From assembly GCF_001194135.2 (NCBI RefSeq), contig NC_068990.1, positions 16,426,276 to 16,490,275 of the forward strand: DNA of 64,000 nt, in the 5' to 3' direction. This document shows positions 1 through 64,000 of this stretch, one piece after another. The notes below the pieces were generated by a model. The model had not been told where the DNA came from and made no database searches. It saw only the letters and a list, made by a program, of their open reading frames with translations. How positions within the stretch are numbered: position 1 is the stretch's first letter; the number at the start of each line of letters is the position of its first letter. Position numbers and translations under genes: made by a program. This DNA is from Octopus bimaculoides. Lineage: Eukaryota.

Positions 1-60
<60 letters not shown>

Positions 61-110
61 ACACACAACAGGTTTCATATGGTTTCTATCTACCAAACTT
101 ACTCATATGG

Positions 111-994
111 TATGAAGTGGCATCAAAAAGTTCCCATACTAGTTATGTTTATGGAAAAATAACTCATTTACCAAAGTTTTAACATCATCTCCTTCGAAAT
201 AGCCACCTTGTGCAGCAATACACCAGTTCCATCATTCCTGCCACTTTTGGAATCCGGCCTGGAAGTTGCTTCCTGTGAGTTGAGGGCCTTCTGTGATTTG
301 CTCTGGATCTTGACAATGGTGTTAAAACAGTGACTTTTGGACTGCATTTTCGTCTTGGGGAAGACATGGAAGTCTGCAGGTGCTAAATCTGGGTACAGAA
401 GTGATACCATGTTGTTTTTGGTGAAAAACTTGCGACTGGCAAGAGGTCAGTGATGCCACATGTTCAATTCAGATGTTAGGATTGCCCCCACGAACCCATA
501 TGACAGACCAACAACATCAGCAATGTTGTGGATGGTCCTCTGACTATCCTCATGCATAAGCTGATGAATTTTCTCCAAGTTTCTAGGGTTGATGCTTGTG
601 GCAGGTCTTTCAGATCACTCATTGACTTCCAAGGATGTTCTTCAGCTTTTGATGCACCTGTACCACTCAAAATGTTGTGTACAACCCATTGCCTTGTCAC
701 CATAAGCTTGCTGATGCATGCACACTGTCTCTGCAGCAGACTTCTCAAGTTTAATGCAAAATTTCACGTTGGCTTTTTGTTCCAATTTCCTGTCCGTGAC
801 AAAAATTGCAGACTACAGCATACACCTAATCACAAAAACACAAATTCCACAACTTGCAAAGTAAACACACTAATGTTACTTGGCACACTGCCTCATGGAG
901 GTCATTGCTAGCTCTCAAAGCACATGCAACTATCTGCTGCCATCTCATGGTATGCTACAGAACTAGTCCAGAAACTTCTTGATACCACCTCATA
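111..994 (-). mobile_element. Internally deleted mariner (Tc1/mariner) relic inserted into a SINE
   Basis: Imperfect TIRs with TA ends (tatgaagtggcatcaaaaagttcccatactagt at 111; reverse complement of actagtccagaaacttcttgataccacctcata ending 994). Minus-strand remnants include YPDLAPADFHVFPKTK (mariner YSPDLAP motif) and an HTH-like region. SINE sequence resumes on both sides. Confidence 0.85.
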
Positions 995-1034
995 TTGGCT
1001 GACCTAGGGCTATAGTAGAAGACACATACATACA

Positions 1035-1070
<36 letters not shown>

Positions 1071-1887
1071 TTTTTGTGTCTCTTTGTCTTGGCATTACCA
1101 AATAGTTGTAAACAAGCAACCTCTGTCACACAAGTGATCTCATTTGTTTCCAATCCTCTGTGAAAATATGTCAACTATTACAAAAATATTACCTTACTTA
1201 GAAACAGGTGATGGCTGGCAACATGAAAGGTATCTGGTTATAGAAAGTTCTACCTCAAAGTATTCTGTCTGGCCAATGCAAGCATGGAATAGTGGACATT
1301 AAAAACAACGATGATGATGATGACCTATATTACAGGAAAGTATTTCTAAAGCTAATACAATACCTTCTCTATATCTCTGAGAGTAGATCTAAGTACCTTT
1401 CACAAAGATATAAAATACTATTTCCCAAGTGTCAAGAGGCTAATTCTTTTTTTAACTCAGTATTGGCCTCTTGACACCAAAACAGACCCTGTGGTATTTA
1501 TATATATCTAGTTAGTTTTGTTTAATTTAGTTAAATTTATTTGCAGTGAATGATTTCCTCTCAGGATTAATGGCTAACTTTTCTACCTTATGATTAAGTT
1601 ATTAAATATTCTGCAGAGACGCCAGTGACTAACACTTTTGATACCATGCCTAGCTTTATGGTACAAACTTCCTGTTTCAAAGCAAGCTAAAAACTTCCAT
1701 CAAAATTTTATTTAACTTTTGCCCCATATCCCATTTGAATAATGACAAAATTAATTCACTAAATTCCTGAATGACTCATCACTGAATAATCTTGTCCAAG
1801 ATACACTTCACATGGAAATAAGATGTGATAGTCATAGTTGGAACACCTTTGATCATCAATATTCTCAGTCATGGCTAAATGACATAC

Positions 1888-1950
1888 CTGTGACCAGTTT
1901 TCCATCCAACATCCATACATTAGGTAGACTGTCAATCAAGTGAATACGAT
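1888..1950 (-). CDS. LRR protein exon 4 (LRR-cap: YRIHLIDSLPNVWMLDGKLVT); gene continues beyond the left edge
   Basis: Acceptor tttctctccattttcAG, donor GTatgt, 63 nt, phase 1 to phase 1. In frame with exon 3 and matches the LRR-cap pattern YR-x5-LP-x4-LDG-x2-VT. Confidence 0.85.
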
Positions 1951-3186
1951 CTGAAAATGGAGAGAAATTCCACAGTTAGTTGTAAATGATAAACAATTGT
2001 TTTTAAACTCACATTAAACTCATAATTGCCATAAAGATGGTGAATTAGTAGAATGGTTAGAGCATTGATATTTGTTCAGACTCAAATTTTGCTCAAGTCC
2101 ATTTTGCTTTTTATTCTTTCAGGATCCCTAAAAATGTACTAATCCTCAGTTGTATATTGGTAGAACTGTAATGTTGGACCAAATGCTTTGTGGTACTTGT
2201 TCCAGTGCTTTGCATTCTAAGTTCAAATCCCACCATAACCTATTTGGGTGACAAGCAATTTGTTGCCCAGTTTAACACAAACACCTGGTACCTTTGGTAC
2301 CTTTAGCTGAATTCATTCTTTTGCAAGCATTTAAGTCAGGTCCCAAATTCAAGGAAATCTTCCTTCTTTCCTCCTACCTGTTTCAAAGGTCTTGCAAAGG
2401 GTCACGGACACATATCCCCAAAAAGAAATTTTCTCCACCTGTACCAGAAGTTCCTATCCTCCCACCCCTCCACCTGTACTGGAAGTTCCAGTACTTGACT
2501 GGTATTTTATTTTCTCAACCCCAAAAAGATGAAAGGTAAAGTTTACCCCAGAAACTCAGAACTTAAAGTTTTGGAATAAATATCACAAGGTACTATTTCT
2601 GATGCTCTAATGGTTCTGCCAGATCACCATCTTATGCACCAACTTAAGAACATCAGAGTTATTTTAGTAAATTCTTCATTATTTCCCAAATCAATTAAAA
2701 CAAAGGCAGTAGACTTCAACAGAAATATTGAAACAAAAGCATTAAGTAAACTCATGATCAAAAGTATTCCCACTGTGACCATCTCTTCTTCCCCAACCCT
2801 TTTTTTTTCAGGTGTAATATATCTAAAATGACATTTTCTAATGTATCTTTTTTTTTAAGACATTAAGATATGATATGAGAGAGATTTGACTGCTATTTCT
2901 CACAAGTCAAATGAGTAACTACATAAAGACTGCAATCTTTGGTTCCTTATTATTGTTTTTGTCATTTNNNNNNNNNNNNNNNNNNNNNNNNNNNNNNNNN
3001 NNNNNNNNNNNNNNNNNNNNNNNNNNNNNNNNNNNNNNNNNNNNNNNNNNNNNNNNNNNNNNNNNNNNNNNNNNNNNNNNNNNNNNNNNNNNNNNNTGGT
3101 GGTGGTGGTGGTGGTGGTGGCGGTATTGGTGGTGGCAGTGGCAATAATAACAAGGGTTAAGAAGAAGAATATACACATATACTTAC

Positions 3187-3343
3187 AGAGTTTTTCTTTC
3201 TCCAAGTTTGGATTACCAAAAAGCATCAGGTCCAGTATTTGAATATGTCTAATTTTTAATAATTCTGACCAAGAAACTTGATTGTGGGACAAGTTGAGGC
3301 AACCCAGAGCAATGAAGGGTGTTAAACCATCTAGACATGTAAT
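3187..3343 (-). CDS. LRR protein exon 3 (ITCLDGLTPFIALGCLNLSHNQVSWSELLKIRHIQILDLMLFGNPNLEKEKL)
   Basis: Acceptor ttttcttttcAG, donor GTaagt, 157 nt, phase 0 to 1; LxLSxN and LxGNP repeats. Confidence 0.9.
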
Positions 3344-4366
3344 CTGAAAAGAAAACATTTTGTGATCCTGTGCAGTGTCTTAATGGCCAGAAGCACAAAA
3401 AATTAGTTATACATTTAGATCAGTGTTTCTTAACATTTTTGATACTATCTCACCTGGGACTGTTCCTGGTTCTACAATACTAACTTTCTATTTCAAGGGG
3501 ATCTAGATTTTAAATCTTCCATCAAAATTTAATGGTAATTTATGTTCAAAACACCATCTTCATAATGGCGAAGTTGTTTTAAATTCTTTATTTTAAAAAT
3601 TAACTGAAACAAAGGAAGAATGTTTCAATAGGAATATGGTAATAAAAGGATTAAACTTTTTAAAGTCTTCCATTCACTCTTTACACTGTGAATAACCATG
3701 CAGGTCCTCCACAGTAAGAAACATGTTCTGTTCTGGCCCTATCTTTCATTAACCACCTTACCTACAAGCATAAAGCCACCTCTCTCTCTCTCTCTACTAT
3801 AGTTCCACTCAGTCAAAGGTGATTTCAGTCTTGCAAGCTGCATGGTAACCTCACTAATGCTGGTGTTAAAAAAATCATCTCAGTATACTCTGTAAAGTGG
3901 TTAGCATTAGGAAGGGCATCCAGTCATATAAAGAATGGCAAAACAGACATGTGTGAATAATGCAGTCCTTGGATCTGTCAGATCTAGTGAAACTGTCCAG
4001 CTCATGCCAGCATAGGAGATAGACATTAAAAAGAGGTGATGATAATGATGCCCTCTTTTCTTTTATTCACATTTTTTCTATGCCCCCTTGTTATACTTCA
4101 ATGCCCTCTATCCACTCACCCATTTGTAATGAACATACATGTAATATTATCAGACCAAAATAATTTAGTTCTGGTCACTAGTTTGACACAAGTAACTACT
4201 TACTACAGCGCAACTCTACTATAAGCATAATTTATTCATTTATTTCCATTTCAACATCCATTATTCGTTGATGTTGCTAGAGATGGTTAAACCTCTCCCC
4301 AAACCCATATAAGTGAGGAACAATTGATATTTGTTTGATGAGCTTAAGAAAACTAAACATGAATAC

Positions 4367-4494
4367 CTTGTTAAAACTCAAATCCACTTTCCAAAGATTT
4401 TGATAGAAAGCAATGTTGCTAATATCTTCAATGTGATTCTGACTCAAATCGAGAACCTCAAGCTGTTGGTAGTTTTCCAAGTTTTTCATGAATG
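4367..4494 (-). CDS. LRR protein exon 2 (AFMKNLENYQQLEVLDLSQNHIEDISNIAFYQNLWKVDLSFNK)
   Basis: Pyrimidine tract plus taAG acceptor, donor GTattc, 128 nt, phase 1 to 0; SDS22-like LxxLDLSxNxI repeats. Confidence 0.9.
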
Positions 4495-4546
4495 CTTACA
4501 GAAACAAAAGAAAAAGAAAAGGAAATATTAATTAATCAAGCACATT

Positions 4547-4568
<22 letters not shown>

Positions 4569-4580
<12 letters not shown>

Positions 4581-4757
4581 CACATGCGTGGCTGTGCAGT
4601 AAGTAGCTTGCTTACCAACCACATGGTTCTGGGTTCAGTACCACTGCATGGCACCTTGGGCAAGTGTCTTCTAATATAGCCTCAGGCCAACCAAAGCCTT
4701 GTGAGTGAATTTTGTAGATGGAAACTGAAAGAAGCCCGTTGTATGTGTATGTATATG

Positions 4758-4790
<33 letters not shown>

Positions 4791-4791
4791 G

Positions 4792-4823
<32 letters not shown>

Positions 4824-4985
4824 CGCTTGTGTGTCTGTGTTTGTTCCCCCACCAATGGTGGTGTGTGTACATTAGAGGTTTGCCAAAAGAGACTGATAGA
4901 ATAAGTTCTGGGGTTGATTTTCTTGACTAAAGGCTGGGCTCCAGCATGGCCACAGTCAAATGACTGAAACAAATAACAGGACAAA
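4569..4985 (+). mobile_element. tRNA-derived SINE (family A) with internal (TA/TG)n microsatellite
   Basis: A-box-like gtggctgtgcagtaag, B-box-like ggttcagtacc, core ggcaccttgggcaagtgtcttct. Many copies in this window (e.g. 7575-8172 -, 24735-24887 -, 24976-25370 +, 25737-25935 -, 26640-26787 -, 31472-31812 -). Confidence 0.8.
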
Positions 4986-5004
4986 AAAAAATATATATAT
5001 ATAT

Positions 5005-6115
5005 ATTTGCCCTATACAGAGAGGCCATTAGTAAGGTTAGGATTGGCAATGGGTATAGTGAAGAATTCCGGGTAGAAGTAGGGGTCCACCAAGGTTCAGC
5101 CCTCAGTCCCCTTTTATTCATTATAGTCCTCCAAGCAATAACAGAGGAATTCAAGACGGGTTGCCCCTGGGAGCTCCTCTATGCTGATGACCTGGCCCTC
5201 ATAACAGAATGACTACCAGAACTAGAAAAGAAATTTCAGGTGTGGAAGCAAGGTTTAGAATCAAAAGGCCTTAGAGTCAATGTAGCAAAACCCAAAGTTC
5301 TAGTAAGTAGGAAGGCGAACACATCACCTCAGGGAGGTGGTCCTGCTCAATGTGTAGAAAAGGTGTAGGTAGAAACTCTATAAGATGTACCCAGTGTAAG
5401 CTATGGACACTTAAGAGGTGTAGCAACATTAAAGGAAGATTGACCGAGAAGATAACTTTCGGGTGCGGCAAATGCAGTGGCAGATGCTCAGAAAACAGAT
5501 TCCATCACACTTCAGGGGGAGAAACTAGAAGTAGTTGATAGCTTCCGCTACCTAGGTGACCAAGTTAGTAGTGTGGGTGGATGCTCAGAGAGTGTTACCA
5601 CTAGAATACGAATAACCTGGGCAAAGTTTAGAAAGCTTCTACCCCTACTGGTGACAAGGGCCTCTCGCTCAGAGTGAAAGGTGGATTGTATGATGCATGT
5701 GTGTGAACTGCCATGCTTCATGGCAGTGAAACATGAGCCATGACTGCAGAGGACATGTGTAGGCTCAAAAGAAATGAAGCTAGCATGATCCACTGGATGT
5801 GTAATGTCAGTGTGCACACATGACAGAGTGTAAGCGCCCTGAGAGAAATGTTGGACATAAGCATAGGATGTGGCATGCAAGAGAGATGTTTGCCCTGGTA
5901 TGATTATGTACAGCAGAGGGACGAGGAGAGCTGTGTGAAGAAGTGCCACTCCCAATCAGTGGAAGGAATCCGGGGTAGAGTGAGACATAGGAAGACATGG
6001 GATGAGGCGGTGAAGCATGACCTTCGAACATTGGGCCTCACAGAGGCAATGACGAAAGATTGAGACCTTTGGAGATATGCTGTGACTGTGAAGACCCGGC
6101 AAATAAAGTGGGTTC
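5005..6115 (+). mobile_element. 5'-truncated RTE-clade LINE, RT C-terminal half with inserted PHD finger, disrupted
   Basis: Remnants GVHQGSALSPLLF, WELLYADDL, YLGDQ, LHGSET, RKTWDE; frameshifts and stops. Confidence 0.9.
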
Positions 6116-7574
6116 ACAGCTGTATGCTACACCAGTTTCGCATATATATATATATATATATATATCAATCAATATTATTATCCTTCATTGTTCATGACTT
6201 CTTGTCAACATTCAACTAGCTTGTCAATGTCTTGACAATAGAAATCACTGTGTCTTGACTTAATTCATTGAGTCACGTTTTTAGCTCCACATTGTTTCAG
6301 AATAGAATGCTTCACAGACTGTTGGAGAGTTACTGAAAAATATGATAATCTTTCATTCATTTGTTGATATGATTCAAATCATAACTTTTTTAAATAAGAA
6401 AAATGTTTAACTCCTAATATTTGTCATAATCACTATAATTCATGTTGCAGTTATTATTTTTGATGTTGCAAACATTGAAAATAACGAAATTCACTATTTT
6501 TGAAAAAAGATTTTTAGAGGAGGAGCAGTACTTGCGACCATAGCTAATCCTCACAAGTTGATGAGAATGATGTGGGTTGATATTTAATTTCAACATCATT
6601 AAGTTTATGTCTGTAGAAAAAAAAATTGGCAGAAGAAGGGAACATTTCAGAGAGATACAGTACTGGTGGGTGGGAGGGAGAAGAAGACAGCAGGGAAAGA
6701 GACAAATGGCAGGGTCTGAATAGGAAAAGTTAGAAGGTATCTAGTAAAAACTAACAGTAGAAGTGTAACAGAGAAGTAATAGTGCATCTATGAGTTAGAG
6801 GCTCAGCTACTGATGTTAAGAGAGAGTTTGCAATCAATTTACCAGTTTAAAATTCTAAGAAGTTGCCAGATACAGCAGGTTCTTAACATAGTGTAGCTGA
6901 GTGGATGGTACAATGACAGAAATATGATTATGACAGCTTAGGTGGAGACAGTGGTCTGGGTGTATGATGTATAATGAAATTTTTAACATGGATACATGAC
7001 TTGAAATTTGGCAGGAAGGAAACAGTTGATTATATTAAGCCTGGATGGATGTAAGCTGTACGGTGTAGTGTAGGATGTGGCTTCCCAGTACTGTAGCTAA
7101 AACGGTTGCCCCTTCCTCTACACTTGAGTAACAACAAGAAAAAAGATGTCTTGAATTTTTGACATACATAAACATTACATACACTAATTAGCGATAAAGC
7201 CTCACAATAAAATCTAGGTTACATTGCATGATAGAAAATCCATCTTGGTAACTGCCAACTGGATATTAAATGCACTTTAAGATAATTATGAGAATTAGGA
7301 AATATGTTGTGTACGAGGAAGAAAACAGATCAACAAAACTCATTGTAAATAAAACATTGTGCTTTCTTAGTTATCTTTGAGACTTTATGTAAATAGGATT
7401 AAATATCTTGACCAGGGATGTAATGTAACTTCAGAAATGTGAAGGTCTTGTGTGGTCACTAAATATGTAATGATTATCCATTCAGGCTCAGTTCCTGATT
7501 TGAAATAAAACAGTTGCTTAATGTAGATGTCATAATGCCTCCTATAAAGAAAACCACACACCATCTTTTATTTT

Positions 7575-7804
7575 TTATCTTTTACTTTATTCAGTCATTA
7601 GATTGTAGCTTTACTGGGGCACTGCCTTGAATTTTTAGCTGAATGAGTCTACTCAAGTACTTCTTTTTTTAAAGCCTAGTACTTAGTCTATCAATATTTT
7701 TTGCTGAACAGCAAATTATGGCAGCACAAACACACCAACACCAGTTGTCAAGGAGTAATGGGAGACAAACATAGACACAAAGACACACACATACCTACAT
7801 ACAT

Positions 7805-7855
<51 letters not shown>

Positions 7856-8172
7856 NNNNNNNNNNNNNNNNNNNNNNNNNNNNNNNNNNNNNNNNNNNNN
7901 NNNNNNNNNNNNNNNNNNNNNNNNNNNNNNNNNNNNNNNNNNNNNNNNNNNNNNNNNNNNNNNNNNNNNNNNNNNNNNNNNNNNNNNNNNNNNNNNNNNN
8001 NNNNNNNNNNNNGATGGGCTTCTTTCAGTTTCCATCTATGAAATCCACTCACAAGACTTTGGTCAGCCTGCGACTATGGTAGACGACACCTGCTCAAGGT
8101 GCCATGCAGTGAGACTGAACCTGGGACCATGTGGTTGGGAGGCAAGCTTCTTACCACACAGCCATGCCTGCG
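7575..8172 (-). mobile_element. SINE family A copy spanning an N gap
   Basis: Reverse complement of the same head and tail as 4569-4985. Confidence 0.7.
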
Positions 8173-8464
8173 CCTATATAAACATGTTCAGAATGAACCA
8201 ATGAGGGATCTTCAACATGTTTATTCAATCTGCTAGAAGTAGCAATCAAATTTCTTGCTTCCCAATCATGTAGTCTTGCATCCACTCATACTATGTGATA
8301 CCTTAGGCAAATGTCTTTTGCTATAACCCTGGACTGACCAAAGCCTTAAGAATGAATTTAGTAGATGGAAACTGAAAGAAGCCCATTTTGTGTGTGTGTG
8401 TTAATATCGAACCATTGAAAATGAGTGCTCAACACCACATTGGTGGATAATATTCTTTATTTTC

Positions 8465-8645
8465 GGATTAACAAGGCTACCATTGATTTCATGTCAAGAG
8501 AAATCACTCAACAGTTATCAAGCCTGCTGTATGGAACGTTGGTACTCAACCAAGATGGAAATGAATACCAATATTCCATGTAACAGGGTTGATAATTGTT
8601 GAGAGATTTCTCTCGGCATGATATCAATGGTAGCCTTGTTAATCC
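8465..8645. mobile_element. Palindromic MITE-like fold-back (about 80-bp arms) in LRR intron 1
   Basis: ggattaacaaggctaccattgat...tggaacgttggta is mirrored by taccaatattcca...atcaatggtagccttgttaatcc; short spacer. Confidence 0.8.
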
Positions 8646-9202
8646 ACAAATGAAATATATATATTATATATATAGGTATGTATGTATGCACGTATATATG
8701 TTTGTGTGTGTGTGTGTGTGTGTATGTGTGTGCGTGCATGTGTGAGTGTGTGAAAGACAGAAGTGGTCAATGGCTCAACAGAACAATGTCCTTTTTTATG
8801 ATGAATCAATACTCACACTTTTACCCACTTTGCAACAAGTTTATATCTGTAGGTATCCCTAGGAAGACTTCAACCCTGACTGTTCTGCCCCTATTGTGAA
8901 TCATAAAAGTGGTTCAGGTGTGATATGTATAGTCATATCATAGAATTCTCTTGACTCTTTAGTTGTTTTACATGGCAGAGTTAATGCCAAAGGTAATGCC
9001 ATCTTATAGTACCTAGAATGTAGTGCAATCTTCCAGCACAATAGTTTGCTGATTCTTACAGTTAATGTTATTTAAAATTGGTATGAAGTGCTCAAAAGTG
9101 AAGTAGACCACTTAGATTCCATTCCACACACACATACAATCATGGTATCTCCATACAATTGAACATTTATGGTTCATTTTGAAACAGCAAGTGAGGACCC
9201 AC

Positions 9203-9205
<3 letters not shown>

Positions 9206-9239
<34 letters not shown>

Positions 9240-9275
9240 GTGATGTTGATGATGATGATGATGATGATGATGATG
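9206..9275. repeat. (GAT)n microsatellite
   Basis: Direct reading. Confidence 0.95.
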
Positions 9276-11058
9276 TAATCTGCCTTACATATTAGAAATA
9301 AAGATATTTATTTTCAAACCAGTTTCTTACAGTGAACTGGAACTTTGTCACAATTTTAGTGTCCACCATGGTGATTGGATGAAATACAACTCCCCATCTG
9401 GATAATAGATACTCTGTGGTGGTTATTACTTCTAGCTGTCATGCACCAATGAAGGGACCTCTATGCTGTTACTTGAATTGAAAGAAATTGCAATGGAATC
9501 TGTCATCCTGTTGAAAACTAAGTCAAGAGCCAAGTTCTGTAATGTTTCTTTAACAGAACAGAAATGAATGATGAAGGAAGAGATTACAGTTTTTTCTCCT
9601 TTACAAATGAATGTAAACTAAGTTAATACAATTCTTGTCATGTCTTGTATTTTAGAACTGGTTGACTGATAGTCTCATGCGGTACTGTGTCCTACAGAAA
9701 GTTAAATTGCTCTGTAATGTATTAATGTATTGAAAAAATTAGGATACATTGGTCAATGTAGCAGAAGATACCACCATATCTCCTAGAAAGACATTTTTTG
9801 TGGTTGAAATATCTTTGATCATAAATCTGTTTGAGCAGGTAAGACATGAGATAATATATAACAATGCCAACAGCTTCTAGTTATCTTATCACATTCCTAA
9901 ACATCTATGGCAACATTAAACAGGATTACAACAGCAAAACAATGGGCAATGAACTTAGTTACTCTCAGCTCCACTGTTATCAACTACACACTGGCCTTAT
10001 GATGATGGTGATATATATAAACATTTATAATATATTAAGTCATAAAATTACTTAACTAAGTGTCTTGCCTAATGATAAAGTGTAATGCACGGTACAGAGT
10101 TAATTGACTGAGTCTAACCCTGCATCTGAAAGAGGAAGAATCTGGGCTTTATGTTTTTATATATTTTTTTATTTTCTGTTATGTTTTTGATGATATTACT
10201 ACTGGTAGATTTCATCTTTTCTCCATTATTCCAAAGGAGAATTTTATTGTAGTATTTGTGTATGTTACATAGCTTATGGTTTGTTTCTGGTTGTTAACTA
10301 TGCCTCATGATGCTATCTGTGGCATGGGAAGGTTAATGATGAATGTTGTTGTTAGATATACAGCTCAGTGTTTGAGACAGGAGTTGAATTGGATGAGTGT
10401 GTGGTGGCTCATTTTCTGTCATAGTCAGGAGAAAGTCAGATATGACTCTCTTCAGTTGCATGAATGTTTATGGGTATGTGGATGCTTGTATAGTTATACA
10501 TATATGCATGTGTGTGTGTGTGTGTATGTACAAAGTATGTATATTTATTTTTACATATTTATTTTTACATATGTGTATATAAATGTATGTACACTTGTTT
10601 ATGGACACTATTGATGAAGTGAAAGCATACAGAAGTCATGACCAAGCAGTTCCACAGCTGGTGCTGAACATTTTTGACCACAACTGAGGTTTCTGTGCTT
10701 TTTTGTTCTATACTTATACAAGATGCTTTCTGAAGATGAATACTGCAGTATTATGGCATTCTTAATGACATCCACATTAAGTAGAATATAAAGATTGCTA
10801 TTTGATACTAATACTGCTTCCATCACTAATAACTAATATACACACATACACATATATACCTATTCATCTACCTTCTTTCTCTTTCTTTCCAGATGGGCAA
10901 GCCATATGTCGATTAGTGTGTTCAGTTGATCGGATCAACTGGATTAGTGTGTCGAGTAGAGCACTGGCATGGTTTGGGCTGCCTGGTGTCATCTGCAGTT
11001 AGGGCATATTTCCATTGGATCTACTTCAGAAATTCTGCAGTGTTAGTTGAGATAATAA

Positions 11059-11450
11059 TAATTGATTAAGTAACCAGAAGATAGATTTGGTATTAATCTT
11101 TATTTTGTATAACAATTGTTTCTACCCGCCTTGCTGCTGTCCCTTATGAGTGGGACTCTATTCAACATGTTGTGTTGCATCCATTTTGTAGTGTGGGTCA
11201 CATATGCCTATCGAGTTAGGGCTTCCCTAACTCGGCAAACATATAACAACATGACCACCTAAACTCAGGATCTTTACCCAGGCACCTCTTCGTGTATGGA
11301 TGTGCCTGATGTGACCCAGACTGCAAAATGGATGCGACACAACATGTTGAATGGAGTCCCACCCTTAAAGGACAGTAGCAGGATGGGTAGAAACAATCGT
11401 ACAAAATAAAGATTAATACCAAATCTATCTTCTGGTTACTTAATCAATTA
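11059..11450. mobile_element. Fold-back MITE (about 145-bp arms, TA ends) in LRR intron 1
   Basis: taattgattaagtaaccagaagatagatttggtattaatc...gggtcacat is inverted at atgtgaccc...ttaatcaatta. The spacer holds a 10-bp hairpin cgagttaggg-ctt-ccctaactcg (11212-11234). Confidence 0.85.
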
Positions 11451-11462
11451 TCATTATGTGTG

Positions 11463-11501
<39 letters not shown>

Positions 11502-11893
11502 TCAATGTTATCTGGGTAATAACATCATAGCACGCATTTAAAAGCTTTTCTATCGATATTGGGTACCATACTGCTGAGTTATTCCTTGAGCTGGATAAAC
11601 ATGTGGAACTTTGTTAGTGTATAGAATTTATATAAAAATTTATACAAGAAAATGGATTAAACAGGCATTAGTTACAAATGACTTTTGTTTCTGTGCAGTG
11701 GCAACAGCTGCAAGTTGCTAAGTTTTCATTTATTTTATAAAATTATTTTATAAACAATTACATAAATAAATACGATCCAGCAACAGTTGTGTGCCGACAC
11801 TTCATCAGGTAGGTTACTTTTAAACTTTTTTATTCTATCTTCTTGTTGCACACTCTCTCTCACAAACACATATATAGAGAAAGATAAATAGAC

Positions 11894-11898
<5 letters not shown>

Positions 11899-11967
<69 letters not shown>

Positions 11968-11990
11968 GTAGATAGATAGATAGATAGATA
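11899..11990. repeat. (GATA)n microsatellite
   Basis: Direct reading. Confidence 0.95.
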
Positions 11991-12459
11991 AAATTGTCAC
12001 TATGAAAATCTTACACTCTGTAACTCAATAATGCATTAGTTATGAAAAAATAAATAATTTAGCATTATATCAAAAAGAAGCAAGAACGCAGGTGTGATAG
12101 TGTTAGAATAAATGTTATACAGAATTTTGATTCCATTTTCCAGCAGATAGGATGCAACTCTCTTCCTGGAGAGTGCATAGTCTACTTCAGTATTTTCATT
12201 CTTATAAATGTAGTGATATAACAGAATCAGTTGAGCATTGGACAAATACCTTATGACATTTCTTCCAACTCTATACATTACTGGGTTAAGAGCTTGTCAT
12301 GGTCAGCTTGGTCTTTCATCCTTCAGGGATCAATAAAATAAGGTACCAGTCAAATACTAGTGTTGATGGTACTAACTAGACCGCTCCCCTCAAAATTGTT
12401 GACCTTGTGTCAAAACCAGAAACTATTATTACCTCTAGTAAACATGGTTTCTCTAAGGG

Positions 12460-12665
12460 CAACAAGCTGGCAGAACCATTAACATGCTTGACCAAATGCT
12501 TAGCAGCATTTTGTCTGTTTTTAAGCTCCGAGTTCAAATTCTGCCACGGTTGACTTTGCCTTTCATCCTTTTGGGATTGATGAAAAAAGTACCTGTCAAG
12601 TAGTGGGACCGATTTAATTGACTAATCCCTTCCCCAAAAAATTTCAGGCCTTGTGCCTATAGTTA
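12460..12665 (+). mobile_element. tRNA-derived SINE (family B)
   Basis: Core gagttcaaattc...gactttgcctttcatcctt...gataaa..aagtacc; more than 15 copies in the window. Confidence 0.75.
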
Positions 12666-12903
12666 CCATCAGCAAATTAAAGATCCTCTTGCTCAACTTG
12701 CATAGCTTCATGTCCTCATATCACAATACACATTTAAAAAAGAGGATCATAGTACATAATGTAGTCCTAAAATCACTAAGCAAACCAAAAATAAGAAAAG
12801 AAAGAAAAAGAACAGGATGGTCATAAATTATTTCTTTAATTATAGTCTGCACAATCTAACCTGATCTGGCGCTTAACAAAGAAGAAATTAACAAAATACT
12901 TAC

Positions 12904-12982
12904 CCATGTTGGATCTTGATAAATTTAGATATTTAACATTTGATGTAGCTTTGTAGGTTTCGTCCATTGCTGTCTTACTCAT
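12904..12982 (-). CDS. LRR protein exon 1 (MSKTAMDETYKATSNVKYLNLSRSNM)
   Basis: ATG at 12982, donor GTaagt at 12903, 79 nt, phase 1. Joins exon 2 in frame (G+CA) and contains YLNLSRSN, an LRR-like unit. Confidence 0.75.
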
Positions 12983-13074
12983 ATTTGTAATAAAATTTTT
13001 TCAGAATGAAACTATATTTGAAAATATGCTCTTTAATAGAACAACATTACTTGTCTGTAGCGTTTTGTTAAGTC

Positions 13075-13088
13075 GTTAACTTAGCAAC
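13075..13088. promoter_or_regulatory. RFX X-box-like site upstream of the LRR gene
   Basis: GTTAACTTAGCAAC has a perfect RGYAAC half-site and one mismatch in the other half; about 95-105 bp upstream of the ATG, with local CpGs retained. Confidence 0.45.
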
Positions 13089-13205
13089 GGCTGTTTACTG
13101 ACAGCTAAACTTACTGTGCATTATACTTAGTCTTTGTTTATAAGATTACACAAGAGTTCAAGTTACCCAGCAATAAATAAATAAATAAATAAATAAATAA
13201 ATACA

Positions 13206-13249
<44 letters not shown>

Positions 13250-13251
<2 letters not shown>

Positions 13252-15420
13252 CTGGTTTGTCAGCAGTCAGAGGCCTGAAATTTGCCAAAAGGGCATTTTT
13301 TTGGTGACAGCAATAGGATAAATCATATTTTTGTTGATGGATACTGCAGGAGGATATGCAGTTTTTTGCGGAGGAAGAGCTGGCAGTTGGGGGTGCTAGG
13401 TGAATATGGTGGAGCTTTGTCGACAATAGTCCACTTGATACTGGGTATTTCATCTCAGAGATCACAGAATTTCCAGAGAAAATAAGACAGGGAAGTAGAG
13501 TTCTCTATGTCCCTGGATCTGAACACATGCATATGCTGGGAGTATCATCCCTTGAAGCCATTAGCTGTCATACCTGTATAGTGTCTAGTAATGCCATCAG
13601 ATGGTGGTTCTGTATACTATGGCCCTTGAGGGACAAGACTTTTCTAGAAGGCACATGGTGGGATTATGGGAGTTGCAGGTTGGGGTTGGGGGTGGTGTGG
13701 GTGCATTTTTACATCTATTGATGCATGCGATGTTAGACGTTGTCTAAGCAGATGTAGCTCACCTTGACATTATGGGGGATGGAGAGTTTGTTATACTTAT
13801 GGCCTTTGCAGAAGTGTTTCTTAATTAACGATAGGAAGCCCCAGCTACGTTGGTGGAAACTTCTAGGTTGAAGCAGGATATACCATATAATTTTCCTTCT
13901 CCTAATCCTTTTGGGGCGAGGAGAGAGTGTTTGGGGGTTGTCCACATATGTGAGCTTCTCAGTAAGCCCACTCCTAGTCAAAGCATTGCTGTAGTGGGCA
14001 GGGGCTGTTAAAGGTCTCTTTATTGGCTGAGAGATTAGATAATCATTTACTAATGCCTGGAACCAGGTTTCTTATTACAGCAGGGATATGGTTTGAGCTC
14101 TTGTGGATGTATACTGTATCCTCCTTAGGCTTCCTGTATGGGTAATACTTTCCTGTACTGAGGTCTAAGGTTACATCCAAGAAATCGACCGTAGTCAAGT
14201 TGGTGGTAACTGTTATGGACAGGCCAAACTCCTTAAATATTTTTATCAAGTCCTTCCTGAATCTGTCCATGGTGTGGTTGTTCATATGGCCTGAGACAGC
14301 CAGGCCTGTCATCCCTGTAGAGGGCTGACCTATGTAGGTGGATATGTCTCTTGAGGGTATCCAAGATGTATAACCCGACATATTTCATCCCTGTCAAGAT
14401 GTATTTCGGCCCCGTCAAAGCTCCTCATAGAGATGTCAAACAATGGGTTGCCTTCTTTTTTCACCCAGAAGGAATCGTCATGGGCCAGAAATTACTCTCT
14501 GACATTCATGATAATTCTGATGTCAAGGTCACCAATGCTGGTGTATTGCTCAGCAAAAGTTAGGGCCTTCAGAAGGAGGAGCTTATATATGGAAGGGTAA
14601 AAGTCAACAAGGTTGAACTGGGTGAATCTACAGGCTGATTTATTCTCAATACTGTGGAACCAGTTGACCACGGCTGTGCTGGAATTCCATTGAGTCAACT
14701 CTGTAGCTCTCCTGATATCGGAGTTGATAGTATCAAGAATACCTTTGCTAATAATACCTATCTCACTTTTAGAGGGGTTGATCAACCTGCATTTGAGATT
14801 GGAGTGGAAGTTAGGCTTATGGTCCTTAAGTGTAATATAGGGGCAGGGGTCATGTGGTGAGTTAATCCACGCAATCCTCTATATTAAGGTGGCTGGCAAG
14901 CTTCTTTGCACCTGTATTTGTCATTGTATATGGAATTATAGGTTTTCTTGTATGTTTTGGTGATGGCACTTGTAAGAAGTCTTGAGTGTGTGGAAGTGTT
15001 CATTCCGTAAATGTTCTTTGTTTTGTCTACAAGGGTGAGTATGTTGGGTGATTGTTTAATGATGGTCATATAGTCATTTAGTGATTTAAGGAAGAGGCTA
15101 GAATAATGCCAAAACCTTACCTTCTTTACAATGTTCCATAGGTCAGTCTCAAAGTTCTCAAGGTCATTCATATGTGAGGAGCACTTTTGTGATTTGAAAC
15201 CAAATCTATCTGTAGATGTAGTGGTGGATGGATTCTCATAGAAGAAAGCCTTCCAGTGCATGTGCTTGATGACACTTTCCATCTTCTCCGTAAGTCGTGT
15301 CAGGTAGATTTTCATTGGGGGTATTTGCATATTCCTCACCGAGTATGGTAGTGGTTGTCTCTCCATTGCAAACTGTTGGCCAGACATTCATAAATGGTGC
15401 TCAACAGAGTCTGAAGCAAT
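13250..15420 (-). mobile_element. Penelope-like retroelement relic (RT plus GIY-YIG-type endonuclease region)
   Basis: Fragmented ORFs with PLE-type motifs: KMESVIKHMHWKAFFY, DKTKNIY, INPSKSEIGIISKGILDTIN, NLVDFYPSI, VDFLDVTLDLSTGKYYPYRKP..YIHKSSNH, RRRKIIWY, VKVSYICLDNV. Confidence 0.85.
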
Positions 15421-16029
15421 TGTATGAGTGAGTGGACAAACAAAAGAAGGGCACTGAACCAATTTATTGTGAGTTACATGTATGGATCAAAATAGTTTGA
15501 ACCAAATTTGTTGGTATTCTTGAGTTTCAAGTGTGATGCTAGTAGTCAGCCATTTTGAATTTGAATGACAGAAGTTGATTGTTATTACCATAAGGTGGGC
15601 TGCGATTGTTTGAAGAAGGTCATGCAGTATCGTGGTTTGATGTTAGTATATGGGTAACAGTTAGATGGAAAATACCACATGGCGAATATCAGTTTATATA
15701 ATCTTTGAATAGAAATAGGCATTGCTGTGTGGTTAAGAATTTTATTTCCCAATCATGTGGTTTCAGGTTTTGTCCTACTGTGTGACATCTTGGACAGATG
15801 TCTTCTACTGTAGCTTCAGACCAACAAAAACTTTGTGAGTAGGTTTGATATGTGGAAACTGGAATGGAAGAAGCTCACTGTCAATGTATGTATGTGTATG
15901 TGTATTTGTTTGTAGCCTTGTCTTGACATCATGTGTTGGTTGTAAACAAGCATCACCATCATACAAGTGATGTTGTTCATTTCCAATCTTCCATGAAAAA
16001 CATGTCTGGCTATGGGGAAATATTACCTT

Positions 16030-17395
16030 ACTGCCAGTAAAGTGGTAGTTAACCACAAGTACAGCAAAGAATTTGGTGTAGTGATAGGGGTTCATCAAGG
16101 CTCAGTCCTAAGTTCCCTCCTTTTCCTCACTGTCCTCCAAGCCGTAACAAAGGAATTCAAGACTGGCAGCCCCTGGGAACTATTATGTGTTGATGGTTTT
16201 GCCCTCATAGCAGTTCTATATCAGAATTAGATGAGAAATTCCAGGTGTGGAAGCAAAACTTGGAATCTAAGGGCCTTAAGGTTAACTTAGCAAAAATTAA
16301 GGTTCTAGTAAGCAAGAAAACTGACAGGACCCTACCCACCTCAGATAGGTAGCTCTGTTTGATTTGTAGGAAAGGTGCAGGCAGGAACTCCATACAGTGT
16401 AGCCAGTGTAAGCTATGGACACACAGGAGGTGCAGTGGATTAATAAGAAGCTTATCAGAGAAGATAGTTTTCGTATGTGGAAGATGCACAGGGTCCATAA
16501 AAACTTTAGAGACTCAGGGAATTGATTCTCTCAAATGCTCTGGTGGCTTATTAGAGGTAGTAGATAATTTCTGCTACCTAGAGGACCAAATTAGTTGTTG
16601 GGGAGGATGCACAGAGTGTGATAGCTAGAATAAGAATAAGGTGGAGGAAATTCAGAGAGCTGTTACCTCTGAGGGTCACAAAAGGTTTCTCTCTCTGAGC
16701 GAAAGGAAGATTGTATGATGCATGTATATAGATGGCAATTCTACATGTTAGTGAGACATGGGCCCTGAATGCAGAGGACATGAAAAGGTTAGAAAGGAAT
16801 GAGACTAGGAATGAGTAATTAGTTGCTGTGTACAAGAGAGAAGACTGTGCTGGTTTGGTCATATGGTGTGGATGGATGCCGACAGCCCCATAAAGAAGTG
16901 CCAATCTCTCAAAGTAGATGGAACAAGTGGAAGAAGGAGACCCAGGCAGACATGGTATGAAGAACTGAAGAACAATCTCAAGATGCTGAACTTTTCAGGT
17001 GAGATGACAAAGGACGAAGATGCCTGGTGCCTTGCTGTACTTAAAAAAAGATTTGTACTCCACAGCAAAAGTGTTAAGACCAGTCCCTCTGGTGGTGAAA
17101 GGCACTCATGGCAGTACCACATAAAAGCATCCATACAGTGCCATGTAAAATTATCCATGCAATGACATGTAAAAACGCTCATACAGCACTACATAAAAGT
17201 ACTTGTGCAGTGCCACATAAAAGCATCTAGCACACTTTAAAAAGTGATTGGTGTTAGAAAGGGTATCCAGCTGTAAAAACCATGATAAATCAGACTGGAG
17301 TCTGGTGCAGCTCCCCAGCTTGCCAGCTCTGGTCAAACTGTCCAGCTCATGCCAGTATGAACAACAGACATTAAATGATGATGAAGATGAGGAGG
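16030..17395 (+). mobile_element. 5'-truncated RTE LINE (PHD-containing family) with 3' UTR and (GAT)n tail
   Basis: GVHQGSVLSSLLF, GSPWELL, CRKGAGRNSIQCSQCKLWTHRRC, FCYLEDQ, RRRPRQTWYE; 3' UTR ends in gatgatgaagatga. Confidence 0.85.
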
Positions 17396-17404
17396 AGGAT
17401 CTGT

Positions 17405-18045
17405 CAAATTAGTGATTTAACTTCAAGAGACATAGCAAAAGAGACAAATTATGACATCACAGAGTTGGCTGCATTTGTGGATGAACATGAACCTAAACTC
17501 CTTCCAGAACAAAGCTGTGCATATGATAAAATTATTTTGTCAGTTAGAGTAAAAAGTGGAGAAATTTTCTTTCTTGATGCTCTTGGTAGCACAAAAACAT
17601 TTGTAACAACACTGCTTCTCTCCAAGGTAAGGCAACAAAAAAGAATTGCAGTTGCTGTAGCATTGTTTGGCTTTGCTGCCACCATTCTCCAAGGAGGACG
17701 AACAGTTCATTCTGCTTTTATATTACTGCTAAACCTGGTCACAACCGACAGTCCAATTTGTAACACAAGCAAAGGTTCAGGTTTAGCAGAAGTGTTGCGC
17801 CAATGCCACCTGATCATTTGGGATGAATGCACCATGTCACATAGATGTGCAATAGAAGCCCTTGATAAGACTTTACAGGACTTAATAGGCAACAATAAAT
17901 CTATGGGAGGAGTTACATTAGTTTTATCAGGAGACTTCATACAGGCATTACCTGTCATTCCAAGATGAACAAGATCTGATGGAATAAAAGCATGCATTAA
18001 GTCTTCAGACCTATGGAATAAAGTATAGAAATTCTCCTTTGTATT
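17405..18045 (+). mobile_element. Helitron Rep/PIF1-like helicase fragment (pseudogenised)
   Basis: ORF 17375-17968 has a degenerate Walker A (FFLDALGSTKTF), AAT-x-LQGGRTVHSAF, IIWDECTM and GGVTLVLSGDFIQALPVIPR, then a stop inside the domain. Confidence 0.9.
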
Positions 18046-18924
18046 TTCATAGCAGCAGCAGCACCACCACCACCACCNNNNNNNNNNNNNNNNNNNNNNN
18101 NNNNNNNNNNNNNNNNNNNNNNNNNNNNNNNNNNNNNNNNNNNNNNNNNNNNNNNNNNNNNNNNNNNNNNNNNNNNNNNNNNNNNNNNNNNNNNNNNNNN
18201 NNNNNNNNNNNNNNNNNNNNNNNNNNNNNNNNNNNNNNNNNNNNNNNNNNNNNNNNNNNNNNNNNNNNNNNNNNNNNNNNNNNNNNNNNNNNNNNNNNNN
18301 NNNNNNNNNNNNNNNNNNNNNNNNNNNNNNNNNNNNNCATATATATATACATATACATATATATATATACATATACATATATATATATACATATATGTAT
18401 ATATATTGACCACACTCCACCTGTGTTTACCATTCACTGTATTCACCTCTATCTCCCATTTCTAGCACAGCTGTTCCTGTCCCTCTATCCCTACCTCAAT
18501 AATTGGCAAAAAGCCACCCATCACAACACTAACCCTCACCATCACCAACTTAGTCAAGGGATATTGAATGCAAATAAACATTTTAGTCACTTGCTCAGCT
18601 CCTCACTAGTGCGAGTGCTACAAAAAAAGCATCCAGTACACTCTGCAAGGCATTAGGAAGAACATCCAGCTGTAGAAACCATGCCAAAGCAGTCACTGGA
18701 GCATGATGCAGTCCTCATCAGATCCTGTTGGACCATCTAACCCATGCCAGCATAGATGACAAACATTAAATGTTGATTATGGTGATGAATGATGATGCAT
18801 ATATGTCTAGTGTATGTACACATGCGTATATATATGTATACACACACACACATACACACACATATAAATAACTCAGTTTATCTTTTCTCTGATGTTTATC
18901 TTTATTTTCAAAAATGAAAAAAGC

Positions 18925-19065
18925 ATATGATTTCAACACTGTTGATAAGCATGGGAAATTACCCATCTGCTTTCTTCAATTACCCACTATATTCATTCTG
19001 AAGATATATTTAAAAGGACAGCACTATACCTTTTGCTCCTGAATGCTTCACTAAACACAACCAAA
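18925..19065 (+). promoter_or_regulatory. Proximal promoter/5' UTR of LPMO copy 1
   Basis: 141 bp, colinear with 37020-37160 (5 differences). GATAAG at 18944, palindrome ATGGG-AAATTA-CCCAT at 18951-18966, TATA-like TATATTTAAAA at 19005. Confidence 0.7.
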
Positions 19066-19230
19066 ATGTTGTTGGTTTATTCTAGTTTGGTGTTTTACGC
19101 TGGTTTATTTCTGGGTGTCGAAGGTCATGGTCGACTGATGGACCCGCCTTCCCGGTCTAGTATGTGGCGATTGGGGTTCAAGACTCCATTCAACTATGAT
19201 GATATTGAGCTATATTGTGGAGGAATGGCG
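19066..19230 (+). CDS. AA15-type LPMO copy 1, exon 1 (20-aa signal peptide plus HGRLMDPPSRSSMWR...)
   Basis: ATG 19066, hydrophobic leader ending VEG, His as first mature residue; donor GTattt at 19231; 165 nt, phase 0. Confidence 0.92.
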
Positions 19231-19963
19231 GTATTTATTTTCTATTTGTGTTTATCTTAAATTTCTTCTTTTATCAATAATTAATTAATGTATTCAGGAA
19301 AATGCAAATAAACATTTTTTGTTTATTTCTAAATTTGTCTCATTTTAAATTGGTGTAGACTTTGATTTTGTTTATAAATTATTCTGCCTATTCATATTAT
19401 TGATAATAATATGCATACATTTGTGTTATAATTGGATTCTGTGTCTAGAATTCTTTTTTTATAATGATAGCCAACATAAATGTTGGTTTGATGCTTGCTT
19501 GCTTTCTCCAGTCATGTTTTTATATTATATGTAGAGAGAGAAAGCAAGAGAGTAAAAGATAGAGAGTGAGTTAACATAAGTGAAGCAGGATGAGTGTGCA
19601 TACTAGGCTTGTTAACAAGCAATGAGTAAAAGAATGCTACAGAGAGAGAGCGAGAGAGAGAGAAAGAGAGGAGTGAGTGAGTGAGAGAGAATGGTAGAGA
19701 GAGAAGAGAGTGCACGAGTAAATAACACTAGTTATGGGAGGTGTTGAACAAATGAGAAATTAATTTTGTTTAATTTTATTTTAAGAGATATTTTTCCTTT
19801 GAAAATCAATATTCATTTCATTATTTTGTATAAGTGCAAAGAAATTTGATAAAAGTTAAATTATAATTATTGTATGTATGCCATATTACCCATGGCAACA
19901 AAGTTACCTATTATAGCATGTTCTATGATGATTAATGTCATCTTTTTTTAATCATTTCAACAG

Positions 19964-20336
19964 CATCAATGGACATTTAATCATGGAAAATGTGGAATAT
20001 GTGGTGACCCTTATGAAGGCCCACGAAAGAATGAAGCAGGTGGTAAATATGCAACTGGAATCATCAGTCGTTATTATCACAAAGAACAAATCATTACAGT
20101 TGATGTTGACCTGACCACCAACCATTTAGGCTGGTTTGAGTTCCGCTTATGTCCAAACAACAATGTAAAGAAACCTGCTACCCATGAATGCCTGAATAAA
20201 TATCTTCTCCGACAGGCCAATGGCAATGGAACTAGACTTTATATTGGTCAAAAAGTGGGACATATTTTTACAAAACTAAAATTACCAGCTGGTCTTACTT
20301 GCTCTCAGTGTGTTTTACAATGGAAATACCATACAG
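19964..20336 (+). CDS. AA15-type LPMO copy 1, exon 2
   Basis: Acceptor caacAG, donor GTgaga, 373 nt. GKCGICGDPY, NEAGGKYATGIISRYY, LTTNHLGWFEFRLCP (second His), LPAGLTCSQCVLQWKYHT. Confidence 0.95.
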
Positions 20337-20963
20337 GTGAGATGCTGTTTGATTAAAAGCTTTGTGTGTGTGACAGTTATTGCATTATTACTTCATTCTT
20401 CAATTCTTTAAGTCCCTTAAATCTTGCTCTGTGATACTCACTATTATATTATATAAAAATGCTAGTAGCAGTACTTAACCATACCTGGGTGCAAAGAAAG
20501 TTACATTGCCCACAACATTCTCTCTGAAAAATATATGCTTATCATCATCATTGTTTTAACATCCACTTTTCCATCCTTGCATGGATATGATGGAATTCAT
20601 GAAGGCAGATTTTCTATTGCTGGATGCTCTTCTTGTCACTTGCCTTTACCTGTTTCCAAGCAAGATGATATTTCTGCATGACTGGAAAATTGGAAATGAA
20701 TGACTTGGCTTGTATGATGGTGATTGTGACACTTGTTTACAACTCTCATGCAGTATTGAAAGAAAAATAGGGAGCAAACATACACACACTCACACACATT
20801 ATATAGCCATAGAAATCTTGCCAAAGCAGACTCTGAAGACCAACACAGCCCTCAGTTTAGATGGATCCTGTCTAACCCATGTCACCATGGAACATAGACA
20901 TTAAATGATGATAATGATAATGATAGCTTTCTCTCTATATATATAATATAAAAACATGGCGGA

Positions 20964-20999
<36 letters not shown>

Positions 21000-21232
21000 G
21001 GGCTACAACCTGGGACTCAGTACTGGATTGGCATTTCATTTATCAATCTTGTAAAGATGGAAGGCAAAGTTGGCCTCAGTGGATTTGCATTCAAAGTACC
21101 AGAATGACTACAACAAAGCCATTTATTTGTTGCTTTAATAATGCAGCCAGTTACCAACCTTGTATTTTACACTATTAAACATTTAAAATTTTAAATAATT
21201 GATTGTGTTTTTCCTTATATTTTTTTTATTAG

Positions 21233-21582
21233 GGAACACATGGGGTGCAGGTAATAAATGTGTTGGAATGGGATGTTCCGATGCACAAGAAGAATTCTAT
21301 GGCTGTGCTGATATAGCCATCTTGGACAAAGGTGCACCAATTCCATCAACAATACGACCACGAACTGCCAAACCTCATGTCAGTACTTCAAGATCAGGCC
21401 ACATGAAACATTCCACAAACCATCGAAGACCATCAACACAAATTCCAAGACGTTCTACAAGTGTCCCTCAAAAATTCAAGAATTGTCATGCTATTGGTGC
21501 CTGGGCTGGTATCTATGATAACTGGTGCAAAGACTTCTGCCCAAAGGGAAGCTGCCCCAAAAATATGTGTCGTTGTGCCTGA
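21233..21582 (+). CDS. AA15-type LPMO copy 1, exon 3 (end of catalytic domain, linker, 6-Cys module); full protein 295 aa
   Basis: Acceptor ttattAG, phase 1. GNTWG...CVGMGC..AQEEFYGCADI, linker, CHAIGAWAGIYDNWCKDFCPKGSCPKNMCRCA, TGA. Confidence 0.93.
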
Positions 21583-21590
21583 ATTTCATA

Positions 21591-21596
21591 AATAAA
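21591..21596 (+). terminator. Candidate polyadenylation signal, LPMO copy 1
   Basis: AATAAA 9 nt after the stop; an equivalent signal follows copy 2. Confidence 0.45.
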
Positions 21597-22449
21597 ACTT
21601 ATTTCTATATCCTGAGTTGATGTATAAAGATCATGAATTATATCCATGATATTTAAGAACTTGATTATTAACACATTATTAAACTCAAGTATTTTAGTAC
21701 AACACAATAAATATTAATGGAATAAACTTTCATGCATATACAGAATCAGCTAAAATGTTAGTTAAGAGTTACATATTTACAATAGCAGAAAAGCACAAAT
21801 TGTATATATAATTCATAATTTAATTTAATATTTATCATGATTTAATTTGATTACCATTTTTCTTAGAAGAATACTATCAATATTCTTAAAGTGTCATCAG
21901 AATATTATTATTAAATTGATGTCATTCATAGCCCAGTGTGTTTTGCACACACATTGTCTATAAGAATTTCTCTCCCAAGACATTGTCTTCTGTGAAAGTC
22001 TTTCCACATTTGAGTGTACAAATGTGTTAAATATAATTGTTTACACATATATTTATATTATCAAATTATGAATGATATGTAAAAGTTAAGCTTTCCTGCT
22101 ATTTTCAATTTTAAATAAGATCTATAAAATATTACAATGTTACTATTGTTGTTTTAAGCCATAGTTAGTTCTTACCGAGCAGAACTATTAACAATGGCAT
22201 TCCAGCCATAACTAAACCATTTTTTTATTCAGTGTGTCTAGGATTATATTACCCAATACCTTCTCTTTTTCTTTTTATGAAAAGAAAAAGACACATTTAG
22301 GTATGATTTGAAGGAGATTTAAACTGCTATTTCTAGCAAGTCAAGCAACTGCATTAGGTTCTTTTGTTGATGTTTAGCTGTTTGGATGTGATGGGTGAAA
22401 TCTTTTGCAATGTTTTCTTCATATTTTGAAATTAATTCCTCTATATTAT

Positions 22450-23270
22450 TACCCTGAAAGATCTGGTTATAGTTAAAACAAAGTTGGAAGGGGAATTAAC
22501 AGATATTATGAGGAAAATGCATCGTTGGAAGAACAGACCAAGAAGAAGAATATTGCTTTCTTTATTAACTACAAGGTTTGGCAAAAAGATCAAGGACGAC
22601 AAAATACAGTGTGAGTTACATAAAAAAAAGACAAATAACAAAACAAAAGAAAAACAATAAAAAAATTTGAACAAAGAAAATATTCCTCAAAAGAGAATGA
22701 CCTCTAAGGGCTATTCATGTAAGTTTCACAAAACTATGTTTATTCTGACCACTAAGGCAAGCAACTTCTTCCAATTATCTCTCTTGAAGAAGTTAATGAG
22801 GGTCTAACTAAAGAGGAAGGTATCTGTTTTCAACCCTTCAACCTCATCCACCTTTTTTGCTAAGGGCAGATGACAGATGAAATCTGCTTGCCCTTCTTGG
22901 CCAAAGAAAGCAATAGGGCAATCTTCACAATGCACTCAGCTGCTAGCTGAAGCTGTCTACATGTGATAGCAGCTGTTTGATATAACTCCACAAGTCAGCA
23001 ATGCTTGGATATTATATGAATGCAAGAAGAATGGTTTCATTGCTCTGTGCACACCCCAAACGGGCCTGGTTGATGGCACTGTCTCTCAATGATTTTATCT
23101 TGAACTAAAAATGCCCCAAGTAGTACTGCCAGGTTAGGGATTTTTGGCAATTATCCATGGGTCCCTGTCTGAAAGTCCTCTGGAACAGACCAGCCACAAT
23201 TTTCACAAAGATCCCGATTCCCTGAGAACGTGTTACTTTTTCATGCCAGCACTATTTGAACATCTTTCCA
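22450..23270 (-). mobile_element. Tx1/L1-like LINE 3' end relic
   Basis: Degenerate minus-strand translation (CAQSNETILLAFI-x-YPSIADLWSY, EGQADFIC, LINFFK) followed by a T-rich 3' UTR with aataaagaaagc. Confidence 0.45.
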
Positions 23271-23286
23271 AAGGGTTGAGTTGAGA

Positions 23287-23300
23287 TGTGTGTGTGTGTG

Positions 23301-23355
<55 letters not shown>

Positions 23356-23420
23356 NNNNNNNNNNNNNNNNNNNNNNNNNNNNNNNNNNNNNNNNNNNNN
23401 NNNNNNNNNNNNNNNNNNNN

Positions 23421-23468
<48 letters not shown>
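23287..23468. repeat. (GT)n/(GA)n microsatellite with N gap
   Basis: Direct reading. Confidence 0.95.
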
Positions 23469-23471
<3 letters not shown>

Positions 23472-24260
23472 AGTTGTGTGAGAAACAAGTAGGTAAGATG
23501 ATGGCAGCATAGAAATATCTTAAAGTCTCTGTTAAATAGGGTGATAAGATTTATCAGTTGAATTTGATAAGTAAGAGATTTATGCCTTGTTAGAGAAGCA
23601 AAGAAATTATGAGTAAGATGAGGGATCATTGTGAACGAAAATGACTCACAATCTAAGAGTACCCAAGATGACTTTTGTGAAAATCAAAAATTCAAGGTTT
23701 TTAAAGTCACACAAAGAACTTCAAGACTCTCTCAGGATTTTGGTGCTAAAATTAAGAAAGTCCCTTTGATTTGTGCTGATGCCACTCATATCCATCAACA
23801 AATGAAATTCTCTGGAATATAAGTTAGTAGATATGATGTCAGTTGCATGGGTTCAATATGGTAGATTTTATTAGAGCCAGGAATGCAATGAGATCAAATC
23901 CAAAATGTGATCTGTTACAGATATCATTATCAAGTGTATTACAAGTTAATCTATAGACTCAGTTTTTAACAACATAACAGTGTTAATAAGAATGATTATA
24001 ATAATTAGTGAGCCACATGAAACTTCCACATTTTAATCATTATTTTTAATCTGTTTTGATGCCTATACAGTTGGATAGTGTTTATTGAGATATATTTCCT
24101 ATGGCTGGATGTCTTTCTTGTCACCAACTTTCACCTATTTCCAAGCAAGGTAATATTTCTCCAAAGCCAGACATTGCAGAGCACTGGAAATGAATGAAAC
24201 TGTTTGTATGACAGTGACAATCATTTTATAACTATCGTGTGATTCCAGACAATGAAGCAC

Positions 24261-24336
<76 letters not shown>

Positions 24337-24376
24337 NNNNNNNNNNNNNNNNNNNNNNNNNNNNNNNNNNNNNNNN

Positions 24377-24436
<60 letters not shown>

Positions 24437-24576
24437 TGTATGTATGTATGTATATGTATATATAAAATAGTAAAGACCCCTTTCAGTCATGAATGACCAA
24501 GGGATTGCACCTAGAAAGTTACCCTCCCAGGCACAAGTCCAGGCAAGGTTGTTTATGGAAGNNNNNNNNNNATCAT

Positions 24577-24613
<37 letters not shown>

Positions 24614-24923
24614 GTTTAATGTCTGTTTTCCACACTGGCATGGGTTGGACGTTTTGACTGAGGTCTGGAAACCAGTGGCTCCACCAGGCTCCATATATAT
24701 ATATACATGAATGCATACATATAAATATACATGTGATGGGCTCCCACACAGTTTCTGAATCCAAAATACATTCACAAGATATTGGACTTGGTCCAGGGTT
24801 ATAGAAGACACTTGCCTAAGTTGGTGTGCAGTAGGTCTGAACTCAAACCCACATGGTTGCAAAGCAAGCTTCTTAACCATACAGCCATGTCGTATATATA
24901 TATAAATGTTGCCCGTGCACATG

Positions 24924-24961
<38 letters not shown>

Positions 24962-24975
24962 GAAATATAATAAAA

Positions 24976-25370
24976 GGCGCAGGAGTAGCTATGTGGTAAG
25001 AAGCTTACTTCTCAACCCCATGGTTTGGGGTTCAGTCCCACTGCACGGCACCTTAGGTAAGTGTCTTCTACTATAGCCTTGGGCCAACTAAAGCCTTGTG
25101 AGTGGATTTGGTAGATGGAAACTGAAAGAAGCCCACCATATGTATATATATATATGCTTGTTTGTATGTGTTTGTCACCCCACCATCACTTGACAATGGA
25201 TGTTGGTGTGTTTATGTCCTTGTAACTTAGCGGCTTGTCAAAAGAGACCAATAGAATAAGTATTAGGCTTACAAAGAATAAATCTTGGGGTTGATTTGTC
25301 CAACTAAAGGCGGTGCACCAGCATGGCCACAGTCAAATGACTGAAACACGTAAAAGAATAAAAGAATAAA
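24976..25370 (+). mobile_element. Near full-length SINE family A
   Basis: ggcgcaggagtagctatgtggtaag...ggttcagtccc head, conserved body, (aaagaata)n tail. Confidence 0.85.
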
Positions 25371-25439
25371 AGTATATCATCATCATCATCATCATCATTT
25401 AATGTCTGTTTTCCATGCTGGCATGGGTTGGACAAATAA

Positions 25440-25697
25440 AGCACCAAAACACCATTTTGAGCCTGGCTGTTGCCAGTACCGCGTGACTGGCCCTTGTGCC
25501 GGTGGCACGTAAAAGCACCCACTACACGCTTGGAGTGGTTGGCATTAGGAAGGGCATCCAGCTGTAGAAACTCTGTCAGATCAGATTGGAGCCTGGTGCA
25601 GCCATCCGGTTCACCAGGCCTCAGTCAAATCGTCCAACCCATGCTAGCATGGAAAGCGGATGTTAAACGATGATGATGATGATGATGATGATGATGA
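25440..25697 (+). mobile_element. RTE 3'-UTR-derived short element with (GAT)n tail
   Basis: Same sequence as the 3' ends of the RTE copies at 17100-17395 and 41300-41762. Confidence 0.8.
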
Positions 25698-26603
25698 TAT
25701 ATATATATATATATATACAGTATATATATATACTTTTATTCTTTTACTTGTTTTAGTCATTTGACTGCAGCCATGCTGGAGCACTGCCTTTAGTCGAACA
25801 CATTGACCCCAAGACTTATTCTTTGTAAGCCTAGTACTTATTCTATCAGTCACTTTTGCCGAGCCACTGAGTTATGGGGACGTAAACACACCAACATCAG
25901 TTGTCAAGCGATGGTGGGGAACAAAAACAGACACACAAATATATACATATATATATACTGATATATAATTACAGCAAAACAGTGTGGATAAGCACACCAA
26001 CATACTTGAAATAGATGCTAATAGCTCTATAAACCACATATTATTTTACTCTGTTAGTACAGGCTGAAAGCAGGCTGGTAGATCAATCAGATTTTAAAAA
26101 GAAGGGTTACCCATAGATTGATTTCTGCCTTAGGGAAGCAATTTCCCCCTGCTGTCTTCAGTATGGGATGCCGAAAGAATATACATGTAGATATTTATAC
26201 ATATCATATGATCAAGTTATATCCACACCAATATGTACATACATCTACACATATATACTATTTAAATCTAATTCCTTCAGCACAAACCATGTGCTTTTAT
26301 GATCAAAATAAATACTGCAGTAAATATAAATTGATCAGGAGTAATTATACATATTTATTTATAATTAATTAATTAAGGATAAAACTATTTAATGATTCTG
26401 TCAAGTGGCCAGCATGTTAATTCCATTTAGGTAAATATTTATCCTGATACATAATTATATAATTATAGCAAAAGGGTGTGGATAAGCACACCAACATACT
26501 TGAAATAGATGCTAATAGTAATTTGATGCAGGTAATTTATCCTGTCCCTCTCCGACTTTTAGTTCTTGCACTTGAAAAAAAAATGCATTATTTATGGGAT
26601 GAC

Positions 26604-26640
<37 letters not shown>

Positions 26641-28431
26641 GGCTTCTTTCAGCTTCCATCTACCAAACCCACTCACAAGGCTTTGGTTGGCCTGAGGCTA
26701 TGCCAGAAAGGCACTTGCCCAAGTTGCCATGCAGTGGGATTGAACCTAGAACCATGTAGTTAGGAAGCAAACTTCTTACCACACAACCAGTTGTTGTTAT
26801 TGTTGTTGTCATTATTACTATGGTTGTGACTAATAAGTAGCTTATCATGATATTACCTTTTAAAATGTTTTTAATATTTAAATAAGAGTCAAAGGCTAAG
26901 AAAATGTCCCCTGTATCCATATAAAAATTTTTAAGTGCTCCCTCCTTCAACAAACTGGGAAGGCACAACTCATTTTGAAAAACACTACTCTAAGTTGATA
27001 TATATTTCAAACACTGGGTATATGATGACTGTTTATAGTAAGGGCAAGGAAACATTGTACTATAAGAAGTGACTCAGTAGTGCATAAAAACCTGTGGTAG
27101 TGCATTTTTACCAAGAAGAAGAATGAAGTTTCAGTTTTAAAATTTATAGATATGCAGCTGTCATCTGTCATATGATGGGTAACTTTGGAAATATATATTC
27201 ACTGCCATGAGTAATGTCAGAAAATATAGCATACAAACAATAAATTTAATTTATCTTTTATCATATTTCTTGGTCCTTATACAGAATGATGAAATGAATA
27301 CTAATTTTCAAATGAAGAATATTTACTATGTAAAATAAAATTAAATGAAACAAATTTCTCATTTGCATAACTCCTTCCATCCTACTTTGTCAATTAATCT
27401 CTCCTCCTCTATGATTCTGTTGTTCCCAATGTGTGTCTAATGTTCCTTTAGTCCAGTGGTTCTTAATCTGGGGTCATGACCCCTGGGGGGAGTTGTTTGG
27501 GGTTTCTCGGGGGGTTCATGGAAGGTTTGAGAAAACGTAGTTTATTTCATGTATTTGAGGTATTGCATTGCAGCTGTATTACAGTGTCATGCATTGCAGC
27601 CACTAACAGTATCATGACTGTATGTGCTTTGCTCCTGCTCTGTGACTCCCATGACACTTTACATTCCAAGACTCACTTATTAGTTCTCAGCTACACTGCT
27701 GTTTATTAATCTCTGGTCACATGATTACACAAGCTTGTCTGTGATTGGTGTGCTAGAATGAGTGTGGTGTTGTGTTAATTTGTGTGTTGCTGTGTTGCTT
27801 AGTGCACAGCTGTGTTGTAAAGGTGAGTGTTGTATTTGCCTGTGCCTTGTCAAGTGGTTTAATTCAGCGTTGTTGTGTCTATTATTTTGTGATTTTGCTT
27901 ACTATACTTATTTAATACACTTGANNNNNNNNNNNNNNNNNNNNNNNNNNNNNNNNNNNNNNNNNNNNNNNNNNNNNNNNNNNNNNNNNNNNNNNNNNNN
28001 NNNNNNNNNNNNNNNNNNNNNNNNNNNNNNNNNNNNNNNNNNNNNNNNNNNNNNNNNNNNNNNNNNNNNNNNNNNNNNNNNNNNNNNNNNNNNNNNNNNN
28101 NNNNNNNNNNNNNNNNNNNNNNNNNNNNNNNNNNNNNNGCACAGCTGTGTTGTAAAGGTGAGTGTTGTATTTGCCTGTGCCTTGTCAAGTGGTTTAATTC
28201 AGCGTTGTTGTGTCTATTATTTTGTGATTTTGCTTACTATACTTATTTAATACACTTGATAATGCAATATTTACATTGTATACTGAGTTCTTATTTTCTC
28301 TTCATGTCTGCAAGTTTCTGAAACAGATTTTTTATTTTCTTTGCAGATACACTTTTGTTTCCTGTTTGCAGTAAGTCTGTCAAGAAGCATACATACAATG
28401 AAGCCTTTCTCAAAATGGGTTTCACAATTAT

Positions 28432-28559
28432 CTGGCATTAGGAAGGGCATCCAGTTGCAGAAACTCTGCCAAATCAGATTGGAGCCTGGTGTAGCCACCT
28501 GGTTCACCAGTCCTCAGTCAAATCGTCCAACCCATGCTAGCATGGAAAGCGGACGTTAA

Positions 28560-28610
<51 letters not shown>

Positions 28611-28620
28611 GTGATGATGA
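28432..28620 (+). mobile_element. RTE-tail element inserted in the hAT
   Basis: ggcattaggaagggcatccag...ggacgttaaat(gat)n. Confidence 0.8.
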
Positions 28621-28893
28621 ACTCTTTGGTCAAGCCACAATGCATCATTTGCACCAAAGTTTTGAGTTACAAAAGTATGAAGCCAAGCAAACTTAAGTCT
28701 CATTTTGAGTCTTGCCACAGCCAACTGATAGACGAAAGCTTGAACTATTTCAAGCAAAAAGAAGCTTCTCTGAAGGCCAGTCACATTGATCCCACTGGTC
28801 ACTTTGCTTGTCAGAACAAAGCAGTGCTGGAGGCTTCTTACAGATTTGCTTTAAAAATCATGTAGACCAAGAAGCCACATATCATCTGATTAA

Positions 28894-29110
28894 TCCTTTT
28901 GTTACTGTATTTATTTTGAGATGCTCTGTGTTTCTTTAAATTACTTTAAATATAACAAAGAATTTAGTAAAATAACTTAATCATTCAGCTAGTGTTAGGA
29001 ACATAAATTGTGACTAAGGTTTGGTGGAAGATTTTAATTCAAAACTTATGAAAACAAGATATTTGTACTCAGAGCCAGAGCCGGTTTCAGCTGGGTTGGT
29101 AACAAAAGGG
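28894..29110. mobile_element. piggyBac-like MITE with TTAA target duplication inside the hAT ORF
   Basis: TTAA(28890-93) tccttttgttac ... gtaacaaaaggg TTAA(29111-14). Removing it restores CTG ATT AAG CCT TGC (LIKPC) of the transposase. Confidence 0.85.
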
Positions 29111-29641
29111 TTAAGCCTTGCATTCTGGAAGCAATGAAGGTGATTCTTGGAGAACAGCAGGCACATCAGTTGAGGGCAATTTCCCTTTCAAATGATACAG
29201 TCAAAAATCAGATCTTGGACATGAGTGAGAATATTCTATTGCAAGTGGTGACTGCTGTGAAGAGTAGTCCTGTGTATTCATTGCAACTAGATGAGTCAAC
29301 AGATGTTGCCTCATGTTCCCAATTCCTTGTTCATGTTCACTACCTTGACAGAGAAGTTATGAATGAAGAGTACTTGTTCTCTGAGCCAGTGGCCACAACT
29401 ACTCGTAGAGAAGATATTTCCAAAATTCTAGAAGCCTTTCTCATTGAACAAGGGCTGAGCTGGGAAGCACTTGTTGGTCTGTATACAGATGAGGCTCTTT
29501 CAATGATTGGTTGCAAATCCAGTTTCAAAGCCTTTGTGAAGAATGTTGCTCCATATGTTTCCTTCACTGATTGCATGATTCATTGTTATACTTTGGCAAT
29601 GAAGTCTCTCTCACCTGGACTTCAAGAAGTGCTCACAAATG

Positions 29642-29722
<81 letters not shown>

Positions 29723-29812
29723 CATGCACACACACACACACACATGCATGCACACACACACATGCAGGCACATACATACACACGCACACACACAAACACA
29801 CACTCATACACA
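29642..29812. repeat. (CA)n compound microsatellite
   Basis: Direct reading. Confidence 0.95.
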
Positions 29813-30890
29813 TATGAGGGTTCTACTAAAAGTAATAAAACTGACATAGGTAATTCAAATTGAAGATGTCAGTAGAGTAACTCTTCATGTACACAAAAGT
29901 ACTACTTAACACAGTTTCCATCATAAGTGATGTATTTGTGCCATTGTTGAACTGTCTTTTCAAATCCTCTATGAAAAATTCAGATGTACACTGTTGTGCC
30001 TGCTTTTTCACAACTACTTTCACATTGTCTGTGCCATTAAATCATTGTCTCCAAAGATTGCCCTAACATTGAACTGAACAAGTAGAGGTCAAATAGCCCC
30101 AGATCTATGTTGTGTGGTAGATGGGTGACCACTCACCAGCACCATTTGTTGATTGCCTTATTTGTTGCCAAAGATGTATGTGGTCACATAATGTAATAGG
30201 GAAAGTAGATAATTTTCTGATTCTTATTTGGTGTCTTCCTCCTAATGGCTTCTCTATGTTTTTTAGAATATCTCACTGTATCACATGCTGTTCATGGTAA
30301 GCCACATTCCAGAAAATCAAGGAGAGTAACACCTTTTTCAATGACAAAAAGCAGTTGCCATGGTTTTTTTAACCAATCATACGCTTTTGAACTTCTTAGG
30401 CCTTAGGAAAGTGTAACACCATTCCAAGACTGAGCTTTCATTTCCAGATCATAAAGATACTCATTTTTCATCCCCTATCACCAGATCCAGAAAAAAATAA
30501 ATAAACGTGTTTTCATTAGTTTCAAATGCTTTCAGTAGATCAGAGAAAACCTCCACACTTCTATTCTTCAAATTCGATGTCAACTGCCAAGGTACTCGCT
30601 TTTCATACATTTTCTGATACCCAAAGTCTTCCACCGTAATGCAAGATGTCTAGTTATGTAGCAAGCTCACAAGAGAAATGCAACACAACTTGCAGAGACC
30701 TAGGAGAGCTCTACTCAAAATTGAATTTTCTCACCTTTAAATAACTGTTGGTCAAAAAGATTCTAAAATTTGTTTGGTGGGAAAACTTGCATGCTTTCTA
30801 TGAAGTTGCTGCCTTAGTCATAAATAAGTCAGCCAATGCCGATAGTCAAACCATATTTTCTTGGTGCTAATTCTTTTTATGACAACTCTT
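29813..30890 (-). mobile_element. Degraded mariner transposon
   Basis: TA plus tgagggttctactaaaagt terminus. Minus-strand remnants KGVTLLDFLE, PHT, HLPHNIDLG-x-FD (degenerate HPPYSPDLAP) and VKVVVKKQAQQCTSEFFIE. The right TIR is degenerate near 30865-30890. Confidence 0.7.
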
Positions 30891-31471
30891 TTCATTTCAT
30901 GGAAAATACAGAGGTCTTGATTCTAGACAGGAAAAAACTGAGAACTATGGTTCAAATCTCAGCTTGGTTCCCACTACAAGTCCAGCATGTTTTTTGTCAT
31001 GGAAAAGTTAGCTGCTTCATGAAGTATAATGCTTCAGGCGCAATTCTTTTACTAAATTCATCACAAATGGTACCAAACCATAACAATTTTCTTCAATATT
31101 TCTCTTGTATTTCTTCATTTCAGTTGATATCCATCTTTGAAAATCTTAAATGTTTCAATCCATCCATTATCATGTTCTCAATTATTACATTTTCTCTCCC
31201 ATTTAAAGCCATAAAATAAAACATTTGCTGATCTCTTTTGTAAATGATCAATTAAAACTTGTTCAGCTGTGAAAGAAATCTGTAACTTTCTAACCAAGAT
31301 TTTAGAAGATATTCTAAATAGAGTTGTCAGAATGTTTCTTACAGTCTATGGTGTGTTTCTTGCTGTCTATTCATATCATTACTTTAATTCTTTCCTTTTT
31401 TTGTTTTTCTTGTCACAAACCATCATTTGTTTCCTCAGATANNNNNNNNNNNNNNNNNNNNNNNNNNNNNN

Positions 31472-31812
31472 ATCCCAGGACTTATTCTTTGTAAGCCTAG
31501 TACTTATTCTATCGGTCTCTTTTGCCGAACCACTAAGTTACAGGGACATAAACACACCAGCATCGGTTGTCAAGCGATGTTGGGGGGGGGGGACAAACAC
31601 AGACACACAAACATATATACACACACACACATATATATATACATATATACAACAGGCTTCTTTCAGTTTCTGTCTACCAAATCCACTCACAAGGCTTTGG
31701 TTGGCCCGAGGCTATAGTAGAAGACACTTGCCCAAGGTGCCACACAGTGGGACTGAACCCAGAACCATGTGGTTGGTAAGCAAGCTACTTACCACACAGC
31801 CACTCCTGCGCC
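31472..31812 (-). mobile_element. SINE family A
   Basis: Reverse complement of 24976-25370. Confidence 0.85.
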
Positions 31813-31825
31813 TAAAAGATAAGGC

Positions 31826-31886
31826 CTCCCCGGTGGGGTTTTGAACCCCAGTCTCCCGCGTGACAGGTGGTGATACTTACCGAGGA
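31826..31886 (-). pseudogene. tRNA-Asp(GTC) pseudogene with D-arm deletion
   Basis: TCCTC-GGTAAGTATCACCACCTGTCACGCGGGAGACTGGGGTTCAAAACCCCACCGGGGAG aligns to eukaryotic tRNA-Asp. It lacks GTTAGTATAGT (A box), has anticodon-stem mismatches and a mutated B box; TTTT lies a few nt downstream. Confidence 0.8.
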
Positions 31887-32465
31887 TAACACTTAGCAAA
31901 AGAAGCTGAAGATCTGTGTAAAAATATAGGATTGGTAGACAGTAAGAAAATATGCAGCCCTATTACCCACTGCATTTCACCACTGCCACATTTTGATTTT
32001 TGTATAAACTAAAGTAAGGCTGTTGTTATCAGTTAAGATCTTTTTAATTTTGATCTTAACAAAAAAATAAAGAAAGAACTGCAGTAAAAATACAGGATTG
32101 GTAGACTTCAAGAAAACATGCAGTATCCATTGCATTTCATCACTGTTCCCACCAATGTATTTCAGTGTTAGGAGATAAACAGCTGAAGGTCATTCATATT
32201 TCTCATGACCTAGTATGCATTCACAAGCATTTATAGCCATGTTTACAGCACAAGCATTGTGTGACATTCATCAATTCATCTTCTTCCACACTATATTAAT
32301 GCTGGGTCTTTAACCAATATAAGAAACCATTATTATTATTCAGCATTCAGTATTATTATTATTCAGTTATATTCACTGTATTGAAAGTGCTTTATGTAGG
32401 ATGTGTGCAGAGCCTAGTAGTGTGGTGCCTAGTGTGCAGTGCCTAGTAGTGCTATATATATATAT

Positions 32466-32930
32466 CGAGACCCCCATTGGTCATGAATGACCATGGGATT
32501 GCACCTAGAAAGTTACACTCCGAAGCACAAGTCTAGGCAAGGTTGTTTATGGAAGGCCAGCAGTCGCCCATGTATACCAGCCTCCCCTCTCCACACCACT
32601 GATGTTATCCAAGGGAAAGGCTAAGGCCGATACAGCTTGACACCAGTGACGTCGCAACTCATTTCTACAGCTGAGTGAACTGAAGCAACGTGAAATAAAG
32701 TGTCTTGCTCAAGAACACAACACGCAGCCTGGTCTGGGAATCGAACTTACCTCACAATCGTAAGCTTGACACTCTAACCACTGAGCCATGTGCCTTCACA
32801 CACACACACACATATATTCATGCTATTTTCTGTATGTTTGCTCAAGAACACAACACGCAGCCCGGTCCGGGAATCGAACTTACAACCTCACAACCGTAAG
32901 CTTGACACTCTAACCACTGAGCCATGTGCC

Positions 32931-32935
<5 letters not shown>
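32466..32935 (-). mobile_element. SINE family D with tandemly duplicated head
   Basis: tRNA-like head (gtgaaggcacatggctcagtggttagagtgtcaagc...gttcgattccc) occurs twice (about 32705-32800 and 32840-32935). Related copies at 24470-24560 and 55070-55395. Confidence 0.75.
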
Positions 32936-32977
<42 letters not shown>

Positions 32978-33039
32978 TCATGCTATTTTCTGTATGTTAT
33001 ATATATTAATTTATTTTCTATATGTTATATGTATTCATG

Positions 33040-33190
33040 AAGGTAGCAAGTTGGCAGAATCATTAGCATGCTGAGCAGAAGGCTAACCAGCATTTCATCC
33101 ATCTTCATGTTCTGAGTTCAAATTCTATGGAGGTCAACTTTGTCTTTCATCCTTTTAGGGTCAATAAGATAAATAAGTACTAGTTGAGAC
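33040..33190 (+). mobile_element. SINE family B (CpG-decayed copy)
   Basis: gttctgagttcaaattctatggaggtcaactttgtctttcatccttttagggtcaataag. Confidence 0.75.
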
Positions 33191-33194
33191 TTTT

Positions 33195-33790
33195 TCTGGG
33201 ATATGCCTATGTCATCTCTTTTTCTGTTATCATTCCATAGCATTGGCATAGCTTCCAGCGCATATAGGTCTCAACTCTGTCGTGTCTGTGGATATATTCC
33301 TTTTTAGCCAGGACTGGGAAAATATGATTTATTGCTTCTTCCCCATCACCACATATTCCGCAGTTACTTGTATTTTCCTTCATAATGTGTTTCGGTGGTT
33401 TCTGGTGGGGAGGCTTTGATCTTGAGCTGTAATTAAAAATCCTTATTTCTGCTTTGAGTCCTGAGTTTCTCAACCATTGTTGAGAAAATTCACTTATCTG
33501 TTTAACATATCCCATTATTTGCTATCTAAAGGTTTTTCTTGCTATCATTTTACATGGCATTTTGTTGTTCCGGTTTTAGTTTAGATTTCAGTTGCTTTAC
33601 AACTTTTGTTATTTGCTCTTTTTCTCCATAGTTGTCAGTTACAATGACTTCTTTCTTGTATTTTTCGGCTTTCTTAAAGACAAAAAACAGTTTCTCATTT
33701 TGCTCATGTTTTGTGGCTATGTGTACAAGTTTTTCTTGCTTCTGAGTTAGATATTTCTGCAATCCTATGGTGGTTGTTTTATAGTAGTTT
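33195..33790 (-). mobile_element. R4/Dong-clade non-LTR retrotransposon fragment (CCHC region)
   Basis: CGICGDGEEAINHI...LAKKEYIHRHDRV...WKLCQCYG. Confidence 0.75.
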
Positions 33791-33899
33791 TCTCGGTGTA
33801 TAAGGCCTCTACTACTTTCACCTTGAATATCTTCATCATCGATGTTATTGACTAGTCCCCTCCCACCAAATTTCAGGCCTTGTGCCTATAGTAGAAAGG

Positions 33900-33953
<54 letters not shown>

Positions 33954-34300
33954 TTCTTTGCCCAGCTTCTAATGCTGGAGATGTACTATGGTGTCAGCTG
34001 TTCACTACCAGTGAACTAAGGTAACACCTCTTATTTTTCAAGTACCTTCTAGTGCTGTTTTCTGCAAGTGTTTCACCCTTATTGCAGCCCCTATTTGTTC
34101 CATGTACTCCTTATTGCAGTCTCTATTTGTGCCATCATCATTATCTGTTGGTGTTGACTGGAAAATTCCAGAGGAGAGTGACGTTTTTACCTTCAATGAC
34201 TGGCTCAGGATGATGTTCATACCAGTAAGCAGAAGTGCTAATTTTGTAGTGTTTATATATTTTCCAATATGAATACTGTCATACCATATCATGGCAATTA
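33900..34300 (-). mobile_element. R4/Dong-clade 3' end with (TAA)n tail
   Basis: ...IGAAIRVKHLQKTALEGT (R4-type LQKxxLLGT terminus), short UTR, then (TAA)n at 33900-33952. Confidence 0.65.
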
Positions 34301-35349
34301 TTATTATTTCAAGATAGTGAGCTTTCTTGCATTATTGCAAACCATAAAACATTTTCTGGTGGTGGAACAGATTAGTTTCAACAAAACAAGTATGGGGGTA
34401 TGTCATAAAAGGCAGTGTGTCCTTGCTTGTGGAATTCATCAAGGCAAGGGCAAGGGATAAAGTGATATACCTTTGTTTTTCAATAAACTGAGGGGATTTA
34501 CATATGCTTCAAAGGAGTAGTTGAAAGAAATTATGGTGAACGTGTGAAATGATGCAAGCTCCATCAGCCAACAGGGCATATGAAATTGTGTACTTTTTCA
34601 AGATTGAGAAGACACAGTGTCAGGCAACGCAGGTGTCCCACACACACGTTGATGTCATAGTATATGGGGAGATGCAACACAATGGATGTGGCCAGAGACA
34701 TTCCTATGATTGTTGACTCACGAGTAAGCTCTGAAAAGATATGGAAGCTTTGGCAATCAGTGAAAACCATAAGCTATCCAGGAGCTGTACTCAATTGTGT
34801 GAGTAGAGAGGAATGTAATCAGATGAGAAAGAAAGGGCAGAAAGCCCAGTTGCTTCTGGGAGTAAGAGCCACCAGAGGGATTTCTCCCCAGAAAAGTAGG
34901 AAAAGTAGAAAAGGAAAGAAGTAACAGCAATAGTAGCTCTCAGAAATCCCTGCTCCAAGGGTACCACTGATAGCAACTCCAATGTTAGCAGAAGAAATCA
35001 TTTGATCCTCAGTATCAGGAGCCAAGAACTGGGTTGAGCACTGAGAAGCAGAGGGGTTCTCTCTTCCAGCATAGAGACAACCAGATATTACAACCAATTG
35101 TATCACCATATCATCTTGAAACTTTGGGGATGAACTAGAGGCCTGGTGAAGGGTGGAATGCTATCATGCCGAAAAGAAAACCTAGACACAGTAAAGATGA
35201 ACAAATCCATTCCCAAAACAAGTAAAGTATAAGGAACCTGCTTCCATCTTTTAGGAGAATATGAGGTCCACAGTTCTTCAAATCACCAACAAAGGTCATG
35301 ATTGACTCACTGATGTACACACATTTACAATATACATATACACAAACAT

Positions 35350-35381
<32 letters not shown>

Positions 35382-35603
35382 TGTGTCAATATTCATGCTA
35401 TGAANNNNNNNNNNNNNNNNNNNNNNNNNNNNNNNNNNNNNNNNNNNNNNNNNNNNNNNNNNNNNNNNNNNNNNNNNNNNNNNNNNNNNNNNNNNNNNNN
35501 NNNNNNNNNNNNNNNNNNNNNNNNNNNNNNNNNNNNNNNNNNNNNNNNNNNNNNNNNNNNNNNNNNNNNNNNNNNNNNNNACAATATACATATACACAAA
35601 CAT

Positions 35604-35635
<32 letters not shown>

Positions 35636-36120
35636 TGTGTCAATATTCATGCTATGAAAGTATAATCCAAGTCTTTTGTTTGTAACCATCTCACCCATTT
35701 CCTATGCGCAGGAAACTCAGGTTCATATTATTCACATGTCCATTTCTAAGACAATAGGGTATGATTTGAAGGAAATTTGGCTGCATGAAACAGCAGGGGT
35801 GTTGGACAATATGTGTATTAATTTCTGTTACTTATATTCTGTCTTCCAGTGGTGTTCACCTCATTTTCTGTTCACCTAAGTATCAATAGTACATTTCCAT
35901 CAGTTCAGTTTATTATGTCTTTAAACATGTACTCCTATGCCAATTACTGTAATCAGTATTAGTGCAAGAGAGTAAAGTAAAATTGGCACTCAAATGATTC
36001 ATGTTAAAATTTACAATTTTATTTCATGCTTTTATGGAAGATGCTGCACTGAAGTGTCAAACAGTCAACCAAAATCAAACTTACCCAAACCCTTTTAATT
36101 GCTATCTACATTTTAGTTAC

Positions 36121-36159
<39 letters not shown>

Positions 36160-37019
36160 ATGTCTGTCTGTCTGTCTAGTTGTCTTTCTCTGCCTCTCTT
36201 TTATTCTCTCTCACAAATTTGGGACATAGACATATATAAGATTTGTCAGATCTTTAGAAAGCTACAATATTAAGGAACTCATAACCATGTTGCTTATGAC
36301 CTAAAAGGTTTTGAGGCAGAACAGATCTGTATAGTAATACAATTAACTGATTCTTACAATTAATTCTGAGAGGAATAATCAGTAAGTCATTTTGCAGCAT
36401 GTTTTTGATATTAATATTACTAGTGGTATCTATCTCTGTTTTTGTTTAGCTATCAAATCAGCTTTGCTCAAACAGACCTATGATCACAAAGCATTCTAGT
36501 CATGACACTCTTGTTTCTTTTTATTTTTTTGTAGATATAATGTATCCAACATACCTTTCTTAAGACATTATGGTACAATTTGAGGGAGATATAGTCACTA
36601 ATTCAAGCAGGTCAACTTCTTATGTAGAGCTATCTTTGTTGGCTCTTTAAGATCACAGGAGAATTTAGTATTGCAAATTAATGAATTTTTCACTACCTTT
36701 GTGCTTTGAATTACATTTTCCAATGGTGTGTATTTGTAAATTGGTGAAGTGAATTAGCAAGAGCTTTGTCTCTGACATAGAAACCATCATTTACATGAAT
36801 TGTCACAATATCCGTCTTTTTGTCAGTAGGCCAAAACATCGATCAAATTTGCTTAGCATTCATTATATACTTTAGTCACAAAAATTTCCTTTACAAACAA
36901 TAATAAATAACAAACATTGCTAAATTTTTGTTGATCTACTAATTTTTCTTTTTATCTACTCAAAATTATCTATCTATGCTTGCTCCATTTTTAATTTAAA
37001 AAATGCAAAATAAAAGAAA

Positions 37020-37160
37020 ATATGATTTCAACACTGTTGATAAGCATGGGAAATTACCCATCTGCTTTCTTCAATTATCCACTATATTCATTCTGAAGAT
37101 ATATTTAAAAGAACAACACAACACCTTTTGCTCCTGAATGCTTCACTAAACACAACCAAA
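37020..37160 (+). promoter_or_regulatory. Proximal promoter/5' UTR of LPMO copy 2
   Basis: Colinear with 18925-19065. GATAAG at 37039, palindrome at 37046-37061, TATA-like element. Confidence 0.7.
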
Positions 37161-37325
37161 ATGCTGTTGGTTTATTCTAGTTTGGTGTTTTACGCTGGTT
37201 TATTTCTGGGTGTCGAAGGTCATGGTCGACTGATGGACCCTCCTTCCCGGTCTAGTATGTGGCGTTTGGGGTTCAAGACTCCAGTCAACTATGATGATAT
37301 TGAACTGTATTGTGGTGGAATATCG
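37161..37325 (+). CDS. AA15-type LPMO copy 2, exon 1
   Basis: Identical signal peptide, HGRLMDPPSRSSMWR; donor GTaaat; 165 nt, phase 0. Confidence 0.92.
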
Positions 37326-37426
37326 GTAAATTATTTTCTGTTTGTGTTAATCTCGGTCCCAGTTCTTTCCTTTATGCTTAAATTTGTTTATTTTACTAAA
37401 TTCTAGACATCACAATATGCAACCGT

Positions 37427-37662
37427 ATGGATGCAATTAACACTGGATAAGATGAGTCTCTGTCATCGGGGTAGAGAAGATCTTACATTTCAGATCTTAA
37501 TGCAGAGAAGTTAGAGCCTGGTTCAAGCAAACTATATCGAATGATAGGGAACATAAAGATTTGTTTAAGATAAACAATTGTACAGCATTAAGATCTGAAA
37601 TGTTAAGATCTCTTCTAGCCTGATGATGGATGCTCATCTCATCCAATGTTCATTGCTTCCAT
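37427..37662. mobile_element. Fold-back MITE in intron 1 of LPMO copy 2
   Basis: Imperfect arms of about 75 bp (atggatgcaattaacactggataagatgag...agatcttacatttcagatcttaatgc and its inverse); absent from intron 1 of copy 1. Confidence 0.75.
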
Positions 37663-38830
37663 TACTACATCTACCAACATTATTATGGATTTCCAAGCCC
37701 CCAGAAACAGCTGTTGAACTTATAACACCTTACTTCCTCTCCTTTAATTTTTTTTGTCATTTGTACTCTGTGTAAGTTGGATCTATTAATATAAATATTT
37801 TTATACTTAAAAATTCATCATCAGAAAGTTTTCACCTTTTGCTTTCTCTTGTTATGCATGAATACATATATTCATATTTTGTATTTCAAAGCAAACTATT
37901 ATATTTACTATATTTAATATATTTAATGTGTCTAATTTGTTTATCTGTATAATTACTTCTATACTCGCTGAACTTGATTCTTCTTATAGCCTTTCTTGTG
38001 GAATCAATCTTCTGCAAACACATTAGAGTCTAAGTTTGAATCTTTTGAGCACTACTAAGTTTCATCTATATGGAGAATCTGTGGATCTCATCTGTGGACA
38101 ATATATATATATATATATATATCAACATCCTCATCCTCATCATCATCATTTAATATCTGTTTTCCATGCTGACATGGGTAGGATAATATTTTAATGATGT
38201 TCTAATCCTTCAATAAAGTGAGGATGCAATAAACATATAAAATGCTTAAAAGTTCATTGGGGAGAAATTAAATTTTCATGATCTTTGAGTATAACATACT
38301 ATCCTCATTTTGATAAAGTTCATTAAAACAAAAAATACAGAAAGGATTATGAATATTAGATTTACAAAAGATTGAGCAACAGGTATCTTCTGAAGTTGAT
38401 CTGGTTGACCACACCACTACCTAATCCAGGTATTAGCAAAGTGGTCTATGTTGACCCCTGGTGTGGAAGTCCATGAGTTCATAAACACCTGAAACAATTT
38501 TGAACATTAAGGGTACTGAATCATTATCAATATAATTTGACTGAACTTTTATTGTTCTTTATCAATTTCACTAAGTATTTTCATTAAATTTCTTTAAATA
38601 TATCTTATTAAAAAGCAGTAATGGCACAAAAGAATGACGGAATTATTGTTTTTAAATCAAGAAATTTTTAATTAAAATATTTGTTAATTTAATCTAGAAG
38701 TTTAAATCATGGGGGTTAATAAGTTATCAATGCTTCCATGAAGAGGTCAGTGGCGTAAAAAGTTTGCCAACCTTTAGCGTAATCAAAATAATTAATTATC
38801 TGACTTTTTCTATCTTTTTATTATTTATAG

Positions 38831-39203
38831 CGTCAATGGGAAAAGAATCATGGAAAATGTGGTATATGTGGTGACCCTTATGATGGCCCAAGAGAGAACG
38901 AAGCAGGTGGTAAATATGCAACTGGAATCATCAGTCGCTATTATCACAAAAACCAAGTCATCACAGTTGATGTTGACCTCAAAAACAATCACCTGGGTTG
39001 GTTTGAGTTCCGCTTGTGTCCAAACAACAATGTAAAGAAACCTGCCACACAAGAGTGCTTGGATAAATATCTTCTCCAAAGTGCTGATGGTAGTGGTAGT
39101 CGTATTAAAATTGGTCGAAAGACTGGCCATATTTACACCAAGTTAAGGTTGCCAGCTGGTCTCACCTGTTCTCAGTGTGTCCTCCAGTGGAAGTATCATA
39201 CAG
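38831..39203 (+). CDS. AA15-type LPMO copy 2, exon 2
   Basis: Acceptor tttatAG, donor GTgagg, 373 nt. GKCGICGDPY, LKNNHLGWFEFRLCP, LPAGLTCSQCVLQWKYHT. Confidence 0.95.
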
Positions 39204-39669
39204 GTGAGGTTTTTAACATAACTTTATTTCTCTTTCTCCAAGTCCCAACTAGCCATCAGTACTCAGTAATTGAGCTGGTTGGCATCCAACCCATTTCCTA
39301 ATATCAATAATCTGTGTGGCCAGTATTTACCTCCAGTTTTCATAGCATTAAGCTACAAATGTGATGTTAATCATACCCTGGATTGAACACTGGTCTACAA
39401 CTAGTAGCTTTACACACAGAAGGAACTGAACTAAGTATTGCTGCAAGCTAACTATTCATTTGTATATTAGCAGTGATGCTGCTACTTGTTCTTAGTCTAC
39501 TGTACTCCTATTTACAGCTAGTATGACTGAACCATTTGAGAATTAAGTGTTTTGGTCACAGTTATAATAAAGGTTCTATGATAGGAAATGGAAAGGACAA
39601 TATATCAACTAGTTGTCTGCTGCCCTGTCTTCACAGCCATCCACACTCTCTTAGAATAACTGTCTTTTA

Positions 39670-40320
39670 GGCAGTGAGCTGGCTGAAGAGTTAGAACCTT
39701 GGAAAAAATACTTTCCAGTATATGATCTGGCTCTTCACATTCTATGTTCAAATACCATCAAAATTAATTTTAACTTTCATCTTTTCAGGGTTGATAAAAT
39801 AATGTACTAGTCTGTACTGGGGTCAATGTAATCAACTAAACCCCACCACTTCCATTAAAATTGTTGGCCTTGTGTCTGAATCAGAAACCATTATTAAGGC
39901 AGCAATCTGGTAAAATCATTAGCAACATTTCTTTCAGCTCTTTACATTCTGAGTCCAAATTGCACTAAGGTTAACTTTGCCCTTCATCCTCTCAGGGTTG
40001 ATAGAATAATGTATCAGTCTAGTAATGGAGTTGATGTAACTGACTAACCAATGCTCCTCTTAAAATTGATAACTCTGAGTAGGAACTAAAAAGTATTATT
40101 ATAATTTTTGTTTAAGTTATTGAACTTGCAAAATAATTAGTGCATCAGAGAAAATGCCTTGGGGAATTCTTTCCAGCTCCTTCTATTCTGAGTTCAAATC
40201 ATATTGATGTCAACTTTGACTTTCATCCCCTCCAGGGTCAACAGAATAAAATACCAGTTTAGCAGTTAATTCCCCTTTCCACAAAACTGCTAACCTTGTA
40301 CCTAAATTAGAAACAATTAT
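39670..40320 (+). mobile_element. Cluster of three SINE family B copies in LPMO2 intron 2
   Basis: Repeated ttctgagttcaaat...ctttcatcc...gttgata..ataatgtac units with TTA tails. Confidence 0.7.
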
Positions 40321-40684
40321 TATTATTATTGTTTCGACTTTGAAGATGAAAGAGATGTATCTGATTGCATTTAGGATTCAGCAGTTTATATTGTATCATC
40401 TGTGCTGTGCTTACATTCTGTGTTAAGCGGCAAAATATTTCTATATCCAAAAGAGATGACAAAGGACTGAGATATGTGGTGCATTGCTGTGCTCAAGAAA
40501 ACCTGTCCACTACAACAAAACTGATATCCTAAAATGATGATGATGAGGAGGAGGAGGATAATGATGATGATGATGAATAACTGATATAAGCATTGGTTGG
40601 TTGGTTGGTTGGTTGATTTCTCCAGTCAAGCTTCACATCATGTAGAAAGAAGGTAAAAGAGAGACAGAGAGAGAGTTAACATAA

Positions 40685-41712
40685 GAGATGCTAGTAACAA
40701 AGGGCCTCTTGCTCAGAGTGAAAGGTAGACTGTATGATGCATGTGTGCAAACAGCCATGCTACACAGCAGTGAAACACGGGCCATGACTGTTGAGAACAT
40801 ACATAGGCTTGTAAGAAATGAAGCTAGTATGATCCGCTGGATGTGTAATGTCAGTGTGCACACACGACAGAGTGTTAGTACCCTGAGAGAAATGTTGGAC
40901 ATAAGAAGCATCAGATGTGGTGTACAAAAGAGATGACTGTGCTGGTATGGTCAAGTGCTGTGTATGGATGAGGAGAGCTGTGTGAAGAAGCGACACACTC
41001 TAACAGTGGAAGGAACCTGTGGAAGAGAGAGACTCAGAAAGACATAGGATGAGGCGGTGAAGCACGACCTTCAAACGGGCCTCACAGAGGCAATGACAAG
41101 AGACCAAGACCTTTGGAACTATGCTGTGATTGAGAAAACCTGGCAAGTAAAATGAGGTTACCAGTGTCGCATAACCAGTCCATTTAAAAGTACCTTTGAA
41201 TCATCGGGTGATACGCTGCACTACAGAAGACCTATTAAGTCAAGTAAAATCAAAAATCAAAAGCAAACCAAGATTGAAATCAAAATGGAAATTGTACTTG
41301 TGGCCGATGCCAGTGCTGTCTGACTGGCACCCATGCTGGTGGCATATGTAATAAGCACCATTCAAGCATGGGTCAATGCCAGTGCCACCTTACTGGCTCC
41401 CCGTGCCGGTGGCACGTAAAAAGCACCATCCAAACGTGGTCAATGCCAGTCTTCCACCGACTGGCTCCTGTGCTGGTGGCACTTAAAAAGCATCACCCAA
41501 ATGTAGTCGATGCCAGTGCCGCCTGACTGGCTCCTGTGCCAATGGCACATAAAAAACACCCACTACACTCTTGGAGTGGTTGGCATTAGGAAGGGCATCC
41601 AACTGTAGAAACCTTATCAGATCAGATTGGAGCCTGGCGCAGCCTACTGGTTTGCCAGTCTCCAGTGAAACCATCCAACCCATGCCAGCATGAAAAACGG
41701 ACGTTAAACAAC

Positions 41713-41762
<50 letters not shown>
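40685..41762 (+). mobile_element. 5'-truncated RTE LINE with repeat-containing 3' UTR and (GAT)n tail
   Basis: KGRLYDACVQTAMLHSSET, RNEASMIRWMC; about 60-bp tandem units tgccagtgcc..actggctcctgtgc..ggtggcac in the UTR. Confidence 0.85.
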
Positions 41763-41763
<1 letters not shown>

Positions 41764-42699
41764 AGGCTTAGTGGCAGGCAACAAGTAAAGGAACACTATA
41801 CACACACAGTAAGAAAGAAATAAACATAGGAAGGAGGAGGAGGACGAGGACGAGGACAACGACGAGGACGACGACAACGACTGAATTTTGTGTTTTACTT
41901 ACATGCAGCTTGTTTAACTAATTATTTAATTGTCAAATTATATCACAAGCATGATTAGAAAGTTGAGCCAGTTCAATTTGGTCATAGTTTCCCAAAATGT
42001 AACAGTGAAATTCTATCAAACAGTAATGAGAACAGAACCTTGTACCTTGGTGTCCATTCCTGCATTGTTGTTCATATAGTGGTTGTTTAGATAATTATTG
42101 CTAATTATCTAATTCTGTTTGTAGTTTCACAAATCTGCTAGGATAATCAAGAGGATGATACAGAAATGTGTGCTTTTAAAAGAGTAGAATGTAGGAAGAA
42201 AGAAATAGAAATCCCCTGCCCCATCAATGTCTTATGGTTGAAGACTGGTTTCTGTCATGATATAATTTGTTATTAAGATGAGATACATGAGACCTCAACA
42301 TTGCTTCCTTCAAATAAGGACTTGAGCTTTACACTGCATGTTGACAAAATACTTTCTTTAGTAAACTGACAATACTTTCTGGTACAATTTTACAATCAAA
42401 TGAACTAGGCTGCTACGGAATTATCTTGTTTATGGATACAATATAGTATAGCCTTAATGACAAATGCAAACAGCTGATGTTTGACATCTCTGATGCTCTG
42501 ACACCATATTCCATTCAGCAGTAACAAACAAAATAGTACTTTACTTTAAAACATTAGTCACTGAAATATAGTTAAATAATACTCAATATTTGATATTAAA
42601 CTGTATAAGTGAAATAGAAAAATATCTACATGTGTAGTGATTGATGAAACTTGAACTACACTTTTATTGCTTGACAAGTGACCATGTCATCAATTATAC

Positions 42700-43090
42700 T
42701 ACAGATTATCTCTGATACTTGGCAGATATTTTATTTTATTGACCTTGAAAGGATAAAAGTAAAGTCAACTTCAGTGAGATTTGAACACAGAGTGTAAAGA
42801 GCTGGAAAAAAACAGCAAAGTATTTTTTCTGATACTCTTACAATGCTGTCAGCTTGATACCTTAACACCAGCTCAGTAATAATAATTCTTACTAATTTTG
42901 GCACAAAGCCAGCAATTTTGAGGGAAAAGGGAAGTCAATTCTATCAACCTAAGCAATTGACTGGTACTTTATTTTATCTATCTCAAAATAGATGAAAAGC
43001 AAAGTCAACCTCAACCAAATTTGAACTCAGAATATAATGAGTTGGAAGAAATACTGCAAAGTATTTTTCTTAACACTCTAAAAATTCTGT
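42700..43090 (-). mobile_element. Two SINE family B copies
   Basis: Reverse complement of the family B core. Confidence 0.65.
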
Positions 43091-43503
43091 TGGTTTGCTT
43101 GATTAATTATTCTTAAATTAGTTATTGTCATTTGTTTCTGCTATTTTAACTATAATAATTCATCTCCTCAAGATAACAATATGTCAGATAGTGCTAGCAA
43201 GATAGGTTATTCTTCTAATATGCAATGTAGTGAGTATTTCCTACTTTGGTTTGATTTTACAAGAAAAATCTCATGAACTGGATAATGAATAATGATTGAT
43301 AACTGCTTAGAGAAACTGCCAGTGAGCCTGTTTGTCTTTGGTGTTTCCAATCAGTACTTATAGTAATGTCAGATTAAAATATTAACATCCTGACAGGGAA
43401 TAACTGAGAAAAACACATAAAAAATATATAATCTTATAAATGAATATAAAAATAAATTAAGAAAAACATATAAAATTATATTTTAAAAACTGCCTTTTTT
43501 TAG

Positions 43504-43817
43504 GTAACACATGGGGTAGAGGAGACAACTGTGTTGGAATGGGATGTTCTGAAGCACAAGAAGAATTCTATGGTTGTGCAGACATAGGCATCTTGGACAA
43601 AGGTGCACCAATTCCATCAACAATACGTCCACGAACTCACAGACCTCATATCCGCATCACTACCAGCCATGTACAAAAACCATCACAGCCTACAAGACGC
43701 CCTGCAAGCTACAAGAATTGCCATGCTATTGGTTCCTGGGTCGGTATCTATGATAATTGGTGCAAAGACTTCTGCCCAAAAGGTAGCTGCCCATCAAATA
43801 TGTGTCGTTGTGACTGA
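43504..43817 (+). CDS. AA15-type LPMO copy 2, exon 3; full protein 283 aa
   Basis: Acceptor tttttAG, phase 1. GNTWGRGDNCVGMGCSEAQEEFYGCADI, shorter linker, CHAIGSWVGIYDNWCKDFCPKGSCPSNMCRCD, TGA; AATAAA at 43825. Confidence 0.93.
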
Positions 43818-44197
43818 ATTCTGGAATAAAATGATTTCTGTATTATTATTGTTATTATTTATTTTTAATCTGCATGTTTGTTACAATCACTTACAGAGAC
43901 ACACACAGCTTGGGGAGGGAAAGTGGCAGGGGCAGTAGTGAAATATTTTCATCTAATACAACACAGACATTTAAACTGATGGGGTTTTTCTAAGAATGTG
44001 GGCTCAAGCATTCTGGATTATTATTCTAATTTTTTTTTTACTTAATTTTTGAAAGCAGTCTGGTTCATTATTAGTATTCTCGTTTGTGAGAGCAGTTGAG
44101 TTTATTTCAGATATTCTCATTTTAAAAATCGTTTCTGGCTAATCGTTGAGAGGACGTTGGTGTTGCCTTGGCGGAGGTTTGTACACCCTGAGTGCTC

Positions 44198-44209
44198 TTG
44201 TTATTATTA

Positions 44210-44249
<40 letters not shown>

Positions 44250-44700
44250 TATTATTACTATTAATACCATTAACACTATTACTAAAGAAATCATTATTAT
44301 TACTATTATTTTAACTCAGATTTTGTTGGAACTCCTGAGATCTTGCATGAGTAGCAGGTTTGCTAACTGCAGCCTATGGTACCATGCTATTTGTTCTCTT
44401 CAACCTTCTAAAACTTTCCTTATTATTTCTTTTCTGTTTATTGAAACAAAGCTCAGATTTGGTCTTATTCCTGGTAGGAATTATGTGGGTAGTGGGTTAC
44501 TAGTCAAGTACTTAGGGCAACTAATCAATTACCCACAAAATTGCTTCACTTGTGCTTTAATCAGAAATAATTTGTGGGTTGTACTTGAGATTTATTAACA
44601 AACAGCAGTTGTTTGTGGCTGAGGTATTTTCTGAAAATTTTTCAATATAGCTTTTGTTCTGTTATGGCTACAAGATCACTAAGAGAGAAAGATCATTAAT
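44198..44700 (-). mobile_element. Second R4/Dong-like 3' end with TAA-rich tail
   Basis: Minus-strand ...FLPGIRPN...IIRKVLEG-stop, followed by a degenerate (TAA)n at about 44198-44310. Confidence 0.5.
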
Positions 44701-45400
44701 GATTGTGAAGCCTCGCACTTGAAACTACTTTGAGGTATTTCATTAATGACTTGAGACAATGAGATGAAAGATTGTTTTCTTCATTCACATGTGCATTAAC
44801 TGACTCTTTTATTGCTGTTGAACATGACAAAATAATCATGTGGTGAAATTGCAGTAATTTAGGGCATTTTTCAGGAAAGTTACATTATCTTATGTTATTT
44901 TTTCACTTAAACTAGCAGTCAGCACATCTTTTCATATCTCCATGACTGTGTTGTTAGATATATCCTTCCTTCTTTAAAGTGCAAGAGTGTAATTTGAGGA
45001 GATGTAGTTGCAATTTCTAACAGGTTGTGATGTCATAGACACTGCCTCATTGGCCTTATAGTTCTGGTAGGTTGTTGGGATGGGTATTTAAGATGATTAT
45101 TGGTATTTCTTTAGGAATAACACCCACCAATAAATTACCTACTTCCAAATGAGTGGCAAACTCAGATTAAACAACTTCACTATGCTACAGTGAACCAGGT
45201 TAAACTACACCAAAAAGGTTTTATTGAATTTAGTGTGAACAATGGATTAACAACTCATTACATTCATTAATTATTCCAGGCTTACAGCCTAGGATTTCAG
45301 GTGTTTCTCTGCAGCATAAATTACAACTGCCTCCACCCCTTTATATGGAAATGCTGTCCATATAATTGACTACAAAATCTGACACAGAAATTAGAAATTA

Positions 45401-45497
45401 GGCGAGGAGCTTGCGACGACGACGGCGGCAGCGGAACAGCGCGCGACTGCCGAAGCCCGTCTTCTGCGGTTAGGGTTAGGGTTAGGGTTAGGGTTAG
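45401..45497 (+). repeat. CpG-dense 70-bp block joined to an interstitial (TTAGGG)4+ array
   Basis: About 13 CpG in 45401-45470, then GG(TTAGGG)4TTAG. Confidence 0.85.
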
Positions 45498-45802
45498 TAT
45501 TCTTTATTGGGTGTTTGGTATTGGTAACTCAAAAAGTAATTACACATATAGTTACACATACTTGGTTCATTGGGTAATGAAGAATTATTGGTTATATTGT
45601 TACTAAAGCTATTAGTAAGAAGAGGCACAAAACCAGTTGTAATATTCATGTTAGATCAAGTTATATTATAAAAGATGAGTAAAAAACGGACAAGCTATTA
45701 GATAATTAGAATCCTGCATGTAATTCCTAATGTTGTTTAATAATTAATTAATTATTAATAGTAACTATATTACCACCTACATTAGGAATGATAGGGTACT
45801 CA

Positions 45803-46905
45803 TCATCATCATCATCATCATCGTTTAACGTCCGCTTTCCATGCCAGCATGGGTTGGACGATTTGACTGAGGACTGGTGAAACCGGATGGCAACACCAGG
45901 CTCCAGTCTGATTTGGCAGAGTTTCTACAGCTGGATGCCCTTCCTAACGCCAACCACTCAGAGAGTGTAGTGGGTGCTTTTACGTGTCACCCGCACGAAA
46001 ACGGCCACGCTCGAAATGGTGTTTTTTATGTGCCNNNNNNNNNNNNNNNNNNNNNNNNNNNNNNNNNNNNNNNNNNNNNNNNNNNNNNNNNNNNNNNNNN
46101 NNNNNNNNNNNNNNNNNNNNNNNNNNNNNNNNNNNNNNNNNNNNNNNNNNNNNNNNNNNNNNNNNNNNNNNNNNNNNNNNNNNNNNNNNNNNNNNNNNNN
46201 NNNNNNNNNNNNNNNNNNNNNNNNNNNNNNNNNNNNNNNNNNNNNNNNNNNNNNNNNNNNNNNNNNNNNNNNNNNNNNNNNNNNNNNNNNNNNNNNNNNN
46301 NNNNNNNNNNNNNNNNNNNNNNNNNNNNNNNNNNNNNNNNNNNNNNNNNNNNNNNNNNNNNNNNNNNNNNNNNNNNNNNNNNNNNNNNNNNNNNNNNNNN
46401 NNNNNNNNNNNNNNNNNNNNNNNNNNNNNNNNNNNNNNNNNNNNNNNNNNNNNNNNNNNNNNNNNNNNNNNNNNNNNNNNNNNNNNNNNNNNNNNNNNNN
46501 NNNNNNNNNNNNNNNNNNNNNNNNNNNNNNNNNNNNNNNNNNNNNNNNNNNNNNNNNNNNNNNNNNNNNCCTTGTGAGCTTACGTATGTCCTCAGCAGTT
46601 ACAGCCCATGTTTCACTGCCATGTAGCATGGTTGTTCGTACGCATGCGTCATACAGTCTGCCTTTTACTCTGAGTGAGAGTCCCTTTGTCGCCAGCAGGG
46701 GTAAGAGCTCTCTAAACTTTGCCCAGGCTATTCTTATTCTAGCAGCTACACTTTCAGCGCACCCACCCCCACTACTAACTTGGTCGCCCAGATAGCGGAA
46801 GCTATCGACTACCTCTAGTTTTTCACCCTGGAATGAGATAGAAGTTGTTTCCTGTTTGTTTGCAGTCTTTATTGCACCTGAACATCTGCTCATGAAGATA
46901 AAGAT
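45803..46905 (-). mobile_element. Young RTE LINE copy (PHD family) spanning an N gap, with (GAT)n tail
   Basis: GEKLEVVDSFRYLGDQVSSGGGCAESVAARIRIAWAKFRELLPLL...LHGSETWAVT intact; CpGs preserved. Confidence 0.9.
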
Positions 46906-47229
46906 ACACTTCCTTAGTTACCCATCATCAGACCAATGATGTCTGGTAACTTGAAACTTCAAAGTCATTGTCACCCTTTTCTCTCTAAAATTAATAATTA
47001 TGTACCCTGTTAAAAAGTATTGAGTAATCCTTACAATTAATGTTAAATTGTTTTTGTATATAACTGGATATAAAAACCAATATTAACGTGTGTGTGTCTG
47101 TGTGTATGTGTGTGTAAACGGAGATGCTTCATTGTCTGGGACGTGTATTAAAAAGATATGATCACCTTAGAAAATGAAGATGGTGCGAAAGAAAGAAAAT
47201 AATACATGAAGAAATCGAAAATGGTCATG

Positions 47230-47990
47230 ATATAGAGGTGTGTAAAGGAGAAAAAGTCAATGAAAAAGACAGACTGTATGAAGATGGGGTGGAGCTGATA
47301 GTATTGGCAGTGGGAAGGATAAACAAGATAGAACTAAAAAGAAGAAAGGCCAAAAAAACAAACGTGAATGAATGTAAGAATGAGGATAAAGAAGAAAGTT
47401 TGAGGAGAAAAGCGACAAGAGGGAAAAAGTAGGAGTAGCAAGATAGTAATAAGAAAGTTATAAAAACAAATATGAAGAAGAAAATAAGATTATAGAAAAG
47501 TTAGGGAGGAGAGAGAAAGAACAGAGATGGAGTTTGAGGAGACAGGCGAGAAAATGGAGAAATAATGGAGAGTGGGAGACAGAATGAGTGAAGTGAGAGG
47601 CAAAAGAGAGAAGAAGAGAATAGAATTAACAGAGAACTGAAAGAATAGGAGGAAAGAAAGAGTAAGAGAGACTGAGAAGGATGTAGAGGAGAGGAAAGAG
47701 GGGTGGAAGAGGAAGGAGAGGTGGAAGAGGAAGGAGAGGTGGAAGAGGAAGGAGAGGTGGAAGAGGGAGAGAGGAGGACTGAGAAAGACGGAGAAAACAA
47801 GATTAGTTCAGAAATGGTAGAATATGAGAAAATAAAAGAGAGAGGAGGAAGAAAAGGAGGAGTGAGAAAGGTGAAGAAAAGAAAGGAAAGAAACGAAAGA
47901 GAAGAGTAAACCTAGAAGAGAATATTAAGGAAGATGGACAGCGAAGATAGAAAGAGAGAAAGAAGTAGGCAACAGATTGAGACATGAAGA
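47230..47990 (+). repeat. Purine-rich low-complexity tract including an 18-bp unit (ggtggaagaggaaggaga) x about 4
   Basis: Direct reading; tandem unit at 47701-47765. Confidence 0.85.
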
Positions 47991-48414
47991 GTTGCTGTTT
48001 TGCTCCAAGTCGACCCAAACAGAGAAGACTTATTAGTTAAAAGGGTATCAGCTGTAATCGTATATTCCTTTATTTTTCTACTTCAGACATAGTTTATCTA
48101 AGACGACATTAAACAACATGTTCTGTTTTTAAAACCGTAGAATTTCATTTGAGAGGGATTTGGCTACTACTTTTAGGAAATCGATCGACCATATAGCGAT
48201 TCCACTCCTTTGTATCAGAGGAAGTTAAAAGTTTGTTGTTGTTTGTTTACTCTCCAAGTCGACCCTCATCGAAGATTCACTGGGCGTGCCATCCTCGTCT
48301 TGGATTCCACATCATTCTTCCTTTACTCAAACAATAATGTGGTTCGAAATAGATTTGGTTGTTATTTCTAGCAGGTGTCATCGACTGTATAGACCCACTT
48401 GTTGGTACATAAAA

Positions 48415-48704
48415 GGGTAAATTTTTTGAGTAACACCCGCACGATTTTCACTAAGGAAAAAAAAAAGAACGCGGATTTTTTGCGTAGAATCAAGTACCCT
48501 GACCTCCTAATATGCTGCAAATCCCTTATTTTGGTTCGGAAAAAAGTGGGGACGGGAGTCCACCCTCGACCCCCTTTTTTCCGAACCAAAATAAGGGATT
48601 TGCAGCATATTAGGAGGTCAGGGTACTTGATTCCACGCAAAAAATCCGCGTTCTTTTTTTTTCCTTAGTGAAAATCGTGCGGGTATTACTCAAAAAATTT
48701 ACCC
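48415..48704. mobile_element. Young near-perfect fold-back element (132-bp arms, 26-bp spacer, 6-bp direct flanks ATAAAA)
   Basis: Arms 48415-48546 and 48573-48704 differ by 2 substitutions and two 1-nt homopolymer indels; ATAAAA at 48409-48414 and 48705-48710. Confidence 0.92.
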
Positions 48705-51700
48705 ATAAAAGCATTCAGCTGTTGCTGTAATTGTTTTTGTTTAGTACTGGGTCAACTCTAATCAATTCNNNNNNNNNNTAGGGATACATTATTTAATATA
48801 ACCTTTTTGAAGACGGTTGTGATATGAGGAAGATTGTGACTGCTATTTCCAAACCAATCGAACGGCCTCGGTGGTTCCTACGTGCACAAGATGCAAAGGA
48901 AACGAATTAGGTGAGGGCGGGAGACGATGAAATATAAAAGAAACGACTGCAGGAACAGTGTGAGAAAGCAAGTTGACATGTAAGAGGTATATTTATGAGC
49001 AGAAAAGTAAACGAGGAAACAATAAAACAGCAGCAGAAACGCTGTACGTGTGTCAGTATATCATGTCGAACAGCAGTTCTTGTTGAAGTTAGGAATTTAA
49101 AACAGCAACTTACTTAAATTGCACACGTGGGTTTATAATATATGTACGTGGATCAATTATATACAATTTATATACGCACTGGGAGAAAAGATAGGCCGAG
49201 ACTTAACCTGCCTGAAACGCCTGGATAAATACTTCATGAAATAATTCGTTAAAAAAATTCCGATTTAAACAAATAATGGTTAAAAATAATTCATCGGAAA
49301 TAGTAAACATTTCTCCATTATTTAAACTTCATTAATCAGGGAACAAATTCGGCACCTGGCAATATTCTAAAATCGCTTTATTTAAAAACACAGCTGGTTC
49401 TTGTGAAATAGTTTGCAATAATAATAGAGAAAAGGAAAGAAAATACATATTTCAGTTAGTAATGATTACAAAATTAATTTATCGGAAATATTAAAACATT
49501 CTGTTTAATTATTTAATTTGCACTTAATTACAAGCTGGTTGTGTAAAAAAAAAAAAAAAATTGTGTTATCGACTTAAACAGGGAACGAACTCGGCACCTG
49601 GCAGCTAACTAAATTTGCTTCATTACATGATATGGCTGGTTATCTTTAACGCTTTCATTTATCTAATTTTTGAACTGTGAGTATTTATTTTTTATTTATA
49701 TTATTTTTAAAGTGTTTTCGATAGTTGCTGCTGCTTGTGGTTAATACTGAAATCGTAGTGGTCGGTCACGTTTATTTGACAATGAGCTTTAAAAATAGGA
49801 AAGAAAGAAAATGCTACTTGAAGTAGAGAGAAAAACGGTAAAATGTGCTTGTGGTTAAAAACTTAACTATATATTTTCTCTAACATATTTTTTCTACCAT
49901 ATTGCGAACTTATTATACAATACGGATTAAACATTTCTCAGTGAAGGTATGGAATTTAGTTAAGTATATCTTCGTGTATTTATTTATCAAGAGATATTTT
50001 TTGGAGTTAGATGTTTACATTTAATGGTTTATGGATTTTAAAACTGGAGGAGAAAGAGTTTACACGTAATTGGACATTCTCAGTGGCAAGTACTTGTTAC
50101 GTTTACCGTTTGCTCTTTCGTTCCCATCAAACTATTTTTCTCTTTCGTTTCTTGTATATGAAATCTCCCAGTTTACACTTAGATCCGCTTCGATTTCTTC
50201 GCAGCATTTTTTTTTTATCAACACATACAAATAAACAAACAGTTAATAAGTAGGAAGTGGTTGTTATTTTGTGTTCGTTATAGAATGCTAGAAACACACC
50301 CACGAATTGTATGTGTGTGTGTGTACATGTTTTCACACACACACACACACACACTGGCACACACATACTCCCGCTCTATTATGTGTACTGAAGCACAAAT
50401 ATATATNNNNNNNNNNTGTGTGTGTTTTGAGAGAGCTTTTTTTTATCTAGCAATTACAAAGTTATTTTAAGAGCAAAACAGGCAATATTAACCAGCTATT
50501 CTTTTCTAACAACTTTTCATTTGTCTATCTCGTAAACATCTAGCGTGTTACTCAGTTGAGAACACAGATTTAGTGGTAAGACGGTTTGACGTCTATTTTT
50601 AGCATACAAGGGATCCATATAGTGATCTTTCATACGTTGTATCATATAGATATTGTGATACGTGTGTCAATGAATTACAGTGACTCGAGGACTCAGAGTT
50701 TCGCGCCAAGATACCAAAGTCTTCAGAATAAAAAAAACTTTTCCTCGTTTGTAAAATCGAACTTGCGTATAATTTTACACTCAAATACACATTCATTCAC
50801 ACATATAAATACGCGTACATGCTCACAGAATCGCACACATGCATACACACGTACAAACACACACACATATACGTACGCACATGCACACAAATGCTCTCTT
50901 ATACCTCTACATATCCATAACTTCAACAGTCAGCTGTGGGACAACTTTCGATACTGCACATCAAAGTAGGGAGGGGCAATCCTTCGGTATTGGTGGACAC
51001 TTTCATCCACACAACTTTTCTTCGTGACATAAAAAGGTTAGGCTGAAAAAGAAGTGAATGCCCTCGTTTTCTCTGTATAATAATACCGAAGGATCGCCCT
51101 GTGAACGGTAACGGCTTACGATTTTCTTTTTGGGGAGTGGGCACTTACTCGGTGCCGCCCAAAAGCATGGGCACAGTAGTTACTAGGGAGGAAGAGGAAT
51201 GGGTCACAGGGCCTTGCGCTAGTCAATGCTGTAACTTACTGTCAGTAAGTAAATACTATAGGCTTCCTGGGCATTGCTTTGTCCATTAGGTTATATTACA
51301 GTAGAAACGGTCCTGGGGTTGCTCACCAACTTCTTACAGGCTCATACCATTCCACGGATCTCACTTTAAATGTGAAATCCATGGTTTTCGTGGGTTTTTT
51401 TTTAATGTGTTTTTGATCAAAACCGTCAGAAATCTCTGCTGTGTGTGTGTTGGGGGGGGGGGAGTAAATAACAATAACAACTAAGGTTAATGTCATCATT
51501 TATAACTTTTATAGAGCAATCTCACTGAAATGAAATTTTGTAATAGCAGTATCCCATCGTTCAGTCTAAATATCGATTATTTTAATTATTCCCAAATTGA
51601 ATGTAGCTAATTTAATTGGAATTTGAATGAGCAGATGTTTTTGATTGAATTTCATTTTACTGTATCACTTAATGAACTTAGGAATTAGATGTGTCAGGAA

Positions 51701-51798
51701 TTGAACATAACGTATTTGCCGGCGTATAAGAGGCTCCCCTATTTTATGTCTAAGTTATTGAAAAAACAAATTTAGTATGTTTCATCATAGACTCACTA

Positions 51799-53078
51799 TA
51801 CGAAGTTGAACCAAAAGTTTTTTCGTATTTCAAGCTGTAATTAATAGTTCAGACAAATTCCATACGAATAGCGTTTATTCATCAAAATATATCCCATCAT
51901 ATTCTTTTCTAATCTAGGCATAAGGCCCGGAATTTTGGGGGAGGGGGGGCAGTCGATTAGATCTACCAGAGTACGTAACTGGTACTTAATTTAACGACCC
52001 CGAAAAGATGAAAGGCAAAGTCGACTTCGGCGGAATTTGAACTCAGAACGTAAAGACAGACGAAATACCGCTAAGCCTTTCGCCCGGCGTGCTAACGTTT
52101 CTGCCAGCTCGCCGCCTTTATATCCCATCTTATTCTATTGTTTATTGCCATCGTTGTGTCCAAACAGAAACTCAATTCCATTTTGCTGGTTTAACGGCAA
52201 AAAAACTCTCTACATCAATTTTGACCTCACCCACATTGTTAAACCTCCGTCCGTCCAGGAAAGAGCCATGGCTCGGAAAAGATTGTAATCTGATGGTGCA
52301 AGGTCTGAACTGTAAGCAAGGCGAGGCAGCACTTCCCAACCCCTCAAGTTTGCGCTTGGTTTCATTTGCAGTGTGCGCTGAGGCACCTAACACCCAACAT
52401 GACCTTCTGTTCAAACTGCCCTTGTTTGACAACAGGTTCTAAAGCCCGACCGAAACGAAGTCACCGATTTCTCTTATTAGGATTACGAAAATATTCATTT
52501 TCATCCTCAGTTACAATGTGACGTCCAAAATGGGCGTCTCGTGAATTTGTCAGCACTTGCTTGCAAATGTTCACACATCGTTGAACATGTCATTGATCAG
52601 TTCATGAGGAGTCTCGACAGCGTGTGTTCACCAGACCAAGCTTATGGAGGTTGTCGATTGATAGTGTTTTGTAAAAGGACTAAGCTCTGTACGAGTGTTT
52701 GTGCTTGGCTGTTGTTCAACTATTTCAAGCAAGACCTCGCCTTCCATAAGTTTTCTCTGGCCTTGGTTTGTCTTCGAGGCTGGTGTCACACGTTTGTTGG
52801 TAGTACTTGGGCCTTCCATATTAATTTCTTTTGCCACTACCCTTGCATTCAGTCCTTTTTTCCCTCATATACAGCGTAAAATGGTTCTAATTGAAATTTT
52901 TTCATCATTCATTATCAAAGCTGTAAAATAAATAATGCTTATGTTATATATGAAAATAAAGAATAAACAATTCTGCAACGATTGGACAAGTTGTATCAAA
53001 TTAATGATATAACATGGAGATACAAGTTGCCAAAAATCCTCAGTGAAAATTCGAAAAAACTTTTGACTCAACCTGGTG
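51799..53078 (-). mobile_element. Mariner transposon relic with a SINE insertion
   Basis: TIRs tacgaagttgaaccaaaagttttttcg and cgaaaaaacttttgactcaacctggtg. Remnants LLEIVEQQPSTNTR (HTH), PHEL, IVTEDEK, YSSDLAPSDYNLF; frameshifts. Confidence 0.88.
51918..52118 (-). mobile_element. SINE family B, CpG-intact copy inside the mariner
   Basis: Reverse complement of ttctgagttcaaattccgccgaagtcgactttgcctttcatctttcggggtcg. Confidence 0.85.
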
Positions 53079-53699
53079 AGATAATTTGAAGTGGATTTTC
53101 TTGGTGGAAATACATGCTCCTGTACATGTAAATACACAGATTATTGTGACGATATACTGGAATAAAGTATGAAACCATAAATTTATAATAAACTTATTTC
53201 AGATCGAGTGTATAGTTCATACTTTGGTCAAGAGGGTTGCTATCCTGTAAATCTAAGGCTGTGATCTGGGTAACCGCGGTAGGCTGAGTGGCGTATCTCC
53301 GCACTTTTGCTGAAAATTTAACGTCTTTCATCCTTCTAGAAGAATTGATTTAAATAATTAAAAAAAAATTTGTTTCTTAAAGATAACATAAGACATTTTA
53401 GTAGTGAATTATGTATGCTGAGGAGGGAGGTATAATTGGGATGATGCCCCCCCCCCCGCTGTCACTGCCAACACACCGTTAGCAATTTCTCGCAAGTTTG
53501 TGCAATGAGACTACGATAATTTGGTCTGTTTTCAATATTTTATTATTTGTAANNNNNNNNNNNNNNNNNNNNNNNNNNNNNNNNNNNNNNNNNNNNNNNN
53601 NNNNNNNNNNNNNNNNNNNNNNNNNNNNNNNNNNNNNNNNNNNNNNNNNNNNNNNNNNNNNNNNNNNNNNNNNNNNNNNNNNNNNNNNNNNNNNNNNNN

Positions 53700-54235
53700 T
53701 GCCGTTACGTTCTGAGTTCAAATTCCGCCGAGGTCGACTTTGCCTTTCATCCTTTCGGGGTCGATAAATTAAGTACCAGTTACGCACTGGGGTCGATGTA
53801 ATCGACTTAATCCGTTCGTCTGTTCTTGGTTGTTCCCTCTATGTTTAGCCTCTTGTGGGCAATAACGAAATAGGTATTTCCTTCTGAGTTCAAATTCCGC
53901 CGAGGTCGACTTCGCCTTTCATCCTTTCGGGGGTCGATTAAATAAGTACCAGTTACGTACTGAGGTCGGTGCAATTGACTTAATCCCTTTGTCTGTTCTT
54001 GTTTGTCCCCTTTACGTTTAGCCCCTTGTGGGCAATAAAGAAATATTTTGTTATTAGTAAGGTGGCGTGCTGGCAGCATCGTCAACGCGTTGGATAAAAT
54101 GCTTAGCGGCATTTCTTTCAATTTTACGTTCTGAGTTGAAATGCTGCCGGTGTCGACTTTGCCTCCCATAATTTTGGGGTCCATAAAATAAGTACCAGTT
54201 GAGCACTGGGATCGGTGTAATCGACCCCCCCCCCT
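53700..54235 (+). mobile_element. Tandem SINE family B copies, CpG-intact
   Basis: ttctgagttcaaattccgccgaggtcgac occurs at about 53710 and 53882; a third copy follows at about 54060-54235. Confidence 0.8.
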
Positions 54236-55069
54236 CTATCCTACGTCACTTGGTTTCCTATCCACGATATGGCTGCATTGGACATAGGGCAATTTTTGTA
54301 CCCATATCCAAATGTACCAATTAAAAAATAAATAAATCATAAAACGCCCTATATGCCAGGAAATGTAGCAGGCCAAAACTAAAAGTTAGATTGTAGTTGT
54401 TTGATATTGATCTTAGCCATAAGGCTGAGAAGCATTAGATTGTAGTTGTTTAACCTCATTAATACATTGATAAACATTTTATGTAAAACATTGCAATGAG
54501 GGTGGGGAGAGCTAAACTACAATACCTTAAAAAAGAAGACACCCTATTGATCTCACGACTCCAGAGGTATGAAATAAAAAGAACCTGACATGATTTGAAT
54601 TCAAAATTAATAAAGCAGCTACTATATATGCCAGTTTTTCTTTGGCCCTTTGCAATAAATTAGTTTTTGCTTTTTATTTTACTTTTTTTTAAGGGATCGG
54701 GGTTTTTTTTTTTTTTTTTTTTTTTTTTTCTGCAGGAAATGGCTAAAATAATTTGAAACAACCCAAATCTTAGATGTTTCAACCAAAGTTGGCCCACGCT
54801 GTCTTAGTCACGCCACCTGACAGTCATTTTTAAGCTAAATTTTGTTGTTGCATAGTCCATCCAAATAGGGATGTATCTAGATATAGGCGATTTGGTTGAT
54901 ATCCTTCAAAGAAATTTAGCTAGTTATTGTTTGAAGGTTATAGGATGTCTTTCTTTGATTTGTTTTGATGCCATTAAATAGAACAGCCTGTTGAGGAAGA
55001 GTAATTGTGTGGCAATGTGATTATGTGTTAGCACTGTTTTTCTTTTTTATATATAATTTTGTCCTGATA

Positions 55070-55395
55070 AAACTGGCACTCCATCTGCATCAGTTACGAT
55101 GATGAGTGTTCTAGTTGCTATGATCGATGGAACAGCCTGCTCGTGAAATTAACGTGTAAGTGGCTGAACACTCCACAGACACTTAACTTAGTTCTCAGGA
55201 AGGTTCAGTGTAACACAGAATGTGACAAGGCTGACCCTTGAAAATACAGGTACCATTCATTTCTGCCACCTGAATGGACTGAAGCAATGTGAAATGAAGT
55301 GCCTTGCTCAAGGACACAATGTGCCACTGGGGATTGAACTCACAACTTTACGATTGTGAGCTGAATACCCCAACCACTAAGACCTGCACCTTCAC
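55070..55395 (-). mobile_element. SINE family D variant
   Basis: Shares the head (gtgaaggtgcaggtcttagtggttgggg...) and body with 32466-32800. Confidence 0.7.
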
Positions 55396-55799
55396 AAACC
55401 ACTTATAAAAGGGGTGGGGGAAGATCCAAACTTCATTTAAATTCATTTATCTATATCATCTATACATATATTCTGAATCTATAAAGCAATTAGTCTGATT
55501 CACTAAAGTTGGCTCCAGTTCTCTTGCCATTTACAATATTAATTTTTTAAGGCATACACATTTACAAGGAAATAGGAAAAGAAATTAGTGACCTGTTAAT
55601 TTAATTTGTAGATAAAGTTATCAGTATGTTTCACTGCACATCCTAGTACCTTCCACTCCATGTTGTATCTTTTGATATTGATTTTTTTTTTCATTACTAA
55701 CTAACCCATCAGTGATATCAAATTTCCCGGAAATATCATGTCCAAACCCTTTCTAGCATACCTCTGCAACTTTTCATGATTTCTTCAAGCTATTTTGAA

Positions 55800-56600
55800 A
55801 TTTTAACTTCTGTCATATATTGCTTTCTTCTATCTTGCCGATTAGTTGCAGTTTCATCTCAGTCCTTTTCTGACATGTTTCTATGTAATCTTTGAACCTC
55901 AGCTTAGGTTTATGAGGTGGATGCTTGCCATTCCTCAGCTCACCACACTGGAGTTACTTCAGTGTCTTACTGTCCTCCATTCTCACTAAGTGACCTATTC
56001 ATTGGAGCTGCAAAATGATTGACTCACTACTTCTTTCAAGGACCTCAACATCACTCACATACATTTTCCAGCATAGGTTCAAGATATGACATACACACTA
56101 CTGCTGGAAGTGCTCCAGTCGTTTCAGGTGCTTTCTATGTCTCACAAATGTACAACAGGGAGGACAAAACCCATGTTATATAAATCTTCACTTTAGTATC
56201 AGGAGAGCTATGATGTTGAAACCACAGGTGCTTTTCCAACTTTCTGAAAGTGTCACTTTCGCTGATTCTTAGCAAGATTTCATTTTCAAGGGTGCATTGT
56301 AAACTAAGGGCACTGCCTAGATACACAAGCTTGTTGACAACTTCTAATCATACATTCTTATATCTGGTTCTAAGTATGTCCCTCCTGGTGCAGGCTGATA
56401 TAAGACAAGTCTTTTTAAGACTTATTGTCGGGCCTAGTATAGAATAAGCATTGGAGAAAGTTTCCATATGTTGCATGGTTTCTTGAATGTGAGTAAAGAG
56501 ATCAGTCATCTGCATTGAGAAATTCTCTTACAATGAGGGCATGACTTTTGAGTTTGTACTGATGCATCTTGTGTTGAAAAGTTTCCCAGATTTATGAAAC
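55800..56600 (-). mobile_element. Second RTE-like LINE family (no PHD insert), degraded
   Basis: ISLKKT-x-LYQPAPGG...LVYLGSALS...KVKIY...LSSLLYICET. Confidence 0.75.
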
Positions 56601-56669
56601 CTGATATATATTCTATATGGACACTCACTAAAAGCCACATATGCATGCGATGGCTTTCATGCAGTTTAC

Positions 56670-57125
56670 CTCGACCAGATCCCCGGATCTTTCTGATTTG
56701 GCGGACACCATTTGTTTTCTAATGAAACACTTTCAAACTTGGGACACTGGTAGAATGTGTCATATAAAACATCTTTTACTCTTAGTGTTGTTGAGAAAAT
56801 TTTAGATTTTTAAAGTTATTTTGTGTTAAAGTTGTCGTATTTTGGTAATTTCAACCAATCACTGACGTCTATTGAGGTGAAGACAATTACTGCTGTGGTT
56901 TGTCAACAACATATTGTGGCAGTGTAATGAGATCTTTTCCCTTGAATAAAATTAATGCCGTTGTTTGTCAACAACAACTATCGGTGGTACTGTGATTTAT
57001 GACATCGTTCGTGCATTTTTACTGGTTTTAGCTTTGGGGTTTTAGGGTTAGGGTTAGGGTTTTAGGGTTAGGGTTCTGGTTTTAGGGTTAGGGTTTGGGT
57101 TTTAGAGTTAGGGTTAGGGTTATGA
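56670..57125 (+). mobile_element. Partial MITE related to 59057-59621, ending in a degenerate (TTAGGG)n array
   Basis: Shares gaaacacttt-x-aaactt..acactggtagaatgtgtcatataaaacatc and gtaatttcaaccaatcactgacgtc; TTAGGG-like array at about 57030-57121. Confidence 0.75.
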
Positions 57126-57634
57126 GTATTTTTGCCAAATTTGGTGAAAAATCTGTGGTTATATAAGATATAAAAAATGCTGTTCTGAATTAATATGAGG
57201 TTCTAAAGAAGACCTGTCCACAAAACTGAGTGCTTGAAGAGTTGTGTCCCACCCATATGTAGCAACACACTTTTCACCCACCCTACCTTCAGAAAGCAAA
57301 CTATATCTCCTCTTCTAAACAGCATCTTTCTCTTCCTCACATTTGCTCTTCATAAATTATTATTGTTTCCCAATCCCCTTTCTTGCCCTCACTGGCCTGC
57401 TCACTGTATTGCTGCCACCTGCCATACCTAAAATTTCTACCCTGATTTATGCTCAGATCTTTGTTACTTGAGAGTATACCCTAGCCCTACACCATCTCTC
57501 TTCTGCTCTCTCTTACACTTTTGCTGTCTCCTACTCTCTTTCCCTTTCACTTGGTTACTCTCTCTTGCTTTCCCTGTGACTAGGTAACCAAATGTCTCCT
57601 TTACATCAGCACACTTTCTTCTGGCCTCTTGTAT

Positions 57635-58125
57635 CTCCTCTCTCTCTTCCCTGTCTCCTCTCTCTCTCTTCCCTGTCTCCTCTCTCTCTCTTCCCTGTCT
57701 CCTCTCTCTCTCTTCCCTGTCTCCTCTCTCTCTTCCCTGTCTCCTCTCTCTCTCTTCCCTGTCTCCTCTCTCTCTCTTCCCTGTCTCCTCTCTCTCTCTT
57801 CCCTGTCTCCTCNNNNNNNNNNNNNNNNNNNNNNNNNNNNNNNNNNNNNNNNNNNNNNNNNNNNNNNNNNNNNNNNNNNNNNNNNNNNNNNNNNNNNNNN
57901 NNNNNNNNNNNNNNNNNNNNNNNNNNNNNNNNNNNNNNNNNNNNNNNNNNNNNNNNNNNNNNNNNNNNNNNNNNNNNNNNNNNNNNNNNNNNNNNNNNNN
58001 NNNTCTCTCTCTCTCTCTCTTCCCTATCTCCTCTCTCTCTCTCTTCCCTATCTCCTCTCTCTCTTCCCTATCTCCTCTCTCTCTTCCCTATCTCCTCTCT
58101 CTCTTCCCTATCTCCTCTCTCTCCT
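57635..58125 (+). repeat. About 21-bp CT-rich minisatellite (ctcctctctctctcttccctgt/ta) with N gap
   Basis: Direct reading. Confidence 0.9.
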
Positions 58126-58134
58126 CTGAATACA

Positions 58135-58415
58135 ATAATCCCTCTTCCTCGGAACTTTCTAGGAAGTAATTCATCCCCTCCTCCCCTTCCTTAGAACTTT
58201 CCAAGAAGTAATTCATCCCCCTCCTCCCCTTCCACCGAACTTATTCATCCCCTTCTTCGGAACTTTCCATGAATTAATTTATCCCCTTCCTCAAAACTTT
58301 CTAGGAAGTAAATCATCCCCTTCCTCGGAACTTTCCAGGAAGTAATTCATCCCCCTCCTCTCCTTCCTCGGAACTTTCCCGAAAGTAATTCATCCACCTC
58401 CTCCCCTTCCTCGGG
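58135..58415 (+). repeat. About 38-bp imperfect tandem repeat (ggaactttccaggaagtaattcatccccctcctccccttcctc)
   Basis: About 7 degenerate units. Confidence 0.8.
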
Positions 58416-58885
58416 GAAGTTGACCCTGGTGGAATTTGAATTCGGAAATTGATGAATCAGAAGAAATACCACTAGGCATTTATTTTGATGCTCTAATGAT
58501 TCTGCCTGCTCACCACCTTAAATAAAAATAGTAATAGTTTCAAATTTTGGCACAAGGCCAGCAATTTTAGGGAAGGTGGGTAAATTAATTACATCAACCT
58601 CAGTGCTCAACTATTATTTTATCAACTCCAAAAGGTGAAAGGTAAAGTTAATCTATGCAAGCTTTGAACTCAGAATGTAAAGAACTAAAAGAAATGCTAG
58701 TAATCATTTTGTTCAATGCTCTAACAATTCTGCCAGCTCAATGCCTTAAATATTGATGATGATATTATTTCTATTTCAGAATTATTTTATCTGTTCAGTC
58801 TGAACAGTTACCATATTCCAAACACCAAAAAGAATAACAGGGATGGAGTGCCACTAGCCTTATTGTTTATCTCTTCAGCTTTACT

Positions 58886-58991
58886 ATGCCTCTTTCACAT
58901 TTTAACTTCAAATACTCAACATGGCGTGGAATTTCCGTTATTTTAGGCGGTATAATTGTACATTTGGCTCTGGGAAGCAGCTATATTATCG
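58886..58991 (+). CDS. MFS transporter (oxalate:formate antiporter-like), first coding exon MPLSHFNFKYSTWRGISVILGGIIVHLALGSSYIIG
   Basis: Acceptor ctcttcAG at 58878 implies an upstream non-coding exon. ATG 58886, donor GTaagt, phase 1; the TM1 pattern WRG..V.LGG..VHL.LG..Y..GN spans the junction. Confidence 0.85.
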
Positions 58992-59056
58992 GTAAGTGTT
59001 ACATTATTTTTCCTTAGGTTTGTTCTATTCCAGTTGACCTATGATCAAAAAGGTCT

Positions 59057-59621
59057 GATCTTTTTTAAAACGGGGGCCACATTTTTCATTAACGAAACAC
59101 TTTGAAACTTGGAACACTGGTAGAATGTGTCATATAAAACATCTTTTTCTCTTAGTCTTCTTTAAAAAAAAAGAAATCCATAAGTTATTCCATGTTAAAG
59201 TTGTCGTATTTCTGTAATTTCAACCAATCACTGACGTCCATTCAGCCGATATACATTAAGTGCCGACTACATAAACAAACGATTCTGAAACAATTAACCC
59301 TAACCCTAACCCTAACCCTAGGGTTAGGGTTAAAGCAAATTTAAAATGAAAAAAGCAAATAAAACGAAGGTATGGAGATTAAATACGCTTTACATCGCTT
59401 AATCAGCCAAAGGAGTAAATGTAAACAACTGAATACTTGTCAGTGATTGGTTGAAATTATCGAAATAAGACAATTTTTTACATGAAATAAATTCGAATAC
59501 AAAAATATTTTTCTGTTCTATAACACAAAATAGATAAGTATACGAAGTTTGAAAGTTTTCCGTACCAAAAACACTACGTAAAACATTAATGAAAAATGTG
59601 GCCCCCGTTTTAAAATAGATC
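59057..59621. mobile_element. 565-bp MITE with 36-bp TIRs, about 10-bp TSD (Mutator-like) and a central telomeric palindrome
   Basis: TIR gatc(t/a)ttttaaaacgggggccacatttttcattaa; flanks caaaaaggtct and caaaaggtct; internal IR aatttcaaccaatcactgac; ttaa(ccctaa)3ccctagggttagggttaa at 59294-59333. Confidence 0.88.
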
Positions 59622-61099
59622 CAAAAGGTCTTCTAAACAGGGTTTTTTTCTACTATTCCATGTTATTTTCAGACATAGTATATCCAGGACTATATTAATG
59701 TAGCATTTCTTGAAGATGCTTGGATATAATTTAATAGATTTAGCTTTCATTTATGGCTGATCATGTAACCATGTAGAAGCTTCCTCATTGGTTCAAAACA
59801 ATATTGATTTTGCAGTCTTGTGTCAGCTCTGATTGTGCAGAATGTTGTTATTTCTCTTTTGCAGTGTAGGCATAGCCAAATAGTTAACAAGCTTTGTACT
59901 TATGAAGTCTTGAACTCTGTCTCACTGTGTAATGCTTTGGGAAAATGTTTTCCGCCACAGTCTCAATTTGACCCTGGCCCTTATGATGGAAATTATGAGA
60001 CAGTCTGTGTGAAACTTAGTCAGATGGACTGTTCTTGTAATTCAAAATTGTTCTTTCTTGGACACTAATTTCAAAATTAATAATATAGAGTAATGCCTCA
60101 CTTTACAAGGACCCACTTTACTAGACTCTGGGTTTAGGAGTTTAGTTTTATAATGAAAATAAAAAAAATTAAATAGCCATTTTGTGGAGTAAGACAACAG
60201 CATAAAATTTCTTTGTCTTAGTTTGCATGTGCACTTAGTCGAGAGAAATTATCATAAGCTAATTCTTCATGCCACATATTTTATATGGTGTGGTTGAAGG
60301 GTAATTGACTGGAAGGGAGAAAGAGAGATGTTGCAAGAGGATCGGTAGTGAACAAGATGACATCACATCGGTGAGTGACACTTTTTTTACTGTGTCTGTA
60401 GAAGAGGCAAGTCGTGTTGCTATCAGTAATGTGAAGGGATCCAAGCTAGCAAGAGATTTTAAAACCCACCCAATATATCTAAACAAAAGTGTATAACAGA
60501 CACTGAAAGGATAAAAGGTAAATTTGACCTTGGTGGGAATTGAAATCAAAATGTAAAGAACCAGAGGAAAAGCACTTACTCTGCTGTGCTAATAATTCTG
60601 TCAATCTATCACTTTAAATGTTGTTATTGTTTAACTACTGGTCAACCATGAACAAGTAGACCCATTATTAATGGAATTCCAGCTATGACCATCTTGTCTC
60701 TTTCCAGGTAGTATGTACCTTTAGATTACATTATCCAATGATTTCATTTTTTCTTTGTTTTAGCTAGTGTTGATGAGGGGGTAATTTAAGAAAGATTTGG
60801 TTCTTATTTCTAGAAGTTCAAACCACCATGTTGGGGCTCTCTTATTGGCCTCTATTATAAACATTACTGTTTCGATTGCAGGAAAAGGTAAGCAAAATAC
60901 CTCACTGTATTTTATTGGCCATTTATGTTGATGAAATCCCACCTTTCATCGTTTTGGGAATCGATAAACACTTATTCCTTTCTCAAAAAAATTTCTTGCC
61001 TTCTTTCTATGTGAGAAATCAACCTTTACTGCTTTGTGAGAGGAATGATTAGGAGTATCAATGTCTTCCCATCACCAATTTTTTAGACAGTGGGATCGG

Positions 61100-61610
61100 T
61101 CAGTATTTTTGAGGGAAGGATTAGTCAATACCATTGACCTCAGTGCTTAAGTGATGCTTCATATTATTCTGAAAGGAGAGAGGCAAAGTTGATCCCAGCA
61201 GAATTTGACCTCAGAACAACATAAAATGCTAGAAGAAATATTGCTAAGTATTATTTTTGGTGGTCTTATGATTTTTACCAATCCACTGCCCTTAATGGTT
61301 TCGGATTTAATTTCAAGACCAGCAGTTTTGAAAAGAGAGCTTAGTTAATCCTACTTTAGTCTATTGACCCCAAAAGGAAGAAAGACAAAGTTGACCTATG
61401 TGGGATGAGAGTTCAGGCTGTAAAAAACCAGAAGAAATACTACAAAGTATTTCTTCTAATGCTCTATTGATTTTGGTATAAGGCCATCCATTTTCAAAAG
61501 GGATAGTTGATGCCATCGACTCTAATATTTGACTAGTATTTTATTTTATTGACTCCAGAAGAGTAAAATGCAATGTTGACCTTGTTGGAATTTGAATTCA
61601 GAATGTAAAG
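61100..61610 (-). mobile_element. Three degraded SINE family B copies
   Basis: Reverse-complement core, CpG-decayed. Confidence 0.6.
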
Positions 61611-61692
61611 GTTTTCTTTTTCTTTTTAACAATAACAATAATATTATTGATGCGCATGGTGTCTTACTAAAGTCTTTTTTCTGCAATTTTAG

Positions 61693-61882
61693 GAAATTTT
61701 TCCACCTATTTCATTTCATATATGCGTATGCGTAAAATCTCCCCGGACATTCAGTATACTGATACCATCTGGATTGTGTCAGTTGGCACTATTACTACTG
61801 GGTTCACAATGTTTTTGTCTGGGATCTTGGAGAAGCGACTTGGTTCCAGAATTACCATACTATTAGCAGGTTGGCTCATGAG
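61693..61882 (+). CDS. MFS transporter second coding exon (NFSTYFISYMRMRK...GFTMFLSGILEKRLGSRITILLAGWLMS); gene continues beyond the right edge
   Basis: Acceptor aattttAG, donor GTaata, 190 nt, phase 1 to 2. In frame with the previous exon; MFS motif-A-like GILEKRLGSR. Confidence 0.9.
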
Positions 61883-62643
61883 GTAATATCTTAATTTATA
61901 TCACTTTTTTTCTTTGAAATAATGAAAGTGATTTTCAGAAGAAATTACCAACAAAAACCATGATTAAAAGAAATAAGGGCATCTGCTTCAACATACTCTC
62001 ATCTGACCCACGCAAGTATGAAAATGTAGATGTGGAAACAGGAAACAAAGCTGATGATGGTTCAATTGTGAATTTGAAATATGAACTATTTTGTTACGAT
62101 ATTTATGTTAAACTACACTAACTTTCCTTCAGCTAATTTTGAAAATAAAGAGTTTAATAAAATAACTTTACTATTAGTAAACTGGTATTTAGAACATAAA
62201 TTAACATAAAATTTCAATGGAAGGTTTAATTTAGATCTCTTGAAAAGTTTGTACAATAGAACTAAGTGAACTAAGTGCAGTCTAGGGTGAGGCAGTGTCA
62301 AAAAAAGGGTTAAATATCATCATCGTCATATAATGTCTGTGCTCCATGCTAGCATGGGTGGGACAGTATGTATATATTTGTATAGGCAATTAAGTAAGTA
62401 TATTCCTATATGTATATGTATATATATTGGTATATGAATACTAATATATGTATGTTAAGATAAACATATGTATGTGATTGTTTTATGCTGATATTTTTGT
62501 GTATGAGGATATGTGTAGGTAAGTAGGTATGTATATATATATGTGTGTGTATGTATGTAGTTGGTTGTATAGGTGTGTGTGTATATATATGTGTATGTAT
62601 GTATATAGATGACTGTATATATGAGGGTGTGCATGTAGATATG

Positions 62644-62692
<49 letters not shown>

Positions 62693-63609
62693 TATATATG
62701 CATGGGTATGTATTTGGTTATGGACTCTGGTATGTAACGCTATTTTTAACCAGGGTTTGGATTGATTGATTGAATGGTCAATTAGTTATTTAGTTAATTG
62801 ATTGATTGGCTGATTGATTGGTGGACTGATGGATTGGTTAATTAGTCGTTAGATTAAGACGTTATTGAGGATACTCAAATCTAGGGTTACCTCCCTTCAC
62901 TCTTATTTGGAAAATAAAAATGTCTCGAATATAAATATAACAGAAGTAATTAGATATATAAATAGACGAATCGCTAATTTTATAACTACCTTAGGAGTTT
63001 ATTAGTTAAGTGACTCAACTATATAGGGAATCCTGCTGTCAGACATAATAAATTTTAAATATAATTTGAGGCAATTTGTCGAGTGCAATAGCTTTCGATC
63101 GTAATTTTACCGATAATAACTACAATTTGAAAATATGTAGGTATAACTTATATATGAAGGAGTGGTCCAGATGGAGTATATGTAATCTGAACCTTTACCC
63201 CCCCCCCTTTTTTTTTTTTTTTACGGAATCCCACGTTTTAGGCTATGGAGATTCAGATTCTGAAAAAAAAAATTTCGAAAATCTCAAATTCAAAATTTCG
63301 ATTTGGCTGTTATTTCTAGCATGTAAATAGACTGCTTGGGGGTGGGGGGATTGAAATTTTTCAAACAATTTTTTTTCAGAATCATAANNNNNNNNNNNNN
63401 NNNNNNNNNNNNNNNNNNNNNNNNNNNNNNNNNNNNNNNNNNNNNNNNNNNNNNNNNNNNNNNNNNNNNNNNNNNNNNNNNNNNNNNNNNNNNNNNNNNN
63501 NNNNNNNNNNNNNNNNNNCTGCATGTGCGACCCTACAGAATTAAAGAGACATATACAACATTTTATTCACCGCATGCAGTTCTCAGGTTACAGCCATAAA
63601 GAAAGGATC

Positions 63610-64000
63610 AGAGTATACAAAGGAGCCATGAGGAAATTTGAAACTATCATACATAACCTTCAGGTAGATGGCCCTGCTCAATCAGTAGAAAAGGTGTAGG
63701 TAGAAACTCTATAAGATGTACCCAGTGCAAGCTATGGACACATAAGAGGTGCAGCAATATCAAAGGACGGCTAACTAGCAAGATAGTTTTTGTATGTGGC
63801 AGATGCTCAGGAGCAATAAACACTGAGAATGGGCAGAAAACAACCTTTACCACACTCCAGGGTGAAAAACTAGAAGTAGTTGATAGCTTCTGCTACCTAG
63901 GTGACCAAGTTTGTAGCCGGGGAGGGTGCACTGAAAATGTAGCTGCTGGAATAAGAATAGCCTGGGCAAAGTTTAGAGAGTTCTTACCTCTGCTGGTGAC
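63610..64000 (+). mobile_element. RTE LINE fragment with PHD finger, runs off the window
   Basis: GRWPCSISRKGVGRNSIRCTQCKLWTHKRCSNIKGRLTSKIVFVCGRC...GEKLEVVDSFCYLGDQ. Confidence 0.9.

Follow-up and report, generated by a model that had tools for sequence, protein, structure and literature searches.

We identified a tandem pair of Octopus paralogues that probably encode secreted, copper-dependent AA15 lytic polysaccharide monooxygenases (LPMOs), which would most likely cut chitin at C1 and act in turnover of the animal's own chitin. The pair lies in a 64,000-nucleotide stretch of Octopus bimaculoides DNA (the window), in which tblastn detected exactly two copies. Chromosome DNA of Octopus sinensis aligned collinearly with the window, with 89–94% nucleotide identity, bearing out the preliminary description of this DNA, which had assigned it to a probable cephalopod genome. 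The features of the two genes are listed below by position in the window.

18926–19065, + strand: gene 1 proximal promoter and 5′ UTR, with the TATA-like TATATTTAAAA at 19005, 61 nt 5′ of the ATG
19066–19230, + strand: gene 1 exon 1, coding for aa 1–55: predicted signal peptide (aa 1–20), then His21 and the first part of the AA15 domain; phase 0 donor, GT
19964–20336, + strand: gene 1 exon 2, coding for the AA15 core (aa 56–179 plus one base) and carrying His109, the second histidine of the brace; phase 1 donor
21233–21582 (with stop), + strand: gene 1 exon 3, remainder of the AA15 domain with QEEFYGCADI and axial Phe201; linker (aa 210–262); six-cysteine module (aa 264–294)
37021–37160, + strand: gene 2 proximal promoter and 5′ UTR, with a TATA-like box as in gene 1, at 37100
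37161–37325, + strand: gene 2 exon 1, with a predicted signal peptide identical to that of gene 1 at the amino-acid level; His21
38831–39203, + strand: gene 2 exon 2, coding for the AA15 core, with an unusual Lys106-Asn107 ahead of His109
43504–43817 (with stop), + strand: gene 2 exon 3, remainder of the AA15 domain (Phe201), linker and six-cysteine module (aa 252–282)

After splicing, the coding sequences comprise 888 nt (295 aa) for gene 1 and 852 nt (283 aa) for gene 2. All four introns are of the GT..AG type and have polypyrimidine tracts, and the first two exons measure 165 and 373 nt in both genes, which sets the intron phases at 0 and 1. The earlier claim of two three-exon genes with equal phases and frames of 295 and 283 aa was thus confirmed. 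Gene 1 agreed with an O. sinensis model of 295 aa (96% identity) and gene 2 with an Argonauta hians model of 282 aa; these models, together with the three-block exon layout found at both loci by tblastn, provided independent support for the splice junctions. The promoter and 5′ UTR block together with exon 1 was 95.4% identical between the genes, and the similarity stopped sharply 5′ of this block. An AATAAA follows the stop codon at 21591 in gene 1 and at 43825 in gene 2.

On sequence grounds, both genes encode members of the AA15 family, with matches much stronger than chance would give. The proteins scored 74.3 and 71.9 bits against Pfam LPMO_10 (PF03067; cut-off, 23 bits), with E-values of 2.5e-20 and 1.5e-19 over model positions 1–183 of 183. 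The best PDB match was 5MSZ, the founding AA15 structure (TdAA15A, from the firebrat), with an E-value of 2.7e-52, an alignment starting at mature residue 1 and 47% identity over the catalytic domain. An AlphaFold model (mean pLDDT 82; catalytic core mostly >90) matched the same structure in Foldseek with E = 1.1e-22, a TM-score of 0.91 and an rmsd of 2.6 Å over 194 columns, and AA10 and AA11 LPMOs came next. Bacterial AA10 enzymes such as CBP21 share LPMO_10, the histidine brace and the axial Phe with the octopus proteins, but they are distant in sequence and have another disulfide pattern and other carbohydrate-binding modules. AA15s are reported to share 20–30% identity with other LPMOs (PMC5823890). 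The AA15 assignment made in the preliminary description was therefore upheld.

The active-site residues were located by alignment to TdAA15A. As had been proposed, His21 aligns with mature position 1 (His1) and His109 is the second brace histidine (His91), while Phe201 takes the place of Tyr184. The 20-residue leader in front of His21 (MLLVYSSLVFYAGLFLGVEG, followed by HGRL) is hydrophobic, and positions −3 and −1 of the predicted cleavage site are Val and Gly; 118 of 122 homologues likewise have a small residue (Gly, Ser or Ala) at −1. The motifs NHLGWFEF and QEEFYGCADI were found as previously described. The first brace histidine is conserved in 121/122 homologues and the second in all 122, with Tyr44 retained in 103 and Trp183 in 88. 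The axial Phe had been called typical, and it does occur in 119 of the 122 homologues and in the chitin-specific insect LPMO15-1 (PMC9156745), but it is not universal, as TdAA15A shows. TdAA15A further differs from the octopus proteins in having Tyr166 where they carry Trp, Ala89 and no C-terminal module; the fold, the brace and the ten cysteines are common to both. Ten conserved cysteines are a feature of the AA15 catalytic domain (PMC5823890), and both octopus proteins have them (C51, 65, 68, 118, 131, 168, 171, 189, 194 and 204). Nine align with TdAA15A cysteines, and C189 is shifted by four residues in a Gly-rich loop.

The apical residue lies two positions before His109; gene 1 has Thr here and gene 2 has Asn, compared with Ala in 88 of the 122 homologues and in all characterised AA15s. 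In gene 2, Lys106 also occupies a position that is Thr in 121/122 homologues. This suggests that the chemistry of the gene 2 protein may differ.

Beyond a linker, each protein ends in a 31-residue module with the cysteine pattern C-x13-C-x3-C-x4-C-x4-C-x-C, which no Pfam family covered and which the preliminary description had overlooked, along with its link to insect group I LPMO15-1. The linker of gene 1 is basic and rich in Pro, Ser, Thr and Arg, and that of gene 2 is 12 residues shorter. A profile search with the module picked out 660 representative proteins, which carry it in as many as 22 tandem copies. Most often the module was attached to AA15 domains and sometimes to GH18 chitinases; among 94 carrier proteins scanned, it accompanied LPMO_10 in 21 and GH18 in 2. 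It was common to arthropod LPMO15-1, lophotrochozoan AA15s and GH18 chitinases, mucin-like multi-copy proteins and a haptophyte. Dozens of bivalve, gastropod, brachiopod and annelid proteins, all database predictions labelled uncharacterised, resemble the octopus pair in combining an AA15 domain with one to five such modules.

The closest characterised counterparts in architecture are the insect group I enzymes TcLPMO15-1, LmLPMO15-1 and OfLPMO15-1, which likewise consist of a signal peptide, an AA15 domain of ~190 aa, a linker and a C-terminal six-cysteine repeat. Gene 1 and TcLPMO15-1 were 39% identical in full-length BLASTP (E = 3e-68). Tyr44, Trp183 and Phe201 of the octopus proteins correspond to Y44, W188 and F206 of TcLPMO15-1 (PMC9156745), and five of the six residues of the group I active-site set (H, Y, A, H, W, F) are matched, the apical Ala being replaced by Thr or Asn. 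The insect motif comprises two six-cysteine repeats, C-X15-C-X3-C-X6-9-C-X4-C-X1-C (PMC9156745). Our module profile aligned end to end with both repeats, at 18–32 bits each, in the three insect sequences compared (LPMO15-1 of Tribolium, Locusta and Ostrinia). The octopus proteins differ in having one module rather than two, a first cysteine gap of 13 rather than 15 and a third of 4 rather than 6–9, and a basic, Pro/Ser/Thr-rich linker. They are also encoded by two tandem copies in a non-moulting host, whereas insect LPMO15-1 is a single-copy gene. As the module is homologous but single and differently spaced, the octopus proteins are LPMO15-1-like in architecture but lie outside the insect subgroup as defined.

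These features are consistent with the following mechanism. Cleavage of the signal peptide after Gly20 would expose His21. This residue would bind one copper ion through both its amino group and its side chain, jointly with His109, in a histidine brace, with Phe201 beneath the copper. The reduced copper, with H2O2 or O2, would then attack a glycosidic bond of crystalline chitin by oxidising its C1, and the nicked chains may become accessible to GH18 chitinases. The basic, proline-rich linker would hold the six-cysteine module, which probably anchors the enzyme on chitin or a chitin-protein matrix. In insects, OfLPMO15-1 oxidises α- and β-chitin at C1, is inactive on cellulose and acts in synergy with a chitinase, and RNAi of group I LPMO15-1 blocks moulting (PMC9156745). 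Because the gut enzyme TdAA15A cleaves cellulose as well as chitin (PMC5823890), the AA15 assignment does not by itself give chitin specificity.

Apart from having a single module where arthropod group I LPMO15-1 has two, the octopus enzymes share its layout, and they therefore most likely serve the turnover of chitin in the octopus's own beak, radula, and cuticular linings of suckers and gut, and not digestion. Alternatively, the same enzymes might be secreted by salivary or digestive glands against the chitin of crustacean prey, beside chitinases, like the AA15s of the firebrat gut and the group III LPMO15-3 of the insect midgut; we consider this possible, but not probable. The preliminary description had named both of these roles, which was reasonable. 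Crustaceans are indeed octopus prey, and gene duplication is usual in digestive enzyme families. The Thermobia gut proteome contains 21 AA15 proteins (PMC5823890), and Tribolium has group III enzymes restricted to the midgut (PMC9156745). However, the gut-type AA15s of insects comprise just the catalytic domain, whereas the octopus proteins carry the six-cysteine module of the cuticle-turnover group I (PMC9156745). The two molluscs with data also point away from digestion: AA15 genes are hardly expressed in shipworm digestive organs (PMC8561940), and in the oyster two AA15-type proteins, together with chitin synthase, mark a mantle cell type (bioRxiv 10.64898/2026.05.15.723513). Our literature search found no expression, protein or activity data for any cephalopod AA15.

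It is unlikely that one or both proteins have kept the LPMO fold in a non-oxidative role, as chitin-binding structural, immune or other copper-binding proteins. Gene 2 would be the likelier case, given its Lys106 and Asn107. The module could be read in the same direction, as it also occurs in long proteins without a catalytic domain, in up to 22 copies, and its cysteine spacing fits that of cysteine-stabilised α/β (CSαβ) peptides such as defensins and scorpion toxins. In the CSαβ fold, three disulfides connect a helix bearing CxxxC with a strand bearing CxC. In an AlphaFold model of the module (pLDDT 89), a predicted helix spans residues 12–18 and a strand residues 29–30, in CRC; the helix includes the first Cys (15) of WCKDFC and ends one residue short of the second (19). 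However, the profile matches in the PDB, to scyllatoxin-scaffold miniproteins and a scorpion toxin, were weak and not significant (E = 0.11–0.65), and a Foldseek search with the module model returned zero matches. Moreover, both histidines, the axial Phe, Gln198, Glu199 and all ten cysteines are intact in both genes. The pair evolves under purifying selection, with a dN/dS of 0.23 overall, 0.17 in the catalytic domain, 0.14 in the module and 0.57 in the linker. Gene 2 exon 2 also has a close counterpart in Argonauta (89.7% identical amino acids), indicating that the gene 2 lineage has long been conserved.

Six N runs separate the genes (23356–23420, 24337–24376, 24562–24571, 27925–28138, 31442–31471 and 35405–35580). 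All of them lie between the gene 1 stop (21582) and the gene 2 start codon (37161), so no reading frame or intron is crossed by a gap; the closest N runs outside the pair are at 18078–18337 and 46035–46569. The description of the pair as tandem and intact held. The tandem, same-strand arrangement and the 15.6-kb spacing both depend on the gaps, as O. sinensis collinearity supports continuity only over 14366–23858, that is, across the first gap, and the other five rest on scaffolding. That alleles or distant loci were wrongly scaffolded together across these gaps is nevertheless highly improbable, as the 21% protein difference, the synonymous divergence of 0.55 and the unalignable introns are far too much for alleles, gene 2 exon 2 is placed beside Argonauta, not gene 1, with 81% bootstrap support, and a wrong distance would still leave both genes real.

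AA15s have been reported in molluscs since 2018 (PMC5823890), and a model of the gene 1 orthologue exists at the syntenic O. sinensis locus, labelled "uncharacterized protein"; the octopus pair is therefore not a new family. The preliminary description had mentioned neither the earlier report nor this model. The present work adds cephalopods to the animals known to have endogenous AA15 LPMOs and provides exact models, free of gaps, of both genes; for gene 2, the protein collection searched contained no close counterpart (nothing >79% identical). It also indicates that the "cysteine-rich motif" of the insect moulting LPMO is a module shared with molluscs, annelids, brachiopods and at least one alga. 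As this module is widespread, often repeated and sometimes found on chitinases, it is a candidate for a new carbohydrate-binding module family. More speculatively, the module of about 31–33 residues might be an undescribed, ancient and mobile carbohydrate-binding module, likely for chitin, and the combination of AA15 with this module an ancestral protostome tool for turnover of the animal's own chitin, which in octopus would serve to renew cuticular linings periodically, those of the suckers for example, with gene 2 (Lys106/Asn107) functionally diverged; we offer this only tentatively. The octopus pair may serve as markers for where and when chitin is remodelled in the beak, radula and sucker linings.

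We recovered both genes at exactly the exon positions that the preliminary description had given for its tandem pair of intact, secreted AA15-type lytic polysaccharide monooxygenases (LPMOs).

Exons of the two AA15-type LPMO genes
Gene 1: 19066-19230, 19964-20336 and 21233-21582; + strand; GT..AG introns, open joined frame
Gene 2: 37161-37325, 38831-39203 and 43504-43817; + strand; GT..AG introns, open joined frame

When the exons were joined, the frames were open over 295 and 283 codons, as described, and intron phases 0 and 1 were borne out in both genes, with first and second exons of 165 and 373 nt. The introns were GT..AG throughout, with pyrimidine-rich acceptors; the predicted splicing of both genes draws solely on orthologous gene models. 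In both genes a TATA-like box precedes the ATG by 61 nt and an AATAAA follows the stop codon by 9 nt; they are compact units with an mRNA of ~1 kb.

The window (G+C, 36.8%) contains 15 N-gaps. Six N runs are confined to the stretch from 21582 to 37161 that separates the two genes, and the adjacent gaps (18078-18337 and 46035-46569) fall outside both. No exon, intron or reading frame depends on a gap; the gaps do affect the spacing between gene 1 and gene 2 and the claim that they form a tandem pair. The collinear Octopus sinensis segment (window 14366-23858) spans only the first of the six inter-gene gaps; the O. sinensis locus sequence compared extends only 10 kb beyond gene 1. We excluded a concealed third copy: across the 64 kb, tblastn with either protein returned only the three exons of gene 1 and the three of gene 2, and the estimated length of the inter-gene gaps adds up to ~535 nt.

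We then assessed the catalytic domain. Both proteins matched the whole Pfam LPMO_10 model, the search that had been proposed as a check, at 74 and 72 bits (cut-off 23). The AA15 assignment also held, the only PDB match being TdAA15A of Thermobia domestica (5MSZ; E 2.7e-52), the founding AA15 structure (PMC5823890). This alignment begins with His21, the predicted first residue of the mature protein, on His1 of the chain, and places His109, the second brace histidine, on His91 and the axial Phe201 on Tyr184. An AlphaFold model built on 50 homologues (mean pLDDT 82, catalytic core mostly >90) overlaid 5MSZ with a TM score of 0.91, and the next structural matches were AA10 and AA11 LPMOs. In an alignment of 122 sequences, consisting of the two octopus proteins and 120 database homologues, the first brace histidine was present in 121 and the second in all. 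The axial residue, previously reported as Phe, was Phe in 119, and His1 was preceded by Gly, Ser or Ala in 118, in keeping with a signal-peptidase site. All ten cysteines described for AA15 (PMC5823890) occur in both proteins. Both are predicted AA15 members, with every sequence-testable feature of the family present.

Beyond the catalytic domain, both proteins continue through a basic linker rich in Pro, Ser, Thr and Arg, which has a poor model, a faster rate of evolution (dN/dS 0.57) and a 12-residue indel. They end in a 31-residue module with six cysteines, CHAIG(A/S)W(A/V)GIYDNWCKDFCPKGSCP(K/S)NMCRC. This unit occurred 105 times among the 122 sequences, up to five times per protein with Thr/Pro linkers between copies, and its consensus is CxAxGxWxGxxxxDxWCxxNCxxGxCPxxxCxC. 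Pfam searches with the module alone and with multi-module proteins (E up to 10) returned no relevant family. A profile of 61 modules, searched against 1.84 billion representative proteins (E <= 0.001), found 660 carriers, one with 22 tandem copies. Among 94 carriers scanned with Pfam, LPMO_10 was found in 21, GH18 in 2, trypsin in 1 and immunoglobulin domains in 1, with one weak match each to TFIIA and CPG4; most had no other domain. Named carriers include proteins of Littorina and Pinctada as well as a Phaeocystis cordata (haptophyte) transcript. The 22-module protein (P0121; 1459 aa, from an ENA metagenome contig) has no recognisable catalytic domain, and the P. cordata sequence (P0171) has four copies.

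In its cysteine spacing, CxxxC followed by CxC, the module matches cysteine-stabilised alpha/beta (CSab) peptides. Its AlphaFold model (pLDDT 89) has a helix at residues 12-18 that includes the first Cys of WCKDFC and ends right ahead of the second; within the terminal CRC motif, residues 29-30 form a short strand. However, the matches to CSab peptides in a PDB profile search were not significant (E 0.11-0.65) and Foldseek with the 31-residue model returned no match, so a CSab fold is no more than a suggestion.

The module has a counterpart in group I LPMO15-1, an insect AA15 subgroup whose cysteine-rich motif, located at the C-terminus, consists of two six-cysteine repeats. The motif was described as unrelated to CBM14 (PMC9156745), and a 2025 paper reported it only as a conserved motif, without assigning a function (PMC12955341). 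Run against the LPMO15-1 sequences of Tribolium, Locusta and Ostrinia given in the PMC9156745 supplement, our module profile matched both repeats in all three proteins, end to end and with the six cysteines aligned, at 18-32 bits each. The octopus proteins are thus of the LPMO15-1 type of architecture, and they share Tyr44, Trp183 and Phe201 with the insect enzymes. However, they carry one module where the insects have two, and because both the repeat number and the apical Ala depart from the definition of the insect subgroup, we did not file them within it.

The apical position (107), two residues before the second histidine, is Ala in TdAA15A and in 88 of the 122 aligned sequences. Thr occupies it in gene 1, its O. 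sinensis orthologue, the Argonauta protein and 12 further homologues. Gene 2 encodes Asn here (Asn107, exon 38831-39203), preceded by Lys106 where the other 121 sequences have Thr. As Lys106 and Asn107 stand just before the second brace histidine, the reactivity of the gene 2 product may differ from the usual. Judged by its catalytic-domain dN/dS against gene 1 (0.17), gene 2 is not decaying.

We next considered the history of the pair. The two genes share 79% protein identity; with a synonymous divergence of 0.55 and introns too different to align, they cannot be alleles taken for paralogues. The closest protein to gene 1 was O. sinensis LOC115215838 (295 aa, 96% identical), followed by an Argonauta hians protein (73%), and the DNA around the O. 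sinensis gene was 89-94% identical to the window through non-coding sequence. The window therefore belongs to an Octopus closely related to O. sinensis but distinct from it. In the protein collection searched, no sequence exceeded 79% identity to gene 2. Exon 1 together with the 140 nt upstream of its ATG (18926-19230 versus 37021-37325) is 95.4% identical between the paralogues, equal to the identity of that block between gene 1 and its O. sinensis orthologue, whereas exon 2 is only 81% identical between gene 1 and gene 2 at the DNA level. In neighbour-joining trees, exon 2 of gene 2 fell beside its Argonauta counterpart (81% bootstrap); in exon 1 (85%) and in the module (81%) the two Octopus copies paired with each other. 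The divergence signal is a mosaic. An old duplication followed by gene conversion at the ends would account for it, as would a strongly constrained promoter and leader common to both genes.

Stray and transposon-like sequences were also seen at these loci. In A. hians (BAAFZT010000028.1), the AA15 gene has a partial exon 2 copy ~1 kb upstream (8855-9064; aa 96-165; 87% identity to gene 2). In the octopus window, an ORF at 17375-17968 (+) with a PIF1-like helicase domain (E 2.5e-39), ending 110 nt before the gap at 18078, is probably a Helitron-type transposon fragment just 5' of gene 1. Between the genes, an ORF at 28560-28865 (+) with a weak BED zinc-finger match (E 0.0018, below the Pfam cut-off) and a 227-aa ORF at 29134-29817 (+), which has no Pfam match and runs into a CA microsatellite, may represent a decayed hAT-type transposase. 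A dispersed repeat of ~190 nt looks like a SINE-type element; its copies, on both strands and 85-93% identical, include 25496-25691, 28433-28584, 41511-41739 and 45800-45996, one of them within gene 2 intron 2. Related ORF fragments (...LSLRVKGRLYDACV...HGSETWA...) at 40688-40936 (+), 46570-46893 (-) and 5548-5955 (-), one of which also sits in gene 2 intron 2, resemble the C-terminal part of retroelement ORFs; Pfam returned no match for the latter two.

The occurrence of AA15 in molluscs has been on record since 2018 (PMC5823890); databases already contain hundreds of homologues from lophotrochozoans, and the gene 1 orthologue is already annotated. The literature searched yielded no specific work on AA15 or LPMOs in cephalopods or in shell matrix, nor any under the locus names of O. 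sinensis. In the papers and libraries searchable, we did not find the insect "cysteine-rich motif" recognised as a widespread, repeatable module, nor gene 2 itself.

By analogy with established LPMO chemistry and with characterised relatives, His21 and His109 would form the copper-holding brace of the mature enzyme, which would oxidise C1 in crystalline chitin, aiding GH18 chitinases. OfLPMO15-1 acts on alpha- and beta-chitin in exactly this manner and is inactive on cellulose, and knock-down of group I genes leaves insects stuck inside undigested old cuticle (PMC9156745). Digestion of prey is the less favoured role, as insect gut AA15s are without the module (PMC9156745) and in the digestive organs of shipworms AA15 expression is very low (PMC8561940). 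In oyster nuclei, two such proteins together with a chitin synthase mark one mantle cell type (bioRxiv 10.64898/2026.05.15.723513). On these insect, shipworm and oyster data, we clearly favour a role for the two enzymes in turnover of the octopus's own chitin.
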